Below are positions 1 to 64,000 of a DNA stretch of 64,000 nucleotides, one piece after another. Below the pieces are notes generated by a model. It saw nothing but the letters and a program-made list of their open reading frames with translations, made no database searches and was not told the origin of the DNA. Both the position numbers and the translations under genes were made by a program. Positions within the stretch are counted from its first letter, which is position 1. Every line of letters begins with the position of its first letter. The stretch lies in IMG/VR virus record IMGVR_UViG_3300008954_003475, positions 1-64,000 of that record, one strand, 5' to 3'.

Positions 1-1
1 C

Positions 2-760
2 ATTTGTATCTGTTTTTATATAAAAATCACCTTCACTGCCAGGATCTGTAGAGGTTGGATCATCAGTTCCGTTCAAAATAGTCGCACCGTCTGCACCTGC
101 AGCACCTGCAGGGCCAGTAGAGCCTGAGTCTCCTATTAGTGACGTTGCACTGCCCCAAGCTCCCGAATCGCGAGGTCCATATATATCACTCGTATCTGTC
201 CTTATCCAAAAATCACCATCACTACCATCGGGAGAGCCAGAGCCTTCATCAAACGGAGCGCGATCTCCATTCCAAATTGTCTTTCCATCTATTCCACTCG
301 GTCCTGAAGCACCATCGGAGCCATTGGCCCCGGCATCGCCAGTAGGGCCAGCCGGACCTCTTACGTCTCCTGCATTGATATCAGGCTCTCCACCGCTTCT
401 GGTGAGAATTAAGTTATCACCAGAAATGTTAGCTCCGGTTATAGAGATTCCGTCTGCACCAGAACCACCGCCGCTTGCGGCTGTTGGAGAAGATCCATCA
501 TAAGTTAAGTTTAAACTTTGATTCACATCAAACACCATATCGCCTGTATTCAGGGTTGTAAACTCCCACGCAAGTGTGGTATCGTTGTATGTTGCAACCT
601 TTCCGTCTTGACCAGCCCAAACGTCTGAGCCTGTTCCTACGATGTGGCGATCTCCATCGGATGGAGATAGGGTGGTTGGGTCGTCATGTGTGCTTGCTAC
701 CGGTGGATGTATCTTGCCCGGACCCCAAGGCACTAGTTGGTCTGTTTTTGTATATGACAT
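2..760 (-). CDS. Collagen-like fibre/adhesin protein with N-terminal DUF2793-like domain (partial, runs off left edge; not in ORF track)
   Basis: Manual translation from ATG at 760 (SD AAGGA upstream): MSYTKTDQLVPWGPGKIHPP...SPSDGDRHIVGTGSDVWAGQDGKVATY...WEF. This is followed by Gly-X-Y runs (GPAGPTGDAGANGSDGASGPSGIDG; GDSGSTGPAGAAGADG) and two DGxTIxNG...GDF(W/Y)IxTDT repeats. No stop before position 1. Confidence 0.8.
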   Translation of the reverse strand, partial: MSYTKTDQLVPWGPGKIHPPVASTHDDPTTLSPSDGDRHIVGTGSDVWAGQDGKVATYNDTTLAWEFTTLNTGDMVFDVNQSLNLTYDGSSPTAASGGGSGADGISITGANISGDNLILTRSGGEPDINAGDVRGPAGPTGDAGANGSDGASGPSGIDGKTIWNGDRAPFDEGSGSPDGSDGDFWIRTDTSDIYGPRDSGAWGSATSLIGDSGSTGPAGAAGADGATILNGTDDPTSTDPGSEGDFYIKTDTN

Positions 761-779
761 ATCTGTTATTCCTTATTTG

Positions 780-3700
780 TTAAATTATATACCAGTTTGC
801 ACCATCAGACTGAACTGTAACTGCTACCCATAAGGACGATATCGTCTTGGTTGCTACTCCATCAATGTTTCCTGCGGCAGAAGCTACTATTATATCATTA
901 GCTCCTGCAATCTTTTTAATATTATACAGCCTTCCTTCGCAAAGTGCAGCATCTGGCAATGTGAACGTTATATCACCCCCAGTGTCGTTTTCGCCCAACA
1001 CTGTATAATCACTCTCATCAAGATTTGTGTTTGCATCAGTAACTGTACGAATAGGAAGATTTAACGCACCCTCTGCAGTAACCTCACCATCTACATGCAG
1101 CTTGGTTGCCGGGTTCGTCGTTCCGATGCCGACGTTTCCCTCTACATAAAGACCACTTGTAGGAGGGGTGTTGCTGTGAACATTGTGACCTATTGAGACT
1201 CCACCGGCATCCATATCAACGGCCATTTTGACGTAGCCAGTTCGACCGCCGCGTGCAAATAGGACCTCGCCGCCAGTATTGGCAAAGAGCACCATGTCGG
1301 TACCGTCTTTTTGCGCCATACCCACATCAGATGCACCCAAATGGATCTTATCTTCATTCTGGGTAGTCGAGAAGTCTAATGGTGCGCCTGGACTCGTTGT
1401 TCCGATGCCGACGTTTCCACCGCTATCAATAGTTACTTGGTCGTCAGTGCCATCGGTGCCGAAATGTAGATTATCTGTAGCGTGATTATATGAGATAGCC
1501 CCAGCATGTGCGGATCCTCCGCTGGTACCATCTGCGAAGTAAATAGAGCCCCAATCTGATGAGGTTCCCGCAATGGTTATGCCGCCATTGCCAGCCTCGT
1601 AGATAACAAGGTTATCGGCACTATCATTGTAATCTCCCGGAGAATCTGTTCCGATGCCGACGTTTCCAGCAGAATCGATACGCATGTGCTCCGTTGATTC
1701 TCCTGTTCCGTTTGCTCTGGTAAGGAAAACTAAGTCAGCATCATAGTTTGTGGCTGTTCCGTTTGATTTGGCGGCTCGGATGGTTGCAAACTCTGTTAAA
1801 GAACCCGCGACATCGTAAATGCCTCGGAAAGTAATGCCTCCACCCACGCCCGCAGCTTGGGAGGTGGTATCTGATGCAACTATAGTATACATTCCGAAAC
1901 CACTAGGGTTATGGACATCAAAAGTATAGGCGGGGCTTGTTGTTCCAACTCCAACACGATGGGTGGTGGAATCAACAAATAAAGTGTCTGTATCAACCGT
2001 TAGGTTTCCACCAGAATCTATTGTGGTAACTCCAGACAATGCTCCGCCAGACAGAATGGCCGTACCGTCCGTAAGCGTACCGCCGGTTATTGTGCCGGCC
2101 GATGCTGTTATGTCTGCCACGCCAGTTAAGCTGCCACCAGAAAGGGTGGCCGTACCGTCTGTAAGTGAGGTGCCGGTTATTGTGCCGCTAGAACTAAGGT
2201 TTCCAGTAACGGACAGTCCTGGATTAATATACCAAAGATTTTCCACCATCCCCCAAGAGAGGGTCTTATTTGTATCTCCGAGAAGAGTTATTCCTCCGCC
2301 ATTTGCACTAGAATCATTTGGGGAATCTACTGCGTTTAATGTAATATTCGGATCATCAACAGTCATCTCTTCAGTATTAAGAGTGGTTGTTGTTCCACTT
2401 ACTGTTAGATCATTTACTGTTAGATCACCCGTTATGTTGACATTACCATCTTTATCAATTATCATCCTTGGAGAAAGAGGCGTTGCATCCGCCGGGTCTC
2501 TTGTCCAAAACCGTAATTGACTCTCTCCCGATGGGTCAGTCCAATCGGTTGTAATAGCACCTGCCAAAAGAGGAGTATTCGGCGCGTTTGTTTGTAGCTC
2601 AAATTCGACACCTGCACCAAAACCAGCTACTGGCGTAGCGGAACAGGCGTTAGAAATGCGTTGTCCGTAAGTAATGTTGTCAGAAATAGCGCTTGTGGTA
2701 CTAACCAATAGTGTTTCGGTCCTGGTTTGTCCAACGACATGAAGAGCGGACCCCGGAACGCTTGTCGCAATTCCAACCCGTCCAGCGGAATCTACAGACC
2801 AACCCTGATTAGTGCCATTAGTTTTCGAATACAGCCTTTCAGTATCATGATCATACTTTACAGCGCCCTCACCGGGGATGCCGCTAGCGGATGCAAAATG
2901 CAAGGCATTAACATGCGCCCCATCTGTCGCCTGTATCTTAATGCCTGTATCGTTGACAGAAGGAGAAACTACAAGCTCTTGATCTGGGTCGACCGTACCA
3001 ATGCCAACAAACCCAGCTTGACTGACTGTCATTACCGGGCTTGCAGAAGAGTTTCTAAGCCTAAAGCTTTCAGCATCAGCGCTACCATCTGCGCCCTTAC
3101 TTCCGATAGCCCACTTTAAAGTGCCACCTTCTTCAAATCTTATATTTGTATTATTGGCTGCAGTTGATTCTAGGCCTATGTTGCAAGAATTATTAACATC
3201 AATATTCTTTACAAAAAGCACCTTGCCACCAGGCAGGGAGGGTGAGGCTGTTTCAACATATAATGGATGATCTGTTAAGCTAGAACCTATAGATGCAGTC
3301 GTTGAAACAAACAAATTACTATTAACAGTTGCGGAACCAGCCGTTAAAGCATTGGTAATAGCTGCAGTATCCGCCGTTAAACCTGCCGCAATAGCTGCAG
3401 AATCCGCCGTTAAACCTGCCGCAATAGCTGCAGAATCCGCCGATAAGGTGGAGGAAATTACTGCCGAGAGAGCGGCAAAGTCGAGGACGGTTGTGGCGCC
3501 GGCCGATAAGGCTCCGGCAATAGCTGCCGAGCCTGCTGTTAAAATACCAACATCTGCGGTACCTGCAATATTTGCATTATCGTTCAGCCACAAATCATGC
3601 CATCGCTGGCCATCAATTCCTAAGTTTAAAGTTGCTGACTCAGGTAGAAGATCAGAGTTAATATTCGCAGAGAAAGTAACTGTATCATTGCCCATGATCC

Positions 3701-3863
3701 CATCGGGCTCATTCCCCAATACAATATTTCCGCCTATGGTTATATTGCCAGTTACATCAAGATCTGCGTCTATACTAACATCTTCTGAAAAGTTGAAAGA
3801 ACTGTTTATGGTTATTGGACCACCAGAGTGTGATTCGATTGTATTAACTTTTAACGTACTCAT
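780..3863 (-). CDS. Tail fibre / receptor-binding protein (1027 aa)
   Basis: SD AGGAG; N-terminal MSTLKVNTI; multiple (G)xVGIGT repeats typical of phage fibre shafts; Ala/Thr/Gly-rich; C-terminal fibre-tip-like domain ending SDGANWYII. Confidence 0.8.
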   Translation of the reverse strand: MSTLKVNTIESHSGGPITINSSFNFSEDVSIDADLDVTGNITIGGNIVLGNEPDGIMGNDTVTFSANINSDLLPESATLNLGIDGQRWHDLWLNDNANIAGTADVGILTAGSAAIAGALSAGATTVLDFAALSAVISSTLSADSAAIAAGLTADSAAIAAGLTADTAAITNALTAGSATVNSNLFVSTTASIGSSLTDHPLYVETASPSLPGGKVLFVKNIDVNNSCNIGLESTAANNTNIRFEEGGTLKWAIGSKGADGSADAESFRLRNSSASPVMTVSQAGFVGIGTVDPDQELVVSPSVNDTGIKIQATDGAHVNALHFASASGIPGEGAVKYDHDTERLYSKTNGTNQGWSVDSAGRVGIATSVPGSALHVVGQTRTETLLVSTTSAISDNITYGQRISNACSATPVAGFGAGVEFELQTNAPNTPLLAGAITTDWTDPSGESQLRFWTRDPADATPLSPRMIIDKDGNVNITGDLTVNDLTVSGTTTTLNTEEMTVDDPNITLNAVDSPNDSSANGGGITLLGDTNKTLSWGMVENLWYINPGLSVTGNLSSSGTITGTSLTDGTATLSGGSLTGVADITASAGTITGGTLTDGTAILSGGALSGVTTIDSGGNLTVDTDTLFVDSTTHRVGVGTTSPAYTFDVHNPSGFGMYTIVASDTTSQAAGVGGGITFRGIYDVAGSLTEFATIRAAKSNGTATNYDADLVFLTRANGTGESTEHMRIDSAGNVGIGTDSPGDYNDSADNLVIYEAGNGGITIAGTSSDWGSIYFADGTSGGSAHAGAISYNHATDNLHFGTDGTDDQVTIDSGGNVGIGTTSPGAPLDFSTTQNEDKIHLGASDVGMAQKDGTDMVLFANTGGEVLFARGGRTGYVKMAVDMDAGGVSIGHNVHSNTPPTSGLYVEGNVGIGTTNPATKLHVDGEVTAEGALNLPIRTVTDANTNLDESDYTVLGENDTGGDITFTLPDAALCEGRLYNIKKIAGANDIIVASAAGNIDGVATKTISSLWVAVTVQSDGANWYII
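1120..1667. repeat. Three identical 20-nt dispersed repeats gttccgatgccgacgtttcc (1120-1139, 1399-1418, 1648-1667) encoding GNVGIGT
   Basis: Direct reading of the sequence; copies are identical including third codon positions. Confidence 0.9.
3358..3445. repeat. 33-bp tandem repeat (~2.6 copies) encoding ADSAAIAAGLT
   Basis: Unit atagctgcagaatccgccgttaaacctgccgca at 3358, 3391 and a partial copy at 3424. Confidence 0.9.
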
Positions 3864-3891
3864 CTAATAATTTCTCCTGAGTCAATCATTA

Positions 3892-4518
3892 CTATAATAT
3901 TAGTAAATTAGCATCTTCCTGAATATCTAGCGTAACACCCTCTTGAATATCAATGTCTCCAATCAACATATGGTTCAAACCGGAATAGATATTTAAGTCC
4001 GCTGATAAGTTGGGAACATTGGAATATAAACGAGATTCTGTCATACCCACAACCTCAAGGTATCCAGATACTTGCAATGCCTTTGCCGCACTTGGGTCAA
4101 AAGTTTCTGCATTTGTTCTAGCCCCCGAATTAGTTCTAGATATCTCTAAAGCATTCGTGTCAACGAATGTGCCGGCTGAAACATCATTTACAATTCTTAC
4201 CGCACCACTATCTGCGGTTATTTCCCTTCCAGACCCTCTGACTCTAGGGTCTCGCTCTCTAATGCCAATCCCATCATAGGCTCTATCGAGATGAAAATTA
4301 AACCATGACTCTATATCATCAAGGCGCTCATTTACATCTATAAATTCTTCATCAAAATCTGATATATGTGGAGCAATACCTAATGTATTCTCTATGTTTA
4401 CCGCAGCAGATCGAAGCCTGTTAACGCTTTCTGCGTTAACGGCACTATATCGGTCAACAGCCAGTGGAATCTGGGCATAACCGTCAATTGCTTTGGGATA
4501 AACACTATAATCTGACAT
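3892..4518 (-). CDS. Putative virion/tail-fibre-associated protein
   Basis: 208-aa ORF with SD GAAGG; lies between the basic mini-protein and the fibre gene; C-terminal beta-rich segment (IGDIDIQEGVTLDIQEDANLLIL) of the kind seen in fibre-associated genes. Confidence 0.5.
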   Translation of the reverse strand: MSDYSVYPKAIDGYAQIPLAVDRYSAVNAESVNRLRSAAVNIENTLGIAPHISDFDEEFIDVNERLDDIESWFNFHLDRAYDGIGIRERDPRVRGSGREITADSGAVRIVNDVSAGTFVDTNALEISRTNSGARTNAETFDPSAAKALQVSGYLEVVGMTESRLYSNVPNLSADLNIYSGLNHMLIGDIDIQEGVTLDIQEDANLLIL

Positions 4519-4534
4519 TTAATACCTTCTCATT

Positions 4535-4696
4535 TTAACTAGTCTTTTTTACCACTTTCCCAGTTGACCTTCCAGGAACAGAAATCAGCTTAGAGATCCT
4601 TCTCTTCCTAATTACACTACCAGTTTTTTTAATAGCAGATTTCTTAGCTTTTCTAGCCTTGCTTTTCGCTATTTTTCTGCCACAACCACATCCCAT
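4535..4696 (-). CDS. 53-aa highly basic protein (protamine/histone-like), not in ORF track
   Basis: Manual translation MGCGCGRKIAKSKARKAKKSAIKKTGSVIRKRRISKLISVPGRSTGKVVKKTS*; 19 K/R and no D/E; SD GGAG 6 nt upstream; fills the otherwise empty gap. Confidence 0.75.
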   Translation of the reverse strand: MGCGCGRKIAKSKARKAKKSAIKKTGSVIRKRRISKLISVPGRSTGKVVKKTS

Positions 4697-4724
4697 GAAA
4701 CACTCCGACTACTTCATTAGAATA

Positions 4725-4735
4725 ATTATTATTAG
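4725..4735 (-). promoter_or_regulatory. Candidate late-promoter motif CTAATAATAAT
   Basis: Similar CTA(A/T)TA(A/T)T(A/T)(A/T)T elements lie ~27-41 nt upstream of five virion-type genes (see findings). Confidence 0.4.
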
Positions 4736-4801
4736 TATTACTTATCTAATGTTATTAATTTATATACTTATATAGGAAAGCCTCTTTCCCTTGGACTACA
4801 A

Positions 4802-5599
4802 ATGAGGAAACTTATAAGCTACATTTTTTTACTTTCAGTATTGATTTCTTTGGTCTATATTACTAAAGAAGTTATAAGTTTTTCAAAAAATATCATATCT
4901 TTAAAAGAGTATCAAACAGACGCTATAATAAAACAAGAAAAGATGCTACACCCAACCGTCAGGGTAATTAGCATGGAACGAACCTATGACAGCTCTGCCT
5001 CTGCAGACTCTGGCGATGTAGAGGTTGAGATTATACTGGCTACAGCCACCGGGTTTAGCATTCAATATGATGCAATAAATGATGTTTCTTTTGTAGTCAC
5101 AAATGATCACTTCTGTAACTCAATAATGCCAAGCTCATCTTTGGTAGTGGAAGACTATAATAAAAATTCATTAAATATTTCAGAAAATTATATAAGTTCA
5201 AAAATCTTATACACAGATGAAGGATTAGATCTTTGCCTACTAGCAGCATATGGGTTTATAAAGCCGGCAATTATTGCAGATGTTGATTACACTCCAGAAT
5301 TATTTGAAAAAGTTTTTGTAATCGGAGGACCGACCGGAAACTTTCCAATTATAATAGATACCTATATTTCTGGCTCAAGCGACAGAAGAAGCATAACGGT
5401 TGGAAACTTAGATGCTTCTGGAAATGATTTTTTGCTTATTTCAGAACAAATATTCCCAGGACATAGCGGAAGCCCTATCTTTAACCAAGATGGAGAGGTT
5501 ATTGGAGTAATTTTTGCAGCATTAGAAACATATGGTGGTTTAGCGATATCTCATAGAGATATATTCATGTTATTATTCTATTATCAAAATAGTCTCTAA
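4802..5599 (+). CDS. Trypsin-like serine protease with N-terminal membrane anchor/signal
   Basis: Catalytic triad motifs VVTNDHFC (His), DLCLL (Asp), FPGHSGSPIF (Ser); hydrophobic N-terminus. Confidence 0.85.
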   Translation: MRKLISYIFLLSVLISLVYITKEVISFSKNIISLKEYQTDAIIKQEKMLHPTVRVISMERTYDSSASADSGDVEVEIILATATGFSIQYDAINDVSFVVTNDHFCNSIMPSSSLVVEDYNKNSLNISENYISSKILYTDEGLDLCLLAAYGFIKPAIIADVDYTPELFEKVFVIGGPTGNFPIIIDTYISGSSDRRSITVGNLDASGNDFLLISEQIFPGHSGSPIFNQDGEVIGVIFAALETYGGLAISHRDIFMLLFYYQNSL

Positions 5600-6166
5600 T
5601 TATTTCTTATTCTTGAATTTTTTACCCATCTTCTTTACACGGCTAGAAGCCCTTCTCGCATAAAGGGTGTAAAAAGCAAGATCTACCCTTTTTCCGTCTA
5701 AAACCATCTTAAGCGCTTCGTTGGCAAAATTTGCAGACTTAATAGCCTCGGCCCCAAGAGGGTCTCGTATACCATCACTGTTTTTCTTTGTATATGTTGA
5801 ACTTATTTTTTCAACCTGATTTGCGGTAACTCCACACAAAAGCATATTTGGCTTTAACTCATCAATAACTTTATCTAACTTCTTCTTTTCTTCCAAAACT
5901 TTAAAAAAGTTTTCATTCTTATTATTGGTACATTCCAATGGGCAGGTAAAGCAGCTCTCCTCTAGTCCCATATTCCACAAATCACAAGTATAAAACTGCT
6001 TTACATCCTTTGCTTCATTTCTTATGTTTTCTTCGCAGCCATAAAACACCTGTCCATCCACAACCTTTGCTTTACCGTTGCAAAACTCGCTCTCCCTCAT
6101 GGCCGTTGTCATCTTGCAATTTTTTGTGCAATCAACAATTTTTATTTCGGCTTTTTTATCAGACAT
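5600..6166 (-). CDS. Cys-rich hypothetical protein
   Basis: 188 aa; 8 Cys in the N-terminal half including CxxCxxxC (CFTCPLEC). Confidence 0.6.
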   Translation of the reverse strand: MSDKKAEIKIVDCTKNCKMTTAMRESEFCNGKAKVVDGQVFYGCEENIRNEAKDVKQFYTCDLWNMGLEESCFTCPLECTNNKNENFFKVLEEKKKLDKVIDELKPNMLLCGVTANQVEKISSTYTKKNSDGIRDPLGAEAIKSANFANEALKMVLDGKRVDLAFYTLYARRASSRVKKMGKKFKNKK

Positions 6167-6359
6167 TCTTTATCATTATTTTAGACATTAGAGAAATTAA
6201 CTCTGATATAACCAAATCTACTTGATCTACATCAAATTCTAAAGTCGTTAAGAATATTTTACCATTTTGACCTTTAATCTTACTTGAAAAAATAACTTTT
6301 TCTTTATCTTCAGATATGTCTAGCAAAATATCAGTATTTTCATCTAATTTTATCTTCAA
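6159..6359 (-). CDS. Hypothetical protein
   Basis: 66-aa ORF overlapping both neighbours by a few nt, as in operonic packing. Confidence 0.6.
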   Translation of the reverse strand: MKIKLDENTDILLDISEDKEKVIFSSKIKGQNGKIFLTTLEFDVDQVDLVISELISLMSKIMIKNV

Positions 6360-6586
6360 AGCCTTATTTCATTATTGATTTCAAATTGTTTATCAATATT
6401 GAAATCTATCTCTGGAGAATTTTCAGTTGACTTTACAGGATTCTTTTTTATAGGATATTCTACATCAGAATATTCTTTATGAAGAGGAATTCTTTTATCC
6501 TCTTTATCTTTATCTTCTTTTTGCTTTTTTATAATTGGGAATATAAATCCTCTCATGCTAACCCTCCTATAGAATTTTTGCAGCAT
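6356..6586 (-). CDS. Hypothetical protein (likely true start ATG 6556)
   Basis: Strong SD AGGAGG 6 nt before the in-frame ATG at 6556. Confidence 0.55.
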   Translation of the reverse strand: MLQKFYRRVSMRGFIFPIIKKQKEDKDKEDKRIPLHKEYSDVEYPIKKNPVKSTENSPEIDFNIDKQFEINNEIRL

Positions 6587-7862
6587 AAGCAGCCAGTGGA
6601 CTTCTCTCTCCTTTTAATAATGTAATATGAGCAGAAAGATGAAAATCCTTGAACTTCTCCGCAACGGCTCCTAAGCCAGAAGATGTAGAATCTAAATGCG
6701 GAGCATCTATTTGCTCTAAATCTCCAAGTAAAATTAATTTTGAATTTTCGCCCATTCTAGTTATTACAGCCTTAGCCTCTCTATAAGTAATGTTTTGAGC
6801 TTCATCAAGAATAAAAATAGTATTTGGAAGACTTCGGCCTCGAACATAAGAAAGAGCTTCAATCTCTATAGTTCCCTTTTGCATCATAATATCAAAATAA
6901 TGTTCTGCATTTTTAAATACACATTTAAAGTTGTCCATAATAGGCTGTATCCATGGCTCCATTTTATCAAATTTGCTTCCCGGCAAATATCCTATATCTC
7001 CACTAAGGCTTTGTACAGGTCTTGATATAATGATCTTCTCATAATGTCCTTCATTCAACAAGTGTATTGCCGCAGCTGTTGACATAAGCGTCTTTCCGCT
7101 TCCTGCTCTACCTGTAAGGGTTGCCATGTGTATATCTTTATCTAATAACATTTCTAAAGCAAATGTTTGCTCTTTATTTCTTGGACAAATTCCGTGTACG
7201 TTAAATCCACTTCTGCTTGTAAAGTTAAGCTTCTTAATAAAGCCATTCTTATAAACTGCTAAAGCACTTTGTCTACCACCTTTTAATACAAGATATTCGT
7301 TTGGGTAAAGCCTTTTATCTTCATATTGAAGTTTTCCACATTCATAAAATTTTTCAATTTCATTTGGAGAAAAATGCAATACGCTAACACCGCCATAAGC
7401 CTCTTTTCTGTTTGTTACGGCCTTTTCTCTATAATAATTTTCAGCCTTTAAACCCAAAGAGTCACATTTTACTCTTACGTTAATATCTCTAGAAATAAGC
7501 GCAACATTCTTTTCCTCTCTGGACAAGCCTAAGGCAACAGAGATTATTCTATTATCCCTAGTGTCCTCCATGCCTTCTGGCAAAATATTTAAATCTGATC
7601 TAAGAGAAACAAAGATTTTTTGACCATTTTCAAGAGTAACCCCTTCTGCTAAGTTGCCAATCTTTCTAAGATCATCCAAAAATCTATTTATATATCTGGC
7701 CGCATTTCCAACCGAATCATGTCTTTTTTTCAATCCATCTATTTCTTCCAAAACTTCCATTGGAATTACAATGTTATTTTTTGGGAATGCATGAATTGAA
7801 TCTTCATGATAAACTAGCACTGATGTGTCTAAAACAAACGTCTTTCTATTTCTTCTTGGCAA
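6567..7862 (-). CDS. phoH: PIN-PhoH (PhoH2-type) protein
   Basis: PIN motifs FVLDTSVL, DNRII, ISRDINVRVKC; Walker A GRAGSGKT; RGRS and DEAQN motifs; SD GGAGG before TTG. Confidence 0.92.
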   Translation of the reverse strand: MPRRNRKTFVLDTSVLVYHEDSIHAFPKNNIVIPMEVLEEIDGLKKRHDSVGNAARYINRFLDDLRKIGNLAEGVTLENGQKIFVSLRSDLNILPEGMEDTRDNRIISVALGLSREEKNVALISRDINVRVKCDSLGLKAENYYREKAVTNRKEAYGGVSVLHFSPNEIEKFYECGKLQYEDKRLYPNEYLVLKGGRQSALAVYKNGFIKKLNFTSRSGFNVHGICPRNKEQTFALEMLLDKDIHMATLTGRAGSGKTLMSTAAAIHLLNEGHYEKIIISRPVQSLSGDIGYLPGSKFDKMEPWIQPIMDNFKCVFKNAEHYFDIMMQKGTIEIEALSYVRGRSLPNTIFILDEAQNITYREAKAVITRMGENSKLILLGDLEQIDAPHLDSTSSGLGAVAEKFKDFHLSAHITLLKGERSPLAAYAAKIL

Positions 7863-7892
7863 ACTCTGCCTCCATTTTATTCATATATGTTA

Positions 7893-8282
7893 TTATGCTT
7901 CATCAATCTCTTCTTCTATTATAGACCAATGTTCAACATTGGCTTCAAAATATAAATTTTTATCTTCATCTTCTTTTAGCGTTAAAACAGGCCCAGCCCA
8001 TTCTCCAATCACTTCGCCGTCATGCTTTACCTCTAAAGCATCTAGGCCAACATACTCTATTATCTCAATATCATTATAGATTAGATATTCTACAGCAACA
8101 TCAGAGGGCATATCAGACAACTCGTCTGTATCCACTCCTATGTAAAACAAAAGATCGCCCAACCATTGCTGTCTAACGTCTTTCACGTCTTTGGCAAAGT
8201 TAACACGATCTGTTAAGATTGTTGTGAACATACCACATGCGTTATAAGTAAGAGACGGAACACGATCCGCCGGCACATGCAA
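7893..8282 (-). CDS. Hypothetical protein
   Basis: Acidic 129-aa ORF between RNR and PhoH; start uncertain (possibly ATG 8231). Confidence 0.6.
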   Translation of the reverse strand: MHVPADRVPSLTYNACGMFTTILTDRVNFAKDVKDVRQQWLGDLLFYIGVDTDELSDMPSDVAVEYLIYNDIEIIEYVGLDALEVKHDGEVIGEWAGPVLTLKEDEDKNLYFEANVEHWSIIEEEIDEA

Positions 8283-10104
8283 GCTCTCCGGTCAGGTTTG
8301 TATTATCTTGATATTCTGTTATATAGTCTAAATTTACAGACTTAAGGCTTGACATCATTTTATCATAAGTCTCTTTATCGCAATCTTCAAATGGGGCCTG
8401 AATATATGTATGATCAGAGTAGGGTAAGACAGAAAGTCCATTATATACACCTCTGTTTTCCCACATCCACTCGAAGACCTCTTCCCATTCGTTATCTTTT
8501 ATACTTATTGTAGCAGATACATTATGAGTATTCTGCCCGCGAACATATCCGGGCCTTACCCACTCATTCGTTATTAAACGAATTCTTTCTAATAGATTAA
8601 TTGCACTTTCATCTCTCAGCATAGCTCCATCTGGAGCTTTCTGCGGGACACTTATAACGGCTGTATCGTGCGGCCGAAAATACTCATCCTCAATAAGTTC
8701 AGGATGATTTTTTTCTAAATATTGAAAAATAGCCTCATTCTTTCCAACCCTAAGCCTTCTAATGTAATACTCGTTATGCCAGGCATGAATTCCGCTTGAT
8801 GTACCTAACGTTAAAGACGTTGTTCCAGCAGGCTTCACGCAAGTAGTTCTCGTCGCTTGATTTATCCCTATTATGTTAGCAACTCTTTCGTTTTCTTCCT
8901 TGATAACAGAAACAGCTTTTGGCATATTTAAATTCACAACCTTGCCACTAGCTATGCCGGTCATACTTGCGCCAATCAAAGCATCTTTCTCTGTGCTTCT
9001 CTGCCAAATGGGCCGTAAATAGTGAAAATCAGTATAACTAGCTTGTAACGTCCCTATAAAAGCTGCGGCTCGCGCCCTTGTCTCAAGGTCCTCCTGAGAT
9101 TCAATATTGCTAACATTTATTTCAACCAAATTACAAAATTGAAATGGTCTTAGTCCAATTTCACAACAAGGGTTTGTTCCCCAGTCCTTATCGTTAGTCA
9201 AGTAAAAGCCAGGCTCTCCAGAGCCGCTAATACGAATTCTTTCCCATAAATTAGCAAAATATTTCTTAGTAATTCTATGCCTCATCAATACAGCTGAGTT
9301 ATTTGCGCGACCTCTTTGCGGATTTGTTTCCCACCAGTCTCCGGCCTTAGCTGCAATCATTTCGTCATCATCTGCAGAAAATAAAGAGATCAAAGCCGCA
9401 CGCCTTATCCCTCCGGCCAAGACAGCATCTGCAATATAACAGATCATATCATGAACCTCTATAGACCTAAGCTTGTCGCCGTTCTCCTTGGCGTCTAAGA
9501 TGCCCTCAAGCTTAACCAGACACTCCCTTAGGGGTTGTGGGCCCGGAGCCTTTCCTCCCGAGGTTATAAGCTTTGCCCCCTTTGGTCTAATATCAGAAAA
9601 ATCAAATCTTAACTTTGAAGTTCCCTTGAAATAAGATATAACCAAAGCTTTTACCGCATCTGCCCAACCCTCTATGGAGTCTGCAACAAGAAACCTTCTG
9701 GTTCTAGTATTGCTTGGCTTTCTTATCTCCGGCAAAGCCTCAACATGATGAAACTGAACAGAATACCCAACGCCAGTGCCTCCCAATAACAAAAACATTG
9801 CCTCACTGAATGCGCGAACATCATCTATTGGCATATAAGCACAGTTAAAAATTCTATTTGGAGCTACCTCTATAGACTTTCCGCCAAACTGCATAGAACG
9901 CATTGATGGCAGAACCTTTTTATCGTGAACAAACTCATAAACTGCATCAATTTCGCCCTCAAGAGCCGGAAACTTTTTGATATGCATATTTTTGTTTCTT
10001 GTTACTAATTCGTCCCAATTCTCTCGCCTTAATTCATCATCAAGGTGTCTCGCGTATTTCATGTGAACAGTTATATCTGATAAAATCTGTGACGATAGCT
10101 CCAT
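8242..10104 (-). CDS. nrdJ: Class II (adenosylcobalamin-dependent, monomeric RTPR-type) ribonucleotide reductase
   Basis: RIFNCAY, LLLGGTGVGYSV, TNPCCEI active-site motif, VKPAGTTSL, C-terminal CAGGSC redox pair; no small subunit adjacent. Confidence 0.9.
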   Translation of the reverse strand: MELSSQILSDITVHMKYARHLDDELRRENWDELVTRNKNMHIKKFPALEGEIDAVYEFVHDKKVLPSMRSMQFGGKSIEVAPNRIFNCAYMPIDDVRAFSEAMFLLLGGTGVGYSVQFHHVEALPEIRKPSNTRTRRFLVADSIEGWADAVKALVISYFKGTSKLRFDFSDIRPKGAKLITSGGKAPGPQPLRECLVKLEGILDAKENGDKLRSIEVHDMICYIADAVLAGGIRRAALISLFSADDDEMIAAKAGDWWETNPQRGRANNSAVLMRHRITKKYFANLWERIRISGSGEPGFYLTNDKDWGTNPCCEIGLRPFQFCNLVEINVSNIESQEDLETRARAAAFIGTLQASYTDFHYLRPIWQRSTEKDALIGASMTGIASGKVVNLNMPKAVSVIKEENERVANIIGINQATRTTCVKPAGTTSLTLGTSSGIHAWHNEYYIRRLRVGKNEAIFQYLEKNHPELIEDEYFRPHDTAVISVPQKAPDGAMLRDESAINLLERIRLITNEWVRPGYVRGQNTHNVSATISIKDNEWEEVFEWMWENRGVYNGLSVLPYSDHTYIQAPFEDCDKETYDKMMSSLKSVNLDYITEYQDNTNLTGELACAGGSCSVSYL

Positions 10105-10130
10105 TGTTTTCTCCTGGTATCAAAAAGTTA

Positions 10131-10172
10131 AATAAAAAAAATCTTAGAGCCCCAACATGGAGGTCCTAAGAT
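10131..10172 (-). terminator. Putative intrinsic terminator after the sigma-factor gene
   Basis: Minus strand ATCTTAGGACCTCC-ATGTT-GGGGCTCTAAGAT imperfect hairpin followed by TTTTTTTATT. Confidence 0.6.
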
Positions 10173-10741
10173 AATATGGTTCTAAGCTTGTTTAGGCTGC
10201 AGTTTCTGATTTGTCTTATACGTTCTGTAGAAAGGTTAAATTTCGTTGCTATTTCATTTAGTCTTTTTCCGATAACTAAGTTGTCAATAACAATGTCTTT
10301 TTCTCTGTCGGATAAAATATTATTTTCATCAATAAACATCTTTTTAAATATTATTTTCATCTCTAACTCAACCTCTTTTTCGTTTAAAACATTACCAAAA
10401 TCACAGCTGCCTAATTCCTTTTTAATACCAGATTTTGCAATCGAAAATCGTTTAGAATTTGAATTGTAATCTCTAAGTTTTTTTGAAATATTCCATTGCG
10501 CCCATCTGAAGAAATCAAAGTTTTTTTGATAATCATATGTTAAGATTGCTTCCCACAATCCAATATAGGCTTCCTGAAATAGGTCTTCTTGAGAAGATAT
10601 ATTTTTATATTTTTTCGCTCTAGACTCTGCAAAGAATTTTGTCTGCACAAAAATATCGTGCATCCAATCCTTTGTATTCTTTTCTTCGTTTACGATATAT
10701 GTCATTTTTATATCAAGATTAGATAAATCGTAATAACTCAT
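10166..10741 (-). CDS. Sigma70-family RNA polymerase sigma factor (regions 2 and 4 only)
   Basis: Region 2 DLFQEAYIGLWEAILTYD...FFRWAQWNI; region 4 HTH LSDREKDIV...LNEIATKFNLSTERIRQI. Confidence 0.88.
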   Translation of the reverse strand: MSYYDLSNLDIKMTYIVNEEKNTKDWMHDIFVQTKFFAESRAKKYKNISSQEDLFQEAYIGLWEAILTYDYQKNFDFFRWAQWNISKKLRDYNSNSKRFSIAKSGIKKELGSCDFGNVLNEKEVELEMKIIFKKMFIDENNILSDREKDIVIDNLVIGKRLNEIATKFNLSTERIRQIRNCSLNKLRTILS

Positions 10742-10744
10742 TCT

Positions 10745-11326
10745 TTATTCATCCTCAGGGTTGTACTGATCCACAAACTCTCCGTCTTTCCAAGTCCTAA
10801 CTATAGAGGTTTCTTCTGACAAAGTAAAGACGGCAATAACATCATCTCTGGTCGAAAAAGATGCAGCACTTATGTGTCTAGTCCCACATCCCTCTGGAAC
10901 TTCTAATGCCGGATTGTCAACAAGCAGATATACTCTACCTCCTATAATTTGACCATTTCTATTGATAACAATAGCTCCATCGGCATCTTCTCTAAACAAA
11001 GCTTCTACGCTCTTCTTAGAAGAGGTTGTTGAAATATCTATATATTTTTGAATTGGATTAATCCCAATTTGTCGCATACCCGATACAAGATAATCTTTTG
11101 CTGTATCAAATACGCCAAACACAACCAGTATTCCTAACTTCTTTTGCCTATCTTTGTTTTCTTTAGATATTTCACACAATATATTGAATATCTTCTTTCC
11201 GACCTTCTGATGCTCTCTCGCAGCACTGAATTGGAAAGAAAAGTCAGTAGACGTAACCCTTTTGGGCGGCTCTACTGAAGTTGCCTGAATTTCTTCTTTC
11301 GACATGTACGACTCCATGGTTTCCAT
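10745..11326 (-). CDS. Stand-alone diadenylate cyclase (DisA_N/DAC) domain protein
   Basis: DAC motifs DADGAIVI (DGA) and GCGTRHISAA (RHR variant RHI); LSEET motif; no TM or DisA linker domain. Confidence 0.8.
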   Translation of the reverse strand: METMESYMSKEEIQATSVEPPKRVTSTDFSFQFSAAREHQKVGKKIFNILCEISKENKDRQKKLGILVVFGVFDTAKDYLVSGMRQIGINPIQKYIDISTTSSKKSVEALFREDADGAIVINRNGQIIGGRVYLLVDNPALEVPEGCGTRHISAASFSTRDDVIAVFTLSEETSIVRTWKDGEFVDQYNPEDE

Positions 11327-11335
11327 ATGAGGTAA

Positions 11336-11344
11336 ATTATACCA
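11336..11344 (-). promoter_or_regulatory. Extended -10 element TGGTATAAT upstream of the DAC gene
   Basis: TGn-TATAAT in an AT-rich intergenic gap, 9 nt before the ATG at 11326. Confidence 0.5.
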
Positions 11345-11398
11345 AGGATTTTAAATGTATAATTAAAAAAAATAAAAAAATTTAATTAAAAATAATTA

Positions 11399-12781
11399 TT
11401 AACTAAAGCCTAATTCATCATATGTGTAGTGAATAATGCGGGTCTCTGAATCGACCGTTTTTAAGTTTATTGGCCCACCCCAAACATCGTGGACATATCC
11501 CATAACCATTTCTAAATGTTTGACATCCAAAGTTCCAACATCTACACTGGCATGCTCCAACTGTAAAATTCCATCTTCAACGCCAACAATACAAATGAGA
11601 GGGGCTCTATAATTATAGAGATCTTTTATTATTGTTTCTTTGATAAAATCCAACTCTGTTCCAATTACCTCAATGGCGTCAATTCCATTTGCAGCCTTTA
11701 TTTGCTTAAAGGAAAAAAGCTTAAGATCTTTTGCCAAATCTTCTGTTAAATAATTTCTTATAAAAGAGATATCATCTTCATCTGCAACTATTTGATATAT
11801 TTTCTGAAAACCATTAATTTCAGATTCTCCATTTTTATGCTTTTCGTCCCATTCTTCTCGTATTTTTGTAAATATTGAAAAACCTAAAAAGTAAGGGTTT
11901 ATATTAAGATGATTCGATCCTGGTTGAACTACTTTTTCATGAATTTTACAAAAGTCAAGATATTCATGCTCTTCAACACAGCCTAGTTTTAACATAATCT
12001 CCGCATGAACAAAGCTTGCAAATCCTTCATTCATTATCTTGGTCATATATTGAGGATAAAAATAATAAGACTCTTGTCTTATTATCTCTAAAATATCTTT
12101 CTGCCAAGGCTCCAAGACTCTCGAATAATTAACCAAAAACCAAATAATATCAAACTCTTGAGACGGTGGAAAACCACTTTCTGCAGGAACCTCTTTGTAT
12201 GAAAAATCATGTGTTCCAAAAACATCATCAAATTCATCAAAACTTGTTTTTTTAAAATGTTTTTCGCCCTTTTTATACCTAGCTCTATTTGGCCCTTTAT
12301 GCCAATCTATATGTTTGTCTAAAGCAAATCCGATGTCCATAACTTTTTCAACTGTTTCAATTCCATACTTTTGTATATACTCCTCTATCCTCTGAGCCCT
12401 CTCGGCTGCATGATATACCATCTTGTTATCAGTTTGTTTGAATAAAAAATTATTTTTAAAAAAGTGAACATGACCAACGACATGCGCTGATACCATGGTG
12501 TTTGCTATGTCTGAATTTGTATCCAACAAGAATGCATAAGATGGGTCGTTATTAAGTACAACTTCATAAATCTTTGAAAAACCCATTTCTCCTTGCATTT
12601 TTTGATATTCATATGATTGCCCATAACTCCAGTGTCTAGCACGAGTAGGGAGGCCATAACTGATTACTTCTAACATTGTTTCTTGCGGAACAACCTCATA
12701 ATTTATTGGATAATAATCCAACTCCATATCATCTGCTATTTGTTCAATTTCTACAACTCTGTCTTTCAATAACTGATTCAC
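11399..12781 (-). CDS. spoVR: SpoVR/YcgB family protein
   Basis: LPTRARHWSYG, IYEVVLNNDPSYAFL, AHVVGHVHFFKNN, YFYPQYMTKIMNEGFASFVH. Confidence 0.92.
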   Translation of the reverse strand: MNQLLKDRVVEIEQIADDMELDYYPINYEVVPQETMLEVISYGLPTRARHWSYGQSYEYQKMQGEMGFSKIYEVVLNNDPSYAFLLDTNSDIANTMVSAHVVGHVHFFKNNFLFKQTDNKMVYHAAERAQRIEEYIQKYGIETVEKVMDIGFALDKHIDWHKGPNRARYKKGEKHFKKTSFDEFDDVFGTHDFSYKEVPAESGFPPSQEFDIIWFLVNYSRVLEPWQKDILEIIRQESYYFYPQYMTKIMNEGFASFVHAEIMLKLGCVEEHEYLDFCKIHEKVVQPGSNHLNINPYFLGFSIFTKIREEWDEKHKNGESEINGFQKIYQIVADEDDISFIRNYLTEDLAKDLKLFSFKQIKAANGIDAIEVIGTELDFIKETIIKDLYNYRAPLICIVGVEDGILQLEHASVDVGTLDVKHLEMVMGYVHDVWGGPINLKTVDSETRIIHYTYDELGFS

Positions 12782-12782
12782 A

Positions 12783-13976
12783 CTACACCTCTATCTGCTC
12801 TTTTGATCTGCTGTCAATATTGAAAAATGCCTTAAGAGCATCAAATACTTCTTCTCTAGACTTTATAACTATAGATACAAACCTAGTTCTCTTTATGTTT
12901 TTACTTAAAATTGACGAAAGCCTATTTTCTTCATTCATCCACGGGCTAAAATCTCCATTTGGAGCTATTTCCCCATACCCAATAGCTCTAACCATTGGCA
13001 ATAACTTTTTAACAAACTCTAAGGCACGCAAATTATCCTCCCCCCAATTGTCACCATCACTAAATTCAAAAACATAATTATTCCAAGATGATGGGGGATG
13101 ATTTGCCTGAATATGTTCATAAGCTAACTCAAATGCCGTACTGCAAAGAGTTCCTCCAGAATTTGATACTTTAAAAAACTCCTGCTCATTAACTATAAAC
13201 GCCCTTGCGTCGTGTGCAATAAATATTAACGAAATATTTTTATATCTTCTCTTAAGAAACTGAACCATCCAAAAGTAAAAACTCTTTGCAATATAAGTCT
13301 TCTCTTGACTCATGGATCCGCTGCGATCCATCATCAAGTAAACTGCCGCATTTGAATGATATTCTTTATTTGTTTCCCAATTTCTATATCTTAAATCATT
13401 TTCGTTAATTCCGCCAATCTTTGCATTGCCTTTTGCTGCATTTCTTTTTAAATTTTCAAAAAGAGTTTTCTTGATATCTATATTTGGAAATATACCCTTT
13501 TTCTCTATAGAGGATAAATCTTCAGTTTCCACTTCTATAGCCGAACTTTTATCTGGCTCCATCCAAGGGAGGTTTAGCTCTTCCAGCAAAATATCAACTA
13601 TCTCATCGATAGTAACTTCTGCATCGAAAACTGCCTCACCCTCTTTGTCTCCAGGCTTATCTCCTTCGGGCTTCTTCTCGCCTCTTTTTCTAAGTCGAAA
13701 CTTATCCCCAGGCTTGACATCAATCCCTTGACCAGTTTTGTCTTTATTTTTTAGCTTTCCATATTTAAACTTATATCTGTCTAAAAAACGTATAGGTATT
13801 TTAATCTTTTTATCACCATCTGATGTGATGATATTATATTCCGTTATAAGGTCTTTGCCATTTTTTCTTATGGCATCATTTATAAGCTTCTTATGCCTAT
13901 CGGAATCTCGCTTGCCCCTTTGCTTGAGCTTCCAGATATCCGATAAGCTTTTTTGCGCTTTCGGTGTATTGGACAT
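12783..13976 (-). CDS. yeaH: YeaH/YhbH (UPF0229/DUF444) VWA-like protein
   Basis: KRDSDRH N-terminus, DLRYR, MMDRSGSM (MIDAS DxSxS), SGGTLCSTA, FSDGDNW. Confidence 0.9.
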   Translation of the reverse strand: MSNTPKAQKSLSDIWKLKQRGKRDSDRHKKLINDAIRKNGKDLITEYNIITSDGDKKIKIPIRFLDRYKFKYGKLKNKDKTGQGIDVKPGDKFRLRKRGEKKPEGDKPGDKEGEAVFDAEVTIDEIVDILLEELNLPWMEPDKSSAIEVETEDLSSIEKKGIFPNIDIKKTLFENLKRNAAKGNAKIGGINENDLRYRNWETNKEYHSNAAVYLMMDRSGSMSQEKTYIAKSFYFWMVQFLKRRYKNISLIFIAHDARAFIVNEQEFFKVSNSGGTLCSTAFELAYEHIQANHPPSSWNNYVFEFSDGDNWGEDNLRALEFVKKLLPMVRAIGYGEIAPNGDFSPWMNEENRLSSILSKNIKRTRFVSIVIKSREEVFDALKAFFNIDSRSKEQIEV

Positions 13977-13977
13977 C

Positions 13978-15897
13978 TCAGCCTCTTGCCATTAACGAGC
14001 TTACATACCTTAATAATTTGTTTGCACTTGTTGCTGTATAATTATACTTTTCGCACAAAGTATTAATTACAACATTTATTCTCTTAAGCTCTTCCTCGTC
14101 TGGATTTCTTGCGCTTACAGTTAAACGGATAACGTCTTGTCTTTCATCGAAGAGTTGTCTCTCAAGCGCTTCACGTAACTTTGGATGATTTTTATAGTTA
14201 TAAGCTCCATCGCCAGATTTTGCAGATCTTAACATCTTTCTGTATATCTCTTGTCTAAAAGATTTCTTGCCGGACTCCGTAATTCCAACCTTCTCCTCAA
14301 TGGATCTCATCAGTCTTTCGTTTGGCTCAACATAATCTCCCCACTCATCTTCAATCGTTGTTCCATCAAGAGATGCGCCAACATGGTCCATATAATTATT
14401 AAGAAGACTTTGAACCTCTTCTTCAAAATTAACGAAGAATGCTTTTTGAACTTCATTTCTTGCAATTTTGCTATACTCCTCTATAACTGAGGTTAATATA
14501 TTTTCAAGCTTCTCTATGGCTTTGGGGTCTAATTTTGGATTACTTGCAAATCCGTCTCTAATAGATCTTATTATATCAACTGGAGTAATGCAGTTTGCGC
14601 CATCTTCGGCCAAAGTTGATGAAATCCTATTTATAATATATCTTGGAGATATTCCCGTCATGCCTTCTGAATCAAATTCTTTTCTAAGAAGGGGAACGTC
14701 TGATTGTGAAAAACCCTCAACCTCTTCTTCGTTGTATAAGCGCATTTTGCTCATTACGGATAAGCCTTCATGCTTTGAATCTTTAAGCCTAGAAAGTACA
14801 GCAAACATAGCTGCGCAATAAAGAGTATATGGCGCTATATGCACACCCTCAAAGGTTGCTTGGCCTATTAACTTTTCATATATCTTAACTTCTTCATTTA
14901 CACTTAAATTATATGGAATCTTTATGACAATAATTCTATCGTGCAAAGCTTCCATCTCGTCTTTGGCTAAAAATCTTTTATATTCTGTTTCATTTGTATG
15001 TGCTAGTAAAAATTCATCTGCATAAATGAAGGGATAGCGTCCTGTTTTTATATTCTTTTCTTGAGCCAGTGTTAGTAAGACATATAAGAATTTTTGATCA
15101 ACCTTTAACATCTCAACAAATTCCATAAGCCCTCTGTTGGCTATGTTCAACTCTCCATCAAACCTATACGCCCTCGGGTCTGACTCTGAACCAAATTCTC
15201 CAATTTTACTCAAGTCCATTGACCCGACAAGCTCTGAAATGTCTTGGCTTTTCTTATCCGATGGAACGAAGGTGCCTATCCCAACTCTTGACTGTTCAGA
15301 AAAACACACCCTGCTTACAGGTAGCTCTAAAAAGTCTCCATCATGATTCTCTTTCAGCATCAACTCCATATAGGGGCTTAATTGGCCATCTATTTTGATC
15401 CCATAATCACTCAAAAACTGACCTCTCAATTTATGCGGAATCGCACAAAGAGGGTCTTCAAACATTGGAGAATCTTTTAGACAATATACTGTTCCATCGT
15501 CTGTTCTGGTAAACTCTTCAAGCCCTCTCTTTAGCAATACGGCCAATTGAGATTTTCCAGATGATGTAGGTCCATACAAAAGAAGTATTCTTCTAGAAAC
15601 TTCGCTCCCTGCTGCAGCGGCTCGTAAGTATGACATTATTTCGCCAATTGATTCATTAATTCCAAATAAATCATTTGCAAAGAAAGAATATTCTTCAATA
15701 TCTCCATCCTCACCCCTTACAATTCCAGCACTCTCAATCATCCTTAAGGTTCTTGAGTGCGCATTCATATGAATCTCTGGCTTCTTAATAACAAGATTAA
15801 TATAATCTCGAAGAGTGCCCTCCCACTTCAAAGACGTTGTCTCCTCTATGTGTTCATCTAAGGACTTAAAGAGTTTTGTAGTATTCTTTTTTGGCAT
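13978..15897 (-). CDS. prkA: PrkA/YeaG family AAA+ ATPase/kinase
   Basis: Walker A YGPTSSGKS, DISELVGS, DPRAYRFDGELNIANRGLMEFVEMLK, GISPRY. Confidence 0.93.
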   Translation of the reverse strand: MPKKNTTKLFKSLDEHIEETTSLKWEGTLRDYINLVIKKPEIHMNAHSRTLRMIESAGIVRGEDGDIEEYSFFANDLFGINESIGEIMSYLRAAAAGSEVSRRILLLYGPTSSGKSQLAVLLKRGLEEFTRTDDGTVYCLKDSPMFEDPLCAIPHKLRGQFLSDYGIKIDGQLSPYMELMLKENHDGDFLELPVSRVCFSEQSRVGIGTFVPSDKKSQDISELVGSMDLSKIGEFGSESDPRAYRFDGELNIANRGLMEFVEMLKVDQKFLYVLLTLAQEKNIKTGRYPFIYADEFLLAHTNETEYKRFLAKDEMEALHDRIIVIKIPYNLSVNEEVKIYEKLIGQATFEGVHIAPYTLYCAAMFAVLSRLKDSKHEGLSVMSKMRLYNEEEVEGFSQSDVPLLRKEFDSEGMTGISPRYIINRISSTLAEDGANCITPVDIIRSIRDGFASNPKLDPKAIEKLENILTSVIEEYSKIARNEVQKAFFVNFEEEVQSLLNNYMDHVGASLDGTTIEDEWGDYVEPNERLMRSIEEKVGITESGKKSFRQEIYRKMLRSAKSGDGAYNYKNHPKLREALERQLFDERQDVIRLTVSARNPDEEELKRINVVINTLCEKYNYTATSANKLLRYVSSLMARG

Positions 15898-16187
15898 TAT
15901 AAGGTTTCTCCATATACATCTAATATAGCTTTTGTATCACCTAACTTTATTTTATTAACAATCTTTCTAGCTTCTTCTTTGGCATCAGCCAATATTTCTT
16001 CTTTACCCTTTGATATCTTACTAGATGAAGAATTAAATATTCTAATAAATTTAGATACAGTATCACATTTTTTACATTTTTGATCATATAACACATCTTT
16101 ATTCTCTAAAGATAAATAATCTGATATAGACATAGTTATAGACTCCTCCGTATCACACTTTCCACATTTAAAATTATACTTAGCCAT
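15897..16187 (-). CDS. FmdB-like zinc-ribbon protein
   Basis: YNFKCGKC...CKKC paired CxxC; 1-nt overlap with the prkA start. Confidence 0.65.
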   Translation of the reverse strand: MAKYNFKCGKCDTEESITMSISDYLSLENKDVLYDQKCKKCDTVSKFIRIFNSSSSKISKGKEEILADAKEEARKIVNKIKLGDTKAILDVYGETL

Positions 16188-16377
16188 CTATACTACCTGA
16201 TATATTACTAGTAAAGAAAACTTCATCACCATCAAACTTTAATTGACCAGAGAGAGATAAATCTCTTAAAATCTTCTTTTTAAATTTATTATCAGTAATA
16301 AAAATGACTATCTCCATATCATTTGACTCTGAATCATATTTTATATTTTTTATTTTTCCAACATTTTTTTCCAACAT
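16180..16377 (-). CDS. Hypothetical protein
   Basis: 65-aa ORF packed between neighbours. Confidence 0.55.
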   Translation of the reverse strand: MLEKNVGKIKNIKYDSESNDMEIVIFITDNKFKKKILRDLSLSGQLKFDGDEVFFTSNISGSIDG

Positions 16378-16379
16378 TT

Positions 16380-16766
16380 CTATATACCCTCTAAAGCTTT
16401 TACAATATGAGGATTGGGTCTGTTTGCTAAAAATAACAAATCTGATTTATCTATTTTTGTTAAATTTTCTATCATATAAAATGGTACAGACAAAACAGGC
16501 GCTTCAACCTTATCTTTGTCAGAAAAGAATTGTTCAAGAGGAAGAACGTCTATAAAGCATTGAGATTTACTAACCTGTATAACAAGATATCTCGCCTCTT
16601 GGTTCTCCCAGATTGTACTCATTGAAACAATATCTTTCGATCTTATCTTGGCCACTTTTTCTTTATAATTCATACCTTCATCTACAAGCTTTGCATCAAA
16701 TATCATTCTCGTCTCCAAACTCTTCTGCCCAATCATCTGGAAACTTCTCAATGCGAGATTTATCAA
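16380..16766 (-). CDS. Hypothetical protein (likely true start ATG 16706)
   Basis: SD GGAG 6 nt before the in-frame ATG at 16706 (MIFDAKLV). Confidence 0.6.
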   Translation of the reverse strand: MINLALRSFQMIGQKSLETRMIFDAKLVDEGMNYKEKVAKIRSKDIVSMSTIWENQEARYLVIQVSKSQCFIDVLPLEQFFSDKDKVEAPVLSVPFYMIENLTKIDKSDLLFLANRPNPHIVKALEGI

Positions 16767-18090
16767 AAGCTTTCTTTAAAGACACCTTACCTTTTGCCCC
16801 GTCTCTATTCTTAACTATATGAATCTCCATATCCTCTCTCAAGTCTTCATCTTCTCTATTTCCAATTATCAAAACAATAGCAGCATTATCACCAATCATT
16901 TTGCTTCTACCAAGATCCTCCAAGCTAACATCATCCATCCGCTTTCCGCTTGTCTTTTTTTGAGCAGCCTTTCTTTGGGCCGCCGTAACTACCGGCAAAT
17001 CTTTCTTTCTGCAAAATTCATGCAATTCTTCAGAAACCTTACCGACATCCAGCCAATCTGTATTGGACCTTCCAAGGGTTGGTTTCATTAACTGCAGATA
17101 ATCAATAAATATAGCATCAGGCTTAAATACTCCAAGTATAGTTTCATACTTAGCCTCGATCTCACCCATTGTTGTTCCGCGAGGCATATCAAGTATGTAA
17201 AACTTCTTATCGTGGCCTTCTTGGAACTTTAAACACCTACCCCACCTATCCTCTTCTTCGCTGGTCAGCTGGGCTCTCACTAGGCCTCTGTGCCTAATAT
17301 TAGCAATGTTTGCATCAACCCGTTGTTCCAATTGTTCTTTGCTCATTTCAAGAGAGATAAACAATATATTTTTACCATCATCATATCCGGTCACGCCATC
17401 AGACGGTATATTGCTACCAAGCCAAGCATTGACCGCTATATTCATCATCAACAAAGACTTGCCCGATGAACTAGCTCCTCCGATAACTAACATTTCAGAA
17501 TTTTTAACACCCCAGGTATAGTCGTCAAGCTCTTGATATCCCGATAGAAAGCCCATAATTTGATCAGGATTCTCAGCTGTATATTTATACTGATTAACCC
17601 TGTCCGCAACAGACTCTGTTATGTCTCCTTCTGAAAACACATCTCTTCTGTATAGCCTTTCCGTCTTTGAGATGATCTTCTTAAGCTCATCGTTAAACTC
17701 CTTTACATCTTCATCCTCTTCTTCAATTTCTGATGCCTTTTGAGCAAGACTTTCTATTAAATATTTATTATATCGTTCCTTTATTTCATCTACATAAAAT
17801 CCTATTTCATTTTTTAAACATTCTTTATTAAGAATAAAGTCTGCAAGATCTGAATTGCCACCCTCTTTGTCTAACAAGGACTTTAAAACCTTATAAGATG
17901 GTGGGGTCTTGTGTCTAGAGTAATATGTGTGCAAAACATCTAGTATTTCTTTATATTTTGGAAAAAATATAGACCTTAAAAGATCATATTCCACTTCTCT
18001 ATAAATTTCATTTATATTTATAGAGCCTTGCATCATCCAATTGATTATTTTTGCATCAAGCATTCTTTCTCCTAAAATCCTTTCCGCCAA
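16696..18090 (-). CDS. dnaB: Replicative DnaB-like helicase (likely true start ATG 18063)
   Basis: Walker A GGASSSGKS, FISLEMS, IFIDYLQLM, TAAQ, IVKNRDG; SD AGGAG before 18063; no intein. Confidence 0.9.
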   Translation of the reverse strand: MAERILGERMLDAKIINWMMQGSININEIYREVEYDLLRSIFFPKYKEILDVLHTYYSRHKTPPSYKVLKSLLDKEGGNSDLADFILNKECLKNEIGFYVDEIKERYNKYLIESLAQKASEIEEEDEDVKEFNDELKKIISKTERLYRRDVFSEGDITESVADRVNQYKYTAENPDQIMGFLSGYQELDDYTWGVKNSEMLVIGGASSSGKSLLMMNIAVNAWLGSNIPSDGVTGYDDGKNILFISLEMSKEQLEQRVDANIANIRHRGLVRAQLTSEEEDRWGRCLKFQEGHDKKFYILDMPRGTTMGEIEAKYETILGVFKPDAIFIDYLQLMKPTLGRSNTDWLDVGKVSEELHEFCRKKDLPVVTAAQRKAAQKKTSGKRMDDVSLEDLGRSKMIGDNAAIVLIIGNREDEDLREDMEIHIVKNRDGAKGKVSLKKAFDKSRIEKFPDDWAEEFGDENDI

Positions 18091-18733
18091 TTACGAACAA
18101 CTCCACATGATGACTTCTCAAAGATTTGAATGATTTAGCAAAAAACCCTCCAAATATTTGGTCTACATCTTCATCATTAGAACAAAGAATGGTTGGAAGT
18201 TGGTTTTGAAATCTTGTACGCAAAACATATTCTAAAGAAGAGCCAAAAATCTGCTCAGCTTTATCGGATGGAAAAATCCAATGTGAACTAAATTCATCAA
18301 TTACTAAAAAATCTTTATTTAATAATTCACTATAATACTTAGCAGTATCTAGCTCTTTAGATAGCATATTGGCAACCACATCGGCCATTGTGGTGTAAAG
18401 CCCAGAGTAACCAGATGCAACAGCTCTTTTTAACACACAACATGCCGTATAGGTCTTTCCCGTTCCAAGGCCGCCTGTGAACATAAATGATTTTCCACTA
18501 TCATATAAATTATTTATGTTTTCTATTTTTGTTTTTACAAACTTCTTAAAGTTCGGATCACCTGCAAAGTCTTTGAAGGACAATTCCCAATATTCCACAG
18601 GAATATTTGACAAAGCATATCTGTCAAGCCTGGATGCTTTGGACGAGCATGTGCCACAGCCCATACCGTCACAAGCCTTGCAAGACTCTTTTACCTTCTG
18701 CTTTACTCTGTCAATCTTAGTCTTTGGTATCAT
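18056..18733 (-). CDS. DnaC/IstB-like helicase loader ATPase
   Basis: Zn-finger CKACDGMGCGTC, Walker A GGLGTGKT, Walker B LVIDE, RFQNQLPTILCSN; adjacent to DnaB. Confidence 0.85.
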   Translation of the reverse strand: MIPKTKIDRVKQKVKESCKACDGMGCGTCSSKASRLDRYALSNIPVEYWELSFKDFAGDPNFKKFVKTKIENINNLYDSGKSFMFTGGLGTGKTYTACCVLKRAVASGYSGLYTTMADVVANMLSKELDTAKYYSELLNKDFLVIDEFSSHWIFPSDKAEQIFGSSLEYVLRTRFQNQLPTILCSNDEDVDQIFGGFFAKSFKSLRSHHVELFVIGGKDFRRKNA

Positions 18734-19187
18734 CTTCGCTTACTTTGAAATTTATACTTGTTTTATTTAAAGGCTCAATATCAGCCCCTGATTCATCAGA
18801 TGAGGGTAAGGCATTTCCACCTGCAAAAAATACAGACAAATCATTATCTTCCTCTTCTGGTATATTGCTTAATAACGCCCCCGGTATAGACATACTGGAC
18901 TCATCATAAGATATGCTATTCATGGGGAAAGTGTCAGAAACAGAGTTGCCTCGCCTGCTTTCACCTGCCCTTTCAGAAGAGGAAGAGGCCGCCGCAAGCG
19001 GCATAGTCCTAGCGCTTTCTGACAGCAACAAACAAGCGACCTTTTCCTTAAATACCATAAACAGATTTCCATCCTGCTCAACAGTAAACCTATTATCCTC
19101 AAAAGATTTTACTTCGCCCGTTATTTGCCACCCACCATCTAAAAATAATGTAACAGTTTTTCCGACCAAACTTTCTTTACTATTCAT
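18717..19187 (-). CDS. Hfq/Sm-like fold protein with acidic disordered tail
   Basis: VTLFLDGGWQITGEVKSFED...MVFKEKV aligns by eye to the Hfq Sm1/Sm2 motifs (VSIYLVNGIKLQGQIESFD...MVYKHAI). Confidence 0.6.
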   Translation of the reverse strand: MNSKESLVGKTVTLFLDGGWQITGEVKSFEDNRFTVEQDGNLFMVFKEKVACLLLSESARTMPLAAASSSSERAGESRRGNSVSDTFPMNSISYDESSMSIPGALLSNIPEEEDNDLSVFFAGGNALPSSDESGADIEPLNKTSINFKVSEDDTKD

Positions 19188-19783
19188 ATTAACTCCAATT
19201 CCTTAGCTTTATCTAAAAATAAAAATTCTGTAGAACTATTAGATAAATTATAAAACTCATAATACTTCTTGACCATCTTAATATCCTCTACTTCCTCAAC
19301 CTGATGAAGATCAAATATCTTGGGAACATTATCTTTAGACCAATTCAAAAGAGTATTCATCTTTGTCTTGTTGAGATTCTTCGAAAGATAAGAACTATAC
19401 ATTCTTTCAAACTCATTTATCATTGATGGCATTAAAAATATTTGAGTACCAGTTACAGATCTTTCCCCTCTTCTGAACTTATAATCAAACATCCAATTTA
19501 TATAATTATAAATTTTTACAATTATCTCTTCTTTACTCTTCTTTTTTTCATCAGACGAAAGGTTGTCATACCCTTCTGGCGCAAGCACTTTAAATAATCT
19601 TGCAAAATCACGACTCTCCTTTCCCTTTCCCGGATCACTCTTCCATCTAACAAGTCGAAATTTGACATCATTAGCTTTTTCATACTTATGACAGAAATAT
19701 GCCATAAGGGTTATGTGATTCCATCGACTTTTATCTTGGGAAATCCAATCTGAAATTTTTTGATAAAATTCATCCTGAGTCAT
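19184..19783 (-). CDS. Hypothetical protein in the replication block
   Basis: 199 aa; SD GGAGG; lies between the SF2 helicase and the DnaC/DnaB genes. Confidence 0.7.
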   Translation of the reverse strand: MTQDEFYQKISDWISQDKSRWNHITLMAYFCHKYEKANDVKFRLVRWKSDPGKGKESRDFARLFKVLAPEGYDNLSSDEKKKSKEEIIVKIYNYINWMFDYKFRRGERSVTGTQIFLMPSMINEFERMYSSYLSKNLNKTKMNTLLNWSKDNVPKIFDLHQVEEVEDIKMVKKYYEFYNLSNSSTEFLFLDKAKELELI

Positions 19784-19851
19784 GATAAATCGCCTCCATG
19801 TAAATGGTACCTCTGCTATACAAACTTAACTATTCAAATAAAAATATTATA

Positions 19852-21384
19852 TCAAGCCCAATCAATAGGCTTTCTTTTTGGATACGAATGCAAAACTTTA
19901 TTCTTTGGCATCTTTATGTTAAACCCCGGCTCGCTCCTATAAACCTTAATTCGAGCCTCAGAATGATCTCTTAAATATTTACAATTATCAAAAAACTCAA
20001 CAACTATTGCTTTCTTTTTTCCAGGAGCCTTTCTTATAACTCGACCGATTCTTTGCAACGCTCTTCCGCTTGATTTGCCAGAACCGGCCAAAATTAAGGC
20101 ATCAAGCTCTGGTATATCAATTCCTTGATCAAATATCTTTGAAGCAATCAAAACTTGAATTTTACCATCCCGCACTTCCTGTATTCCTTCAAGCCTATTT
20201 TTTGAGCTTTTTGCTCCATCCAAAAATTTAACAGAATATTCATCCCCTATCATTTTCTGCAAATCCTTTCCATGCTGCACTCTTACTACTAAGATTAATA
20301 CCTTCTTTCCAGCATCTACCAGTTTTTTAGTGGCCTTTAAAATTAAATTATTTCTATCTTCATTCTCAACTATATAATTCTTATAAACTTCGTGATAATT
20401 TTTTCCAACGTTCCTCATCACAGGAACGTTTATAAAATGAATATCAGGAGGCACCAAGTAATCCAAAGATATTAACTTTGTTGCATTAACATCGCAAAAT
20501 TTTGGACCAGAAACGGCCTCTATCAGAATATCATCACCCGTATCCCTCCATGGCGTTCCAGAAAGCAAAAACCTATGTCTCGCAGATACACTTGCCCGGT
20601 GAATAAACTGAAGAGTTTCAGATGCAGCATACTGACATTCATCAAAAATGAATAATTGAGCATTTTGAACCTTTTCTCTCACAATTCTTTTATTTAATAT
20701 CTTTATTTGTGAAGAAGAATCTTGGGTTGTATCGTTATCTGCAATTTTCGCCTTTTTATTAAAAGCTGCTGCAGCAGACCAAATCGTCATAATAGTTACA
20801 GGCTTCGATATATCACACTCTCCCCCACCTACTATGCCGCACTCTATTCCATATGCCTCTTCTAATGTTTTCTTCATTTGATGAAGTAATTCAATTCCAA
20901 TAACATATATTACAGTTGGAATATTATACTTTGCAGCAATAGATGCTATTATTAGGCTTTTTCCGCCGCCTGTAGCAACCTTTATTATTCCGCTACCAGC
21001 TTCTCTGGCAGATTTGACGACACTCTTTTGATAAGGTCGTAACTTAAACTCTTTATTCTTAAGAGGAAGCTCTTTGCCATACTCAATAGATGGCCGAGCA
21101 TCTATAACTTCATATGCAATATTGTTGACTTTAAGCAAATCTTCAGCAATACTTAACAAGCCAATTGGAAAACGCATGGTCTTAGATAGCAACCTGATCT
21201 TGCCGTCCCAACCTCCGTATTTTCCATGAAGACCATAGCCGCCCTTTCCTCCCTTCATAAACATATATCCGGGATGATCATAGCTCATAAGCTTATCAAG
21301 TTTTGATAAAACCTTAGGATCTAATGGTCCATCTATTTTACAATTTACATTATCTATAATAATTCTAATCATAATTTCCCGCAA
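19852..21384 (-). CDS. Superfamily 2 DNA helicase (UvsW/XPB-like)
   Basis: LRPYQ, ATGGGKS, DECQ, SGTP, GIDIP, QRIGRVIR; probable start ATG 21372. Confidence 0.9.
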   Translation of the reverse strand: MREIMIRIIIDNVNCKIDGPLDPKVLSKLDKLMSYDHPGYMFMKGGKGGYGLHGKYGGWDGKIRLLSKTMRFPIGLLSIAEDLLKVNNIAYEVIDARPSIEYGKELPLKNKEFKLRPYQKSVVKSAREAGSGIIKVATGGGKSLIIASIAAKYNIPTVIYVIGIELLHQMKKTLEEAYGIECGIVGGGECDISKPVTIMTIWSAAAAFNKKAKIADNDTTQDSSSQIKILNKRIVREKVQNAQLFIFDECQYAASETLQFIHRASVSARHRFLLSGTPWRDTGDDILIEAVSGPKFCDVNATKLISLDYLVPPDIHFINVPVMRNVGKNYHEVYKNYIVENEDRNNLILKATKKLVDAGKKVLILVVRVQHGKDLQKMIGDEYSVKFLDGAKSSKNRLEGIQEVRDGKIQVLIASKIFDQGIDIPELDALILAGSGKSSGRALQRIGRVIRKAPGKKKAIVVEFFDNCKYLRDHSEARIKVYRSEPGFNIKMPKNKVLHSYPKRKPIDWA

Positions 21385-21412
21385 AAGGAGATTCCGTAGG
21401 AGTCCTCAAAAT

Positions 21413-21441
21413 ATTATACGCCCTTAACCATAAGAGGGCAA
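21413..21441 (-). promoter_or_regulatory. Sigma70-type promoter TTGCCC-N17-TATAAT
   Basis: -35 at 21441-21436 and -10 at 21418-21413 with a 17-nt spacer, in the gap upstream of the helicase/replication block. Confidence 0.6.
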
Positions 21442-21458
21442 CAAACTGATAACTAACT

Positions 21459-22397
21459 TTACTTATCGCTACAGAATAAACTTTGACTGACTTCGCCAAG
21501 AAGCCCTGGCATGTCCATCCCTGCACAATCTATCTTTGTTCTTACAAAGTTATAATGATTAGAGAAGCCTTCAAAACTGCCATCTTCGCAGCCGCTATGC
21601 ACAGTGGTGCATAATGTGCCATCAGAATTTTGCGGATATTCTAATGGAATTCCAAGCCCTAAATGAACAGCTTTCCACAAAGCTTTTAGGGCTTCAATTT
21701 GGACAGGATAAAACCACATAAAAGGTTTTTGTGTTTTTCCATGCACCTGTCCATTCTCTTGCAATGGTCTTTCACCAAACCCATTTTCAACGTACCAGTC
21801 CTGGTACTTTGGATAATAAGCATTGCTTATCTCTATGCCAATACTTTTTTTATTTCCATGGTATTTGCTGCAATGCCACGCCCCATGTTGCGTATCTAAT
21901 AGTTGATATATTGTTCCATCATTGTCTAAACAAAAATGGACTGATATTCCCCTTCTATTCAATATATTTGCACATGTTTCTGCAGACAAACATACATCCC
22001 AATGATTAACAAACATAGAAGGCTCTCTATCTGGCTTTCCGGAGTTATCATAATACTTTCCAGGGGTTATAGCCAAACCATCCGGCTCGTCCCATAAAAC
22101 CACCTGGGGCCAATCAATTGGCAAAAACTTACCATTATGGACAATAAAATTACTTTCATTATTTAATGTAGATCTTTTCTTTGGTTTATAATTTGATATC
22201 TCGACTTGCCTTTCGGTCCATATCCTCCTATAGGTCATTGGACCGACAAGCCCATCTGCCGTTACCTTGTGGGCTCTTTGCCACTTTTTAACTTTGTTTA
22301 CCAAATCTTCATCAAAATGTTCAGCGCCAAACCAACTAGGGCTCCACCCCAACTTTAATGAGCTAGATTCATTATAGAAGTCTTTGTCCACAGCCAC
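21459..22397 (-). CDS. N-acetylmuramoyl-L-alanine amidase (Amidase_2) with N-terminal peptidoglycan-binding domain (endolysin-like)
   Basis: PG-binding VKKWQRAHKVTADGLVGPMT; amidase motifs VNHWD, VHFCLDNDGTIYQ, AWH, SIGIEI, NHYNF...KIDC; SD AGGAGG before GTG. Confidence 0.85.
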   Translation of the reverse strand: MAVDKDFYNESSSLKLGWSPSWFGAEHFDEDLVNKVKKWQRAHKVTADGLVGPMTYRRIWTERQVEISNYKPKKRSTLNNESNFIVHNGKFLPIDWPQVVLWDEPDGLAITPGKYYDNSGKPDREPSMFVNHWDVCLSAETCANILNRRGISVHFCLDNDGTIYQLLDTQHGAWHCSKYHGNKKSIGIEISNAYYPKYQDWYVENGFGERPLQENGQVHGKTQKPFMWFYPVQIEALKALWKAVHLGLGIPLEYPQNSDGTLCTTVHSGCEDGSFEGFSNHYNFVRTKIDCAGMDMPGLLGEVSQSLFCSDK

Positions 22398-24871
22398 TAC
22401 TTCCTCCTTCTCCTATCTATTATAGAAGCCCTACCACTTTTTGACCCCTTTTGAAGTCTATTAAAGCCAGACTTTTTCTTTCTGATCTTTCTATTAACTT
22501 CTTCAGAAACGGCATTAACCTTATCCTCTCCCAAGTCTAAAGTCATAGCAACATCTCTATTCTTTTCTTTTTGAGAAGCTATTACCGCTTGTTGCTGACT
22601 TTCCTTCTTTAAATTATCAATCCTATCCCTAGGAAGCCCAAGGCCGGCGAACCAACTATATATCTTAATTGAATCCGAATCAGAATCTACATTGTAAACG
22701 CCCTGATAAATAGGAGCTCCGTTTGTTTGCTCTGAAATCATATGAAAACAATAATTTATGTTTATAGCAGGCAGCTTCTCCAGCACTTCTTTGGATCCGG
22801 CAACTATAACTCCGCCAGCTCTTGTTTGCGTTAAGTCAAAACCAGAAGCAAGCATGTTGGAGTTTAGGCTGTCAATCACAGCCTCTGCTAGTGCCGTTTC
22901 TTCCATATAATCTTCAACCTCCATAACCCCATATATAGAACAATCTCCACAAGAAATAATCTTACCAAAGTCGCTTGGGTCTAAAGCTGTAAACCTGGAG
23001 GGCTTAGCCGTAAGGGTGTTGAAAATATGAAGAGGCTCTACAATTGCATTATTTGCAGCCTCCCAAAACTTAGATTGACTAAGGTTTGCATAAATCTGCT
23101 CAATTCTTGCATTATCAACAACAATTAAATTTGAAACAATATTATCTGCGGTAAGCCTTGCCAGCCTAGAGAGAGTCTCTATAGAATTCTTCTTAGATTG
23201 AGCATCCTCTGTAGCTTTCGGCAAAACATATATAACCCCGACCGGAGTGCCCGTTTCAAATAACATTGGAATCAATGTATCAACAGAGCTTGATCCAGTA
23301 CCTCCGCCACCAGAGACGGCCAAATATACCATATGATTTCCTTCAATTACTCGATCAAACAAGGGCTGCATCAAATCAACACTTTCTGCAAAAATTTCAC
23401 GACCTAAGTCCAAGTCCTTACCAGTGCCTCCAAGGCTTCCTTCTAACAAAAGCTTTTGGCTGCCTGGAACATCAATAAATTCAAGATCTTGAGCCGAAGT
23501 GTTAACCACAGCTACATCATATCCTTTTTGGTGAAATACCTCTGCCAGCCTAGACCCTGCTTGTCCAACGCCTATAATGGCCAGCTCTATACTGACACCT
23601 CTTGTGTTTACAACCACAGGCATATCTTCCTCCTTCTTCTTTTGCATTTTTTCACGCAACCTTTCAAGAACATCTTCTTCCTGTCCATCATCTTTGGCCT
23701 CAAGAAGGGGTTCTGTTAAATCCTCCAAAACTTGGTCCGCTTCACCCGCTCCAAAAGCAGCCATCAGCGCCTCATTGTCTTGGTCAATATTTTTTTGAGA
23801 TTTTTCTTTTCGTTTAATCTCAATTTCTTTTACTTCATTTTTACTCATTATAAAATCCTCATAATATCTATTAAGTTGCTCTAATATCTTTTTTCTATTT
23901 GTAGTCGCAAACGGAACATGTGTTTCATTTTTATTATACGAAATTACTTCACAAAGGTATTCGGAATGTTTATTCATAGGGTCTGCATCAACTGTGATTA
24001 TGTCACAGTTCATAGCTTTTGCCTCATAAAAGCTTAACCCAAGCCCCTCCCTGGTAGAGGGGGCGATAACACAGTGTGATTTATCATATAATTTTACTAT
24101 ATCCTCTCTCTTCAAAACATCATTTATTAGTATTATATTCTTACACTTTTTTGCTATATTAGACTCGTCCTCAGTTAATCTCCCGCTAACCAACAATGTG
24201 GCATCTGATTTGGACATTCTGGAAAAATCTGAAAACGCTTCTAACGTTTGAATTGTATTTTTCTGATTAAAACCTGAATTTACAGGCCCAGGATGATAAA
24301 ATGATAATTTTTCTAGATCACCCTTATTTGCCTTAGGGACAAATAAAGCTCTGTCTACATAATCCCAAGATACTTGTTTTTTATTTTTATATTTTCTAAA
24401 TATATTATAAGAAGTTTCCGTAAGACACCAAACTTGATCAAAAATACTATATGAATTACTTTGAACAAACCTTTTATTTATCCACTCAGGCATTGGTACG
24501 TCAATAATCTTTATTCCAGTTTTTGCCTTAATATTCGAAACCCACTGCCCCTTCATCATAAAAGTTTCAAAAGAAATAATTATATCAATATCATTATCCC
24601 TCACAAGCCTTAAAAGCTGCTTCTCTACAGTTTTTTCCTTTGATAGAACATGAAAAGAAACATCAGATAATAAACTTTCATCATATGGTTCAGGATAATG
24701 ACGCCTAAATGTGCCGCCAAGGGCCTCTTTCTTATATTTTGCTTTTGAAACATAAGAAACTTCATTATTCTCACTAAGAATATCCCCAAGAGACTTTGCC
24801 AAATACCAGAGTCCAGATTCAGAAAGATATGTTTTTATCAAAATCTTTTTATTCTTTATTTTATTTATCAT
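22397..24871 (-). CDS. Fusion protein: N-terminal GT-B (GT4-like) glycosyltransferase + C-terminal tubulin/FtsZ-family GTPase
   Basis: aa 1-340 PSTREGLGLSFYEA (E-x7-E); from ~aa 430 IIGVGQAGSRLA, VNTSAQDL, GGTGKD, SGGGGTGSS (tubulin signature), VVDN, T7-like LDPSDF; basic C-terminal tail. Single uninterrupted frame. Confidence 0.88.
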   Translation of the reverse strand: MINKIKNKKILIKTYLSESGLWYLAKSLGDILSENNEVSYVSKAKYKKEALGGTFRRHYPEPYDESLLSDVSFHVLSKEKTVEKQLLRLVRDNDIDIIISFETFMMKGQWVSNIKAKTGIKIIDVPMPEWINKRFVQSNSYSIFDQVWCLTETSYNIFRKYKNKKQVSWDYVDRALFVPKANKGDLEKLSFYHPGPVNSGFNQKNTIQTLEAFSDFSRMSKSDATLLVSGRLTEDESNIAKKCKNIILINDVLKREDIVKLYDKSHCVIAPSTREGLGLSFYEAKAMNCDIITVDADPMNKHSEYLCEVISYNKNETHVPFATTNRKKILEQLNRYYEDFIMSKNEVKEIEIKRKEKSQKNIDQDNEALMAAFGAGEADQVLEDLTEPLLEAKDDGQEEDVLERLREKMQKKKEEDMPVVVNTRGVSIELAIIGVGQAGSRLAEVFHQKGYDVAVVNTSAQDLEFIDVPGSQKLLLEGSLGGTGKDLDLGREIFAESVDLMQPLFDRVIEGNHMVYLAVSGGGGTGSSSVDTLIPMLFETGTPVGVIYVLPKATEDAQSKKNSIETLSRLARLTADNIVSNLIVVDNARIEQIYANLSQSKFWEAANNAIVEPLHIFNTLTAKPSRFTALDPSDFGKIISCGDCSIYGVMEVEDYMEETALAEAVIDSLNSNMLASGFDLTQTRAGGVIVAGSKEVLEKLPAININYCFHMISEQTNGAPIYQGVYNVDSDSDSIKIYSWFAGLGLPRDRIDNLKKESQQQAVIASQKEKNRDVAMTLDLGEDKVNAVSEEVNRKIRKKKSGFNRLQKGSKSGRASIIDRRRRK

Positions 24872-25577
24872 ATACTAGTTTGCCACCAAGCCTTTCTTTT
24901 GAGGCCTTTTTTATATCTTCTATATTTTGTTCGAGCTCCTTCTTTCGATCCTTCTGCTGAGTCAAAGAGCCTCCTCTTGGAATTACAGAATAATAATACA
25001 AAATTTGATGAATATATTCTATAGGATATTGCTCAGAAATCCTCAGCCACATGTCGTAGTCTTCTGCAATCCAAAGATCTTCATTAAAAAGACCAACGTC
25101 ATTTAAAACAGCTCTCTTAATTGTGGTAGATCCTGATGCTACAAAATTTTGAGTCATAAGAGCAGAATGGTCTATCCTTATAGGTCTTTTATAAAAAGGC
25201 TTTTTAAGACGAACTCTATTTAATAAAATTTGATAATTTCCACAAGTCATGCCTATATCTGGCCTTTCTTTAAACGCATCTATAGATAATTTTAACTTGT
25301 GCCTATTCATTATATCATCTGCATCCAAAAGACTGACAAGATCTCCGCTTGTTGCTCTAATGCCAACATTTCTTGACGCTCCAGGCCCAATGTTCTTTTC
25401 ATTTCTTATATATTTAACAGTAGGAAATCTCCTCAATAACTTTTTAACATCCTCTGTTGAATTATCATCAACAACTGTAACTGTATACTTTTTATATTCC
25501 TGAGAAAAGCAGCTTCTAATTGCTTGCGTAAGAAATTTTCCAGGATTATAGGCTGGAATGATAATGTCAACCAACAT
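24861..25577 (-). CDS. GT2 family glycosyltransferase
   Basis: IIIPAYN, VDDNST, GPGASRNVG, LDADD (DxD), EDYDMW. Confidence 0.9.
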   Translation of the reverse strand: MLVDIIIPAYNPGKFLTQAIRSCFSQEYKKYTVTVVDDNSTEDVKKLLRRFPTVKYIRNEKNIGPGASRNVGIRATSGDLVSLLDADDIMNRHKLKLSIDAFKERPDIGMTCGNYQILLNRVRLKKPFYKRPIRIDHSALMTQNFVASGSTTIKRAVLNDVGLFNEDLWIAEDYDMWLRISEQYPIEYIHQILYYYSVIPRGGSLTQQKDRKKELEQNIEDIKKASKERLGGKLVYDK

Positions 25578-26523
25578 CTTTCAAAATCCTTAAATACTGC
25601 TCTACAATCAACCTAGGATTAAAACTTTCAAGCATATACTGTCTAGCTCCTAAAGATAAATCTTTTCTTAATTCAGAATTTTCCATTATTTCCGATATTG
25701 CTTCACAATATGAGTCTACGTCTCTACTTATAATAATCCCTGTTCTATAATTCTCTCCATGCAGATAAACTTGTGGATGAGTAACAGAGGGGACTCCGGC
25801 AGACCACTGTTCCATAAGGGCGGTTCCTTTGGTCTCGCTCAAAGAAGTGCAAATATAAAGATAGGCCTTCTTCGCCTCTTCAATATGAGTTTTGTAGTTA
25901 TATGGTCTACCATCTCCCAAAAATAAGAACTCATATTGTTTTAAATTATTTTTTATTTTTTTAGCAAACTCAATATCTTTAACCATATGCCGCGAATTTC
26001 CTTTCCACAAAATGTACTTGCCATACCTATCTGGCGGAGACCACAAATCAACATCTGGGCCAACCATAAAGCTCTCAAGCTTGTCTATCGGCAGTGCGTG
26101 CTTATTGGATATAAGATATCTTAACCTATCATTAACAGTTAATATCTTTTGATATTCTATTTTCTTCAAAAAAGCCTTCTCTTGCTTATACTCTACTGTA
26201 TCAAGCAAGTTTGGACCTAAAATAACTGGCTTTTTATAAGTATTTGCAAGCTGAATTATTGTTAAAAACGTATTTACCAAGCCACTCCAGCAGTGGAATG
26301 CCTTGCACTCTCTTATATCATTTAATAAATCTGTTGCATGTCTTGTTGTTTTTAGTTGAACATTTGGAATGTCCGAAAAAGACTCCAAATGTGTATAAAT
26401 AGACAATTGTACTTTTGGCAAATATTTAGAAACAAATTTTGCAAAATTAAGCAAGTCCATACCAGGACCATTTACAATGCCATTAGATATACCTATATTG
26501 AATGCTAGTATAACAACTTTCAT
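25567..26523 (-). CDS. GT-B (GT4-like) glycosyltransferase
   Basis: TSLSETKGTALMEQWSAGVPSV (E-x7-E) and typical C-terminal helix. Confidence 0.8.
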   Translation of the reverse strand: MKVVILAFNIGISNGIVNGPGMDLLNFAKFVSKYLPKVQLSIYTHLESFSDIPNVQLKTTRHATDLLNDIRECKAFHCWSGLVNTFLTIIQLANTYKKPVILGPNLLDTVEYKQEKAFLKKIEYQKILTVNDRLRYLISNKHALPIDKLESFMVGPDVDLWSPPDRYGKYILWKGNSRHMVKDIEFAKKIKNNLKQYEFLFLGDGRPYNYKTHIEEAKKAYLYICTSLSETKGTALMEQWSAGVPSVTHPQVYLHGENYRTGIIISRDVDSYCEAISEIMENSELRKDLSLGARQYMLESFNPRLIVEQYLRILKDVG

Positions 26524-26578
26524 AAGCTTCCTTGTGACATTTTACTGCCAAAATTGCTTAAAATTTTATATTTTTTGA

Positions 26579-28063
26579 TTATACTTGTTCGTGCGGTGAT
26601 ACGGCTTCTTCTTCGATATTCTCTGCCGGTTCAGCCGCCGTCTTGGACCCCTTTATGTTTGTATCCCAATGGTAATACATCCTGCTCAAAAACTTCTTAT
26701 ATCTCTCTTGTTTTAGTCTTTCTAAAGTTTTTCCATAAATAGGTGTTTTTATAATCTTATCTACCGGCCTTACTTCTAATTGAGCCTTATAGTCGCCAGC
26801 CAAAAATGACATACTCAACATTTCATCAAAACTTATATTCGAAATATCTTCTGGACTCATGTCCTTTGTAGCTTCTTCTATTTGAAAAATAATCTGCTCA
26901 TAATGCGCCTTGCCCTCTTCTCTCGTTAGCAAGTAAAACCCTCTATCGTACGAATACATTTCGTTATAACTTGGTATTAATTTTACTTCACTTTCCGGAT
27001 CAAGCTCCATATTTATAAAAGAACTTTTAGCATACTGTGGAATATCATATATCTGCTGATAAGTTGGTGCAGGACCAGTGCCTGTTAATTCTGAAAATAA
27101 ATTATTATAATTAACCACAAGCAGTCTCTCAACATCTACATTTTCTCTTTTCGCTATAGACTTTAACGTATCTCCCTCTCTAGACAGAGATTGAGAATCT
27201 GCTCTGTTTGGAATCATAAGCTCAAGACCTTGGGGCAAAACTTTTGTTTTAATAGATCTATAAAGTGATTCAATAGCAGAGGTGTCTCCAGACAAAAGGC
27301 CGCTTAATGCATTCATAAATCTCTCCGGAGAAACACCCACGGATGGCTCTTGAATTATTGTATCCATATTTTGAGCAAGAAAACTTCGCGAATCAACCTG
27401 AAGCTTTCTGGCAATATCTTCAATAGATTCTCCGTTTGGATTAAGCACCTCATATCTTTCACCAACTCTGGCCGGCATTTTCATAACATCTTTGACGTGA
27501 ACCTCTTCATGTCTTAAGGTTTCTATAAAATAAGCTTTTACTGCCCTTGTAAATAATCCAAACTCCTTATTAAAATCTCCCATTATCTCAGGAAGCTTTG
27601 ACATATTATTGCCTATCTCTCTCATTGCCGCTTCTTGCAAACTAATATTTGGATTAAAACCAAGCACCACCACCTTTTCAGACTTATCTTTGTCCCAACC
27701 AGTTTGGCCTGGAGGAAGCCCGGGATTGTCTGAAAATAATATCATATATATTCCGGTTATATCCTTTCCGCTAACGTCCTGTCTTTGCCTAACTGTTTTT
27801 GCAGCCAAAGCATTTGCCACATCCTGCCCTACCGAAACCCTTCCAGTTATAATCCCAAGAACATCCAAGGGTGCAATTCCATGAGCCAACATTTTTGCCC
27901 CAATTTCTCCCAAAAGCTCTTCGACTATATCAACAATCTCTGCCCGATTAACCGGCAGAGGTCTGGACATGGCTAACTTTAGATTTTCAGCAACAAGTAT
28001 GGACTCAACCAGAAAGCCTTTGTTGGACAACCACTTTTGTAATTTTTCTATTTTGTTTATCAT
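26579..28063 (-). CDS. HExxH metallopeptidase-like protein with two LysM-like repeats
   Basis: ETLRHEEVH; NGESIEDIARKLQVDSRSFLAQN and EGDTLKSIAKRENVDVERLLVVN. Confidence 0.6.
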   Translation of the reverse strand: MINKIEKLQKWLSNKGFLVESILVAENLKLAMSRPLPVNRAEIVDIVEELLGEIGAKMLAHGIAPLDVLGIITGRVSVGQDVANALAAKTVRQRQDVSGKDITGIYMILFSDNPGLPPGQTGWDKDKSEKVVVLGFNPNISLQEAAMREIGNNMSKLPEIMGDFNKEFGLFTRAVKAYFIETLRHEEVHVKDVMKMPARVGERYEVLNPNGESIEDIARKLQVDSRSFLAQNMDTIIQEPSVGVSPERFMNALSGLLSGDTSAIESLYRSIKTKVLPQGLELMIPNRADSQSLSREGDTLKSIAKRENVDVERLLVVNYNNLFSELTGTGPAPTYQQIYDIPQYAKSSFINMELDPESEVKLIPSYNEMYSYDRGFYLLTREEGKAHYEQIIFQIEEATKDMSPEDISNISFDEMLSMSFLAGDYKAQLEVRPVDKIIKTPIYGKTLERLKQERYKKFLSRMYYHWDTNIKGSKTAAEPAENIEEEAVSPHEQV

Positions 28064-28101
28064 GACTATAATTACTCATATTGGACAAAATTAATAATAG
28101 A

Positions 28102-28476
28102 TCAGCGCCCATAGTCATCCTCTATCCTTATAACATCATCCAGCTGCTTTGTGCTTACCTCAAACAACTCAACATCTTCATCTTTTGCTATAAACCTATG
28201 AGTATAAAATGGTGGAATATGAAATGTCATTCCTTCCTTTAATATAATCGTTCGCCTAGAACCATCAAACCCCTCTGCGGCATGTCCTCCTGTTTCTAGG
28301 TATAGAATTCCAGATTTAACAAAAATAGTCTCCTCTTTTTCTTCATGATATTGAAAAGACAACCTGTGGCCTGCTTTGATAAACAATATTTTGCCCACAT
28401 AGCCATTTTCGCAAGAAGACTTTGCCCAAATTATCTCATGGCCCCAAGGCTTTTCTATTTTTTTACAATATTCCAT
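28102..28476 (-). CDS. Cupin protein (mannose-6-phosphate isomerase type II C-terminal-like)
   Basis: KPWGHE, RLSFQYHEEKEET, HIPPFYTHRF, EVST. Confidence 0.8.
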   Translation of the reverse strand: MEYCKKIEKPWGHEIIWAKSSCENGYVGKILFIKAGHRLSFQYHEEKEETIFVKSGILYLETGGHAAEGFDGSRRTIILKEGMTFHIPPFYTHRFIAKDEDVELFEVSTKQLDDVIRIEDDYGR

Positions 28477-28483
28477 TATATGT

Positions 28484-29368
28484 TTACAGGCCTAACTCTT
28501 TAATAACTTTTTTTGTTAATTCTGGATATATTTCTGATGATAAATCAAGCATTTCTTTATTCTTGAAAATATCTTTAAATTGTTTTGCACACATAAACCA
28601 CATCCATCTATTTAGAACATTCATCTCTTGGGCTTTACCATCTTTTGTCATAACATCAAAACTGCTTCCATACCCATTGCCAGGAACCTTGTTTAGCCCT
28701 CTGTCTGAAAACTTTAATCCTAAATTATTTATTATATTTTTACGATATTTTTTATCTTTAAACCATAAATTATAATTAATCAAAACTTTATCATTGCCTA
28801 AATAATTAGTTTTTCCAAGATACTCTTTGGCATATTCACTCCATCTTTTTACAGCACCTTTGTCGAACCATGAAATATCACTATTTTCATTAGTTTTATG
28901 TGAAAAAGAAAGATTTTTTTTACCAACCTCTTTTCTCAAAGTATTAGACCTATGAAAAAACCTAAGTCTGCTTGAAAACAAATTAAATGGATCTCTTAAT
29001 ATTAAAATTGTGTTTTCTTTTCTCGGAGGAACAATATACAATGTTTTTTTATATTTTGCTTTTATATTTTTTATATTTTCTATAGAAATATCTTCCATAT
29101 TATATATATACCAAGGAAAAATCTCAATCGGCTTTTTACCCTTTGCGTTATGCCATTCTCCCCTATCTTCAAAAGCCTTTTTTCCGCTAAAACATAATAT
29201 ATCATTATGAAAATAGACAGGCTCTTCAACCTGTTGTATAATCCAATTAATTATACCATGCTGCCCAGAACGCATCATTGCGCAAATTTCAAGTTGATTA
29301 TTGATTATTTTGCATTTCTTTTTATAGTTGTTAACCTTTGTAGCCATATTACATTCTTTTGTAACCAA
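28484..29368 (-). CDS. Sulfotransferase-like protein
   Basis: 5'-PSB-like MMRSGQH, 3'-PB-like LILRDPFNLFSS, INYN; probable start MATKV. Confidence 0.55.
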   Translation of the reverse strand: MVTKECNMATKVNNYKKKCKIINNQLEICAMMRSGQHGIINWIIQQVEEPVYFHNDILCFSGKKAFEDRGEWHNAKGKKPIEIFPWYIYNMEDISIENIKNIKAKYKKTLYIVPPRKENTILILRDPFNLFSSRLRFFHRSNTLRKEVGKKNLSFSHKTNENSDISWFDKGAVKRWSEYAKEYLGKTNYLGNDKVLINYNLWFKDKKYRKNIINNLGLKFSDRGLNKVPGNGYGSSFDVMTKDGKAQEMNVLNRWMWFMCAKQFKDIFKNKEMLDLSSEIYPELTKKVIKELGL

Positions 29369-30155
29369 AATAATCTAACTCTTTTTGATATTTAGATAAA
29401 ATATTATTTATACGTCTAATATCATTTGTTCCTAAATTTTTAATTTGATCTGGATTTAGATTCTTTATTGGCATTTCCTTTTTTCCATGCAAAGAGTGAT
29501 GACCAGAAAGCTTGCCTTCAAAGGAAAAGTCATTTAACTCTGGCAACAAAGTTGTTATCTTTGTTTTTACCATCTCTTGATTATCGCATAAATCTGAATA
29601 TTTAACCCATATAACATTATCTAAAATTTTTAAATTTCTCATTTGAAACTTCATTGATTCGCCCCAATGAGTTGCACAACGCTCGATTTTATAGCCCTGC
29701 CTTCGTCTGAGACCTTCAGATAGGGCATATGGATTCCTTACCATAACGATAAAATATGAATTTAGAAAATACTTTTGCAGCAACTCTGCTCTAATTACAT
29801 TTGGAGGTGATTTCTCCAATAAAATCATATTTTTTAAAGGCCTTCCGGCTGACCGCTCCCACGCTTTAAACCATTTTTGTTTAATTATTTTCCAATTATA
29901 ATTTTTATCGTTACTAATCAAATTAGGCTTTTCCGTCCAAAGCCCTAATACGCCGTAGTTTCTCGGATGAGGTATGGCCTTTCCGGCATGATTATGCCCC
30001 TCGGAAGAAGTGGCGTGCTTATTTGTCTTTGGCAGCGGCACTACTGATTTGCAGTTACTTAAATAATGATGCAATAACGTAGATCCGCCATTATTCATAC
30101 AAACAACAAAAAGATGCTTACAATCTTTCTTGCAATTCTCGTAAGTCATTTTCAT
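29349..30155 (-). CDS. Sulfotransferase family (Sulfotransfer_3-like) protein
   Basis: VCMNNGGSTLL (diverged PSB), EKSPPN, MVRNPY, VKYSDL. Confidence 0.65.
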   Translation of the reverse strand: MKMTYENCKKDCKHLFVVCMNNGGSTLLHHYLSNCKSVVPLPKTNKHATSSEGHNHAGKAIPHPRNYGVLGLWTEKPNLISNDKNYNWKIIKQKWFKAWERSAGRPLKNMILLEKSPPNVIRAELLQKYFLNSYFIVMVRNPYALSEGLRRRQGYKIERCATHWGESMKFQMRNLKILDNVIWVKYSDLCDNQEMVKTKITTLLPELNDFSFEGKLSGHHSLHGKKEMPIKNLNPDQIKNLGTNDIRRINNILSKYQKELDYFGYKRM

Positions 30156-31143
30156 ACATTTCCTTTAAAAGCATTTTCCAACTATACTCAGGCTTCCACC
30201 CAAGATCTCTCATAATCTTAGAAGGATTTCCCAATAAGAATGGAACTTCAGATGGTCTCATAAATCTTTCATCAACTTCATAAACATCTTCAAAATTCAA
30301 TTCAGCAAGAGAGCAAGCGTATCTGAACATCTCCTCTATTGTCGCTCCTGTTCCGGTCGCTACAACATAATCACTTGGAAACTCTTGCTGCAGCATTAAA
30401 TACATTGCTTTACAATAGTCCTTCGAATGCCCCTCATCTCTAAACGGAGACAAATTCCCCATTTGCAAAGAATCTTGCAGACCAAGCTTAACGGAGGCTA
30501 CACCTCTAGTGATTTTTCTTGTTGCAAAATCAACGCCCCTCCTAGGACTGCTGTGATTATGTAAAATTCCATTGCAGGCAAATAGATTATATGCTGTACG
30601 ATAATTTCTAACTGCCCAATATGCAGCTAACTTAGCAATGGCATATGGAGATCTAGGATTGAATGTAGAACTTTCATCATATCCCTCCTTTGGACAACCT
30701 ACTCCGCCAAAAAGCTCAGACGTTGACGCCTGATAAAACCTTGTATATGGCGAAATCTGTCTAATTGATTCAAGCTGACCTATAACCGCTCTTGCGTCAA
30801 TATCAAATGTCGAAAGAGGCTCCTTAAAGGACTGGCCCACATGAGACATTGCCGCCAAATTATACCACTCATGCGGCCTATAGGAGTGAAGAACTCTGGA
30901 CACAAGGGTTGTATCACATATATCTCCTTCAATTAATTTAAAATTTTCTAAATCAATCAAATGACTTATGTTTCCATATTTCCTATTGGCGCTAAGCCTT
31001 CTGGTTATTCCAACTACAGAGTATTCTTTGTTTAATAATAACTCTGCTAAATATGAACCATCCTGGCCGGCAACGCCTGTTATAACAGCTGTTAACATAA
31101 TATCTCCTAACCATATTTTACTTATATAGTATACTTTTTCCAA
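30118..31143 (-). CDS. gmd: GDP-mannose 4,6-dehydratase (likely true start ATG 31098)
   Basis: ITGVAGQDGSYLAELL, YNLAAMSHVGQSF, FYQASTSELFG, PRSPYAIAK, GILHNHSSPRRG, FATRKIT; SD AGGAG before 31098. Confidence 0.95.
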   Translation of the reverse strand: MEKVYYISKIWLGDIMLTAVITGVAGQDGSYLAELLLNKEYSVVGITRRLSANRKYGNISHLIDLENFKLIEGDICDTTLVSRVLHSYRPHEWYNLAAMSHVGQSFKEPLSTFDIDARAVIGQLESIRQISPYTRFYQASTSELFGGVGCPKEGYDESSTFNPRSPYAIAKLAAYWAVRNYRTAYNLFACNGILHNHSSPRRGVDFATRKITRGVASVKLGLQDSLQMGNLSPFRDEGHSKDYCKAMYLMLQQEFPSDYVVATGTGATIEEMFRYACSLAELNFEDVYEVDERFMRPSEVPFLLGNPSKIMRDLGWKPEYSWKMLLKEMYENDLRELQERL

Positions 31144-31152
31144 TTTGCATAA

Positions 31153-31782
31153 TTATTTCTTAACTATATTTTCACCAAACTTATATCCAAAATAATCTAT
31201 ATCTTTTTTATACCTTCTAGCAACAATCCTCCTAAGATCATCATCATAATAAAAAGTATAATCTTTTCTTTCTTTTAAATACGAATGTTCTTCAAGCCTA
31301 TGATTCCAATCATTTTCAAGAACAGTATTTGCACCCAACATGTTTGCAACATCTTTCCATTGCTCATTCAATGTTTCATATCTAATTATATAATCCATAA
31401 CTATTTTATTATTTATACTTATAGCATTTAATTGCGGAACAGCATTTGCTTTCACAGAGTTCCTCCATACCGGGTTTTCCCTCCATCTTGTCAGCCAGGT
31501 CTTAAAGTCAACAGTCTTTCCATCCTTATGAAACCAGGGAAAAAAATAATTTGAAACGACAAGGTCCCATGGATTTCTGACAATTGAAAATTTTAAATAT
31601 TCATCCCAACGTTCTTTTCCAAACTTTTCTTTGGCCTCTTTTGCCACAATATGCTTCGGACCGATAGCCGAACTCCACTTAATCTTTTCATTCAGGCCGT
31701 AGTCAAGAAGCGCTTTCTCTACTGACGTACCCCCTGTTCGCTCAATATGAATAAAAATACACTTATATTTATCAGAAATCAT
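31153..31782 (-). CDS. Sulfotransferase family 2-like protein
   Basis: FIHIERTGGTSV, FSIVRNPWDLVVSNY, IIRYETL, VARRYKKDIDYFGY. Confidence 0.75.
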   Translation of the reverse strand: MISDKYKCIFIHIERTGGTSVEKALLDYGLNEKIKWSSAIGPKHIVAKEAKEKFGKERWDEYLKFSIVRNPWDLVVSNYFFPWFHKDGKTVDFKTWLTRWRENPVWRNSVKANAVPQLNAISINNKIVMDYIIRYETLNEQWKDVANMLGANTVLENDWNHRLEEHSYLKERKDYTFYYDDDLRRIVARRYKKDIDYFGYKFGENIVKK

Positions 31783-32717
31783 TTATCTTCTTTCAAATGC
31801 CATCGAACCGTATTTTCGAGACCCTCTTCAAAAGGGGTTTTTATGCTATAATCTAAAATATTTTTTATCTTCGTTATATCTGCTTGAGACTTATCAACGT
31901 CTCCCTGTCTTTTGTCTTCATATCTTGGCGGCAATGTGCCTACTATCTTGGCAAGATTATTTATTGCAATCTTCTGCCCGCACCCAACATTAAAAGATTC
32001 TCCATTTAATTTCTTATTATAATTTGCAGCCAAAATATTTGCAGAAACAACATTTTCAACAAAGCAAAAATCTCTGGTTTGCTCCCCATCACCGTATATG
32101 GTAGGGGCTGTGTTGTTTTTCAGATTATCACAAAAGGCCGAGATAACCGCCGCATAAGCAGAATCTGCACGCTGTCTTGGTCCAAAAACATTAAAATATC
32201 TTAAACAAACCGTGTCGAGATCATAAGCCTCGGAAAACATCTTGCAATATTCTTCTCCAATTTTTTTCTGCAGAGCGTAAGGCGACCTTGGGTTAAGAAG
32301 CACGCTCTCTGGGGTCGGCAAAATATCAGATCCTCCATATACAGAAGAAGATGAGGAAAAAATAACTCTTTTACATTTATACTTTTGAGCAATATTTAAT
32401 ATATTTACTGTACCATTAACATTTATATCATTTGATATAACAGGCTCTTTTATAGACGGAACAACGCCAGAGATTGCCGCCAGATGAAACACTGCGTCGG
32501 GTCTATGCTCGCGAAAAACCGTATCAATCTTTTCTGACCTTATATCATAATATTTTGGAATAAAATTATCATAAGAAATATGCAAATCCATTGTAGATTG
32601 CAAGCCTGAGCGCATATTGTCAATGCCAACAACTTTGCAGCCCTCTTTTAAAAGACCCTCTGTTAAGTGCCCTCCTATAAAGCCTGCAGACCCTGTGACA
32701 ATTGCCGTCTTTATCAT
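31779..32717 (-). CDS. NAD-dependent nucleotide-sugar epimerase (WbpP/GalE-like SDR)
   Basis: TGSAGFIGG, SSSSVYG, SPYALQK (YxxxK), LRYFNVFGPRQ, IYGDGEQTRDF. Confidence 0.9.
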   Translation of the reverse strand: MIKTAIVTGSAGFIGGHLTEGLLKEGCKVVGIDNMRSGLQSTMDLHISYDNFIPKYYDIRSEKIDTVFREHRPDAVFHLAAISGVVPSIKEPVISNDINVNGTVNILNIAQKYKCKRVIFSSSSSVYGGSDILPTPESVLLNPRSPYALQKKIGEEYCKMFSEAYDLDTVCLRYFNVFGPRQRADSAYAAVISAFCDNLKNNTAPTIYGDGEQTRDFCFVENVVSANILAANYNKKLNGESFNVGCGQKIAINNLAKIVGTLPPRYEDKRQGDVDKSQADITKIKNILDYSIKTPFEEGLENTVRWHLKEDK

Positions 32718-33502
32718 TCTTCGTCCCTAATCTTGTTTCTCTCAAGAATAGATGCGTTTAAAACCGCATTAAGAGAATTGCTTTTTTTCATCATATTATT
32801 TAATGCATTTGTATCTTTTGGAAAACATGCTCCGCCATAAGCCAACCTGCCATCAGGGCCTGGCACGGCTACGTGATGAGGGGCAATCCAACCATTTTTT
32901 AACATTAACGCTTTAATATTCTCAAAACTTAATCCGTTTGATTCACATAACAAATAAAACTCATTAAATATCATAACTTTTTGAGCATAAAAAGAATTTG
33001 CAAACAACTTCATAGCTTCAGATTCATCAGATGTGCAAATAGATATTAATGCATCCGGATAAAGCCTTTTGTACAATAAAACCAAAGAGTCAAAAGCCGA
33101 AGAGTCTTCCGTCTTTCCAAGAACTATGTGTTTTTGATTATGAAAGTCCCGAAAAGCTGTGCGCTCTGTCAAAAATTCTGGATTATGAGCAATGTTAAGA
33201 TTATACTTTTCAGCGAATCTTTTTGTCACCCCAGGCTCAACCGTGGACTTGATAACGCATAATCCATTATAATTTAATTCGCTTAACTTTTCAAGACTCT
33301 CACTTATAGCGCTCAAATCAAAACCAGAACTATCTACATAAGGAGTTGGAAGGCATAAAAAAACAATACCAGAGTCTAAAACGTCTTTGATATTACCTAT
33401 TTTTTGAAACTTATCGTAAACAATGGTCTCTATTCCTTTTTCTTTAAAGGATCTATGTAACGCCCTTCCAACGAACCCTTTTCCTATCTGAGATATGCGC
33501 AT
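32714..33502 (-). CDS. UDP-glucose/GDP-mannose dehydrogenase family protein lacking the C-terminal domain
   Basis: GKGFVG, CLPTP, IKSTVEPG, HNPEFLTE, KLFANSF, YGGACFPKD; only 262 aa. Confidence 0.85.
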   Translation of the reverse strand: MRISQIGKGFVGRALHRSFKEKGIETIVYDKFQKIGNIKDVLDSGIVFLCLPTPYVDSSGFDLSAISESLEKLSELNYNGLCVIKSTVEPGVTKRFAEKYNLNIAHNPEFLTERTAFRDFHNQKHIVLGKTEDSSAFDSLVLLYKRLYPDALISICTSDESEAMKLFANSFYAQKVMIFNEFYLLCESNGLSFENIKALMLKNGWIAPHHVAVPGPDGRLAYGGACFPKDTNALNNMMKKSNSLNAVLNASILERNKIRDEE

Positions 33503-33518
33503 AACCTTCTAAGCATCC

Positions 33519-34694
33519 TTATATTAAATCAAAATTTTTCAACATTTCAACCTCAGAAACAGACATGGGAGAAACATTCTTTTCTATATTCTCTAATATT
33601 TTATTTTTAAATCTTTTTGGCAAATTCATCTCTTCCTCATAAGCTTGAGAATAATATCCGTATTCAAAAGAAACATCAACATTAGGATACATATTTGTTA
33701 CAGTAGAAATTTTACGCTTTTGCGCTATAGCCACCATCGAAGCTCCCATTTTTAACGGCTTTTTATTAATGATTTTTTTAACAATCGGAGAAACTGTAAT
33801 TCTTCCACCATGATAAGCATTTTTTCTAAAGCACTTATAACACATACCGCAAGAACCCTTTTCTCGCCTCAAACAAGATTCGGCCGGAATAGAGTTATTC
33901 TTACAAATAATTGTTGTAACTACCTCCGAACATGCGCCGACCGCCCAAAACATAGGCAATCCGGCGGCTTTAAACAGCCTCTTGTGATAATTATAATACC
34001 AAGAATTGGCAAAATCACGATACTTGTGTCCTTTCCACAAATATGTACTATCTAAAATTTGGCCAGTTGTTACATGTGAAAGCCCTAAATGGTCGGCTAA
34101 CAAAATGGCTGGCAAACATACAACATAATCAGTTAAAAACCCAGACATTAAAGGCTTCCCGTCTTTCTTTAGTTTTGATCTTAATAATTCAATATTAGTT
34201 TCTATAGAAAATCCTTTATAGCCACGCTCTTTAAACCACTCTAAGCATCTAAGCTGATTTCCATGCTTTAACTTAGTCTTAAATCCATCTCTTTTCAAAT
34301 AACATAATACAACATCATCTTTTTGCATCAATATTGCTGCCGCAGCAGAATCAACACCTCCAGAAAAAGCTAATCCCACCTTACCATCCTCAATAGGCTT
34401 TCGTTCTATCCAGTTTATTGCCTTAAACAATTCATCTCCACTTTCTGTGATAAATGGAAGAAAAATTAAACTTTCAGCCAAACGCAATAAACTATCCGAA
34501 ACCTCATCAAGCCTCCAGTCTTTTGGCATCTTAAAATAATATGTACCATAAAAAGAGGTCAAATAAAGATGACGACCCTTTTGCGACCATTGTATGTTTA
34601 AATCATTAAATTTCATTTTTTTATTATCCAATTCTGTTTTAAAATAATATGTTGCATAATCTTGGTGAATTATAGATTTGGTTTCTTCTTTCAT
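33519..34694 (-). CDS. PP-loop (adenine nucleotide alpha-hydrolase) ATPase-like protein
   Basis: GLAFSGGVDS PP-loop and a C-terminal Cys cluster (ESCL...CGMCYKC). Confidence 0.6.
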   Translation of the reverse strand: MKEETKSIIHQDYATYYFKTELDNKKMKFNDLNIQWSQKGRHLYLTSFYGTYYFKMPKDWRLDEVSDSLLRLAESLIFLPFITESGDELFKAINWIERKPIEDGKVGLAFSGGVDSAAAAILMQKDDVVLCYLKRDGFKTKLKHGNQLRCLEWFKERGYKGFSIETNIELLRSKLKKDGKPLMSGFLTDYVVCLPAILLADHLGLSHVTTGQILDSTYLWKGHKYRDFANSWYYNYHKRLFKAAGLPMFWAVGACSEVVTTIICKNNSIPAESCLRREKGSCGMCYKCFRKNAYHGGRITVSPIVKKIINKKPLKMGASMVAIAQKRKISTVTNMYPNVDVSFEYGYYSQAYEEEMNLPKRFKNKILENIEKNVSPMSVSEVEMLKNFDLI

Positions 34695-35644
34695 TTTACC
34701 TCTATAAAACTTTTTTTATTAAACCCTTTTACCATAATTTTGCCATTCAAACCAAATGGCATCCTCATAGTTCTGTAATCAAAAAATAAATTTTTTGATT
34801 TTTTATGATATTTTCTAAAAGAATTTGCATACTCGTTCCTCGCAACGCTTCCCCCTCCAAGGTCGGAGCTTCTGGTGAGTGAATTTTTTACATATAAGGC
34901 CCTATAGGTTGCATGGCAAAAAACCCCAATATTATTTGAACCATAATATTTTGCCATACGGTGTCTAAACTCTGTATCTGCACCGCATCTAACCATATGA
35001 TAATACCCTATATCATTTAAAGTCTTTTTTCTATCAAAAAACATAGATGCCTCACAAATCTTTGGCCCAGAAGCCTTCCTGCCAGATGTTGCATATCGAT
35101 TATGCAAAGACAACACAGCGGAAAGATTTTTTGCTTTATAACAAGATATCAATGCTAAAATATGATCTTTATGAATTATATCATCAGCGTCTAAAAAAGT
35201 AGCATACTTTCCTTTTGCAATATCTAATGCATAATTTCTACATGCATATGGTCCATAATTTTTTTTATTTAAAATAATTCTAACTCTATTATCAATTATT
35301 TGCTTTAATATTTTTTCCACATTATCGCTTGATTTATCGTCAATTACTATAATTTCTATATTTTTATATGACTGCCCCAAAGCAGATCGAACAGCTCTTG
35401 CAAGCAATTTGTTTTTATTATAATTTGTAATAATTATAGTAACCATATCATTTAAAGCATTTGCACCAATATTTGGCACAGAAGTAAATATGGTATATTT
35501 ATTTATAGTTTTTAAAATCTTTTTTTTATTTGCATTACCTTTAATTATTAAAAAACCTTTTTCCATAGAAACAGAAATAGGTTTTTTAATATTTTTATTC
35601 GAAACCCTGTATCCCTTCGGCCTTGTTCTTCTAAATCTGGACAT
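34691..35644 (-). CDS. GT2 family glycosyltransferase
   Basis: IIITNYN, IDDKSSD, GPYACRNYAL, FLDADD, GADTEF. Confidence 0.88.
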   Translation of the reverse strand: MSRFRRTRPKGYRVSNKNIKKPISVSMEKGFLIIKGNANKKKILKTINKYTIFTSVPNIGANALNDMVTIIITNYNKNKLLARAVRSALGQSYKNIEIIVIDDKSSDNVEKILKQIIDNRVRIILNKKNYGPYACRNYALDIAKGKYATFLDADDIIHKDHILALISCYKAKNLSAVLSLHNRYATSGRKASGPKICEASMFFDRKKTLNDIGYYHMVRCGADTEFRHRMAKYYGSNNIGVFCHATYRALYVKNSLTRSSDLGGGSVARNEYANSFRKYHKKSKNLFFDYRTMRMPFGLNGKIMVKGFNKKSFIEVK

Positions 35645-35703
35645 ATTTTAATATTTTTTATTGCTCTTATTCTAAATTATATTTATTAAATAATATAAAG
35701 AAC

Positions 35704-36381
35704 TCATGACTTACTTCTGTCTATAAGATCTTTTTTCAAGCCAAGAGTGCTGCCATCATAAGCTTTTTTGTTAATTTGAGTTTTTTTCTTTAAATATTTT
35801 TTTCTAAGATATTCATTAAATCTTTTTGCAGACTTATCATTAGAAAACTTTCTTAATTTCTGAGTATATTCAAAATACTTTTTAAACGCCACCCCTGGGC
35901 TTGGGGCTGAATCATGATCTCCCAAAACCTTTTTTATTTCTATATTTTTATAACCCAATTTAGCAGCTCGCTTTGCATAATCACGATCTCCTCCCAAAAC
36001 GTCTCTAAATTCTAACTTTTGCAGCGGCTCTACACTCCATAGCTTTAAGGATCCAATTTTGCTTTTTAAAAATAAATCATACAAAAGAGATGAAGCATTT
36101 AATATTTTTATCCTCTGTCTTTTTTTATTATTTGCAAACTTTAATAACTCATCTAAAGCGTTTGGATAAAGATACATATCCTCATCTATTTGAAAGCACC
36201 ACTTGTAACCAGCGGAGGCTAACCTCATCTCGTTTAACCACTCTGATTGAGGCTTCTTGTCTCTAATGACCACAACGCTATCTACACGCCGATCTTTTTC
36301 TGCAATTTTATCAACAAGCTTTTTACACTTCGGAAAAGTTGAAGATCCAATTGTTCCTATACATATAATAACATTATTCAC
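35704..36381 (-). CDS. GT-A (GT2-like) glycosyltransferase
   Basis: FQIDEDMYL (DxD), GGDRDY; embedded in the GT cluster. Confidence 0.55.
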   Translation of the reverse strand: MNNVIICIGTIGSSTFPKCKKLVDKIAEKDRRVDSVVVIRDKKPQSEWLNEMRLASAGYKWCFQIDEDMYLYPNALDELLKFANNKKRQRIKILNASSLLYDLFLKSKIGSLKLWSVEPLQKLEFRDVLGGDRDYAKRAAKLGYKNIEIKKVLGDHDSAPSPGVAFKKYFEYTQKLRKFSNDKSAKRFNEYLRKKYLKKKTQINKKAYDGSTLGLKKDLIDRSKS

Positions 36382-37318
36382 TTCTAAGGCCTTTAGTTAT
36401 AAATTTTTCATATAAAGACTTTGCTCTTGAATTTGCAAAATGATTTTCATTTGCATATTTTAATATTTTATTATAATTTGCGCTTTGTTGACTCATTGCC
36501 CTCGCCTTTGCTACCATCTCCCTCTTTCCTAAAAATACTTTTCCTAAAAATGGATTCTCTCTAACCAATTTTGCCTCAGGGACTGTAGCCTCTACCAAAA
36601 CTGGGATGCCGCATCCTATATATTCAAAAAACTTAGATGAACTTTCTATTTGAATTTTTTTGCTGTCCAAACTATAAACAGAGGGTGCAAATCCAATTTT
36701 ATAACCCTTTCTGTTTAAAAGCCTATATAAGCCATTGTGATCAACTGGCTCTACAATATTTGCTAAATTAAATCTTCTTTGTAAAAATTTAAGATTCTCT
36801 CTAGACTTCTTATCTTTATTATGAAATCTTAAAATATCGCCTTTATACCAATATTTTATTGGCAAAATATCTACGTTTATATTCTTAGATAAAATAATAA
36901 GCTTTTTCTCTATTTGTCCCGTAACTCTGCCTAAAAAAATCAATCCCTTTCTGTCTTTATTCAATTCTGCTTCAGATAATTTAATACCCTGGCAATAATT
37001 CAGCATTCTAAATTGATTTTTATGTTTTATTTTATCTGACAAAGTTGTTGAGCAATAATCTGTAGCCCATGATACAACAGGTTTTGCTTCAGAAAAATTA
37101 AGAATACGATTAGCATTAATCTTTCTTTTTGGGACAAACCTATCACATATTGCAAAATCATATTTTATATTATAATTATTTACTTCATATTTAAAATCAA
37201 TAAAATTATTTAACTCATCTAAAATTTTAAATATCTTACAAGGAGAGTTGTGAATACAGCTAAATCTATCTTTTTCTTCTTTATATTTTGTAAAAATACC
37301 TATACTGTAAACCCTCAT
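36374..37318 (-). CDS. Divergent GT-B glycosyltransferase-like protein
   Basis: FLGRV, SSKFFEYIGCGIPVL (GT4-type C-terminal motif). Confidence 0.55.
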   Translation of the reverse strand: MRVYSIGIFTKYKEEKDRFSCIHNSPCKIFKILDELNNFIDFKYEVNNYNIKYDFAICDRFVPKRKINANRILNFSEAKPVVSWATDYCSTTLSDKIKHKNQFRMLNYCQGIKLSEAELNKDRKGLIFLGRVTGQIEKKLIILSKNINVDILPIKYWYKGDILRFHNKDKKSRENLKFLQRRFNLANIVEPVDHNGLYRLLNRKGYKIGFAPSVYSLDSKKIQIESSSKFFEYIGCGIPVLVEATVPEAKLVRENPFLGKVFLGKREMVAKARAMSQQSANYNKILKYANENHFANSRAKSLYEKFITKGLRSE

Positions 37319-38247
37319 CGCTTAACGCCCTCGAACACTCTTTCCCACCTTTCTAAGTAATCTTTTATATGAAAATATTTTTTTGCCTGTTCTCTTCCGG
37401 CGAGCCCCATCTCTTCTTGTAATGATTTAGATTCTAATATTTTATTACAATATTTCAACATATCTGTTTTATTGTTTGCAAAAAAACAATTTATACCATG
37501 TTTTAAATATTTATCTATTCCATAATTATTGGTCGTAACCACAGGAGTCCCACACATAAGGGCCTCGGCCCTTGTTCTGGGCATAGCGCTTTTTGTTGTT
37601 GTATTGAGAAAAGCACTATATTTATTATAATGCCGAACCAAGCCCTCTAGGCCAAAATTACCAATAGATTCTCTTAAACTTTTATTGCCATGACCGATAA
37701 GATCGCACTTCTCCAATTGATTGGAGACCCATCTCCACTCATCAAACCCTAATAATGCGCCTCTTCTTTTAAAAACATTACCTGCGCTAAGAATCCTGCC
37801 ATTTCTTTTAAGGTTTAATAAACCAAACTCATTTGGATCAAAGCCATGAGGTATATAAAAATGTTTTTTACCGGACAATTCTCTTCTAAAGTTATCCATA
37901 GAAACTTTAGAATTCCAAACGCAACACTTCACCCATCTTGGAACATTGAATGGAGTATGTGTCTGCATAACCGCTATTCCCGGCAACCTTCTAGATCTTC
38001 CATGCCTAAAGATGTCATATATCTTTGGATTCACGCCCACCCTGACTATGATTACATCAAACCTTTTTCTTCTAACATCTTTTTCCCTAATATAATTTAC
38101 ATTCTTATTCGCTGGCCTATTGAGATCCTCAGGAGTTGGCGCTGTTCCGTTTAAATTTGTACAATAAAAATCATGACCTGTTTTGAAAAACTCATACTGA
38201 TGTCCGCCGTGTACCAGCCAATCCATAATTTTTAATTTTTTTAACAT
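37315..38247 (-). CDS. GT-B (GT4-like) glycosyltransferase
   Basis: HGGHQYE, IPHGFD, AMPRTRAEALMCGTPVVTT. Confidence 0.82.
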   Translation of the reverse strand: MLKKLKIMDWLVHGGHQYEFFKTGHDFYCTNLNGTAPTPEDLNRPANKNVNYIREKDVRRKRFDVIIVRVGVNPKIYDIFRHGRSRRLPGIAVMQTHTPFNVPRWVKCCVWNSKVSMDNFRRELSGKKHFYIPHGFDPNEFGLLNLKRNGRILSAGNVFKRRGALLGFDEWRWVSNQLEKCDLIGHGNKSLRESIGNFGLEGLVRHYNKYSAFLNTTTKSAMPRTRAEALMCGTPVVTTNNYGIDKYLKHGINCFFANNKTDMLKYCNKILESKSLQEEMGLAGREQAKKYFHIKDYLERWERVFEGVKR

Positions 38248-39368
38248 TATAAAAACCTTTTAAATCTATTTTTTGATAAAATTTGTTCAATCCTTAAGGC
38301 ACAAGAATTTACATCCAAAGAGGCCGCTAGCTTCTTTGCGTTTTCCAACTTATATAAATCACTATTTTTATTCTCAAAAACCGTCCTCATCAACGATCTA
38401 AGGTGTGTAACGCTGGGGTTCGCCCACATTTGATATGATCCATACCAAGGATTCCAATCCATCCTTTTTACCGGCCCGAGCTTATGTTTTATGATACTAG
38501 CATTATCATCATTTAGAAGCTCTGTTATGCCGCCAAATTTTGTAGTTATTACCTTGCTGTCACACAGCATAGCATCATGTATCGGCATCCCCCAGCCCTC
38601 TCCGTGATGCGGCAAAACAAAGGCATCACACAGCTTGTGAAGACCCATCAGATGCTCTCTGCTAATATGCTTCATCATTAAAAATATTTTTGGCAAATCT
38701 TTTTTATTTGCCATTCTTTTTGCTTTTAATATATCAAACTTAATCTTTGAAAGGCCATGCCTTTCTATATTTATTGGATTTACTTTTAATATCAATATTA
38801 CATTATCATTTTCACCAAACTCTTCATAATACGCCCTTAAAAGCTCTCTATATCCCTTTCTTTCATTCCATTGAAATACAGAATAAAATTTAAAAGTTTC
38901 TTCGGATAAAACTAACTCCCTTGTTACAGGAGAAGGTATTTGAACATTATGATAATCAATATTTATATCACAAGGTGTATGCAAAATCTCAACAGGACCT
39001 TTGAATCCAGCTTTAAGACAAGCTTTTCTAGTAAGCTCACACGGTGCCCATATCTCATCAAGATTATTTCTAATATCTTTCGCCCACGATTTCGGAAGAA
39101 CATTTGCTTCCCAATAAAAATATCCAATTTTATAATTTTTAGATATATGTTTACCAAATGGTGGCGTATGTATATAGAAATCAACACTTGTTTCACCGGC
39201 ATGATTATTTAAGCTATTTTTCATACCTTTATTTTTTCCACTTATCTCAAACCTGGTTAAAACATTTGATTTTGAAAACGCTAAACACATATTTGTTGTT
39301 GCATTTCCATACCCACTTGTCCAATAAGGCTTTCCAAAAAATCTAACTGCTGGCAAATTATTTTTCAC
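38247..39368 (-). CDS. GT-B (GT4-like) glycosyltransferase
   Basis: SGYGNA, GYFYWE, FQWNERKGY, PHHGEGWGMPIHDAM. Confidence 0.85.
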   Translation of the reverse strand: MKNNLPAVRFFGKPYWTSGYGNATTNMCLAFSKSNVLTRFEISGKNKGMKNSLNNHAGETSVDFYIHTPPFGKHISKNYKIGYFYWEANVLPKSWAKDIRNNLDEIWAPCELTRKACLKAGFKGPVEILHTPCDINIDYHNVQIPSPVTRELVLSEETFKFYSVFQWNERKGYRELLRAYYEEFGENDNVILILKVNPINIERHGLSKIKFDILKAKRMANKKDLPKIFLMMKHISREHLMGLHKLCDAFVLPHHGEGWGMPIHDAMLCDSKVITTKFGGITELLNDDNASIIKHKLGPVKRMDWNPWYGSYQMWANPSVTHLRSLMRTVFENKNSDLYKLENAKKLAASLDVNSCALRIEQILSKNRFKRFL

Positions 39369-40891
39369 TATATATACTCTCCAACCATCAATTCTGCATC
39401 GCTATCTCTTTCTTCAAAATTAGGTAAATTATTAATTATTTTTTCAAAAAATTTATTAGATATAGTTTCAATATTATGATTATCTATAACATATTCTCTT
39501 AAATTTTGACAATAATTTGACATATTAACCTGGGCCCCGACAAGCTCTCTATCGCCCTCTAAAGAGCCGCTTAATATGTTGAAATTATCTAAACTAGCAA
39601 AATTATTTGCTATTTGTCCTACGCCCGTTGAATAAATCGGCAAACAGCAAGACATTGCCTCCAGAATAGATATTGGAGTTCCTTCCATTTTTGACGTTAA
39701 CAAAAAAGCATCAAAGATATTGTAAAAATCACTAACATTATTCTTTTGACCTAAAAACAAAACATTATCAATATTATGCTCCTTTGCAAACGCTTTTAGT
39801 TTGCCCTCTTGGGGCCCAGAACCAACAATTAGCAGGCGAATATCTTCCAGACCCTTAACGAGTCTTAATGCATATTCAATGTTCTTTTCCGGAGAAAGCC
39901 TGGCGACCATCCCAAATGCCGTTTCTCCTCTAATTCCCAACTCTTTTCTTAACTCTCTGTTTTCTCTTCTTATAAAAACACTGGTATCAATTCCAACTGG
40001 CATTAAGATCTTATTTTTATCTAAAACACCAACAATATCCTTCGTCAATTCTTCGCTTACTTTGAAAATATTATCAACACCTGATCTGCTTCTTGTGTTT
40101 GCAACAGCATCACCCCAAATAAAATCACTATGGTATATCTCAACAACTTTTGCTGTTATTTTCTTGCTTTCTTTTAACTTCGAAATAACATCATATATCT
40201 TTTTGCTATTATAAAAAATAACTGTATCATAATTATGAGATATAAGAGTTGCTGATAAACGATCTAATGTTCTAATGAGCTTATGCTTTATATTTGGATT
40301 TGATAATTCAAATTCTAATTTATTTTTTGATAAATACAAAAAATCTATATGAAACATATCTTTAGTTTTAGAGAAAATATTTTTAATATAGACTTCTCCG
40401 CCGCCATATATGCCATAGGGTATAATAACTGCAATTTTCTTATTAAAAGATATATTTTGCATATAAAGCTCCATCTGCCTAACTTCGTCCAACCGTTTCT
40501 CTTTTGGTTTTTTTATTATAGGCTTAATAATTCTATCATCACTTACGACAACTCTTCCCAATTCTATTCTTCCAAATGAATTTTTTGATCTTGATATTTC
40601 AATTATACAATTATCAATATTTTCTTTACATTCAAAAGAATATTCGGACCAAGAACTTTTTGTAAACTTTATTTCTTTTTGAAAAAATATCTCTCCACTT
40701 TTCTTTTTAATATATAACTTTAATATCCCATTTCCTGAAATCTTTTTACCAATTATTTTTATTTTTGCATTTTTAAAACTTAAAATATCTGTAGACAAAC
40801 TTGACTTTGCAGACATTACAATGTTTTTATCTACAAAGCTAACTCCAGAAGACTTCCATTTAATATTATTATATGAATCTAATATTTTCAT
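39368..40891 (-). CDS. GT4 glycosyltransferase with extra N-terminal beta-rich domain
   Basis: GGGEVY, VARLSPEKN, IVGSGP, TSKMEGTPISILEAM; ~150-aa N-terminal extension. Confidence 0.85.
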   Translation of the reverse strand: MKILDSYNNIKWKSSGVSFVDKNIVMSAKSSLSTDILSFKNAKIKIIGKKISGNGILKLYIKKKSGEIFFQKEIKFTKSSWSEYSFECKENIDNCIIEISRSKNSFGRIELGRVVVSDDRIIKPIIKKPKEKRLDEVRQMELYMQNISFNKKIAVIIPYGIYGGGEVYIKNIFSKTKDMFHIDFLYLSKNKLEFELSNPNIKHKLIRTLDRLSATLISHNYDTVIFYNSKKIYDVISKLKESKKITAKVVEIYHSDFIWGDAVANTRSRSGVDNIFKVSEELTKDIVGVLDKNKILMPVGIDTSVFIRRENRELRKELGIRGETAFGMVARLSPEKNIEYALRLVKGLEDIRLLIVGSGPQEGKLKAFAKEHNIDNVLFLGQKNNVSDFYNIFDAFLLTSKMEGTPISILEAMSCCLPIYSTGVGQIANNFASLDNFNILSGSLEGDRELVGAQVNMSNYCQNLREYVIDNHNIETISNKFFEKIINNLPNFEERDSDAELMVGEYI

Positions 40892-42057
40892 AAAATATCC
40901 AAGATCTGTTTGGCCGCCCTCTCCCAGGTAAACAGCTTCACTGTTTTGTTAGACTCCTTTTTTAAACTCTTCTTTATATCTTTATAGTTCTCATATGCTT
41001 TTGTCATGGTTTCAGACAATGCATCTATATCTGGAATATAAGTTTTGGCCCCAGGAGATGGTCTCCAATATTGATATTTGTCTGTGGCATCAATTTCTTT
41101 TACATCAACTAATAATGAATTTTTATCATTTAAAAAATCTAACTGACCAGTACACCTTGGCGCTATAACGATCATGCCTGCGGCCAAACCCTCCAGCAAT
41201 GGTAGTCCAAACCCTTCAGAAGAAGAGGCGCTAACAAGACATTCGCAAGAATTATATAACGGAACCATGCTTTCGTATCGATGCTGAACAACCTCCACCT
41301 GAGGCAGCCTTCTGCCTTTATGCTTTTTCTGTATTTTAAGAATTTCTTTAACAACATCACATTCAAACCTATATTTTGGCTCATTCAACTTTACTTTCAG
41401 CAAAAGACATACATCATCATCGTCTGTAAATGCACTATAATATGCATCAACAAGCAAATCTATATTCTTTCTATAATGAGGTATAGAGACGTTTAAAAAC
41501 TTAAATTTTCTCTTTGTCTTAAGATTATCAACTTTTGCTTTATTCTTAAAATCCTGAGGATTAATACCATGAGGTACAACTATACATTTTTCTTCTGGCC
41601 ATCCGGCATTTACAAAAATCTCTTTTGAAAAATTACTGGAAGGTAAAGCATAATCTACATGTTGAATTTCTTTTGACCAAACTTTTGGCAAAATACTTGT
41701 TTCATAATTGTAAATTGCTAATTTTAATTTAGAATTTTTATTAAATCTATATTTAAAATTTCTAGGCAATGTATAAGTGAGATCAATATCCGCATTTATA
41801 CCCTCCCTGCAAAGCTCCATCCAATCTTTTGGAAACAAATTATATTTATTTGTACTATTTAAAAACAAATCATGGCCCATTAAGTGAAATTCTCTTAATA
41901 AGCTGCGCATAGTGACCGCCCAACTATGGGAAGTGCCAAGCATCGATTCTGCTCTAATTCTTAATGTGTCCATGGTATGAGAATTATACCAAATAATGCT
42001 TTGTTTTTTTATAAAACTATGGCAAATGGAAGTAGCATGGGAACGGTCCTTCGACAA
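40888..42057 (-). CDS. GT-B (GT4-like) glycosyltransferase (likely true start ATG 41973)
   Basis: YNYETS, VVPHG, PHYRKN, ASSSEGFGLPLLEGL; the MDTLRIR start follows TGGTATAAT and removes the 41-nt overlap with the upstream gene. Confidence 0.87.
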   Translation of the reverse strand: MSKDRSHATSICHSFIKKQSIIWYNSHTMDTLRIRAESMLGTSHSWAVTMRSLLREFHLMGHDLFLNSTNKYNLFPKDWMELCREGINADIDLTYTLPRNFKYRFNKNSKLKLAIYNYETSILPKVWSKEIQHVDYALPSSNFSKEIFVNAGWPEEKCIVVPHGINPQDFKNKAKVDNLKTKRKFKFLNVSIPHYRKNIDLLVDAYYSAFTDDDDVCLLLKVKLNEPKYRFECDVVKEILKIQKKHKGRRLPQVEVVQHRYESMVPLYNSCECLVSASSSEGFGLPLLEGLAAGMIVIAPRCTGQLDFLNDKNSLLVDVKEIDATDKYQYWRPSPGAKTYIPDIDALSETMTKAYENYKDIKKSLKKESNKTVKLFTWERAAKQILDIL

Positions 42058-45000
42058 AGGTTCCGGTTGCTGTACTGCCCGCTATGAAGAAGCACAGATC
42101 ATCATCTTCAAAGTCTGTTTCTTCAACACACACTCCTATGCCTATTCTGCTGAGATCCTTTACACCAACCATTATATCTTCATTTCTGAATCCAGATTTC
42201 TTAAGGTGTACTCCAAATTGCAAAACCGTTCTATTTGAATCATTCAATGTATCATATAATATATTTTTGGTTTGCAATGTAGCAATTCCGGTTGTTGCGT
42301 CCAAACTGACACCAACCTTGAATATAACCCCGGTTGTTACCTCTTCATATTCTATCTCAAAAGACATCTCTGGAGATATAGACATAGCAGTCTCCGCAGA
42401 GCCGCTAGGTTCTATAATTAAAGCTTTATAAAAACCAGGCAGATGTCCAGCTTGTGATAAAAAGTACAATGCCAAGGTAGTGATGTCAACATCTATGGTG
42501 CCGCCAGAGACTAACTCTCCAGGCTGAAAAGTAACAACGAAAGAATCATTGTCTTCTAACGGATAATCTATTACCGTACCTAAGTTGTCTGCATTTAATA
42601 TGTTATATGGAATTATATTATAATCCTCTGCACCGTCTGCAGCCGAAACAGACTCTGTCGTAGTTATAGATAATGTTGCCCCTATAACATTAGTCCTCTG
42701 TGTTAACATCAGAGGGAAGGCGACAGTGGCTCTGTTTATCAAAGAGTCAGAGTCTCTACTTATATCTATAGATGCCTCTTCCAAGTCTGACGAAGAAGAA
42801 TATCCGTGTCTCATAACCAAACTATGCAATGTGCCGGTGAACTGAACTGGATAAGTTGGATATGCATATTGTGCAAGCTCAAAAGATACGCTGGCATCTC
42901 CGGCTCCGGGCTGAACGTCTGGAGTTTCTCCTATTCTTATAAACTGACCTGTTATATTGTCTGTTGAATCTATCAAAGTATCATCATAATACATTGCAAA
43001 AACAGCCTCATCAATTCTTCTTAATCTAAATATTATTTCATCATTTAAATCATCCGCAGCATCTATAGAAAAGTCGAAATCACTTACAACATCGCCATCG
43101 GCATCGCCAAGCGTTATAACTCCATTATAAAACATCTCTGTAGCACCACTTCCCGACAATCTCCATCCGAACTTAAGGACGGATGTTGTTTCGGCATTGG
43201 TAATAGTTATTGTCGTAAAAAATGCAATCTTTCCATGGACAAGAGTACTGTCATCCCAAACTGTTCGCGACATTACAAAATCAATAATAAAATCACCCGA
43301 TAATTCGCTGTCGATTATAGTTGGGACCGAAGGATAATCTAGTTTTGCATATCTCTCATCAGCATTAATTGTCGATAATACAAAAACCGCTGGCTCATTT
43401 GGTCCAGAAAGTGCAGTTACAAAGGCGTCTGACGATGGACTGTCAGAGGCATCTTGCCACTGATTAAAACCATTATCATCAGGATATGTAAAGTCTGTAA
43501 AAGACTCTGATATAACCTCTTCAGAGTCAGCGGCCTCTGTTTCGTCGGCATATCCGTCTACAGCATATCCGTCTACAAAGGCATCTACGTAAAGGCTGGA
43601 AATACACTGACTAAACTTTATTCTGCCTTTTGTCAAATCAGTTTCTGAACCAGAATCTTCGCACCCAACATATGTTCCGTCCGAAAACTTCATAGCAGGA
43701 TATCCCGATTCTGTTTCGCAGGTTCCAGATTCAGCTTTTATAAAATTTGTATATAAATCAATTTGGCAGTCATCAACAGTCCCTGGAGGAAGCGGAATAG
43801 TTATCGTAGAAAACTCTATATCTCCATGATATGGAACTCCAGGTTCCTTGTATATTTCGCCATTCGGTATAAACAAATCATTTGCCAAAACCTTTTGGTT
43901 TTTATAGATAGGAGCGCAATCGCCCTCCTCCATACAGACTTCCTCGTCACAAACACATGATTCTTCATACTCTTCTGTAAAGTTTGTTTCCGAATATCTT
44001 CTTAGATCACATATATCAAGAAAGGTATCATCATGCGGTGCTCCAATATATGTTATTGACCAATTTTTTTCTTCAAATGGTACATTTAAAAGCTTCATAT
44101 TATCGGAATAGGTATTTACCCTGGTCCCGCTTACAATAACAACGTCCCCTAAATCACTAGAGCCAACAAAGGCTACTGCCTCTCCGTCTGTATCTGTAAC
44201 GGACAACTCCACACTTACTCCGTCTGTATCTACTGTCTTGGAATATATAACATATGTGCCAGCAGACGATCCGGAAGATATTGTTATCTGATCCCCAACC
44301 CTCAGGGACAAAGCTTCATTTTCCGTCTCTACCGCAAAACTAACAGTGTCCTCTCCATCGGCTGTGGCCGGAGTGCTTAAAACGCCCCAATCGGAAAATT
44401 CTGCAGAATCAAATAGCGTTGGAAAGTCATCTTCTTCTAAAACATTTTCCAACTTTAATCTTAATACATTAAATGATTCATCTAAGGTGAAATTTACATA
44501 TCCATCTATTGCATCTTCTATAAGCTCTATATCAGAACCATCTACCGTATCATCTTCGTTCAAATCAGCCTGAATAAATGTAACCAAGTCAAGCTCTCCG
44601 CCTAGAATCTTGCGCTCTGTGGTTTCTGTGTTTATTGTGTTACCAACCACATTGAGTAACTCCATTATATCATTAGAAGTTAACTCTTTATCATTATCTA
44701 AGTCTCCAGCATACATTTTGTCGCATATGACACTAACAATTCTATATCTAGAATTACATTCGCAATCTAAATCTGGAATAATAACTCTATTTATTAGATT
44801 TGAAGTTAACAGCTCAGAACTTGGCTCTATAAATACGATTTCATCATTGCCAATATAACCCGGCTTGTCGAAAACTCCCGTTATATCCTGTGCTTCTCTT
44901 ACATTTTTATCCTTTACTCTGGCCAATAAAACGGGTGGATAATCTTCATCGACCTCTGCCCACTCGCCTGCAGTCATTACTGCTACAGATGGAGCATCTT

Positions 45001-46618
45001 GAATTCTTGTATTAACAAAGTTTCCAGTTCTAGGGTGTGTTGCGGGAGTCTCAAAGTTATCTTGCCGCTGCAATACAAGCAGGTTTTCAGTTCCTTCCGA
45101 AACGTCACTCAATGATATATTTCTCAAAAAATAAGACACTTCGGTACTTCCAACGTAATCAACAGTTTTTGGAAGAATTACTGGAAAACCATCTTCGGTA
45201 TATGCTATACCGTCTGTAACCTCTACTGTGTCAGAGTGAACTGCAAACCAAAGTGACGAATCTGAATCATCGACATATACTAAATTATTTGGATCATATT
45301 CAAAAAATCTAGTTGTTTGCTTGTCAAAGCTTTCGAGGACGTTCAGCGTTTGACCATTATCAGTCTTTCTTGAGGGTCTGTCGTAACCTTTCTGCATCAC
45401 AACCGTACCGGTCCTGTTGTCTCCCCGCCTGCTGATAAGTACCGCATAATATTCATCAACATCTAATGATGGTTCAATATTTGGATCAGCGATTAGCGTG
45501 CCAGAGAAGTCAAAGCTTACAACCCGAGGTGTATCATCAAGCTTGACCCCCAATGCTGCAAGATCTGCTTGAGAATATGACATCTCAATAATAGGAGAAG
45601 GGTCAGGGTCAAAGTCTATCAAGTTGTCAGGGGCTGGATCAGTTATGCAACTTATATCGGTTGATAACTTGTGAATTGAAATAACTATATCGCCTGAAAA
45701 ATCATACTCAAGCCCAGAACTTGCATCCTCATCTTCCGAAACAGAAAGTAGTAAATCAATTTTTTGAATATTATTTGCTTTTGCTAAAAACTTCTGTCCA
45801 TAAGTAGTGGTTTGGTCTCCATCTACTTCAAAATAAATCTCCTCTTCCGACTCTAATTCGAAATACAAATCATTAAAATTATATATAGAACCAAGACCTG
45901 TTTTTATTTCATCCTCAATAGACAAATCTGCACTAGAGGTTATAAAGTTTGCAAGATCCATATTTGGAGAATCTGTTTGAAAGGCAGTCTTCGTTCTCGC
46001 AAAGACCTTAAAGGGCTCTGCCTCTCTAAAAACAATTTTTCCACTATCAGAAAGAGTATTTAAGCTTTCCTTTTCTAAACTATGCTCTGTCTTTCCGGTT
46101 CCTCCGGAAAAATTATTAAAAAGTACCGCTATAACGCGTGTATAGTAATGCTCTGTAATCTTTGATATATTTTGCTTAAAGCTTATAACCTCTGAAACAA
46201 GTTCTCCAGAGTCGCTCAGGCTGCTGTATACAGTTCCAAGGATCAAAACCTTAGCTTCGATTCTACCACCAACATCAAGGCCAGAGGCCTCGACCTCTAT
46301 TCTGTTTCCATAAATAATATCACTGGGCTGCCTATCTAAATAGATAGCCCTTCCATCATACTCGCCGGAATCTATAACAAATTCTGATTCATTCTCATCA
46401 TCACTGCTGTCCAAATTACCCGCAGGATCGCTCGTATCTAATAAAACACGGCTTTCAAACAAGCGATCTCTTATGATTCCGCTTCCATGAAAATCCTTTG
46501 TTAAATTAGAAACTAAACCCCTATGGTGAATTTGTTCAGCATCTAAATCAGCCTCTGTTATTCTTTGGCCGTCAAAGAAATTTACTCTGGGAAGTTTTTC
46601 TCTATTAGCCTTTGCCAT
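42017..46618 (-). CDS. Large acidic virion/baseplate-associated protein with dockerin-like Ca-binding pair (1533 aa)
   Basis: N-terminal RVNFFDGQRITEADLDAEQ motif of the kind seen in tail/baseplate proteins; GDLDNDKELTSND and ADLNEDDTVDGSD loops; position downstream of baseplate genes. Confidence 0.6.
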   Translation of the reverse strand: MAKANREKLPRVNFFDGQRITEADLDAEQIHHRGLVSNLTKDFHGSGIIRDRLFESRVLLDTSDPAGNLDSSDDENESEFVIDSGEYDGRAIYLDRQPSDIIYGNRIEVEASGLDVGGRIEAKVLILGTVYSSLSDSGELVSEVISFKQNISKITEHYYTRVIAVLFNNFSGGTGKTEHSLEKESLNTLSDSGKIVFREAEPFKVFARTKTAFQTDSPNMDLANFITSSADLSIEDEIKTGLGSIYNFNDLYFELESEEEIYFEVDGDQTTTYGQKFLAKANNIQKIDLLLSVSEDEDASSGLEYDFSGDIVISIHKLSTDISCITDPAPDNLIDFDPDPSPIIEMSYSQADLAALGVKLDDTPRVVSFDFSGTLIADPNIEPSLDVDEYYAVLISRRGDNRTGTVVMQKGYDRPSRKTDNGQTLNVLESFDKQTTRFFEYDPNNLVYVDDSDSSLWFAVHSDTVEVTDGIAYTEDGFPVILPKTVDYVGSTEVSYFLRNISLSDVSEGTENLLVLQRQDNFETPATHPRTGNFVNTRIQDAPSVAVMTAGEWAEVDEDYPPVLLARVKDKNVREAQDITGVFDKPGYIGNDEIVFIEPSSELLTSNLINRVIIPDLDCECNSRYRIVSVICDKMYAGDLDNDKELTSNDIMELLNVVGNTINTETTERKILGGELDLVTFIQADLNEDDTVDGSDIELIEDAIDGYVNFTLDESFNVLRLKLENVLEEDDFPTLFDSAEFSDWGVLSTPATADGEDTVSFAVETENEALSLRVGDQITISSGSSAGTYVIYSKTVDTDGVSVELSVTDTDGEAVAFVGSSDLGDVVIVSGTRVNTYSDNMKLLNVPFEEKNWSITYIGAPHDDTFLDICDLRRYSETNFTEEYEESCVCDEEVCMEEGDCAPIYKNQKVLANDLFIPNGEIYKEPGVPYHGDIEFSTITIPLPPGTVDDCQIDLYTNFIKAESGTCETESGYPAMKFSDGTYVGCEDSGSETDLTKGRIKFSQCISSLYVDAFVDGYAVDGYADETEAADSEEVISESFTDFTYPDDNGFNQWQDASDSPSSDAFVTALSGPNEPAVFVLSTINADERYAKLDYPSVPTIIDSELSGDFIIDFVMSRTVWDDSTLVHGKIAFFTTITITNAETTSVLKFGWRLSGSGATEMFYNGVITLGDADGDVVSDFDFSIDAADDLNDEIIFRLRRIDEAVFAMYYDDTLIDSTDNITGQFIRIGETPDVQPGAGDASVSFELAQYAYPTYPVQFTGTLHSLVMRHGYSSSSDLEEASIDISRDSDSLINRATVAFPLMLTQRTNVIGATLSITTTESVSAADGAEDYNIIPYNILNADNLGTVIDYPLEDNDSFVVTFQPGELVSGGTIDVDITTLALYFLSQAGHLPGFYKALIIEPSGSAETAMSISPEMSFEIEYEEVTTGVIFKVGVSLDATTGIATLQTKNILYDTLNDSNRTVLQFGVHLKKSGFRNEDIMVGVKDLSRIGIGVCVEETDFEDDDLCFFIAGSTATGTFVEGPFPCYFHLP

Positions 46619-46675
46619 TAAACATCTCCTACCTTTAACCTATATCGATACATCCAAGATTATTAATAGAGCTTA

Positions 46676-49600
46676 TTAGCATGGTTCTCTTGGGAATTTT
46701 ATCAATGCATTCGAATGTGCAGGCTTTAATCTATCGACAAGTTCGACTATCAAATCCTCAACTTCATCACTGTTAATCTTACCAAAATTATCCGCTACTT
46801 CTATATCAAAATTAAAGATACCTTTTGAGGGGTCAACAACCGTTGCATAAAAGTCCTCTTCACTTTCTTGTTCAAAATTCAACATAAGAGTTGTTGCATC
46901 GTCTTTAACCACAGGCATGACGGTATCTGTATTAGATGAATAATTTGGATCAATATAATCTCCTGCAGGATCTTTAAATGTGCTTCTCATCGTTCTGCTA
47001 AATCTTATATTATCCATTCTAGATAATGCCGACTTTCTTTCAAAAGCATCAGACCCAACGCATACTAGTCTAAAATCATCTCCAAGCTTTATATTATAAT
47101 CTATTTGTCTAGAGGCACCTTCTTGTTGTGTGGTTTGCCCATAAACAAACCCTGTACCATATATTACGCCTTCTTGACCATATGTTATGAACCCACTTTC
47201 AACCCCATCTACAAACAGCCTCATCGTATCTGATGCCGAATTTGTCCTATATGTACACATGACTCTATGCCAAGTGTTTCTATTCCAATCTATATCTTTA
47301 CATATTATATTTGTACTACCATTTGCAATTATTGAGAAAACAATCTGACTTCTCTCGTTTTTATAAACAGACACCCTGTCTCCGGATAAGCTGCGCGGAA
47401 TATACGAAACAAGCACATCAACCTTCGATCCTGGCAAAGCATCTGTCAAAAAGAGTCTTTTTCCGTCTGCGGAAAGCTTGCTTCCTATCGAAAAGTCCTT
47501 TTCAATTCCCGTCCCGCCTGTAAGCCGACCTGTTGTTTCGCTTCTATAGATTTCATCAAATAATATTTTATCTATTTCATCCTGAGAATAAAACTCTGAA
47601 AATTCTTGAGAATCTTGCAAAAGCTGCACACTAACAACTTCCTTTGCCGGAGTTGGCAAATCAATTATCGTTGGAGAAAAAGATGTAACTCGCTTTCTGG
47701 TTACCGAATAAATATCAACATAATATCTTTCAACCTCATCTCCGATTGTATCTAAGACTGGACTTATCCAAAACTCAATCGTTCCTTCTTTTCTTCTAAA
47801 ATAAGAAAGCCTATTATTTATAACTAAAGGCTGTGTATTAAAGAATCTTGCTGATAATCCAAAATTATCATTAACGCTGTTTTCGCTAACCAACATATCA
47901 TCGCTTCTAATCAGCTTCGTCTCATTAAATAGCGGCCCATCTTGTGCATAATGACATTCAATATAAGCCTCTATAGCCGTATCTTTATCAAAGCCCATAC
48001 GAACCATTGTTGATACAAACATATCTTCATCATTAATATACTTTAAAAGCTTCTCTCTGTCTTCCAAATCAAGTTTAAATTTAAAATTACTCTCTGTATT
48101 TAAAAACTCTTTTTGCCTTAATCTTCTTGACTGAAGAGCTATTGGGTCATCAAAATGAATCAATGCAAGAGTCTGATCGTCTGGACAGTGTGGATTCGGA
48201 TTCAGAAAATCCTCTGTAACACTTCTCGTTCCATCTGTATCACTTTGTGTAGGCCGTGTATCGCTAGACATCTCCGTTATGATTCTAAACTCATCTATGG
48301 TTCCGCCAAATTGGCCCGCTTCATTCCTATCACACCCTATATAAAGATGATCCCCAACCTTTGGTAGTTTTATATTTAAAAATGCAGGATAATTCAGATA
48401 ATAATCACCAGGATGTAATTCAAACGGATAAAACCCATTGGATCCAGCTGCAGTCAAAATAAGGCTTCCATTTGAATATTCAAATACCTCTGCATATTCT
48501 CCGCCATTATCTGAAACTGTAATTGGATTCGTCTCAATAAGCTCTACAACATACGGCTCATAATCTGGATCTGCCAAATAAATCTCTCCAACCATTTTTG
48601 ATACAGATTTAAATAACTTCTTACCCTTTATTGTTCCGTTTCCTCTTATGGAAAAGACCTCCTCATCCGTTCCGTCTATAGTCTCTCCATATACTGTAAT
48701 CTTATTTGTATAGATATCATCCATGTAACCTTCGGGATATCCTTCTATATCTTTTTCGCAAAAAGCTGTATTGTCTGAATCAAATTTGATCGATAAATAT
48801 CTGCCCAAATTTTTCTTATAAACCTGAACTGGTTGACAAATAAGCAGATGATGACCATCATCACCCTCTAGGTCTATTTCAAAAATTGACCGATGCAAAA
48901 AGTCTTCCTCCTCCACAATGCTGTCTAAAGTAGGAATTGTTCGCGGCAAAACAATCCTTCTTACCGTAACATCTTCCAACGATACTGGCTCTGCAGCGTG
49001 GGCCAAAATAACACTCTTACCGCTCTTTACATCATACGGCTTCTCATCAAGCCTATAATATGAAGAACTAGATAAACTTATTATATCATTACAATTTGCA
49101 TAAACCAAACCAAAGGTTTCTATGTGAATATTTAGATCAGAAAAATCAATCGTACTATTAAAGTTGCAATCAGCATCCTTTCCGACAAACTCTACCACCT
49201 TTGTGGCTATATTAACCCTATATTGTGGATTTATAACATTTTCACCGCTCACAATACTTATTGATCCACCATCTACGGTGTATAATATCCCGCCCAACTC
49301 TGTTTCGTTACCTTCGCAATCTGTTCTAAATATTGCAAAAGAACTATTTCTAAAATCGGTCGCTATATCTTCTTTGATTCCTGCGGTTGGGGGAAACATA
49401 AACTTTATATCAGAAGCAGAAGCGTCAAACGTAACCGTATCCAAGCTTAACCCGCTAACAAAAGTGACATCATCCCCGTCAACGCTGTTTATAATAAACT
49501 CCTGACCAACATATGATGCGGCCACAGTTGACTCCAGGAAGATTATAGACCTTCCTACCATCTCTTGAGAGAAGCCGGCCTTACTTGACGTAAAAGAAGA

Positions 49601-52600
49601 TGAATCAGCCAAAATTGTTCCATCTGTAAAAATATCACAAAACTCTATATTATCAACAAGGAAGTCTTGAAGCATTTCTTTGCTAACATCTGAAAATTTA
49701 TCATTTATCCTAACCGGGACTGGTCCGCCAAACTTATAAATATTTGGAGCTTCAAGGCCATCTACGAATAAATGCATTTCATCTTTTTCATAAAGAGTAT
49801 TTAGCCTCCAACTTGCAGATATATGATGAAGATCTCCTGGCTCAAAGTCTTTTATGTTTGTCGCAATATTATACATATTCACATCACCTCTTGAAGTCTG
49901 TGAATTATCATAAATTCTGAAATTCATAAATCCTTTGCCATCTTTAAATATTGATATTCTATTTTCAGAATCACTTTCGCCGCTATCAAACAAGTATCTT
50001 AATTTATCCGATGTAAAATAAACTTCGTCTACATCATATTCTGATTCTGATGCATATCCATAAGCATCAGCATATCCATCTTCATCACAATCCATATACC
50101 CATCGGCATAAGCATCAGCATATCCATCTGCCTCTCCAATTACGGATAAAGAAAATTCAATTTTAGAATCAGTACTTATAAAGATATCTCCATCCTCTAA
50201 AGTTGTAACCCCATCTTCGTGTCGTCCACTAAACTCTATAAGGCCTATATCTATAAGGTTTCCAGAGTAATTATCATGAAAATTATTTGCATCAACCAAG
50301 GATCCATCAAGCAGGTGTATTCCCAAGAAAGGCTCATTTAATATTTCGCATTCATCTATATCTTTTGATGAAAAATCATCAAAAGTAAGCCTGCTCAAGA
50401 CAAATGTATCAGATTCTATTGTTATTATCTCGTTTTCATAATCTTTTGACAGAATAAGACTATCAAACAATCCTACATCCCAATTCATATAGGCTATATC
50501 CACTATATCGTTGGTATGGCCGTCTAGAACCAAAACCAGCGGCTGCCCTGCATCACTTATTGCTAACGCAACCTTTATATTTAAAGCATCATCATAAACA
50601 TGTATTGGAACAATACCCGTCATAACTCCAGATACCGCCCCTTCAAATCTATCCGATGAAGAGGTTAAAATATCATAATCTAATTCTGACACCTTAAACG
50701 AAACCGTTACAGAATAATCTCCACCATGACATGGGAGTCTTGTGTATACAAAGTTACCATCTGATTCGGCATGATTACAGCTTTCCACATCATAAACTGA
50801 TGGCCCCATCCGATAGACTCCGCCACTCTGAATAGTATCAAAGCCTCCATGCTTCATCCAGAGAGATGACTCAGTTTCTGTGCCTCCAAGCAATATGTTT
50901 ATTAAATCCGAACTTGTTTCGTCAAGCTTTCTCCACCCGCGCCCTGGCTCTTTTCCGTCCAAAACTCCATCGCCGCAATATCTATACTCCGCAGAGCAAA
51001 CAAGGCCCGTTGGGCATCCCGACCCATCCTCATTCCTGTGCGCTCTTACTACAGATGAAAATTCACCATCTGTATTTATAGTTCCTGAAAAAGTATGATC
51101 TATTGGAACATCCGAATAGACAAACTCATAATCTCCGCCCGAGCCTCCGGACGCCTCGCAAACCCCTATTGGAACATTTACCGAGTTTCCAGCCCTGGTC
51201 CTAAAGACCCATTGACCAGCGTCTTCTGCTAGCGGAGATAAGCACAATTCGTCAAACCCTATAAAAACACCCTCTGAAGAATCTGAGTTGTACGGCAATC
51301 CAACCGACGTATCCGGGAAATCATACTTGTTTACCTCAAACGGTACACCTTTAGGGCTTCTTGCTGCAGCGCCAATATAAATATCATTTTCATTAAACCT
51401 ATTATATATTGAATACTTCAACCTTCCTATATCCACTATAGACTTTGCAGACCTATCTAGCGTTCCTGCTGCAATCTTGCCTGATAAAGCACTAGAATTA
51501 TGAACAGAGCTTATGCCATCAGCTGTATTAAACCATTTGTCAATATTAAAGGCTTCATAAATAACATCCTCTTTATCAACCCCGATAAGATCAGTATAAA
51601 ATAGCTTTATAGTCTTTTTCTTAGGCCCAACAGCGCTATTTACAACAATCTCTACCAAATTATTCAAAGGATCCCTTGTAAACTTTAGATCAACAAAATC
51701 TGACATCCAATCTAATATGTAGCTTTTTGCTTCATATCCTAAATACTTTGTAGATTCTGGATTAGCATTTGTAAGAATGGATGCAGTCTGATAAAGCACT
51801 GTTATTTCGCCAGTTGGCAGCAGTGTATTTATTGCGGCCGAACCTTGTGCTGTCACATATTGTTGATTATCTGGAATTCTATTTATTATGAATCCAGACA
51901 CAGAATCTGGAATTCTGCCTTCTACTGTATTTCCATCTTCATCTAGAAACGCATATACTTCATATATCGCACCGCGAGTATCTAAAATTCTAAAAGCAGA
52001 TGGACGATCATCAAACGCGACATCTACATCGCTTATATATGAAAATGGTATACTAAAGTCTAAATCAATCGTAATAGACTGGAAATTCTTATCTCTAAAT
52101 TTAGACAGCTCCTCAAGAGTGTCGTTGACTTTGCAGCTACAATTTCTTGTAGTATGCAGCCTATCATAAGTTGGTATTTCATTACTCTCTATATGCTCAT
52201 ACCCAACTCTAAATGTATATATTCTTCCACTTTCCGGATTGCATAATGGTCTTAATGAAAACAGCATAAACAGCAATTTATTCGTATCTCCCATAGATAT
52301 AAACGCTGGGCTGCTAAACCTAAGAAGGTCTAATTCGCTACCCTCTGCCAAGAGGCCTCTAGAGGAGTCAGACATGGATCTTCCGAGTCCAAGGATACCC
52401 AAGGATGCCTTATTAAACGCAATGTCCTCAGAGGGCTTTCTGCGTGGAGGGTTTATTACTTCTGGGGCAGAAAAATTAGACACCTTTAATGATATGTCCA
52501 TCTCTGTTTTTACAATCCTACTGATAGAATCTTCTTGTTTGACCAAGACAAAAGCACCAATGCTTTCTTCCTCTTCCCCTCCTCGCTCATCAACCCAAGA

Positions 52601-55600
52601 GCTTGTATAGTTATGCAGAGTTATGCTTGGAAGCGAATTGTCCACCCCTCCTATGACATGATCTGAAGCCAAAACCCCAAAATTATTATCATAATTAAAT
52701 GGATTGGTTCCAAGTTTGTAAACATAATTTTTGGTACCAATATTGTCTATATCTATAGTTAAAGTTGCATCATTATCAATTCCGGCCCACTCCGGGCAAA
52801 TCCATGCCGAAAGCGTTCCTTCGCTCAAATTAATATTCGAAAGAGAAGGGGTCTGTATAACGATATCGTCATTTATCATAACCCCCTCATTAAACTTGCA
52901 GGATTTAAACTCCAAAATTCCATCTGCACTCAATGTTCCGGGGTGTAAATAATCTCTGCCCAAAATCCAGCTTCCAAATACAGACTCTGTAATCTCAGGG
53001 GTTATGTCTGTAAAAGATTTTATCAAAGACTTAAAAGAAGGTGTGGTTGGCCCGTTTGTAAAGGCTTGCATCGTTCCCGCTAAAGCATTTCTATAAAGCT
53101 CTCTATCTGCAGTTATTGGAAATCTTTGAAAAAACGGAATCTTAGTTAATATTCCAAAATTTTTCTTCAAAGCATCTCTCAATGCTCCAAATTTGTATGT
53201 AACAAAATATGTTTCACCCTCTGATATTGCACTTCCTATGGACCAATCTACTTCATTATCTCCATACTCATATGAAATATAGATATCGTCATATGAATAT
53301 ACATAGCCAAGGAAAAGCCTGCCAGCCCTGAAGTCAACACCAACTTCGGTTCCTATCTTCGGAACAAAGGTGGTCTTGTATATAACCTCAACTGGATCAC
53401 CAGAATTAACATATGAGTCGGCCGGAATAGTGATTGTGATTCCAGAATCAGCTTTGTCCGTCTGAGCCTTAACGATAACCTGGGCGCTGCCCAAGTCTGG
53501 CGAATCTGCCTCAACATTATTCTCTGCTGGAACAGAAACTGTTATATTGGATAATTCTGCATCAAAACCTGTTATCGCAAATCGACTGCCTCCTTCGTCT
53601 AGTAAGAAATCTCCATCAAAATCTATGTCGTCCAGAATGGGGCCTGACTTTATTTCTACAACAACTTCATCGCCCGATTCTTCTGCAAAAACTATCTCTA
53701 AATCATCTATTTTAACAACATTTAATTTATCATTAAAAATTTCAGAACCTGTTGGCGTATGTATTATTTTATAAATTTCGTCAAATTCAGAATCATTTAT
53801 TGTAATCAAATAATCATCACCACTACTAAGTAACCTTGTGCTATAACTCTTTTTTAAGTCTATAACATTATCTTCAAAAGACATAAATGTAGTATCAAAG
53901 ATATTTCCGCCACCGTCTTTTACGAGCTCCTTTACAACGTCTGACCCCAAGTCTTCAAGCCTACTAGCCTCTGCTTCGTAGGTTAACCTTGACCCCTCTA
54001 AGAGCCCCGTTGAGTACACCCCGTTTACCTCAGAGACTTTCATGGGCAAGACCACTGTAAAGTCATCCAAAACAACACAAACATCTTGAAGGTTTCCATT
54101 AAAATCTATGGCCGTAGTTTCTCCGTCCGGAAGCAAAACAGTATTTTCTAAATCAAGTAAAGAAATAGTGCTGCTAGTATTTGATGGCTCATCATAAATT
54201 TTTGTAGCATCTTCCAAAGTATCTGAAGAAACTAACTTCTTCGAAGCCTCTACAATACTTATTATATTGGTATTGAAAGGCGTAATTGAATTATAATTAT
54301 AGTTAATATAACCTAATTCATAATCTTGATCATAAGATGTTGCCAAATAAACCTGGCCATGCCTATAGTCTACACAGTAATCTCCAACTTTGCGCAAACG
54401 AGATAGGTTTTCAAAAAAGCCTTCTCCTTTTGACGATAATATTTCAGAAGTCAAACTATCATCCGAAGCTCTGCTCACTCCTGGGTTTGAATTAATATCC
54501 CCAAAGTACTTCTCTCTTGCAAAAAGATCTGTTTTTGTAAATTCAATTGATGTATTTATATACGATCCAATTGCATCTCCTGAGCCATTTATAATATAAT
54601 TATTATCCAAGCTAAAGGCCAACCCCTTTGGACCTATAGTTACATCTTCATTCAAACTTGGCGCTGTAGCTGTAGAGTTTATAGACACTGAGCTGATCAG
54701 GTTGTCAGAATCTGGCGTTCCAAAAAACTTAATTTGTAAATCTTCAATATCATCAGAGCCGTCTAACCCCGTACTTCTTATGAAATAATCTTGAGAATTT
54801 TGATCAATTAATTCAGCAGGAATTCCCGGTGAGAATTGAATACTGCTATTAGACGCATTTGCTGTTATGGTTATAGAAAATGTTGGACAAACAAATTCTC
54901 CAATTGGCTCTAATCTTTCCAACTCTATTAAATCAAACTTTGCTAACTCATTCTCTTCTGTCCTGAACTCTGGAGAACGAGAGCCTGTAAAGTAAATCTC
55001 ATCCCTTGTATTATATAGAGGCAGATAAACCTCTCCAGTTGTTTGGTTAAAAACTCTAAATACATTTGTTACTGGCGTATTTTGTGGACTTATGATAAAT
55101 GAAGATACAAAATTATTTTCTACATGCTCGTTAAATACCTCTGTATGGCAAGGAGCTCTGTAATCAACATCCTCGACATAGACCTTATCGTAATTAAAGT
55201 CTATATTTACACCTTCTCCAACTAAGCTTCTGTTGCTTGCGGCAACAAACTCATTATCTTTTATATAAAAATCTAGATTTCTAGAAAATGAATTTCTATA
55301 TAAATATTCTGCAACATTATTATTAGACCCAGTGCCATCCCCGATCTCTTCGGCTCCGACCACTATAACCTCTCCTGTTGCATAATTTACTGCAAACTCA
55401 CCAACTCTAGAAGGTAACTTTGAAGCATTGAAAACAAGCTCTAACTGAAACTCATCTGGAATTTCTGATAAATTCTCTCCTGCCTTAAAAGCTATACCGC
55501 CCGTCTCTGGTATTTCATTTTCATAATTTACTATTGGAGCGTTTTCTAAGAAAAATCTTGTAATATTGGTAGGAATAGACTCTGTTTCGGCTTCTTTAAG

Positions 55601-56635
55601 ATTATATACTTCTATTGAATTTTCATTAACGTCTATCCCTGTATCTCTATAAAGATACGATACCAAAATAGTATCCCCTACAGTTGGTTCGTCTATATTT
55701 CCAAATTCTGATAACAAAACCCCATCTGTATCAAGATCACTGTTGCTAAAAGCATATATTGGATCATATCGATTGTCAGATATTGAATACTTATAAAGTG
55801 AAATACCATACTCTGTGCCTATTTCTCCATCACAGTCTTCTTCGTCTGTAGACTTTATATGCTTTAGACCCACTATCTTTATTACATTTTTATTAACCAA
55901 GGATAGAAGAAAGCCTTTAAACCAATTGCCTTCGGATGAAATAGATATCTCTTCTTCTTCTACATATATTTCTTGCAAAGAAATGGGATGATCCGGAATA
56001 GAATCGTGCATATCTATATCAGAATCTTCACTATATTCTAACGATTTGAAGGTCAAGTTTCCAGCTGTTCTGCTTGAGGAAATACGATCTATTTCATATA
56101 CCCCCTCATTTGCCAGCCGATCTGTTGCTCCAGAGCTTCTCGTTCTACGCTCGTCCTTAACACTTGTTGAGATATAATTATCGCTTAATACTTCTCCAAT
56201 ATGCTTTTGAGCCTGAAACAGCTCTTCTGATTGAGCGTTAATTAAATTATTTATATTTGTATTTTCAAGATCATAAAGCTTTGGAATATTCAAGACCATG
56301 CGGTCTCTAATTGGATTATGATTCTTAAGACCTACAAAGTACAGCTCCCTGCTTACATCGTCATTTATTAACGGAGTACCGGAAGATGCGGCAAAAGGAA
56401 TCTCATCTGTGTCTAATAACTTTAATATATAAAAGTTGCCTGCAACCTGTGGCTTTGTTCTTACAATTACAGACTTCTCTTCCACAGTAACTTGCGTTAC
56501 TTCTAAATTATCTACATTACCACTAACCGACTCAACCAAGAAGTGATCTTGGTTCAGCAGCTCTGTTAACTCTTTATTAAAAGTTACTTTTAGTTCAGTA
56601 CTCGATGGTATTGAAAAAGAAACTGGTCTAAGCAT
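46676..56635 (-). CDS. Giant baseplate wedge-like protein (3319 aa) with Ig-like and LamG/concanavalin-like domains
   Basis: Directly follows baseplate J; C-terminal LVDRLKPAH motif (tail protein I/gp7-like); LamG-like motifs EGTLSAW, HHISASW, EGTIEFW, WHRVMCTY..MRLFVDG, FGGTIDEFRI. Confidence 0.65.
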   Translation of the reverse strand: MLRPVSFSIPSSTELKVTFNKELTELLNQDHFLVESVSGNVDNLEVTQVTVEEKSVIVRTKPQVAGNFYILKLLDTDEIPFAASSGTPLINDDVSRELYFVGLKNHNPIRDRMVLNIPKLYDLENTNINNLINAQSEELFQAQKHIGEVLSDNYISTSVKDERRTRSSGATDRLANEGVYEIDRISSSRTAGNLTFKSLEYSEDSDIDMHDSIPDHPISLQEIYVEEEEISISSEGNWFKGFLLSLVNKNVIKIVGLKHIKSTDEEDCDGEIGTEYGISLYKYSISDNRYDPIYAFSNSDLDTDGVLLSEFGNIDEPTVGDTILVSYLYRDTGIDVNENSIEVYNLKEAETESIPTNITRFFLENAPIVNYENEIPETGGIAFKAGENLSEIPDEFQLELVFNASKLPSRVGEFAVNYATGEVIVVGAEEIGDGTGSNNNVAEYLYRNSFSRNLDFYIKDNEFVAASNRSLVGEGVNIDFNYDKVYVEDVDYRAPCHTEVFNEHVENNFVSSFIISPQNTPVTNVFRVFNQTTGEVYLPLYNTRDEIYFTGSRSPEFRTEENELAKFDLIELERLEPIGEFVCPTFSITITANASNSSIQFSPGIPAELIDQNSQDYFIRSTGLDGSDDIEDLQIKFFGTPDSDNLISSVSINSTATAPSLNEDVTIGPKGLAFSLDNNYIINGSGDAIGSYINTSIEFTKTDLFAREKYFGDINSNPGVSRASDDSLTSEILSSKGEGFFENLSRLRKVGDYCVDYRHGQVYLATSYDQDYELGYINYNYNSITPFNTNIISIVEASKKLVSSDTLEDATKIYDEPSNTSSTISLLDLENTVLLPDGETTAIDFNGNLQDVCVVLDDFTVVLPMKVSEVNGVYSTGLLEGSRLTYEAEASRLEDLGSDVVKELVKDGGGNIFDTTFMSFEDNVIDLKKSYSTRLLSSGDDYLITINDSEFDEIYKIIHTPTGSEIFNDKLNVVKIDDLEIVFAEESGDEVVVEIKSGPILDDIDFDGDFLLDEGGSRFAITGFDAELSNITVSVPAENNVEADSPDLGSAQVIVKAQTDKADSGITITIPADSYVNSGDPVEVIYKTTFVPKIGTEVGVDFRAGRLFLGYVYSYDDIYISYEYGDNEVDWSIGSAISEGETYFVTYKFGALRDALKKNFGILTKIPFFQRFPITADRELYRNALAGTMQAFTNGPTTPSFKSLIKSFTDITPEITESVFGSWILGRDYLHPGTLSADGILEFKSCKFNEGVMINDDIVIQTPSLSNINLSEGTLSAWICPEWAGIDNDATLTIDIDNIGTKNYVYKLGTNPFNYDNNFGVLASDHVIGGVDNSLPSITLHNYTSSWVDERGGEEEESIGAFVLVKQEDSISRIVKTEMDISLKVSNFSAPEVINPPRRKPSEDIAFNKASLGILGLGRSMSDSSRGLLAEGSELDLLRFSSPAFISMGDTNKLLFMLFSLRPLCNPESGRIYTFRVGYEHIESNEIPTYDRLHTTRNCSCKVNDTLEELSKFRDKNFQSITIDLDFSIPFSYISDVDVAFDDRPSAFRILDTRGAIYEVYAFLDEDGNTVEGRIPDSVSGFIINRIPDNQQYVTAQGSAAINTLLPTGEITVLYQTASILTNANPESTKYLGYEAKSYILDWMSDFVDLKFTRDPLNNLVEIVVNSAVGPKKKTIKLFYTDLIGVDKEDVIYEAFNIDKWFNTADGISSVHNSSALSGKIAAGTLDRSAKSIVDIGRLKYSIYNRFNENDIYIGAAARSPKGVPFEVNKYDFPDTSVGLPYNSDSSEGVFIGFDELCLSPLAEDAGQWVFRTRAGNSVNVPIGVCEASGGSGGDYEFVYSDVPIDHTFSGTINTDGEFSSVVRAHRNEDGSGCPTGLVCSAEYRYCGDGVLDGKEPGRGWRKLDETSSDLINILLGGTETESSLWMKHGGFDTIQSGGVYRMGPSVYDVESCNHAESDGNFVYTRLPCHGGDYSVTVSFKVSELDYDILTSSSDRFEGAVSGVMTGIVPIHVYDDALNIKVALAISDAGQPLVLVLDGHTNDIVDIAYMNWDVGLFDSLILSKDYENEIITIESDTFVLSRLTFDDFSSKDIDECEILNEPFLGIHLLDGSLVDANNFHDNYSGNLIDIGLIEFSGRHEDGVTTLEDGDIFISTDSKIEFSLSVIGEADGYADAYADGYMDCDEDGYADAYGYASESEYDVDEVYFTSDKLRYLFDSGESDSENRISIFKDGKGFMNFRIYDNSQTSRGDVNMYNIATNIKDFEPGDLHHISASWRLNTLYEKDEMHLFVDGLEAPNIYKFGGPVPVRINDKFSDVSKEMLQDFLVDNIEFCDIFTDGTILADSSSFTSSKAGFSQEMVGRSIIFLESTVAASYVGQEFIINSVDGDDVTFVSGLSLDTVTFDASASDIKFMFPPTAGIKEDIATDFRNSSFAIFRTDCEGNETELGGILYTVDGGSISIVSGENVINPQYRVNIATKVVEFVGKDADCNFNSTIDFSDLNIHIETFGLVYANCNDIISLSSSSYYRLDEKPYDVKSGKSVILAHAAEPVSLEDVTVRRIVLPRTIPTLDSIVEEEDFLHRSIFEIDLEGDDGHHLLICQPVQVYKKNLGRYLSIKFDSDNTAFCEKDIEGYPEGYMDDIYTNKITVYGETIDGTDEEVFSIRGNGTIKGKKLFKSVSKMVGEIYLADPDYEPYVVELIETNPITVSDNGGEYAEVFEYSNGSLILTAAGSNGFYPFELHPGDYYLNYPAFLNIKLPKVGDHLYIGCDRNEAGQFGGTIDEFRIITEMSSDTRPTQSDTDGTRSVTEDFLNPNPHCPDDQTLALIHFDDPIALQSRRLRQKEFLNTESNFKFKLDLEDREKLLKYINDEDMFVSTMVRMGFDKDTAIEAYIECHYAQDGPLFNETKLIRSDDMLVSENSVNDNFGLSARFFNTQPLVINNRLSYFRRKEGTIEFWISPVLDTIGDEVERYYVDIYSVTRKRVTSFSPTIIDLPTPAKEVVSVQLLQDSQEFSEFYSQDEIDKILFDEIYRSETTGRLTGGTGIEKDFSIGSKLSADGKRLFLTDALPGSKVDVLVSYIPRSLSGDRVSVYKNERSQIVFSIIANGSTNIICKDIDWNRNTWHRVMCTYRTNSASDTMRLFVDGVESGFITYGQEGVIYGTGFVYGQTTQQEGASRQIDYNIKLGDDFRLVCVGSDAFERKSALSRMDNIRFSRTMRSTFKDPAGDYIDPNYSSNTDTVMPVVKDDATTLMLNFEQESEEDFYATVVDPSKGIFNFDIEVADNFGKINSDEVEDLIVELVDRLKPAHSNALIKFPREPC
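50059..50129. repeat. 23-nt direct repeat cataagcatcagcatatccatct (50059-50081, 50107-50129) encoding DGYADAY
   Basis: Direct reading of the sequence. Confidence 0.85.
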
Positions 56636-56643
56636 ACCCTTAC

Positions 56644-59600
56644 CTAATTAATTCTAAATTTGTTTCTAGATACAGCCTCAAAAACAATAGTGCCAGGAGA
56701 TATAGTTTGATTATCTAGCGCTCTAATAAAAGCCTTCCTTCCTGTTTTATCAGACTCATTAAATAATGAAATATTAACTGAGTCAACACCATTTTCTGCA
56801 GCAACAACGGCAATTATATCAGAATAATCAACAACCGTTCCAAGTTTTGATGTGTTTAAAAGGTTTGAAACAGAATTTGTAGCATTTTCAACAATTTTTC
56901 CAGCCTCTCCAAGAGCGTTATCATTTATCAAAATTGTTCCTTCAACGTCTATTGTCAATTCCTCTGCCTCTTTAATAAGAATGTCTGCAGTGACAGGCCT
57001 AACCCTCTCAATCTCTATAGTAGAGCTTGTTATTAGCTTATTAACATTATATGATATTGAAATTCTCTCACCTTCTTTTGGAGCCAAAAAATCATAATCA
57101 ACATAATATGTATTTCCATTTCCAGGCTGACTTATCGGATTAACCTCAATGCTTCCCACCAAGTTTCCTGCAATAGATCTAAATCCAGATGATACAGATA
57201 TCATGTCTATACGGCCAAATTGATTATCGGTAATTCTATGTCCAGAATCCGTAAAATATAATTCTTCATAAGCTTCGCTATTGTATACCAAAATAACTAC
57301 CCTTACTACGTCTGAAGAGCTTAGCGAAATAGAGTTATTATTAGATGTTGACGGCAATGTAACCTCGTAATTTTCCAAATCTGAGTCTACCTGACCTGTG
57401 CCAATATCATATGTTATATCGTTTAGATAATATCCTAGCAAGTCAAACTCTTCATCCATCTCTCCGTCCGAATCCAACGTATATACGTGATCAACCCTTG
57501 CTATGCCTACATTGCCGGGTATAGAAGTAAGGCCCAAAGCTGTTTTTAACTCAGACTCTATATCTAAAGTTAACCCGCTCATAGATACTCCGGCCGCAAT
57601 ATCTATTTCGTACCTATTCATGGTTACCCCAGAAATCTTTACCTTTCCTGGTTTTGAAATTCCAGATATTCCAACATCAATTTTTGTTGGGCCAAATCTG
57701 GCTATAGAAACTTCATCAGAACTTGTATCATAATTGAAAAATATAGGCTGATTTGTGCCAGAAGTCTCTGCCTGCCCCAGTCCTGATAATTCGTTTGAAG
57801 CTCCGCCACCCGTTATTGGAAGGTTTCCCAGGGTGGTTTTTGGATAAATAGAGTTTATATCTGCAACATAACTTACATAAATTGAATCACCAGATAAATA
57901 CAGATCTTCTACTGTATCTAAAACCTCTTCTGTATCTAAAATACTATCTGAAGGCAATGTTATTATATTGTTATAAAATGACCCATCGGTTCTGTCTACA
58001 TCAAACACCTCTACTTTGTTATAGTGTATAATAATCTCATCGTCTATCGCTCCTGGAGAATCTGATGGAAGATAAATAATTCTTGCAACAAATGATCCAT
58101 CTGCCTCCTTTGTATTATAAAGCTCTAGACCATCACTTTCTCTTCTTATTGATATTACATTTTCTATAGCGTCCTCTTCAGAGTCGATCTCTATCCCTAC
58201 AACATCTGTAACCCCTACTGTATCAACTACGCTTATAGATCCTGATAATTCTATTTTCTGATAAGCAGAAATAACCTTATTAATATTATATCCAAGCTCT
58301 ACCTCATAAACCAATTCATCATCTGACTTGGTTATGACAGACTCTTCTTCAAAGATGCCCCCCGATGGAGTCCAGTCTATAGAGTCTGATGCAGATGGAT
58401 CTTGAAACTGCGAAAGACTATCTGATCCACCATAGTCAACATATTTATCATAAACTTGTCTCCATGTATAATTTACACTTAAAACATCCGCAGGAGTTGG
58501 AAGGGATCGTCCAGAAATCTCTATAACGCCCTCATTATTTAGCCCGTCTGAGTCTAAATTTTGATCAACTACAGAATATAGCTCTCCAGTTGTTTTGTTT
58601 TGAACCTTGCTAACTCTAACGGCAGGGGTGTGCATTAATCGTACAAACTCTTTTCCTGCAGAACTAACTTCTGAATTTTCTCCGACCTCATTTATATCCC
58701 TATACACTTGTATTATATTATCTATATCTGTAAAGGAAAGAGGGTCAATACTAAAGGATCCAGCCTTAGTGATTCCTTCTCCTGATACAATCTTTGTATT
58801 AGATACAAAGTGAATTTTATCAAACCCAAAAGGACTTCCTCCAGTTTCTGGATTTAAATCTTTTTCTAATTCAAAATTTCCATGAGTTATTCCATCACTA
58901 TCAACGAATGCCTCTACCAGTGTCCCAGAAGAGCTACCGACTACCGATATTATAGAGTCAATCGGCTGAGCAGGCAATGTTCCGTTTTTAAAAGCTAAGA
59001 CCCTCCTCTCTTCAGAGGTTCTCGTTGGATCCTGTCCTGTTTGGCCAAGTATATGATCATTTCTTTCATCAATAATATTTCCAGAGCCAGATAGGTCTGT
59101 AAAAATAAATGATTCAGAAATTGCCTCTACTTTTCTTCCTAGGATATAGGCATCTACTTTGCCTCCAGTTCCAGAGCTTATGATTCTGTCCGTCCCATCC
59201 CCTGTCTCTAGAGTTTCGGTTCCATCTCTCAGCATCAATGTATCACCGGGCTCTACTATTAGAGCATCTAAAACCCCATTGACGCCCAAGAGGGAGTTTC
59301 TATATCCTGCCGAAGTTCCTACATTTGCTCCGCTAAAAACTGCTAAGATTCTAGACCTAAAAGAATCATCCGTTTCTCTATTTGTTCCACCAGTCATTGA
59401 TGTTAGATTTGTAACAGATACGGCAAATGGAAGATTGGTTGAAACAATCTGAAGAGACGCAACATTGCCTCCGGTTCCTTGCCTAACCGCTTGTACGGGA
59501 ACTTCTAAAACATACGAACTATTAAGTCCGGCTATTCTTAATCCCTTTTTCATCCTACTGGCATTGGCTGCCAATCTATTCTTATCTGTTGCAGACATTA

Positions 59601-59970
59601 CAAAATTACCGATTGTTCTAAACTTTATTCCGTTTCTTGCAGTTACAAGAGTACCGGTTGGTATCGATATGTCTCCAACCAATGTATTTGTACAAAATAT
59701 AACAATCCCATTAGCTGCCGAGCCGGTGTTTCTTCCTGCTCCAAAATTTGCAGCAAGCCTTTCCAGGTCTCTTCCGGAAGTTGTTGCCAAAGACTGCTTC
59801 TCTGCAACAACACCTACTGCTGAATATAATTTTGCAATCTGATCTGCTGGCAAGTCTACAAACAAATCTCTAGAAACAGTTCCAGGCTTTGTATCAAGAT
59901 TTGGCTGAGTAAAGCCTAACCTCTGTATCATCGTAGACACAATTTCACTAAAAGATCTAAACGTAGCCAT
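56644..59970 (-). CDS. Baseplate J-like (gp6-like) wedge protein, expanded (1108 aa)
   Basis: N-terminal LDTKPGTVSRDLF, AANGIVIF, GTGGNV, GGTNRETDDSFRSRI; C-terminal VAAENGVDSV; follows the gp25-like gene. Confidence 0.85.
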   Translation of the reverse strand: MATFRSFSEIVSTMIQRLGFTQPNLDTKPGTVSRDLFVDLPADQIAKLYSAVGVVAEKQSLATTSGRDLERLAANFGAGRNTGSAANGIVIFCTNTLVGDISIPTGTLVTARNGIKFRTIGNFVMSATDKNRLAANASRMKKGLRIAGLNSSYVLEVPVQAVRQGTGGNVASLQIVSTNLPFAVSVTNLTSMTGGTNRETDDSFRSRILAVFSGANVGTSAGYRNSLLGVNGVLDALIVEPGDTLMLRDGTETLETGDGTDRIISSGTGGKVDAYILGRKVEAISESFIFTDLSGSGNIIDERNDHILGQTGQDPTRTSEERRVLAFKNGTLPAQPIDSIISVVGSSSGTLVEAFVDSDGITHGNFELEKDLNPETGGSPFGFDKIHFVSNTKIVSGEGITKAGSFSIDPLSFTDIDNIIQVYRDINEVGENSEVSSAGKEFVRLMHTPAVRVSKVQNKTTGELYSVVDQNLDSDGLNNEGVIEISGRSLPTPADVLSVNYTWRQVYDKYVDYGGSDSLSQFQDPSASDSIDWTPSGGIFEEESVITKSDDELVYEVELGYNINKVISAYQKIELSGSISVVDTVGVTDVVGIEIDSEEDAIENVISIRRESDGLELYNTKEADGSFVARIIYLPSDSPGAIDDEIIIHYNKVEVFDVDRTDGSFYNNIITLPSDSILDTEEVLDTVEDLYLSGDSIYVSYVADINSIYPKTTLGNLPITGGGASNELSGLGQAETSGTNQPIFFNYDTSSDEVSIARFGPTKIDVGISGISKPGKVKISGVTMNRYEIDIAAGVSMSGLTLDIESELKTALGLTSIPGNVGIARVDHVYTLDSDGEMDEEFDLLGYYLNDITYDIGTGQVDSDLENYEVTLPSTSNNNSISLSSSDVVRVVILVYNSEAYEELYFTDSGHRITDNQFGRIDMISVSSGFRSIAGNLVGSIEVNPISQPGNGNTYYVDYDFLAPKEGERISISYNVNKLITSSTIEIERVRPVTADILIKEAEELTIDVEGTILINDNALGEAGKIVENATNSVSNLLNTSKLGTVVDYSDIIAVVAAENGVDSVNISLFNESDKTGRKAFIRALDNQTISPGTIVFEAVSRNKFRIN

Positions 59971-59978
59971 TATTACCC

Positions 59979-60410
59979 CTAAGCAATCCTTACCGTAATA
60001 TTATCCCTTACCTCTGTAAGTTCTTGTGTTAATACGGAAACAAATATATTATAAAGCCTTGGATCAACATCATCTCTTGCTACCGATATCTTGACTATAT
60101 CCATAATAAGTTCTCCAGGAGACATATTCTGCCTTCTGGCCTGAGACCTCTGAAGAGACATAAGGTTTCTAACAGCAGTTCTTGCTGAAGACTCAAGATC
60201 TAGAGAAACTAATTTGTTATCTGCATGATGCCCTATTCGCAAAGCCCCTATATAACTTCCATATTTTGGATGAAACTTATTATCACCAAGCTCTGTTAAT
60301 AGTATTTTAATAATATCTTGACGCAGCTTTGCATTGCCATTTACTGTTTTTACAGAGCCACTAACTCCTATTTTAATATCCCCTCTTTCAAGGGCTAAAT
60401 CAAAAGACAT
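59979..60410 (-). CDS. Baseplate wedge / sheath initiator, gp25/GPW-like
   Basis: LRQDIIKILLTELGDNKFHPKYGS; 143 aa; directly upstream of baseplate J. Confidence 0.82.
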   Translation of the reverse strand: MSFDLALERGDIKIGVSGSVKTVNGNAKLRQDIIKILLTELGDNKFHPKYGSYIGALRIGHHADNKLVSLDLESSARTAVRNLMSLQRSQARRQNMSPGELIMDIVKISVARDDVDPRLYNIFVSVLTQELTEVRDNITVRIA

Positions 60411-60500
60411 ATTATTGTTTCCTAAACTCTGTTTTTTACGTTAAAAATAATAGAAATATTTTTATATAACTCTTGAATTTTAACCCAATTCAAGAATCAA

Positions 60501-62579
60501 TCAGCCAGTTTCTACAGGATGAACAAAGGTTGCAATCTCAGTCATAACTGCATATCTAAATAATTGATAAGCATCATAGGCCCTGAGGGCTATATCATTT
60601 GTAGCCTGAGCTATCGTGTCTCTTCTTTCTAGCTCATCAAAAAAGCCGCTTGGAAACTCTTCCTCAAGATCTGCAAACTGCTCCTCTGTCAATAAGCATA
60701 ATAAAGTTTCTTCTTTTGCTGTGAAAAAGGCAATAAGAAATGCCAATAAGTCTACAGCCCCGACGCCCTTTGATATACCTATCTTCGTTGCTATTTGAGC
60801 CTGAGTTTCGTCCTGAGCTTTTTCTGCTCGTCGCCTTTCATCTTCATCCTTCTTCTCCAACTGAGTTGTAACCCACCTTCTTGGAACATCCATTACAGAT
60901 AAAACCGCGCTCATCATATGTGCATTTTTTACACCACCACTTCTAGCGACACCCTCCTGCAATTCCAATACTTCAGGAACCTGACTGTCTCCCAAGATCA
61001 ACAAAAGAGATTCTTCAATCATCTGCATAGTCTCTAACTGACACCGGCTTCCATGCGCCAATGCATCATCCTCTTTACAATAATCCTTTCTTTCAACAGC
61101 TGTTCTTGCATTATCATTTGTAACTTCAGAGCCAGAAGGTGGCGCATAACCACTTTGGTGTTGCATAGTCTGCAGATCTGTTATCTTGCCTCTGACATCA
61201 ACTGCAAATCCGTGAAGCGCAGAAAATAACCTCGTTATCATCAATGATTCTATTAGCCCCATAGAGTTTGCAACATCACTGTAAGAAATTGGGACATCAG
61301 ATATTCCAACGGTCACCGGAGGAGGTGTGTCTGATCCAGAAAGATCTGGAGCATTAACTGTAGTTCCGCTAATAATATCAAGCCTTATTCTTATTACAGC
61401 TTCTAAAAGTGTAGATCTTAATTTATGCCTATTAACAGTCCTGAGGGTGCTTGGGGCAAATGGAGCAGCCACCATTTTCTTTGGCTCATTAATACACTTC
61501 GCTATTCTTCCATCTTGAATGGGGGGGAATAGTAAATAAGAAAATTTCCAAAAATTCTTTCCTCCCACGAAGCCCTGAAGAGATGGATCCGGCTCTTCCT
61601 TGACTTCTCTATTCCACAAAGAATTTAATAAATCAGTAGAATATTTATTAACCAACGCCGGCTCCATTAATATCAAGGCTTCCGTTACCAGCCAATACAG
61701 GTCGTTCTGGGAACTTCCCAAGGCCCAGGCCGGGGACAAGGCTGAATCTGCTACATAATTTGGATCAAAGCCCATCAAGCTATCTTCCAAACTTGCCAAC
61801 TTATCATCCAATGAACCTTCCGGATCAACGTTCGACACGGCCGGGGCGCTGAGGATTATACCCATTATTTTATTTGCCGCAGCTAAAGTTGTTTCATTTG
61901 CTGTATCTGCTTCTAACAGTTCTTTCACTATATCGACAAGCTCCTGAAGCTCTGGAACATATACAAAGCCTGCCTTTTCTAACCTTGAAAAGGCACTGAC
62001 AGATGCTGAAAGAAAATCATATATAGCATTTGTTGGAGCCCCGGGCCGAGAGGTGACGGATAGCTGTCTGGTGTCTAAAATACTCATATAAGAATAACTT
62101 CCATCTTGCGTAAGGTTTTCCTGTTCACTAATCAAGTTTCCCGTTTCACTTACAGCAATCAATGCCTCATCAGCGTTTAAATCTGCCGAAGAAGGCATTC
62201 CTAACATTCTGAAAAACGCATTCTCATATGACTCCATTACAGCCTCTGCATCCACAACTTCTTCAAGAGTTTTCTCCTCCCCTGTTACAGTTGGAATTTC
62301 CTGAGCCAATTCAAATGGTAAATACGAAGACCTCATTCCGCTAAGTTCAGCAAAAAGTGAAGAAAAATTTTCCGCTACTTCTCCAAACATTTTCGCATAA
62401 GCCTCGCCTTGGCCTCCTGGTGGTACAAAATCATTGTTTACACCGAACTGATCTGCCAAAGAGGCTAGGGCGGTTCCGAGGGCGGCGCTTAATTCGTTTG
62501 TGGTCATACCAGAAGCGTCTACATTTGATTCTGCTTTTGCTATAAGATCTTGAATACCACCCGAGCTTGCAACTGTCAT
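60501..62579 (-). CDS. Hypothetical (probably virion) protein, 692 aa
   Basis: Long ORF with SD GGAG within the structural module; no recognisable motif. Confidence 0.6.
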   Translation of the reverse strand: MTVASSGGIQDLIAKAESNVDASGMTTNELSAALGTALASLADQFGVNNDFVPPGGQGEAYAKMFGEVAENFSSLFAELSGMRSSYLPFELAQEIPTVTGEEKTLEEVVDAEAVMESYENAFFRMLGMPSSADLNADEALIAVSETGNLISEQENLTQDGSYSYMSILDTRQLSVTSRPGAPTNAIYDFLSASVSAFSRLEKAGFVYVPELQELVDIVKELLEADTANETTLAAANKIMGIILSAPAVSNVDPEGSLDDKLASLEDSLMGFDPNYVADSALSPAWALGSSQNDLYWLVTEALILMEPALVNKYSTDLLNSLWNREVKEEPDPSLQGFVGGKNFWKFSYLLFPPIQDGRIAKCINEPKKMVAAPFAPSTLRTVNRHKLRSTLLEAVIRIRLDIISGTTVNAPDLSGSDTPPPVTVGISDVPISYSDVANSMGLIESLMITRLFSALHGFAVDVRGKITDLQTMQHQSGYAPPSGSEVTNDNARTAVERKDYCKEDDALAHGSRCQLETMQMIEESLLLILGDSQVPEVLELQEGVARSGGVKNAHMMSAVLSVMDVPRRWVTTQLEKKDEDERRRAEKAQDETQAQIATKIGISKGVGAVDLLAFLIAFFTAKEETLLCLLTEEQFADLEEEFPSGFFDELERRDTIAQATNDIALRAYDAYQLFRYAVMTEIATFVHPVETG

Positions 62580-62582
62580 ACT

Positions 62583-63998
62583 TTAATTCTCCAATTTCGT
62601 TCCGAAGGTTTGAGGTCCTGGCTTGGCAGACTTGGCGCTTTCATCTCTATCGTCATCTCCATACTTGCCGGAAGCTCCTCCGCCACCGGAGTCGGACCCG
62701 CTCTTAGGTACGAATAAAATAGTAAGTGTTCTATCTACCTTCATTAATTCACCTGGAGCAAAAAGCAACGAATCTGCTTCTGCATCGCCTGTGCTTTCCG
62801 CATCTTCTATGCAATCTACATCGGAAGAGGCCGAAGCATCCTCAGACTCTCCTCTTGTATCAATTATGCCTGACTCTGTAACAGCCTGTATGATAACCGA
62901 ACAAACGGTCCCTCTCATAACAACCTTGCCCGGAGAATCCGCCGTTACAGCCAATGTATATGTTGATTCGTCCTTATCTACCAAATCTTCTTCTCCGGCG
63001 ATAACCTCGATCCGTCTTGCCGAACCTGTGTCGTCCGTCAAAAAGTCTATTTTGATGCTATCGCTTAAATCAAGAGCTTGAGATATTTCTTCATCATAAC
63101 AATCTCTTGGTATAAGTTCAATAAGAACCTTTGATTCGGCCTCTGCAACGATCATATCTCCAACTCCAGAAGCATATTCCATAGCTCCCGTAATAGACGG
63201 GAAGCCTTCCATTTCATCAAAGTCTAATTCGTCAACAATATCGCTCTTAATCAAGGTTGCAAGATCTTTTTGCTCTGGATTTATATATTCCGTAAGCGGT
63301 GTTTCATCGTCATCTCCAAGCAGCTTAAACGTTGTATTCAATGGGTTAATAACAAACCTGCAAGTATCATCTATAGAATTCTCAACGCATGCCTTAAGAG
63401 CGTCATACTTCGTTATAATGAGCGGCATCGGAACGGGATTGAGGGCCAGCTTAAGCTCCCCTGTATCTTCATCCTCAACGGCTCCGATGGCAAGTTCGTG
63501 TCTTAACTTTGGAATAATCCCAAGAGGCACGCCATCGTCATCTAACTCTTCGCTCTTAAAGTGCTGAAGGAATTCCTGCAAACAATCTAATGTGGGGGTT
63601 ATTGCTATGTCTCCCAAGTCTTCTTCGAAGCCTGGAAGGTCCAAGAGAAGCTCCATCGGCCCCGAGGCACCGCAAGCTGATGCGATATCATCGGCAACCT
63701 GTCTAACGTCAACAATGTAAAGCCTTGGGAAGTCAAACACCTTGATTGAATCAAGAGAATTTCCAAGATCCTTTTGTTCTTTTCTGTGACCGCCGCCAAA
63801 ATCATATGCCCATCCAAGCTCTGGAAATGGCATTTTATGTGCATCTTCCCAAGAGACTTCAAGAGTGTCGTCTGCTACAGTCTCCATAACAAGGAAGGAG
63901 GAGGCTGTGGAGGTGGCTGCATCTCCGCTATTTGTCCAACTTATCTCATACCCTTCCACAAAGCCCTCCCCCGCATCTGTATCAGGCTCTCCAGATAT
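62583..63998 (-). CDS. Acidic hypothetical (probably virion) protein, 5'-partial
   Basis: The frame of the track ORF (62583..63959) stays open upstream (ISGEPDTDAGEGFVEGY) to the window edge, so the real start lies outside the window. Confidence 0.65.
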   Translation of the reverse strand: MSGEPDTDAGEGFVEGYEISWTNSGDAATSTASSFLVMETVADDTLEVSWEDAHKMPFPELGWAYDFGGGHRKEQKDLGNSLDSIKVFDFPRLYIVDVRQVADDIASACGASGPMELLLDLPGFEEDLGDIAITPTLDCLQEFLQHFKSEELDDDGVPLGIIPKLRHELAIGAVEDEDTGELKLALNPVPMPLIITKYDALKACVENSIDDTCRFVINPLNTTFKLLGDDDETPLTEYINPEQKDLATLIKSDIVDELDFDEMEGFPSITGAMEYASGVGDMIVAEAESKVLIELIPRDCYDEEISQALDLSDSIKIDFLTDDTGSARRIEVIAGEEDLVDKDESTYTLAVTADSPGKVVMRGTVCSVIIQAVTESGIIDTRGESEDASASSDVDCIEDAESTGDAEADSLLFAPGELMKVDRTLTILFVPKSGSDSGGGGASGKYGDDDRDESAKSAKPGPQTFGTKLEN

Positions 63999-64000
63999 CT

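What the first reader, a model, noticed from the sequence alone, without database searches (positions are those of the whole stretch)
22397..42057. ~20-kb phage glycan-synthesis island wedged directly behind the baseplate genes
Seen: about 10 GT domains (GT2 and GT4-like, two weak), Gmd, an SDR epimerase, a sugar dehydrogenase, a cupin, three sulfotransferase-like proteins and a PP-loop enzyme, tightly packed and co-oriented right after the structural module. I found no Wzx/Wzy/ABC exporter or undecaprenyl-priming GT. Known: virion glycosylation occurs in giant viruses and some mycobacteriophages. Inference: an unusually complete pathway for cytoplasmic glycosylation of virion proteins (glycan shield or adhesion), not an exported capsule.
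Basis: partly seen in the sequence, partly recalled or inferred. Interest (0 to 1): 0.72.

Follow-up and report, generated by a model that had tools for sequence, protein, structure and literature searches.

The report
Jumbo-phage glycan island ending in glycosyltransferase–tubulin fusion
A marine jumbo phage carries a real 20-kb block of soluble sugar-building enzymes between its tail-fibre genes and its lysis gene, probably for coating virion proteins with a variable, negatively charged glycan, and its last gene unexpectedly joins a glycosyltransferase to a tubulin-like filament protein.

Summary
Window 22397-42057 (minus strand) encodes 19 tightly packed genes. They include 9 Pfam-supported GT domains plus one GT2-like protein, Gmd, and a WbpP-like 4-epimerase. 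There is also a short NDP-sugar dehydrogenase, a PMI-like cupin, two sulfotransferases plus one sulfotransferase-like protein, and a PP-loop/DUF6395 protein.

The window is the first 64 kb of a 222-kb marine jumbo-phage contig. Related contigs keep the order baseplate J, two giant proteins, glycan island, endolysin, UvsW. The island has conserved ends and a variable middle, and measures 17-41 kb.

No polytopic membrane protein or Bac_transf priming enzyme was found, even in a 94%-complete relative. No thymidylate-synthase-like hydroxymethylase or C5 DNA methylase was found either. This favours cytoplasmic glycosylation of virion proteins over capsule export or DNA glycosylation, but the acceptor is inferred, not shown. 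The pathway is not complete, because precursors and PAPS must come from the host.

The fusion occurs in more than 70 metagenomic protein clusters and has split or re-formed at least 8 times. I found no description of it in the literature.

The parts
59979..60410 (-). gp25-like baseplate / sheath-initiator protein (context)
   Evidence: Pfam Sheath_initiator is below its cut-off; PHROG 2669 baseplate protein, E 3e-13.
56644..59970 (-). Baseplate J / gp6-like wedge protein, 1108 aa (context)
   Evidence: Pfam Baseplate_J, E 1e-21. PHROG 6, E 8e-44. It is 51-52% identical and syntenic in relatives G001, G002 and G005.
46676..56635 (-). Giant 3319-aa protein with a ConA-like lectin (Laminin_G_3) domain. 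It is a putative baseplate-distal or fibre protein and a candidate glycan acceptor.
   Evidence: Pfam Laminin_G_3 at residues 3085-3163. Position is conserved after baseplate J in G001, G002 and G005 at 36-44% identity. No PDB or PHROG match. The role is inferred from position.
42017..46618 (-). Acidic 1533-aa protein, a putative fibre and candidate glycan acceptor. Its 3' end overlaps the first GT gene.
   Evidence: No family hit. Conserved directly upstream of the GT4 block in close relatives and seen upstream of it in four distant relatives, among them L126, L129 and L135.
40888..42057 (-). GT4 glycosyltransferase, 389 aa. It is the first and most deeply conserved island gene.
   Evidence: Pfam Glycos_transf_1, E 3e-11. 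Homologues follow the fibre gene in close relatives and lie within 6 kb upstream of TubZ in 31 of 53 distant loci.
39368..40891 (-). GT4 glycosyltransferase, 507 aa
   Evidence: Pfam Glycos_transf_1, E 1.5e-25. Conserved in G001, G002 and G005.
38247..39368 (-). GT4 glycosyltransferase, 373 aa
   Evidence: Pfam Glycos_transf_1, E 1e-10. Conserved in relatives.
37315..38247 (-). GT4 glycosyltransferase, 310 aa
   Evidence: Pfam Glyco_trans_1_2 and Glycos_transf_1, E about 5e-10. Conserved in relatives.
36374..37318 (-). Weak GT-B-like protein, 314 aa
   Evidence: Pfam Glyco_trans_1_2, E 0.007, below the cut-off. Homologue in G001 at 43% identity.
35704..36381 (-). GT2-like (GT-A) protein, 225 aa
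   Evidence: No Pfam hit. DED motif. ESM Atlas features score 0.98 to GT2 clusters. Part of a 460-aa protein in G001.
34691..35644 (-). GT2 glycosyltransferase, 317 aa
   Evidence: Pfam Glycos_transf_2, E 3e-30.
33519..34694 (-). PP-loop ATPase-like protein with C-terminal DUF6395, 391 aa. Possibly a sugar amidotransferase or adenylating enzyme. It belongs to the variable part of the island.
   Evidence: Pfam DUF6395, E 1e-12. SGGVDS motif with weak GMP-synthase and QueC-like hits. A relative with an 89%-identical fusion gene carries DegT and GFO_IDH genes at this position instead.
32714..33502 (-). Short NDP-sugar 6-dehydrogenase, 262 aa. It has GxGxxG and the catalytic GGACFPKD motif but no C-terminal nucleotide-binding domain.
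   Evidence: Pfam UDPG_MGDP_dh_N plus central domain. TIGR03026 positions 71-289 of 413. The short form (261-290 aa) is conserved in relatives.
31779..32717 (-). SDR nucleotide-sugar 4-epimerase, WbpP/WbgU-like, 312 aa
   Evidence: Pfam Epimerase, E 9e-59. PDB 6dnt, 1sb8 (WbpP) and 3ru7 (WbgU), E 1e-61 to 1e-53. Paired with the dehydrogenase across relatives.
31153..31782 (-). Sulfotransferase (Sulfotransfer_2), 209 aa
   Evidence: Pfam, E 1e-13.
30118..31143 (-). GDP-mannose 4,6-dehydratase (Gmd), 341 aa
   Evidence: Pfam GDP_Man_Dehyd, E 5e-104. 62-75% identical in all marine relatives examined.
29349..30155 (-). Sulfotransferase (Sulfotransfer_3), 268 aa
   Evidence: Pfam, E 7e-13.
28484..29368 (-). 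Sulfotransferase-like protein, 294 aa
   Evidence: No Pfam or NCBIfam hit. RSGQHG loop. Atlas features score 0.96-0.97, and structure TM 0.52-0.59 to sulfotransferase clusters. This is a lead, not proof.
28102..28476 (-). Small cupin resembling the catalytic domain of type II mannose-6-phosphate isomerase. It is the conserved partner of Gmd.
   Evidence: Pfam Cupin_2 and MannoseP_isomer. TIGR01479 C-terminus. Conserved in relatives.
26579..28063 (-). 494-aa protein with an HExxH motif and LysM-like segments. Probably not a glycan enzyme.
   Evidence: Weak Pfam LysM hit. HEEVH motif. Present in close relatives and absent from G001, G002 and G005.
25567..26523 (-). GT4 glycosyltransferase, 318 aa (conserved distal block)
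   Evidence: Pfam Glycos_transf_1, E 9e-7. Conserved in relatives at 40-49% identity.
24861..25577 (-). GT2 glycosyltransferase, 238 aa (conserved distal block)
   Evidence: Pfam Glycos_transf_2, E 1e-27. Conserved in relatives.
23849..24871 (-). GT4 (GT-B) domain of the 824-aa fusion protein, residues 1-341
   Evidence: Pfam Glycos_transf_1, E 1e-11. AF2 pLDDT about 90. VIA Z 23-24 to BshA, PimA and a chlorovirus GT. EX7E (E275, E283), H193 and K204 are invariant in 38 homologues.
22397..23848 (-). TubZ-like tubulin/FtsZ-family part of the fusion, residues 342-824. It comprises a conserved internal Met342 with a GAGGA motif upstream, an approximately 80-residue disordered linker, the GTPase and activation domains, and a basic C-terminal tail.
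   Evidence: - Family: Pfam Tubulin, E 6e-12; PDB RepX/TubZ 4ei7, E 2e-15.
- Fold: Foldseek TubZ, E 1e-19; VIA Z 35.6.
- Motifs: G-box GGGGTGS and T7 residues D631 and D634 are invariant.
- Junction: analysis.
21459..22397 (-). Amidase_2 endolysin with a PG-binding domain (context). Its start overlaps the stop of the fusion gene.
   Evidence: Pfam Amidase_2, E 2.5e-15. Syntenic in relatives.

Best explanation
**What it is.** The interval is a clade-conserved glycan-assembly module of an uncultured marine jumbo myophage. The contig is 222 kb and about 66% complete, and the nearest isolate is the very distant Bacillus phage G.

**How it most likely works.**
- The module takes host GDP-mannose and UDP-HexNAc.
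- It remodels them with Gmd plus the cupin, and with the short dehydrogenase plus the WbpP-like 4-epimerase.
- About ten soluble GT4 and GT2 enzymes string the sugars together.
- Sulfotransferases using host PAPS, and a PP-loop enzyme, decorate the product.
- The expected product is an anionic glycan containing 6-deoxyhexose and HexNAc(A).

**Why the acceptor is probably a virion protein.** The genes are fused into one tightly packed unit with the fibre genes upstream and the endolysin downstream. No exporter, polymerase or priming enzyme exists in the lineage. The most likely acceptor is therefore a phage structural protein glycosylated in the cytoplasm late in infection, and the two giant proteins encoded directly upstream are the prime candidates.

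**Variability.** The conserved ends and swappable middle of the island diversify the glycan between strains.

**The last gene.** It joins an apparently active GT4 to an apparently polymerisation-competent TubZ-like tubulin through a disordered linker. A retained internal ribosome-binding site and Met342 may also yield free TubZ.

**Shown versus inferred.**
- Shown: gene content, soluble nature, synteny and variability, absence of export and priming genes, intact motifs in both halves of the fusion.
- Inferred: late expression, the virion-protein acceptor, glycan composition, and any functional coupling between the filament and glycosylation.
For: - **Gene content:**
- **Phage identity and context:**
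- **Synteny with conserved ends and a variable middle:**
- **Deep conservation:** a 4-6 kb ancestral mini-island lies between the fibre gene and TubZ in relatives among the 77 TubZ loci examined (GT4-389-like gene within 6 kb upstream in 31 of the 53 with enough flank).
- **GT clustering:** all Glycos_transf_1 hits in the own contig and in G001 lie in the island.
- **No export or priming genes:** no polytopic membrane protein in the own contig or the 94%-complete relative, and no Bac_transf.
- **No route to glycosylatable DNA bases:** no thymidylate-synthase-like enzyme and no C5 methylase.
- **Tight packing:** overlapping gene ends with the fibre gene and the endolysin.
- **The fusion:**
- **Precedents:** mycobacteriophage virion glycosylation, cited in PMC12619734. 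A chlorovirus GT is among the best structural matches.
Against: - No direct evidence identifies the acceptor.
- The scan flagged S/T-rich segments only inside two fibre-like proteins, and none at a C-terminal tail.
- The major capsid protein was not identified.
- No RNA run holds the sequence, so late expression rests on gene packing alone.
- Soluble GT4 and GT2 enzymes, WbpO/WbpP-like enzymes, and pyruvyl- and methyltransferases in relatives are all typical of O-antigen or capsule pathways, which work on lipid-linked acceptors that a host could prime and export.
- The own contig is only about 66% complete.
- The hydropathy scan is crude.
- In distant relatives the gene next to TubZ is an SDR, not a GT. 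In phage G the homologous FtsZ-like gene has no GT neighbours. TubZ may therefore belong to the replication module.
Confidence: 0.5

Rival explanations
1. **Host-surface remodelling.** The phage GTs and sugar-modifying enzymes act at the inner face of the host membrane on host-primed, undecaprenyl-linked intermediates. The host's own flippase, polymerase or ABC system exports the altered O-antigen or capsule. The altered surface could block superinfection, or change grazer or phage recognition.
For: - The enzyme set resembles O-antigen pathways: a WbpO/WbpP-like pair, WbpB/WbpE-like GFO and DegT genes in a close relative, and pyruvyl- and methyltransferases in another.
- The layout of conserved flanks with a hypervariable centre resembles O-antigen and capsule loci.
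- The published reading of multi-GT clusters in large cyanophages is surface polysaccharide diversification (PMC7824862 and PMC12801897).
Against: - No priming transferase, flippase, polymerase or ABC transporter occurs in the own contig, in a 94%-complete relative, or in two further relatives.
- The island is welded between the fibre genes and the endolysin in one co-oriented block.
- That position next to the fibre gene has been kept across very deep divergence. This fits a structural or late role better than an early host-takeover role.
Confidence: 0.25
2. **DNA hypermodification.** The glycosyltransferases decorate modified bases in the phage genome to evade restriction, as in T4-like and other phages with glycosylated hydroxymethyl-pyrimidines.
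For: - The island abuts the replication module of TubZ, UvsW and DnaB.
- In distant relatives an Fpg/Nei-like DNA glycosylase sits among the GT genes.
- The genome encodes a dCMP deaminase.
- Virus GTs that hypermodify DNA are known, cited in PMC12619734.
Against: - No thymidylate-synthase-like hydroxymethylase and no C5 DNA methyltransferase was found in the own contig or the 94%-complete relative.
- No Tet_JBP hit, although the control for that search was silent.
- Ten GTs, Gmd, uronic-acid enzymes and three sulfotransferase-like proteins far exceed any known DNA-glycan system.
Confidence: 0.05
3. **The fusion is an accident of adjacency.** The last GT gene of the late glycan module and the first gene of the replication or segregation module (TubZ) overlap and are translationally coupled. 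One-base changes in the disordered junction therefore repeatedly fuse and split them. The fusion is tolerated because free TubZ is still made from the internal start. Under this reading TubZ has nothing to do with glycans.
For: - The fused or unfused state changes at least 8-10 times on the TubZ tree.
- The junction keeps GAGGA plus ATG, identical to the start of separate TubZ genes, and Met342 is present in 36 of 38 fusions.
- The linker is disordered.
- In distant relatives TubZ follows an SDR gene, not a GT.
- Phage G's homologue has no GT neighbours.
- The tubulin half is far more conserved than the GT half.
Against: - The fused form predominates, with 73 of the 114 sequences analysed (drawn from 90%-identity clusters). 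It persists across lineages that have diverged to 51-57% identity, with both catalytic motif sets invariant.
- A bulky N-terminal enzyme on a filament-forming protein would normally be selected against if it were useless.
- TubZ stays glued to the end of the glycan cluster across the whole super-clade.
Confidence: 0.45

Closest known systems
Virion protein glycosylation in mycobacteriophages (Freeman et al. 2023, as cited in PMC12619734)
   Same: Phage-encoded soluble glycosyltransferases are proposed to act in the cytoplasm on structural proteins. No export machinery is present.
   Different: - Those systems have 1-4 GTs and target C-terminal tails of the capsid and tail-tube proteins.
- Here there are about 10 GTs plus nucleotide-sugar and sulfation enzymes.
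- No C-terminal S/T-rich tail was flagged; the two hits are internal segments of fibre-like proteins.
- The proposed targets are giant fibre-like proteins.
- Glycosylation itself is untested.
Autonomous glycosylation machinery of giant viruses (chlorovirus PBCV-1 capsid glycans, Mimivirus fibril glycans). This comparison rests on my own knowledge.
   Same: - The virus encodes its own Gmd and several cytoplasmic GTs, clustered.
- Heavily glycosylated surface fibres or capsid are the presumed product.
- A chlorovirus GT (PDB 3oy2) is among the best structural matches of the GT4 domain.
   Different: - This is a bacterial virus.
- There is no GDP-fucose synthase.
- Sulfotransferases and a tubulin fusion are present.
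- No homology beyond the enzyme families has been shown.
Multi-GT 'polysaccharide modification' clusters of large marine cyanophages (PMC7824862; S-SCSM2R with 13 GTs, PMC12801897)
   Same: Large marine phages carry many paralogous GTs plus nucleotide-sugar epimerases. Content is polymorphic between relatives, and function is unresolved.
   Different: - Those clusters are sporadic accessory genes and are read as host-surface modifiers.
- This island is a syntenic core feature placed between the fibre genes and the endolysin.
- It is conserved from a 4-6 kb ancestral form.
- It ends in a TubZ gene or fusion.
TubZ / RepX / PhuZ tubulin-family filaments of plasmids and phages
   Same: - Fold match: VIA Z 35.6 to B. 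cereus TubZ.
- G-box and T7 catalytic residues are present.
- The TubZ-like C-terminal domain and a basic tail are present.
   Different: - No TubR or centromere partner gene is adjacent.
- No Pfam-detectable RNA polymerase subunits were seen, and three sigma-like genes suggest use of host polymerase.
- It is N-terminally fused to a glycosyltransferase, or translationally coupled to one.
FtsZ-guided glycan synthesis: treadmilling FtsZ directing septal peptidoglycan synthases, and the chloroplast PDR1 glycosyltransferase ring (found through; details rest on my own knowledge)
   Same: A tubulin-family filament is spatially coupled to a glycosyltransferase activity.
   Different: In those systems the coupling is indirect, through adaptor proteins, and serves division. 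Here the link is covalent, in a virus, and has an unknown product.

Membership tests
Tubulin/FtsZ superfamily, TubZ-like branch (C-terminal half of the 824-aa protein) | Tubulin/FtsZ GTPase plus activation-domain fold | tested here: met
   Pfam Tubulin covers positions 2-189 of 190, E 6e-12. phmmer to RepX/TubZ 4ei7, E 2e-15. Foldseek to TubZ, E 1e-19. VIA Z 35.6 over residues 422-768.
Tubulin/FtsZ superfamily, TubZ-like branch | G-box signature (GGGTGS/T) and T7-loop acidic residues needed for polymerisation-dependent GTP hydrolysis | tested here: met
   S520-GGGG-T-G526 and D631/D634 are invariant in 38 homologues. They align with the FtsZ T7 motif.
Tubulin/FtsZ superfamily, TubZ-like branch | TubZ-type C-terminal helix or domain and a charged tail | tested here: met
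   Long C-terminal helices in the AF2 model. PF22453 TubZ-like_C hits in homologues. Conserved basic tail.
Tubulin/FtsZ superfamily, TubZ-like branch | Cognate TubR DNA-binding adaptor and centromere next to tubZ (type III partition system) | tested here: not met
   The neighbours are a GT domain or gene upstream and an amidase or UvsW downstream. No small DNA-binding gene is adjacent in the window or in relatives. It is therefore not a TubZRC partition operon.
Tubulin/FtsZ superfamily, TubZ-like branch | GTP-dependent filament formation | not testable with these tools
   The homodimer co-fold gave no verdict. Recombinant protein is needed.
GT4 retaining glycosyltransferases (N-terminal half of the fusion and the other Glycos_transf_1 genes) | GT-B two-Rossmann fold with an EX7E motif | tested here: met
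   Pfam hits. AF2 pLDDT about 90 for residues 1-344. VIA Z 23-24 to BshA, PimA, WbnH and PglA. E275-x7-E283 is invariant.
Wzx/Wzy- or ABC-dependent surface polysaccharide locus | Flippase, polymerase or ABC-2 permease (polytopic membrane proteins) | tested here: not met
   Hydropathy scan of all ORFs. The own contig has none with 5 or more TM segments. The only 5-segment ORF in G001 and the 3-segment one in the own contig are the tape-measure-like proteins.
Wzx/Wzy- or ABC-dependent surface polysaccharide locus | Polyprenyl-phosphate priming transferase (Bac_transf or WecA-type) | tested here: not met
   PF02397 is absent from G000, G001, G002 and G005, and the control rang in 9 genomes. No WecA-like polytopic protein.
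Mycobacteriophage-type virion glycosylation | Phage-encoded soluble GTs without export genes | tested here: met
Mycobacteriophage-type virion glycosylation | Glycans on capsid or tail proteins, typically on S/T-rich C-terminal tails | tested here: inconclusive
   Windows with at least 45% S+T in 30 residues occur only inside two fibre-like proteins, not at C-terminal tails. The capsid protein was not identified. Glycans themselves cannot be tested with these tools.
Phage DNA glycosylation systems | A route to a hydroxymethylated base (TS-like hydroxymethylase, or C5-methylase plus TET/JBP) | tested here: not met
   PF00303 and PF00145 are absent from G000 and G001 with working controls. PF12851 is absent, but its control was silent, so that part is inconclusive.
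'Moraphages' (PMC12619734) | Membership by marker-gene phylogeny and shared orthogroups (four core GT groups, PolB or Pol I, glutamine synthetase in some) | not tested
   - Shared traits: aquatic jumbo phage, GT genes, GlnA, HSP20, sigma factors and UvsW.
- Difference: this genome shows a DnaE-type Pol III alpha.
- No moraphage sequences were available for comparison.

The most novel reading that the evidence does not exclude
The GT4-TubZ fusion is a functional unit. A GTP-driven tubulin-like filament inside the infected cell carries glycosyltransferase domains on flexible tethers, diluted by free TubZ made from the internal start. Virion parts, or a growing glycan, would then be modified along a cytoskeletal track. 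This would be a covalent cytoskeleton-glycosylation coupling not described for any virus or cell.
Probability: 0.25. Interest if true: 0.85.

Novelty: new variant of a known kind. Interest (0 to 1): 0.62.

Why it matters
**The island.** If virions of abundant marine jumbo phages carry strain-variable sulfated or uronic glycans, several things could change: how these phages adsorb, how they avoid non-specific binding or grazers, how they are counted and fractionated, and how they interact with marine polysaccharide gels. The locus gives a defined, conserved gene set and candidate acceptor proteins to test in viral-fraction glycoproteomics.

**The fusion.** The GT4-TubZ fusion offers a tractable recombinant system. 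It can be used to ask whether phage cytoskeletal filaments do more than position DNA, and how readily neighbouring phage genes fuse and split.

**The evolutionary series.** The deep synteny of fibre gene, small glycan cluster and TubZ across jumbo phages from many environments shows a 4-6 kb core expanding to 40 kb.

Tried and rejected
- **DNA similarity:** megablast of the island against 50,697 phage records found no match.
- **Promoter and terminator scan of the island:** promoter-like sites were at chance level, and terminator-like sites lay inside coding regions. The scan was uninformative.
- **Homodimer co-fold of the TubZ part:** no verdict, so it is not evidence either way.
- **ESM Atlas search for the 494-aa protein:** scores below 0.9, uninformative.
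- **PDB and PHROG searches of the 3319-aa and 1533-aa proteins:** nothing found.
- **Host inference from Gmd in genome collections:** only small MAG contigs labelled Pacearchaeota or Actinomycetota. They look like mis-binned phage fragments, so the host remains unknown.
- **Single-sequence locus searches with distant TubZ homologues P0122 and P0128:** nothing found. The alignment-based search worked.
- **Expression evidence:** no RNA run was shown to hold the sequence.
- **Programmed frameshift between GT and TubZ in unfused genomes:** rejected. The TubZ ORFs have an ordinary GAGGA plus ATG start overlapping the GT stop.
- **Phage-nucleus (chimallivirus-type) PhuZ role:** no Pfam-detectable RNA polymerase subunits were seen, and three sigma-like genes are present. 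Divergent phiKZ-type polymerases would escape Pfam, so this is only disfavoured.
- **Moraphage membership:** could not be established.

Full report
**What the window is.** The 64-kb window is the first part of a 221,878-bp IMG/VR virus record that CheckV rates about 66% complete. 187 of 201 ORFs lie on the minus strand, so transcription runs from high to low coordinates. In that direction the order is as follows.
- A tape-measure-like 2738-aa protein that starts outside the window.
- A 692-aa protein.
- A gp25-like protein, then Baseplate_J of 1108 aa.
- A 3319-aa protein with a ConA-like lectin domain, then an acidic 1533-aa protein.
- The 19 genes of the finding.
- An Amidase_2 endolysin, UvsW, an IstB-like loader, DnaB, and a PrkA/DUF444/SpoVR trio.

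The rest of the contig carries a tail-tube-like gene, a GpA-type terminase, DnaE-type Pol III alpha, RecA, DnaG, two GroEL genes, sigma factors, GlnA and an asparagine-synthase homologue. No isolated phage matches at the DNA level. The nearest isolate by baseplate J and by the tubulin homologue is Bacillus phage G, at 25-29% identity. The phage recurs in several marine and seawater metagenomes.

**Checking the observation.** Pfam confirms six Glycos_transf_1 (GT4) domains, one sub-threshold GT-B protein and two GT2 proteins. It also confirms Gmd, an SDR epimerase, a nucleotide-sugar dehydrogenase, a cupin, Sulfotransfer_2, Sulfotransfer_3 and DUF6395 behind a PP-loop motif. Several details refine this picture.
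- The 225-aa ORF is GT2-like, and the 294-aa ORF is sulfotransferase-like. Both rest only on language-model and structure look-alikes plus motifs.
- The SDR is closest to the UDP-HexNAc 4-epimerases WbpP and WbgU, not to GDP-fucose synthase.
- The dehydrogenase keeps GxGxxG and the catalytic GGACFPKD motif but lacks the whole C-terminal domain. This short form is conserved in relatives.
- The 494-aa ORF has an HExxH motif and LysM-like segments, and is probably not a sugar enzyme.
- Gaps inside the island never exceed 59 nt. The first GT overlaps the 1533-aa gene, and the last gene overlaps the endolysin start.
- All Glycos_transf_1 matches in the 222-kb contig fall in the island.

**Relatives.** The terminal 824-aa protein recovers eight further IMG/VR contigs at 57-69% identity. 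ORF-by-ORF comparison, after locating baseplate J in three of them, shows a fixed architecture.
- Baseplate J comes first, then a giant protein of about 3200-3500 aa, then one of about 1500-1800 aa.
- A conserved proximal block of four to six GT genes follows.
- A variable middle comes next.
- A conserved distal block contains the short dehydrogenase, the 4-epimerase, Gmd, the cupin, GT4-318, GT2-238 and GT4-TubZ.
- The endolysin and UvsW follow.

The island spans 17 kb to about 41 kb, the latter in the 316-kb, 94%-complete relative G001. Content also turns over at short distance. A relative whose fusion gene is 89% identical replaces the PP-loop gene with DegT and GFO_IDH genes. Others carry pyruvyl- and methyltransferases. 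The island is therefore inherited, not a recent host capture, and its centre is a hot spot of turnover.

**Deeper relatives.** An alignment-based scan with the tubulin part found 135 confirmed loci, of which the best 80 were kept, many on contigs of 200-480 kb from varied environments. In the 77 loci where the TubZ gene was recovered:
- UvsW lies within seven genes downstream in 66.
- Among the 53 with enough upstream sequence, an SDR lies within three genes upstream in 44.
- A homologue of the first island GT lies within 6 kb upstream in 31.
- The distance from that GT to TubZ has a median of 5.7 kb.

Pfam on one such mini-island gives a weak GT4, GT2, an Fpg/Nei-like glycosylase, an unknown protein, GT2 and an SDR, followed by TubZ. 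The marine clade of the window has thus expanded a small ancestral glycan cluster that always sits between the fibre gene and TubZ.

**What the glycan is made on.**
- *Export and priming.* Hydropathy scans find no polytopic membrane protein in the own contig or in G001, beyond tape-measure-like proteins and small holin-like ORFs. Bac_transf is absent from four genomes, with a working control.
- *DNA modification.* Thymidylate-synthase-like hydroxymethylases and C5 DNA methylases are absent from the own contig and from G001. The Tet_JBP search was negative but its control was silent.
- *Precursors.* APS kinase is absent. A sugar nucleotidyltransferase exists only in G001, outside the island. 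Precursors and PAPS must therefore come from the host.

Together with the welded position between fibre genes and endolysin, this favours cytoplasmic glycosylation of structural proteins. It does not prove it. The same soluble enzymes could work on host lipid-linked intermediates, which is how comparable cyanophage clusters have been read. No C-terminal S/T-rich tail was flagged by the scan, and no expression data exist.

**The fusion.** Residues 1-341 of the 824-aa protein form a confident GT-B domain, with pLDDT about 90 and VIA Z 23-24 to BshA, PimA and a chlorovirus GT. EX7E, H193 and K204 are invariant in 38 homologues. Residues about 346-424 are disordered. Residues 425-770 are a TubZ-type tubulin.
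- Best PDB sequence match is RepX/TubZ 4ei7, E 2e-15.
- Foldseek gives E 1e-19, and VIA gives Z 35.6.
- The G-box and T7 aspartates are invariant, and the C-terminal tail is conserved and basic.

A database search lists more than 70 full-length fusion clusters, on contigs up to 348 kb. It also lists unfused homologues of about 460-475 aa at 60-77% identity. In unfused genomes a 340-aa GT4 gene directly precedes TubZ and overlaps it.

On a tree of the tubulin part, the fused or unfused state changes at least 8-10 times. The junction explains why. Separate TubZ genes start at an ATG preceded by GAGGA inside the last codons of the GT gene. Fused genes keep the same GAGGA and the Met (36 of 38), so a one-base change toggles the state, and free TubZ may still be made from fused genes.

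A library-wide search shows the TubZ family is large, with 168 representatives at E<=1e-30. It includes intein-bearing members and one fused to a PilM/FtsA-like domain. The GT fusion, however, is confined to this clade. Literature searches found no description of it.

The fusion may be functional, or it may be a tolerated accident at the border of the late and replication modules. I cannot decide between these and rate them about equally.

**Verdict.** The island is a new variant of known phage and giant-virus glycan clusters. Four things distinguish it: its deep synteny with fibre genes, its sulfation genes, its conserved-ends and variable-centre design, and the GT4-TubZ fusion.

Noticed in passing
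window 10745-11326 (-): A 193-aa protein with a DisA_N/DAC diadenylate-cyclase domain (Pfam E 1e-13). It is a possible phage-encoded c-di-AMP synthase.
   Followed up: no
window 11399-15897 (-): A PrkA / DUF444 (YeaH) / SpoVR trio with very strong Pfam hits. It is conserved at 57-77% identity in the related jumbo-phage contigs whose loci reach that far and always lies downstream of DnaB.
   Followed up: partly
window 32714-33502 (-): The nucleotide-sugar dehydrogenase is a conserved short form (261-290 aa across relatives). It has an intact Rossmann motif and catalytic Cys motif but no C-terminal nucleotide-binding domain. It is unclear how it binds its substrate.
   Followed up: partly
L088:2292-3131 and the equivalent ~277-280 aa ORFs in many loci of L077-L138: An Fpg/Nei-type DNA glycosylase (H2TH, E 1e-18) sits between glycosyltransferase genes in L088; similarly sized ORFs occupy that position in many distant relatives but were not scanned. 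Its link to the glycan genes, if any, is unknown.
   Followed up: no
proteins P0145, P0150, P0152, P0187, P0223, P0242, P0254, P0265, P0175; P0239: Nine of the ten long (795-983 aa) TubZ-like homologues checked are interrupted by inteins, eight of them with LAGLIDADG homing-endonuclease domains. One (P0239) is fused to a PilM/FtsA actin-like domain.
   Followed up: partly
L039:11503-13962; L003, L007, L008 UvsW ORFs of 790-845 aa: UvsW helicase genes in several relatives are about 300 aa longer than in the window. In L039 the gene carries Hom_end/LAGLIDADG (intein-like) domains.
   Followed up: no
L054 (NZCX01000036.1) and L055 (WLOB01000045.1): Short contigs binned as 'Candidatus Pacearchaeota archaeon' and 'Actinomycetota bacterium' carry Gmd at 79% and 66% identity. 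The Pacearchaeota contig, and possibly the other, is probably a mis-binned fragment of this phage clade.
   Followed up: partly
window 62583-63959 and beyond (G000 62583-70799, -): The ORF cut by the window end is a 2738-aa protein with three hydrophobic segments, probably the tape measure. The 'moraphage' paper reports not finding a tape measure in its lineage.
   Followed up: no
window 2-3863 (-): A DUF2793 protein and a 1027-aa protein with S/T/G-rich repeats look like a second set of fibre genes at the far end of the window, separate from the baseplate module.
   Followed up: no
G000 213551-215203 (-); G001 266537-267908; G005 22166-24001: An asparagine-synthase-type amidotransferase lies far from the island in the own contig. 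Its weak homologues (26-30% identity) lie inside the islands of relatives, next to the dehydrogenase in G005. This hints at uronamide formation.
   Followed up: partly

Follow-up and report, generated by a model that had tools for sequence, protein, structure and literature searches.

A 64,000-nt stretch of DNA (positions 1 to 64,000 of IMG/VR record IMGVR_UViG_3300008954_003475, hereafter the window) was found to carry a single uninterrupted open reading frame (ORF) of 824 aa, with a glycosyltransferase (GT) domain in its N-terminal half and a tubulin/FtsZ GTPase domain in its C-terminal half. The ORF is flanked by a block of glycan genes on its upstream side and by an endolysin gene on its downstream side, and overlaps both of its immediate neighbors. 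The features of this locus are summarized in Table 1. Other genes of the window encode baseplate wedge, tail fiber, PhoH, RNR, sigma factor, UvsW and DnaB proteins, as expected for a tailed phage, and the window matched IMG/VR contigs of about 223 kb at 100% (complete 223-kb contig, IMGVR_UViG_3300007513_000004). Thus, the DNA is that of a jumbo tailed phage.

Table 1. Features of the GT-tubulin locus (all on the minus strand).
Position	Residues	Feature	Observations
22397..24871	aa 1-824	Whole GT-tubulin ORF, 824 aa plus stop	Predicted mass 92.5 kDa
23849..24871	aa 1-341	GT4 retaining GT-B glycosyltransferase domain (predicted)	Pfam Glycos_transf_1; AF2 pLDDT 90.8, pTM 0.88
24023..24049	E275-E283	EX7E catalytic motif	E275, G276, G278 and E283 invariant in 48 fusions and in 16 fused or split GTs
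23856..23860		Internal Shine-Dalgarno-like GAGGA	7 nt upstream of the Met342 codon
23846..23848	Met342	ATG; start codon of the stand-alone tubulin in split relatives and likely internal start here	Product of 53.0 kDa predicted
23753..23797	aa 359-373	Conserved helix 1 of the tubulin N-terminal extension (ENxxLMxAF motif)	N366, L369, A372 and F373 conserved; AF2 helix with pLDDT 77-89
23678..23752	aa 374-398	Variable acidic tether, mostly disordered (predicted)	pLDDT below 50 for aa 376-397; 36% acidic; length varies among homologs
23627..23677	aa 399-415	Conserved amphipathic helix 2 of the N-terminal extension (DVLxxLxxKM)	L402 and L405 invariant, K408 nearly so; also conserved in stand-alone and class-3 tubulins; AF2 helix
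22544..23596	aa 426-776	TubZ-like tubulin/FtsZ core, including the long C-terminal helix (aa 748-776)	Pfam Tubulin; AF2 core pLDDT above 90
23549..23572	aa 434-441	T1 loop GVGQAGSR	Invariant
23291..23314	aa 520-527	T4 tubulin signature SGGGGTGS	Invariant or nearly invariant
22967..22984	aa 630-635	T7 loop LDPSDF	D631 and D634 align with the two T7 aspartates of M. jannaschii FtsZ; invariant
22400..22543	aa 777-824	Conserved basic C-terminal tail (RKIxKKKSGFxxLQ...SIIDRRR), a likely partner-binding peptide	Contains invariant residues; motif kept in class-3 relatives; net charge +10
24861..26523		Two GTs directly upstream (GT2 at 24861-25577, GT1 at 25567-26523)	Form a conserved three-GT block with the fused GT
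26579..42057		Rest of the glycan gene block	LysM protein, cupin/isomerase, two sulfotransferases, GDP-mannose dehydratase, epimerase, UDP-glucose dehydrogenase and six more GT-like genes
21459..22397		Endolysin (PG_binding_1 + Amidase_2) directly downstream	Start overlaps the stop of the fusion

Domain architecture and predicted folds of the two halves

We first examined whether the two halves of the ORF are members of the families suggested by their motifs. Pfam Glycos_transf_1 was detected at aa 201-339 (45.0 bits, cut-off 26.4) and Pfam Tubulin (PF00091) at aa 430-594 (46.6 bits, cut-off 33). In an alignment of 48 full-length homologs, the EX7E motif of the GT and the T1 and T7 loops of the tubulin were invariant, the T4 signature was invariant or nearly so, and the basic tail was conserved. 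K204-N205-T206 and H193 of the GT were likewise invariant. A preliminary description of this DNA, which had reported one uninterrupted frame joining a GT-B glycosyltransferase, a charged linker and a tubulin/FtsZ GTPase with a basic tail, was therefore confirmed in what it observed. One refinement is that the charged segment is not a new linker but the N-terminal extension of the tubulin itself, with two conserved helices around an acidic stretch predicted to be disordered, and that this extension is also present in stand-alone relatives.

Sequence and structure comparisons placed the tubulin half closest to plasmid TubZ proteins. A sequence search of the PDB returned TubZ/RepX (4ei7) at E 2.6e-15, and a Foldseek search with the predicted model returned TubZ at E 1.7e-24 with TM 0.75-0.78, including TubZ filament entries. 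The two-domain tubulin fold (GTPase domain, core helix and activation domain) was supported by a Foldseek probability of 1.00 to TubZ, CetZ and FtsZ, with TM 0.72-0.82. Pfam TubZ-like_C (PF22453) was not listed for the window protein at E <= 1, but is precomputed for many close homologs and was found in distant relatives. For the GT half, a sequence search of the PDB gave no hit; by contrast, a Foldseek search with the confident GT-B model matched the GT4 enzymes BshA, MshA and PimA/PimB' and a chlorovirus GT (NY2A, 3oy2) at E about 1e-12, with 12-17% identity. Taken together, these results reveal a GT-B glycosyltransferase fused to a tubulin/FtsZ-family GTPase, with both folds known from confident models.

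Recurrence of the fusion and its split counterparts

We next asked whether the fusion is restricted to a single assembly. Two IMG/VR contigs from different samples matched the gene at 100%. The fusion was detected in more than 70 protein clusters at 51-93% identity, on contigs up to 348 kb, and in 35 distinct fused junction sequences from other metagenomes. Thus, of the outcomes that could have overturned the preliminary description, none was observed: there was no stop at the junction in independent assemblies, the fusion was not a one-off stop loss, and the C-terminal half modeled as a tubulin.

In sister lineages the same two genes were found to be split, with the GT immediately upstream and overlapping the tubulin ATG by 8-32 nt in different frames. 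This arrangement is typical of co-expressed partners and makes the locus a Rosetta-stone case. Fused and split states interleaved on the tree, with at least 7-11 changes of state (also put at 9-11 at minimum), and an AU test rejected a single fused clade (delta lnL 671, p about 6e-27). The fused state was the majority (84 of 137 rows in this comparison). Split junctions were of at least five different architectures, one of which differed from a fused junction by a single T in a T-run. Programmed +1 slippage on the T5 run of some split junctions was considered as a way to make some fusion protein, but this remains speculation.

Conservation of a putative internal ribosome-binding site and start codon

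The fused junctions were then analyzed for the start signals of the stand-alone tubulin. The junction Met was assigned by alignment and by a DNA-level rule, as a simple pattern search selected an upstream Met in about 14 proteins. By this approach, all 35 of 35 distinct fused junctions were found to have the ATG (Met342 in the window) and, 4-8 nt upstream, a GAGGA-type Shine-Dalgarno (SD) core of at least 4 nt, with 32 of 35 having a core of at least 5 nt. By contrast, the corresponding rates for 622 other in-frame ATGs in the same ORFs were 12.9% and 6.9%, although these statistics treat related sequences as independent. The synonymous wobble base that makes the SD was G in 32 of 32 Glu/Lys codons, against a background of about 47%, while the neighboring Asp codon varied between GAT and GAC. 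The residue before the Met varied and the residue after it was mostly Ser or Ala. Prediction of mRNA structure around the internal start was uninformative (-4.5 kcal/mol, z = -0.07). These results suggest that the gene probably makes both a 92.5-kDa GT-tubulin and a 53-kDa free tubulin, although internal initiation is inferred from sequence alone.

Distant relatives and genomic context

More distant relatives (class 3; 39-46% identity, contigs up to 480 kb) were found to lack this GT but to keep the tubulin between sugar-nucleotide/GT genes and an endolysin. No divergent orthologous GT was found upstream of the class-3 tubulins by tblastn or by a profile built from 16 GTs, whereas the profile recovered all 23 class-1 and class-2 loci; the upstream genes in class 3 are instead a GT2 and NAD-dependent epimerases/dehydratases. 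A peptidoglycan hydrolase directly follows the tubulin both in the marine clade (amidase) and in the class-3 locus scanned (GH25), and in the loci examined the hydrolase is followed by UvsW. Overlapping GT-tubulin adjacency is kept throughout the marine clade. The wider family is large, with 1,615 representatives at E <= 1e-3 and 163 at E <= 1e-30 among 1.84 billion cluster representatives. Other long tubulin relatives were examined as possible GT fusions, and this was ruled out for the ten scanned (795-983 aa): nine carry inteins in the GTPase domain and the tenth is a tubulin-PilM/FtsA fusion.

Comparison with known systems

Phage tubulins are known as stand-alone proteins, in which PhuZ centers a phage nucleus and TubZ segregates DNA. 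The window protein shares with TubZ of Bacillus plasmids (pBtoxis TubZ; TubZ/RepX, PDB 4ei7, 2xka, 3j4s) and of Clostridium phage c-st (type III TubZRC partition) the closest similarity in sequence and fold, as well as a long C-terminal helix followed by a flexible basic tail. Identity to TubZ is, however, only about 19-20%, and the protein differs in its N-terminal extension of about 85 aa, in its fusion to (or overlap with) a GT and in its location in a lytic-type jumbo-phage backbone between glycan genes and an endolysin. Classical TubZ works with TubR and a centromere. No TubR-like gene was found adjacent to the ORF, where the overlapping neighbors (GT2 and amidase) leave no intergenic space, and no tandem or direct repeat arrays that could represent tubC iterons were detected. 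Thus, assignment to a TubZRC-type partition system was rejected.

PhuZ of the PhiKZ-like nucleus-forming phages (Chimalliviridae) is also a jumbo-phage tubulin-family GTPase, and its filaments position cargo in the infected cell (PMC13282480). The relationship to PhuZ was found to be remote (PHROG PhuZ E 5.8e-6; BFVD PhuZ E about 1e-13, 14-17% identity, TM 0.62-0.68), well behind that to TubZ. The tail of PhuZ is acidic, whereas that of the window protein is basic. A sigma-factor gene but no multisubunit RNAP or shell gene was seen in the window, which covers only 64 kb of about 223 kb. When 50,697 deposited phage genomes were searched by tblastn, the only hit was gp138 of Bacillus phage G ('xxxxx', putative FtsZ-like protein), at 25% identity over aa 429-759. 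This gene is stand-alone (about 376 aa) and lies in a nucleotide-metabolism neighborhood with no GT, and thus gives no cultured model.

The GT resembles GT4 retaining enzymes in its predicted GT-B fold, EX7E motif and Pfam match, but is covalently joined to a cytoskeletal protein. A functional analogy, and no more than that, may be drawn to septal peptidoglycan synthesis, in which treadmilling FtsZ filaments distribute glycan-building enzymes; there the link is non-covalent and through adaptor proteins, whereas here the enzyme is on the same polypeptide. Literature searches revealed no published description of a GT-tubulin fusion, and only automated JGI names list both domains.

Discussion

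We favor, with no more than even confidence, the view that this is a genuine bifunctional gene of a marine jumbo phage that is maintained by selection. In this view, the fusion arose more than once, when a 1-nt frame change merged two overlapping, translationally coupled genes: a GT4 retaining glycosyltransferase, which would be the last enzyme of the phage's glycan gene block, and a TubZ-like tubulin. Both halves keep their catalytic residues. The 92.5-kDa GT-tubulin and the 53-kDa free tubulin most likely made from the gene are proposed to co-assemble into GTP-dependent filaments, in which a fraction of the subunits would display the GT on a flexible tether of about 85 residues and concentrate the final glycosylation step along or at the end of a cytomotive filament. 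The conserved basic tail would bind an as yet unidentified partner. The identities of the domains, the recurrence of the fusion, the repeated switching between fused and split states and the conservation of the internal start signals are demonstrated by our analysis. By contrast, internal initiation, GTP-dependent polymerization, sugar-nucleotide-dependent (retaining) GT activity and the scaffold role are inferred from sequence and predicted structure. Thus, the preliminary description is only partly supported in its interpretation: the fusion of a GT-B enzyme to a phage tubulin held and no published precedent was found in our literature searches, but its suggestion that a filament positions the enzyme at virion-assembly sites or at the host envelope or septum remains an inference, and the repeated interconversion with split forms, the retained internal start and the TubZ-like rather than PhuZ-like nature of the tubulin change the picture that it gave.

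The repeated reversion to the split state shows that covalent linkage is not essential, and this pattern would also fit a near-neutral fusion of two independent functions, an alternative that we regard as possible but less likely. The GT would then work only in the glycan pathway and the tubulin only in positioning phage DNA or particles, as TubZ and PhuZ do, with 1-nt indels at the overlapping stop and start fusing or separating the two genes at random. The variety of split junctions, the single-T difference between a split and a fused junction, the tether predicted to be disordered and the conserved internal SD and ATG, from which free tubulin is presumably still produced, are consistent with a fusion that is harmless rather than useful, as is the absence of this GT from the class-3 tubulins, which indicates that the core function of the tubulin does not need the enzyme. 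No adaptor or cargo for the filament was identified in our analysis. On the other hand, the fused state predominates and persists through deep divergence, down to 51% identity, GT-tubulin adjacency is kept throughout the marine clade, and the wider family keeps the tubulin next to glycan genes in every locus examined.

A module directed at the cell envelope is considered unlikely. Here the tubulin would act in an FtsZ-like way at the inner face of the membrane, tethered by a membrane-peripheral GT, and the filament would organize where a cell-surface glycan is built or where the adjacent endolysin acts. The peptidoglycan hydrolase that follows the tubulin, the LysM protein in the cluster, the membrane-associated PimA and PimB' among the structural neighbors of the GT and the precedent of FtsZ-guided peptidoglycan synthesis are in agreement with this possibility. 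However, no flippase, polymerase, ABC exporter or initiating phosphoglycosyl transferase domain was found in the cluster, no membrane-targeting sequence was identified, the protein is nearer to TubZ than to FtsZ, and conserved gene order in a phage backbone need not reflect function. That the long frame is an assembly or sequencing artifact or a decaying pseudogene is effectively refuted by the two contigs from different samples that match the gene at 100%, the 35 distinct junctions in independent metagenomes and the invariant catalytic motifs in both halves, although the junction is A/T-rich with short homopolymers.

A published survey of marine jumbo phages reported tubulin as unique to the PhiKZ-like group (PMC9123017), which suggests that the family revealed here has been overlooked. 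In this family a TubZ-like tubulin is repeatedly fused to, or translationally coupled with, a GT in an abundant marine jumbo-phage lineage that, on present evidence, is not PhiKZ-like, and in every locus examined the tubulin sits between glycan-synthesis genes and an endolysin. The natural fused and split pairs thus provide a Rosetta stone for a cytoskeleton-enzyme partnership, and the retained internal start would offer a simple way to set the enzyme-to-filament ratio. A further reading, which is tentative but not excluded, is that a cytomotive tubulin filament serves as a moving scaffold, on which a tethered GT completes a virus-encoded, possibly sulfated, glycan on virion or envelope targets at defined places in the infected cell, with the ratio of enzyme-bearing to bare subunits set by internal translation initiation. 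If so, this would be the first tubulin-family polymer known to carry a metabolic enzyme covalently, and would assign a function to a large, unstudied TubZ-like family in jumbo phages that are not PhiKZ-like.

The fusion gene and its genomic context

We first examined whether the open reading frame was intact and what domains it was predicted to encode. A single uninterrupted ORF of 824 aa was found on the minus strand, with matches above the Pfam cut-offs to Glycos_transf_1 in its N-terminal half and to Tubulin in its C-terminal half. Comparison to PHROGs returned a phage glycosyltransferase (GT) family and, weakly, PhuZ, and comparison to NCBIfam returned a sub-threshold match to FtsZ. All of the motifs named in the preliminary description (E-x7-E, a GQAG T1 loop, a GGGGTGSS signature, an LDPSD T7-like loop and a basic tail) are present. 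The sequence is not an assembly accident, as two IMG/VR contigs from different samples (223,402 and 221,878 bp) matched the gene at 100% and a 93%-identical homologue of 824 aa was also found. Thus, the observation of a GT-tubulin/FtsZ fusion in a phage was confirmed.

All large ORFs of the window but one lie on the minus strand. These include a baseplate wedge, a tail fibre, PhoH, ribonucleotide reductase, a sigma factor, DnaB and its loader, a UvsW-type helicase, an endolysin with PG_binding_1 and Amidase_2 domains, and a PrkA-like AAA protein kinase, a DUF444 (YeaH-like) protein and a SpoVR-like protein encoded in a row, a trio that is conserved in all related loci that reach that far. This is a jumbo tailed phage. 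A 156-aa ORF between the helicase loader and a conserved 199-aa ORF displayed only a weak, sub-threshold Hfq-like match (23.1 bits against a 27-bit cut-off), and this gene is conserved in relatives. The G+C content was 0.45-0.48 at both ends of the window compared to 0.30-0.41 elsewhere, with the left end corresponding to the tail-fibre gene.

The fusion gene is the last gene of a glycan block of about 20 kb that also holds nine further GT-like genes, two sulfotransferases, GDP-mannose dehydratase, an epimerase, UDP-glucose dehydrogenase, a cupin/isomerase and a LysM protein. The presence of the two sulfotransferase genes suggests a sulfated glycan. No flippase, polymerase, exporter or initiating phosphoglycosyl transferase domain was found in the block, which leans towards a cytoplasmic acceptor but does not prove one. 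Two giant ORFs (1,533 and 3,319 aa) lie between the baseplate genes and the glycan block, the larger of which has a Laminin_G_3/ConA-like lectin domain near its C-terminus. These could be fibre or adhesin proteins and candidate targets of glycosylation.

Coordinates of the features examined (window positions unless stated; residues are those of the 824-aa ORF)
Feature	Nucleotides	Strand	Residues	Remark
GT-tubulin ORF	22397-24871	minus	1-824	
Pfam Glycos_transf_1			201-339	45.0 bits (cut-off 26.4)
Pfam Tubulin			430-594	46.6 bits (cut-off 33)
NCBIfam FtsZ			425-700	sub-threshold
Conserved helix			359-373	ENxxLMxAF
Variable acidic stretch			376-397	pLDDT below 50
Second conserved helix			399-415	amphipathic
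Internal ATG	23846-23848		Met342	in frame
Shine-Dalgarno-like GAGGA	23856-23860			
Glycan block	22.4-42 kb			
Sulfotransferase genes	29349-30155 and 31153-31782	minus		
PrkA-like, DUF444 and SpoVR-like genes	11399-15897	minus		
Two giant ORFs	42017-56635	minus		
ORF with weak Hfq-like match	18717-19187	minus		156 aa
Tail-fibre gene	780-3863			
Ends of higher G+C content	1-4000 and 62001-64000			
UvsW-type helicase of L003 (L003 positions)	12341-14878			845 aa, with intein

Predicted structure of the two halves

We next compared each half of the fusion to proteins of solved and predicted structure. By sequence, the best solved relative of the tubulin half was a Bacillus TubZ/RepX (4ei7, E 2.6e-15), with FtsZ proteins behind it at about 1e-9. 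An AlphaFold2 model of aa 342-824 had a mean pLDDT of 82.3 with a core above 90, and a Foldseek search with this model ranked TubZ first (E 1.7e-24, TM 0.75-0.78, including TubZ filament entries) followed by CetZ and FtsZ. Against predicted viral structures, PhuZ proteins were remote (E about 1e-13, 14-17% identity), and the only close match was an uncultured-phage 'FtsZ' at 41% identity. The T1, T4 and T7 loops were invariant in 48 homologues, and D631 and D634 aligned with the two T7 aspartates of archaeal FtsZ; a polymerization-activated GTPase is therefore expected. By contrast to the tubulin half, the GT half had no sequence-level hit in the PDB. It was modeled with confidence (pLDDT 90.8, pTM 0.88) as a GT-B fold nearest to the GT4 enzymes BshA, MshA, PimA/B' and a chlorovirus GT, and its EX7E, K204-N205-T206 and H193 residues were found to be invariant.

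The region between the two domains had been described initially as a charged linker. Residues 342-425 are not an invented linker, however, but consist of two conserved helices separated by a variable acidic stretch, and both helices are also conserved in stand-alone relatives. The basic C-terminal tail (net charge +10) carries a family-wide motif, suggesting a conserved binding partner.

Recurrence and history of the fusion

To examine whether the fusion recurs, a set of 5.8 billion proteins was searched. By this approach, more than 70 clusters of full-length fusions were returned at 51-93% identity, on contigs up to 348 kb, together with many stand-alone tubulins of about 455-480 aa at 60-75% identity that cover approximately aa 350-824. 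Loci retrieved by context look-ups and two contig scans were classified by tblastn into three classes: fused (class 1); split (class 2), in which the orthologous GT lies immediately upstream in another frame and overlaps the tubulin ATG by 8-32 nt; and a broad set at 39-46% identity (class 3), on contigs up to 480 kb, with no orthologous GT within 6 kb.

On a tubulin-domain tree, classes 1 and 2 formed one clade (SH-aLRT 100), within which the two states interleave and need 9-11 changes at minimum. An AU test rejected the best tree that holds all fused genes together (delta lnL 671, p 6e-27). Split junctions were also found to have at least five different architectures, one of which differs from a fused junction by a single T in a T-run. 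Thus, fusion and fission have happened repeatedly. Several split junctions (loci L021, L137 and L153) read GAGGATTTTT-ATG (T5), while a fused one (L010) reads GAGGATTTT-ATG (T4); it may be speculated that a +1 slip on the T-run would put ribosomes into the tubulin frame.

Other insertions and fusions were detected among the relatives. Nine distant tubulin relatives of 795-983 aa are interrupted by an intein with a LAGLIDADG homing endonuclease, inserted in the GTPase domain and, in most of them, near the T4 GGGTGS loop. A TubZ-like tubulin of 818 aa (aa 7-361, with TubZ-like_C) is fused to a C-terminal PilM/FtsA actin-like domain (aa 516-791), a tubulin-actin fusion on one polypeptide. In addition, the UvsW-type helicase of L003, a split-gene relative, carries an intein (Hom_end_hint, LAGLIDADG) and is 845 aa, compared to 510 aa in the window.

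The gene junction retains signals for a probable internal start

In split genes, the tubulin ATG lies inside the last codons of the GT and is preceded by GAGGA or AAGGA. In the window, the same ATG is in frame as Met342 and is preceded by GAGGA. Across 35 distinct fused junctions the codon was always ATG, and a Shine-Dalgarno (SD) core of at least 4 nt was present in 35 of 35 and of at least 5 nt in 32 of 35, compared to rates of 12.9% and 6.9%, respectively, for 622 other in-frame ATGs in the same ORFs. The wobble base that creates the core was G in 32 of 32 Glu/Lys codons, against a background of about 47%, while the next codon varied between GAT and GAC. The residue before the Met varied widely, and the residue after it was mostly Ser or Ala. 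These sequences are related, and the counts thus overstate independence; even so, they span about 50% protein divergence. The simplest reading, which is an inference, is that the internal start is still used to give a 53.0-kDa tubulin beside the 92.5-kDa fusion.

Synteny and comparison to known tubulins

In every class, the tubulin was found to lie downstream of sugar-nucleotide or GT genes and upstream of UvsW, the loader, DnaB and PrkA. In the class-3 loci scanned, the immediate upstream genes are NAD-dependent epimerases/dehydratases, with a GT2 further upstream in one; in that locus, a GH25 lysozyme lies between the tubulin and UvsW. In the marine clade, an amidase follows the tubulin in many, but not all, loci. 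This arrangement may be conserved backbone order rather than a functional link.

The protein belongs to the tubulin/FtsZ superfamily and resembles TubZ most, yet it lacks the adjacent TubR and centromere that define TubZRC. It is not a PhuZ. The only cultured-phage relative, phage G gp138, is 25% identical and sits among nucleotide-metabolism genes. The literature that could be searched describes phage tubulins only as PhuZ or TubZ, and one marine survey states that tubulin is unique to the PhiKZ-like cluster (PMC9123017). None of these papers mentions a GT fusion, although automated JGI names do list both domains.

Interpretation

The preliminary interpretation is partly supported: the protein is a GT fused to a tubulin/FtsZ-family GTPase in a phage, but the idea that a polymerizing filament could position a glycosylation enzyme at virion-assembly sites or at the host envelope or septum remains an inference. 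That the fusion is real is nearly certain, and its recurrence and repeated switching with the split state were established by the analysis, as were the predicted domain identities and the conserved start signals at the junction. By contrast, use of the internal start, polymerization, GT activity and any scaffolding role are inferred. We consider it likely that both domains are competent and somewhat more likely than not that internal initiation is used, while the proposal that the filament scaffolds glycosylation remains tentative.

An artefact is excluded. The main alternative is instead a near-neutral fusion of two neighbours with independent jobs, which is favored by the repeated switching between fused and split states and by the class-3 relatives that lack the GT. 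An envelope-directed, FtsZ-like role tied to the adjacent endolysin is a further possibility.

The fusion is of interest because it is widespread, conserved and directly testable. The mechanism we propose is a filament-forming TubZ-like GTPase in which a fraction of subunits would carry an active GT4 enzyme on a flexible tether of about 85 residues, co-polymerized with bare subunits made from the internal start. N-terminal cargo on long linkers is reportedly tolerated by related filaments when mixed with untagged subunits, as for GFP-tagged PhuZ and FtsZ. In this model, the last step of the phage's glycan pathway would be concentrated on a cytomotive filament.
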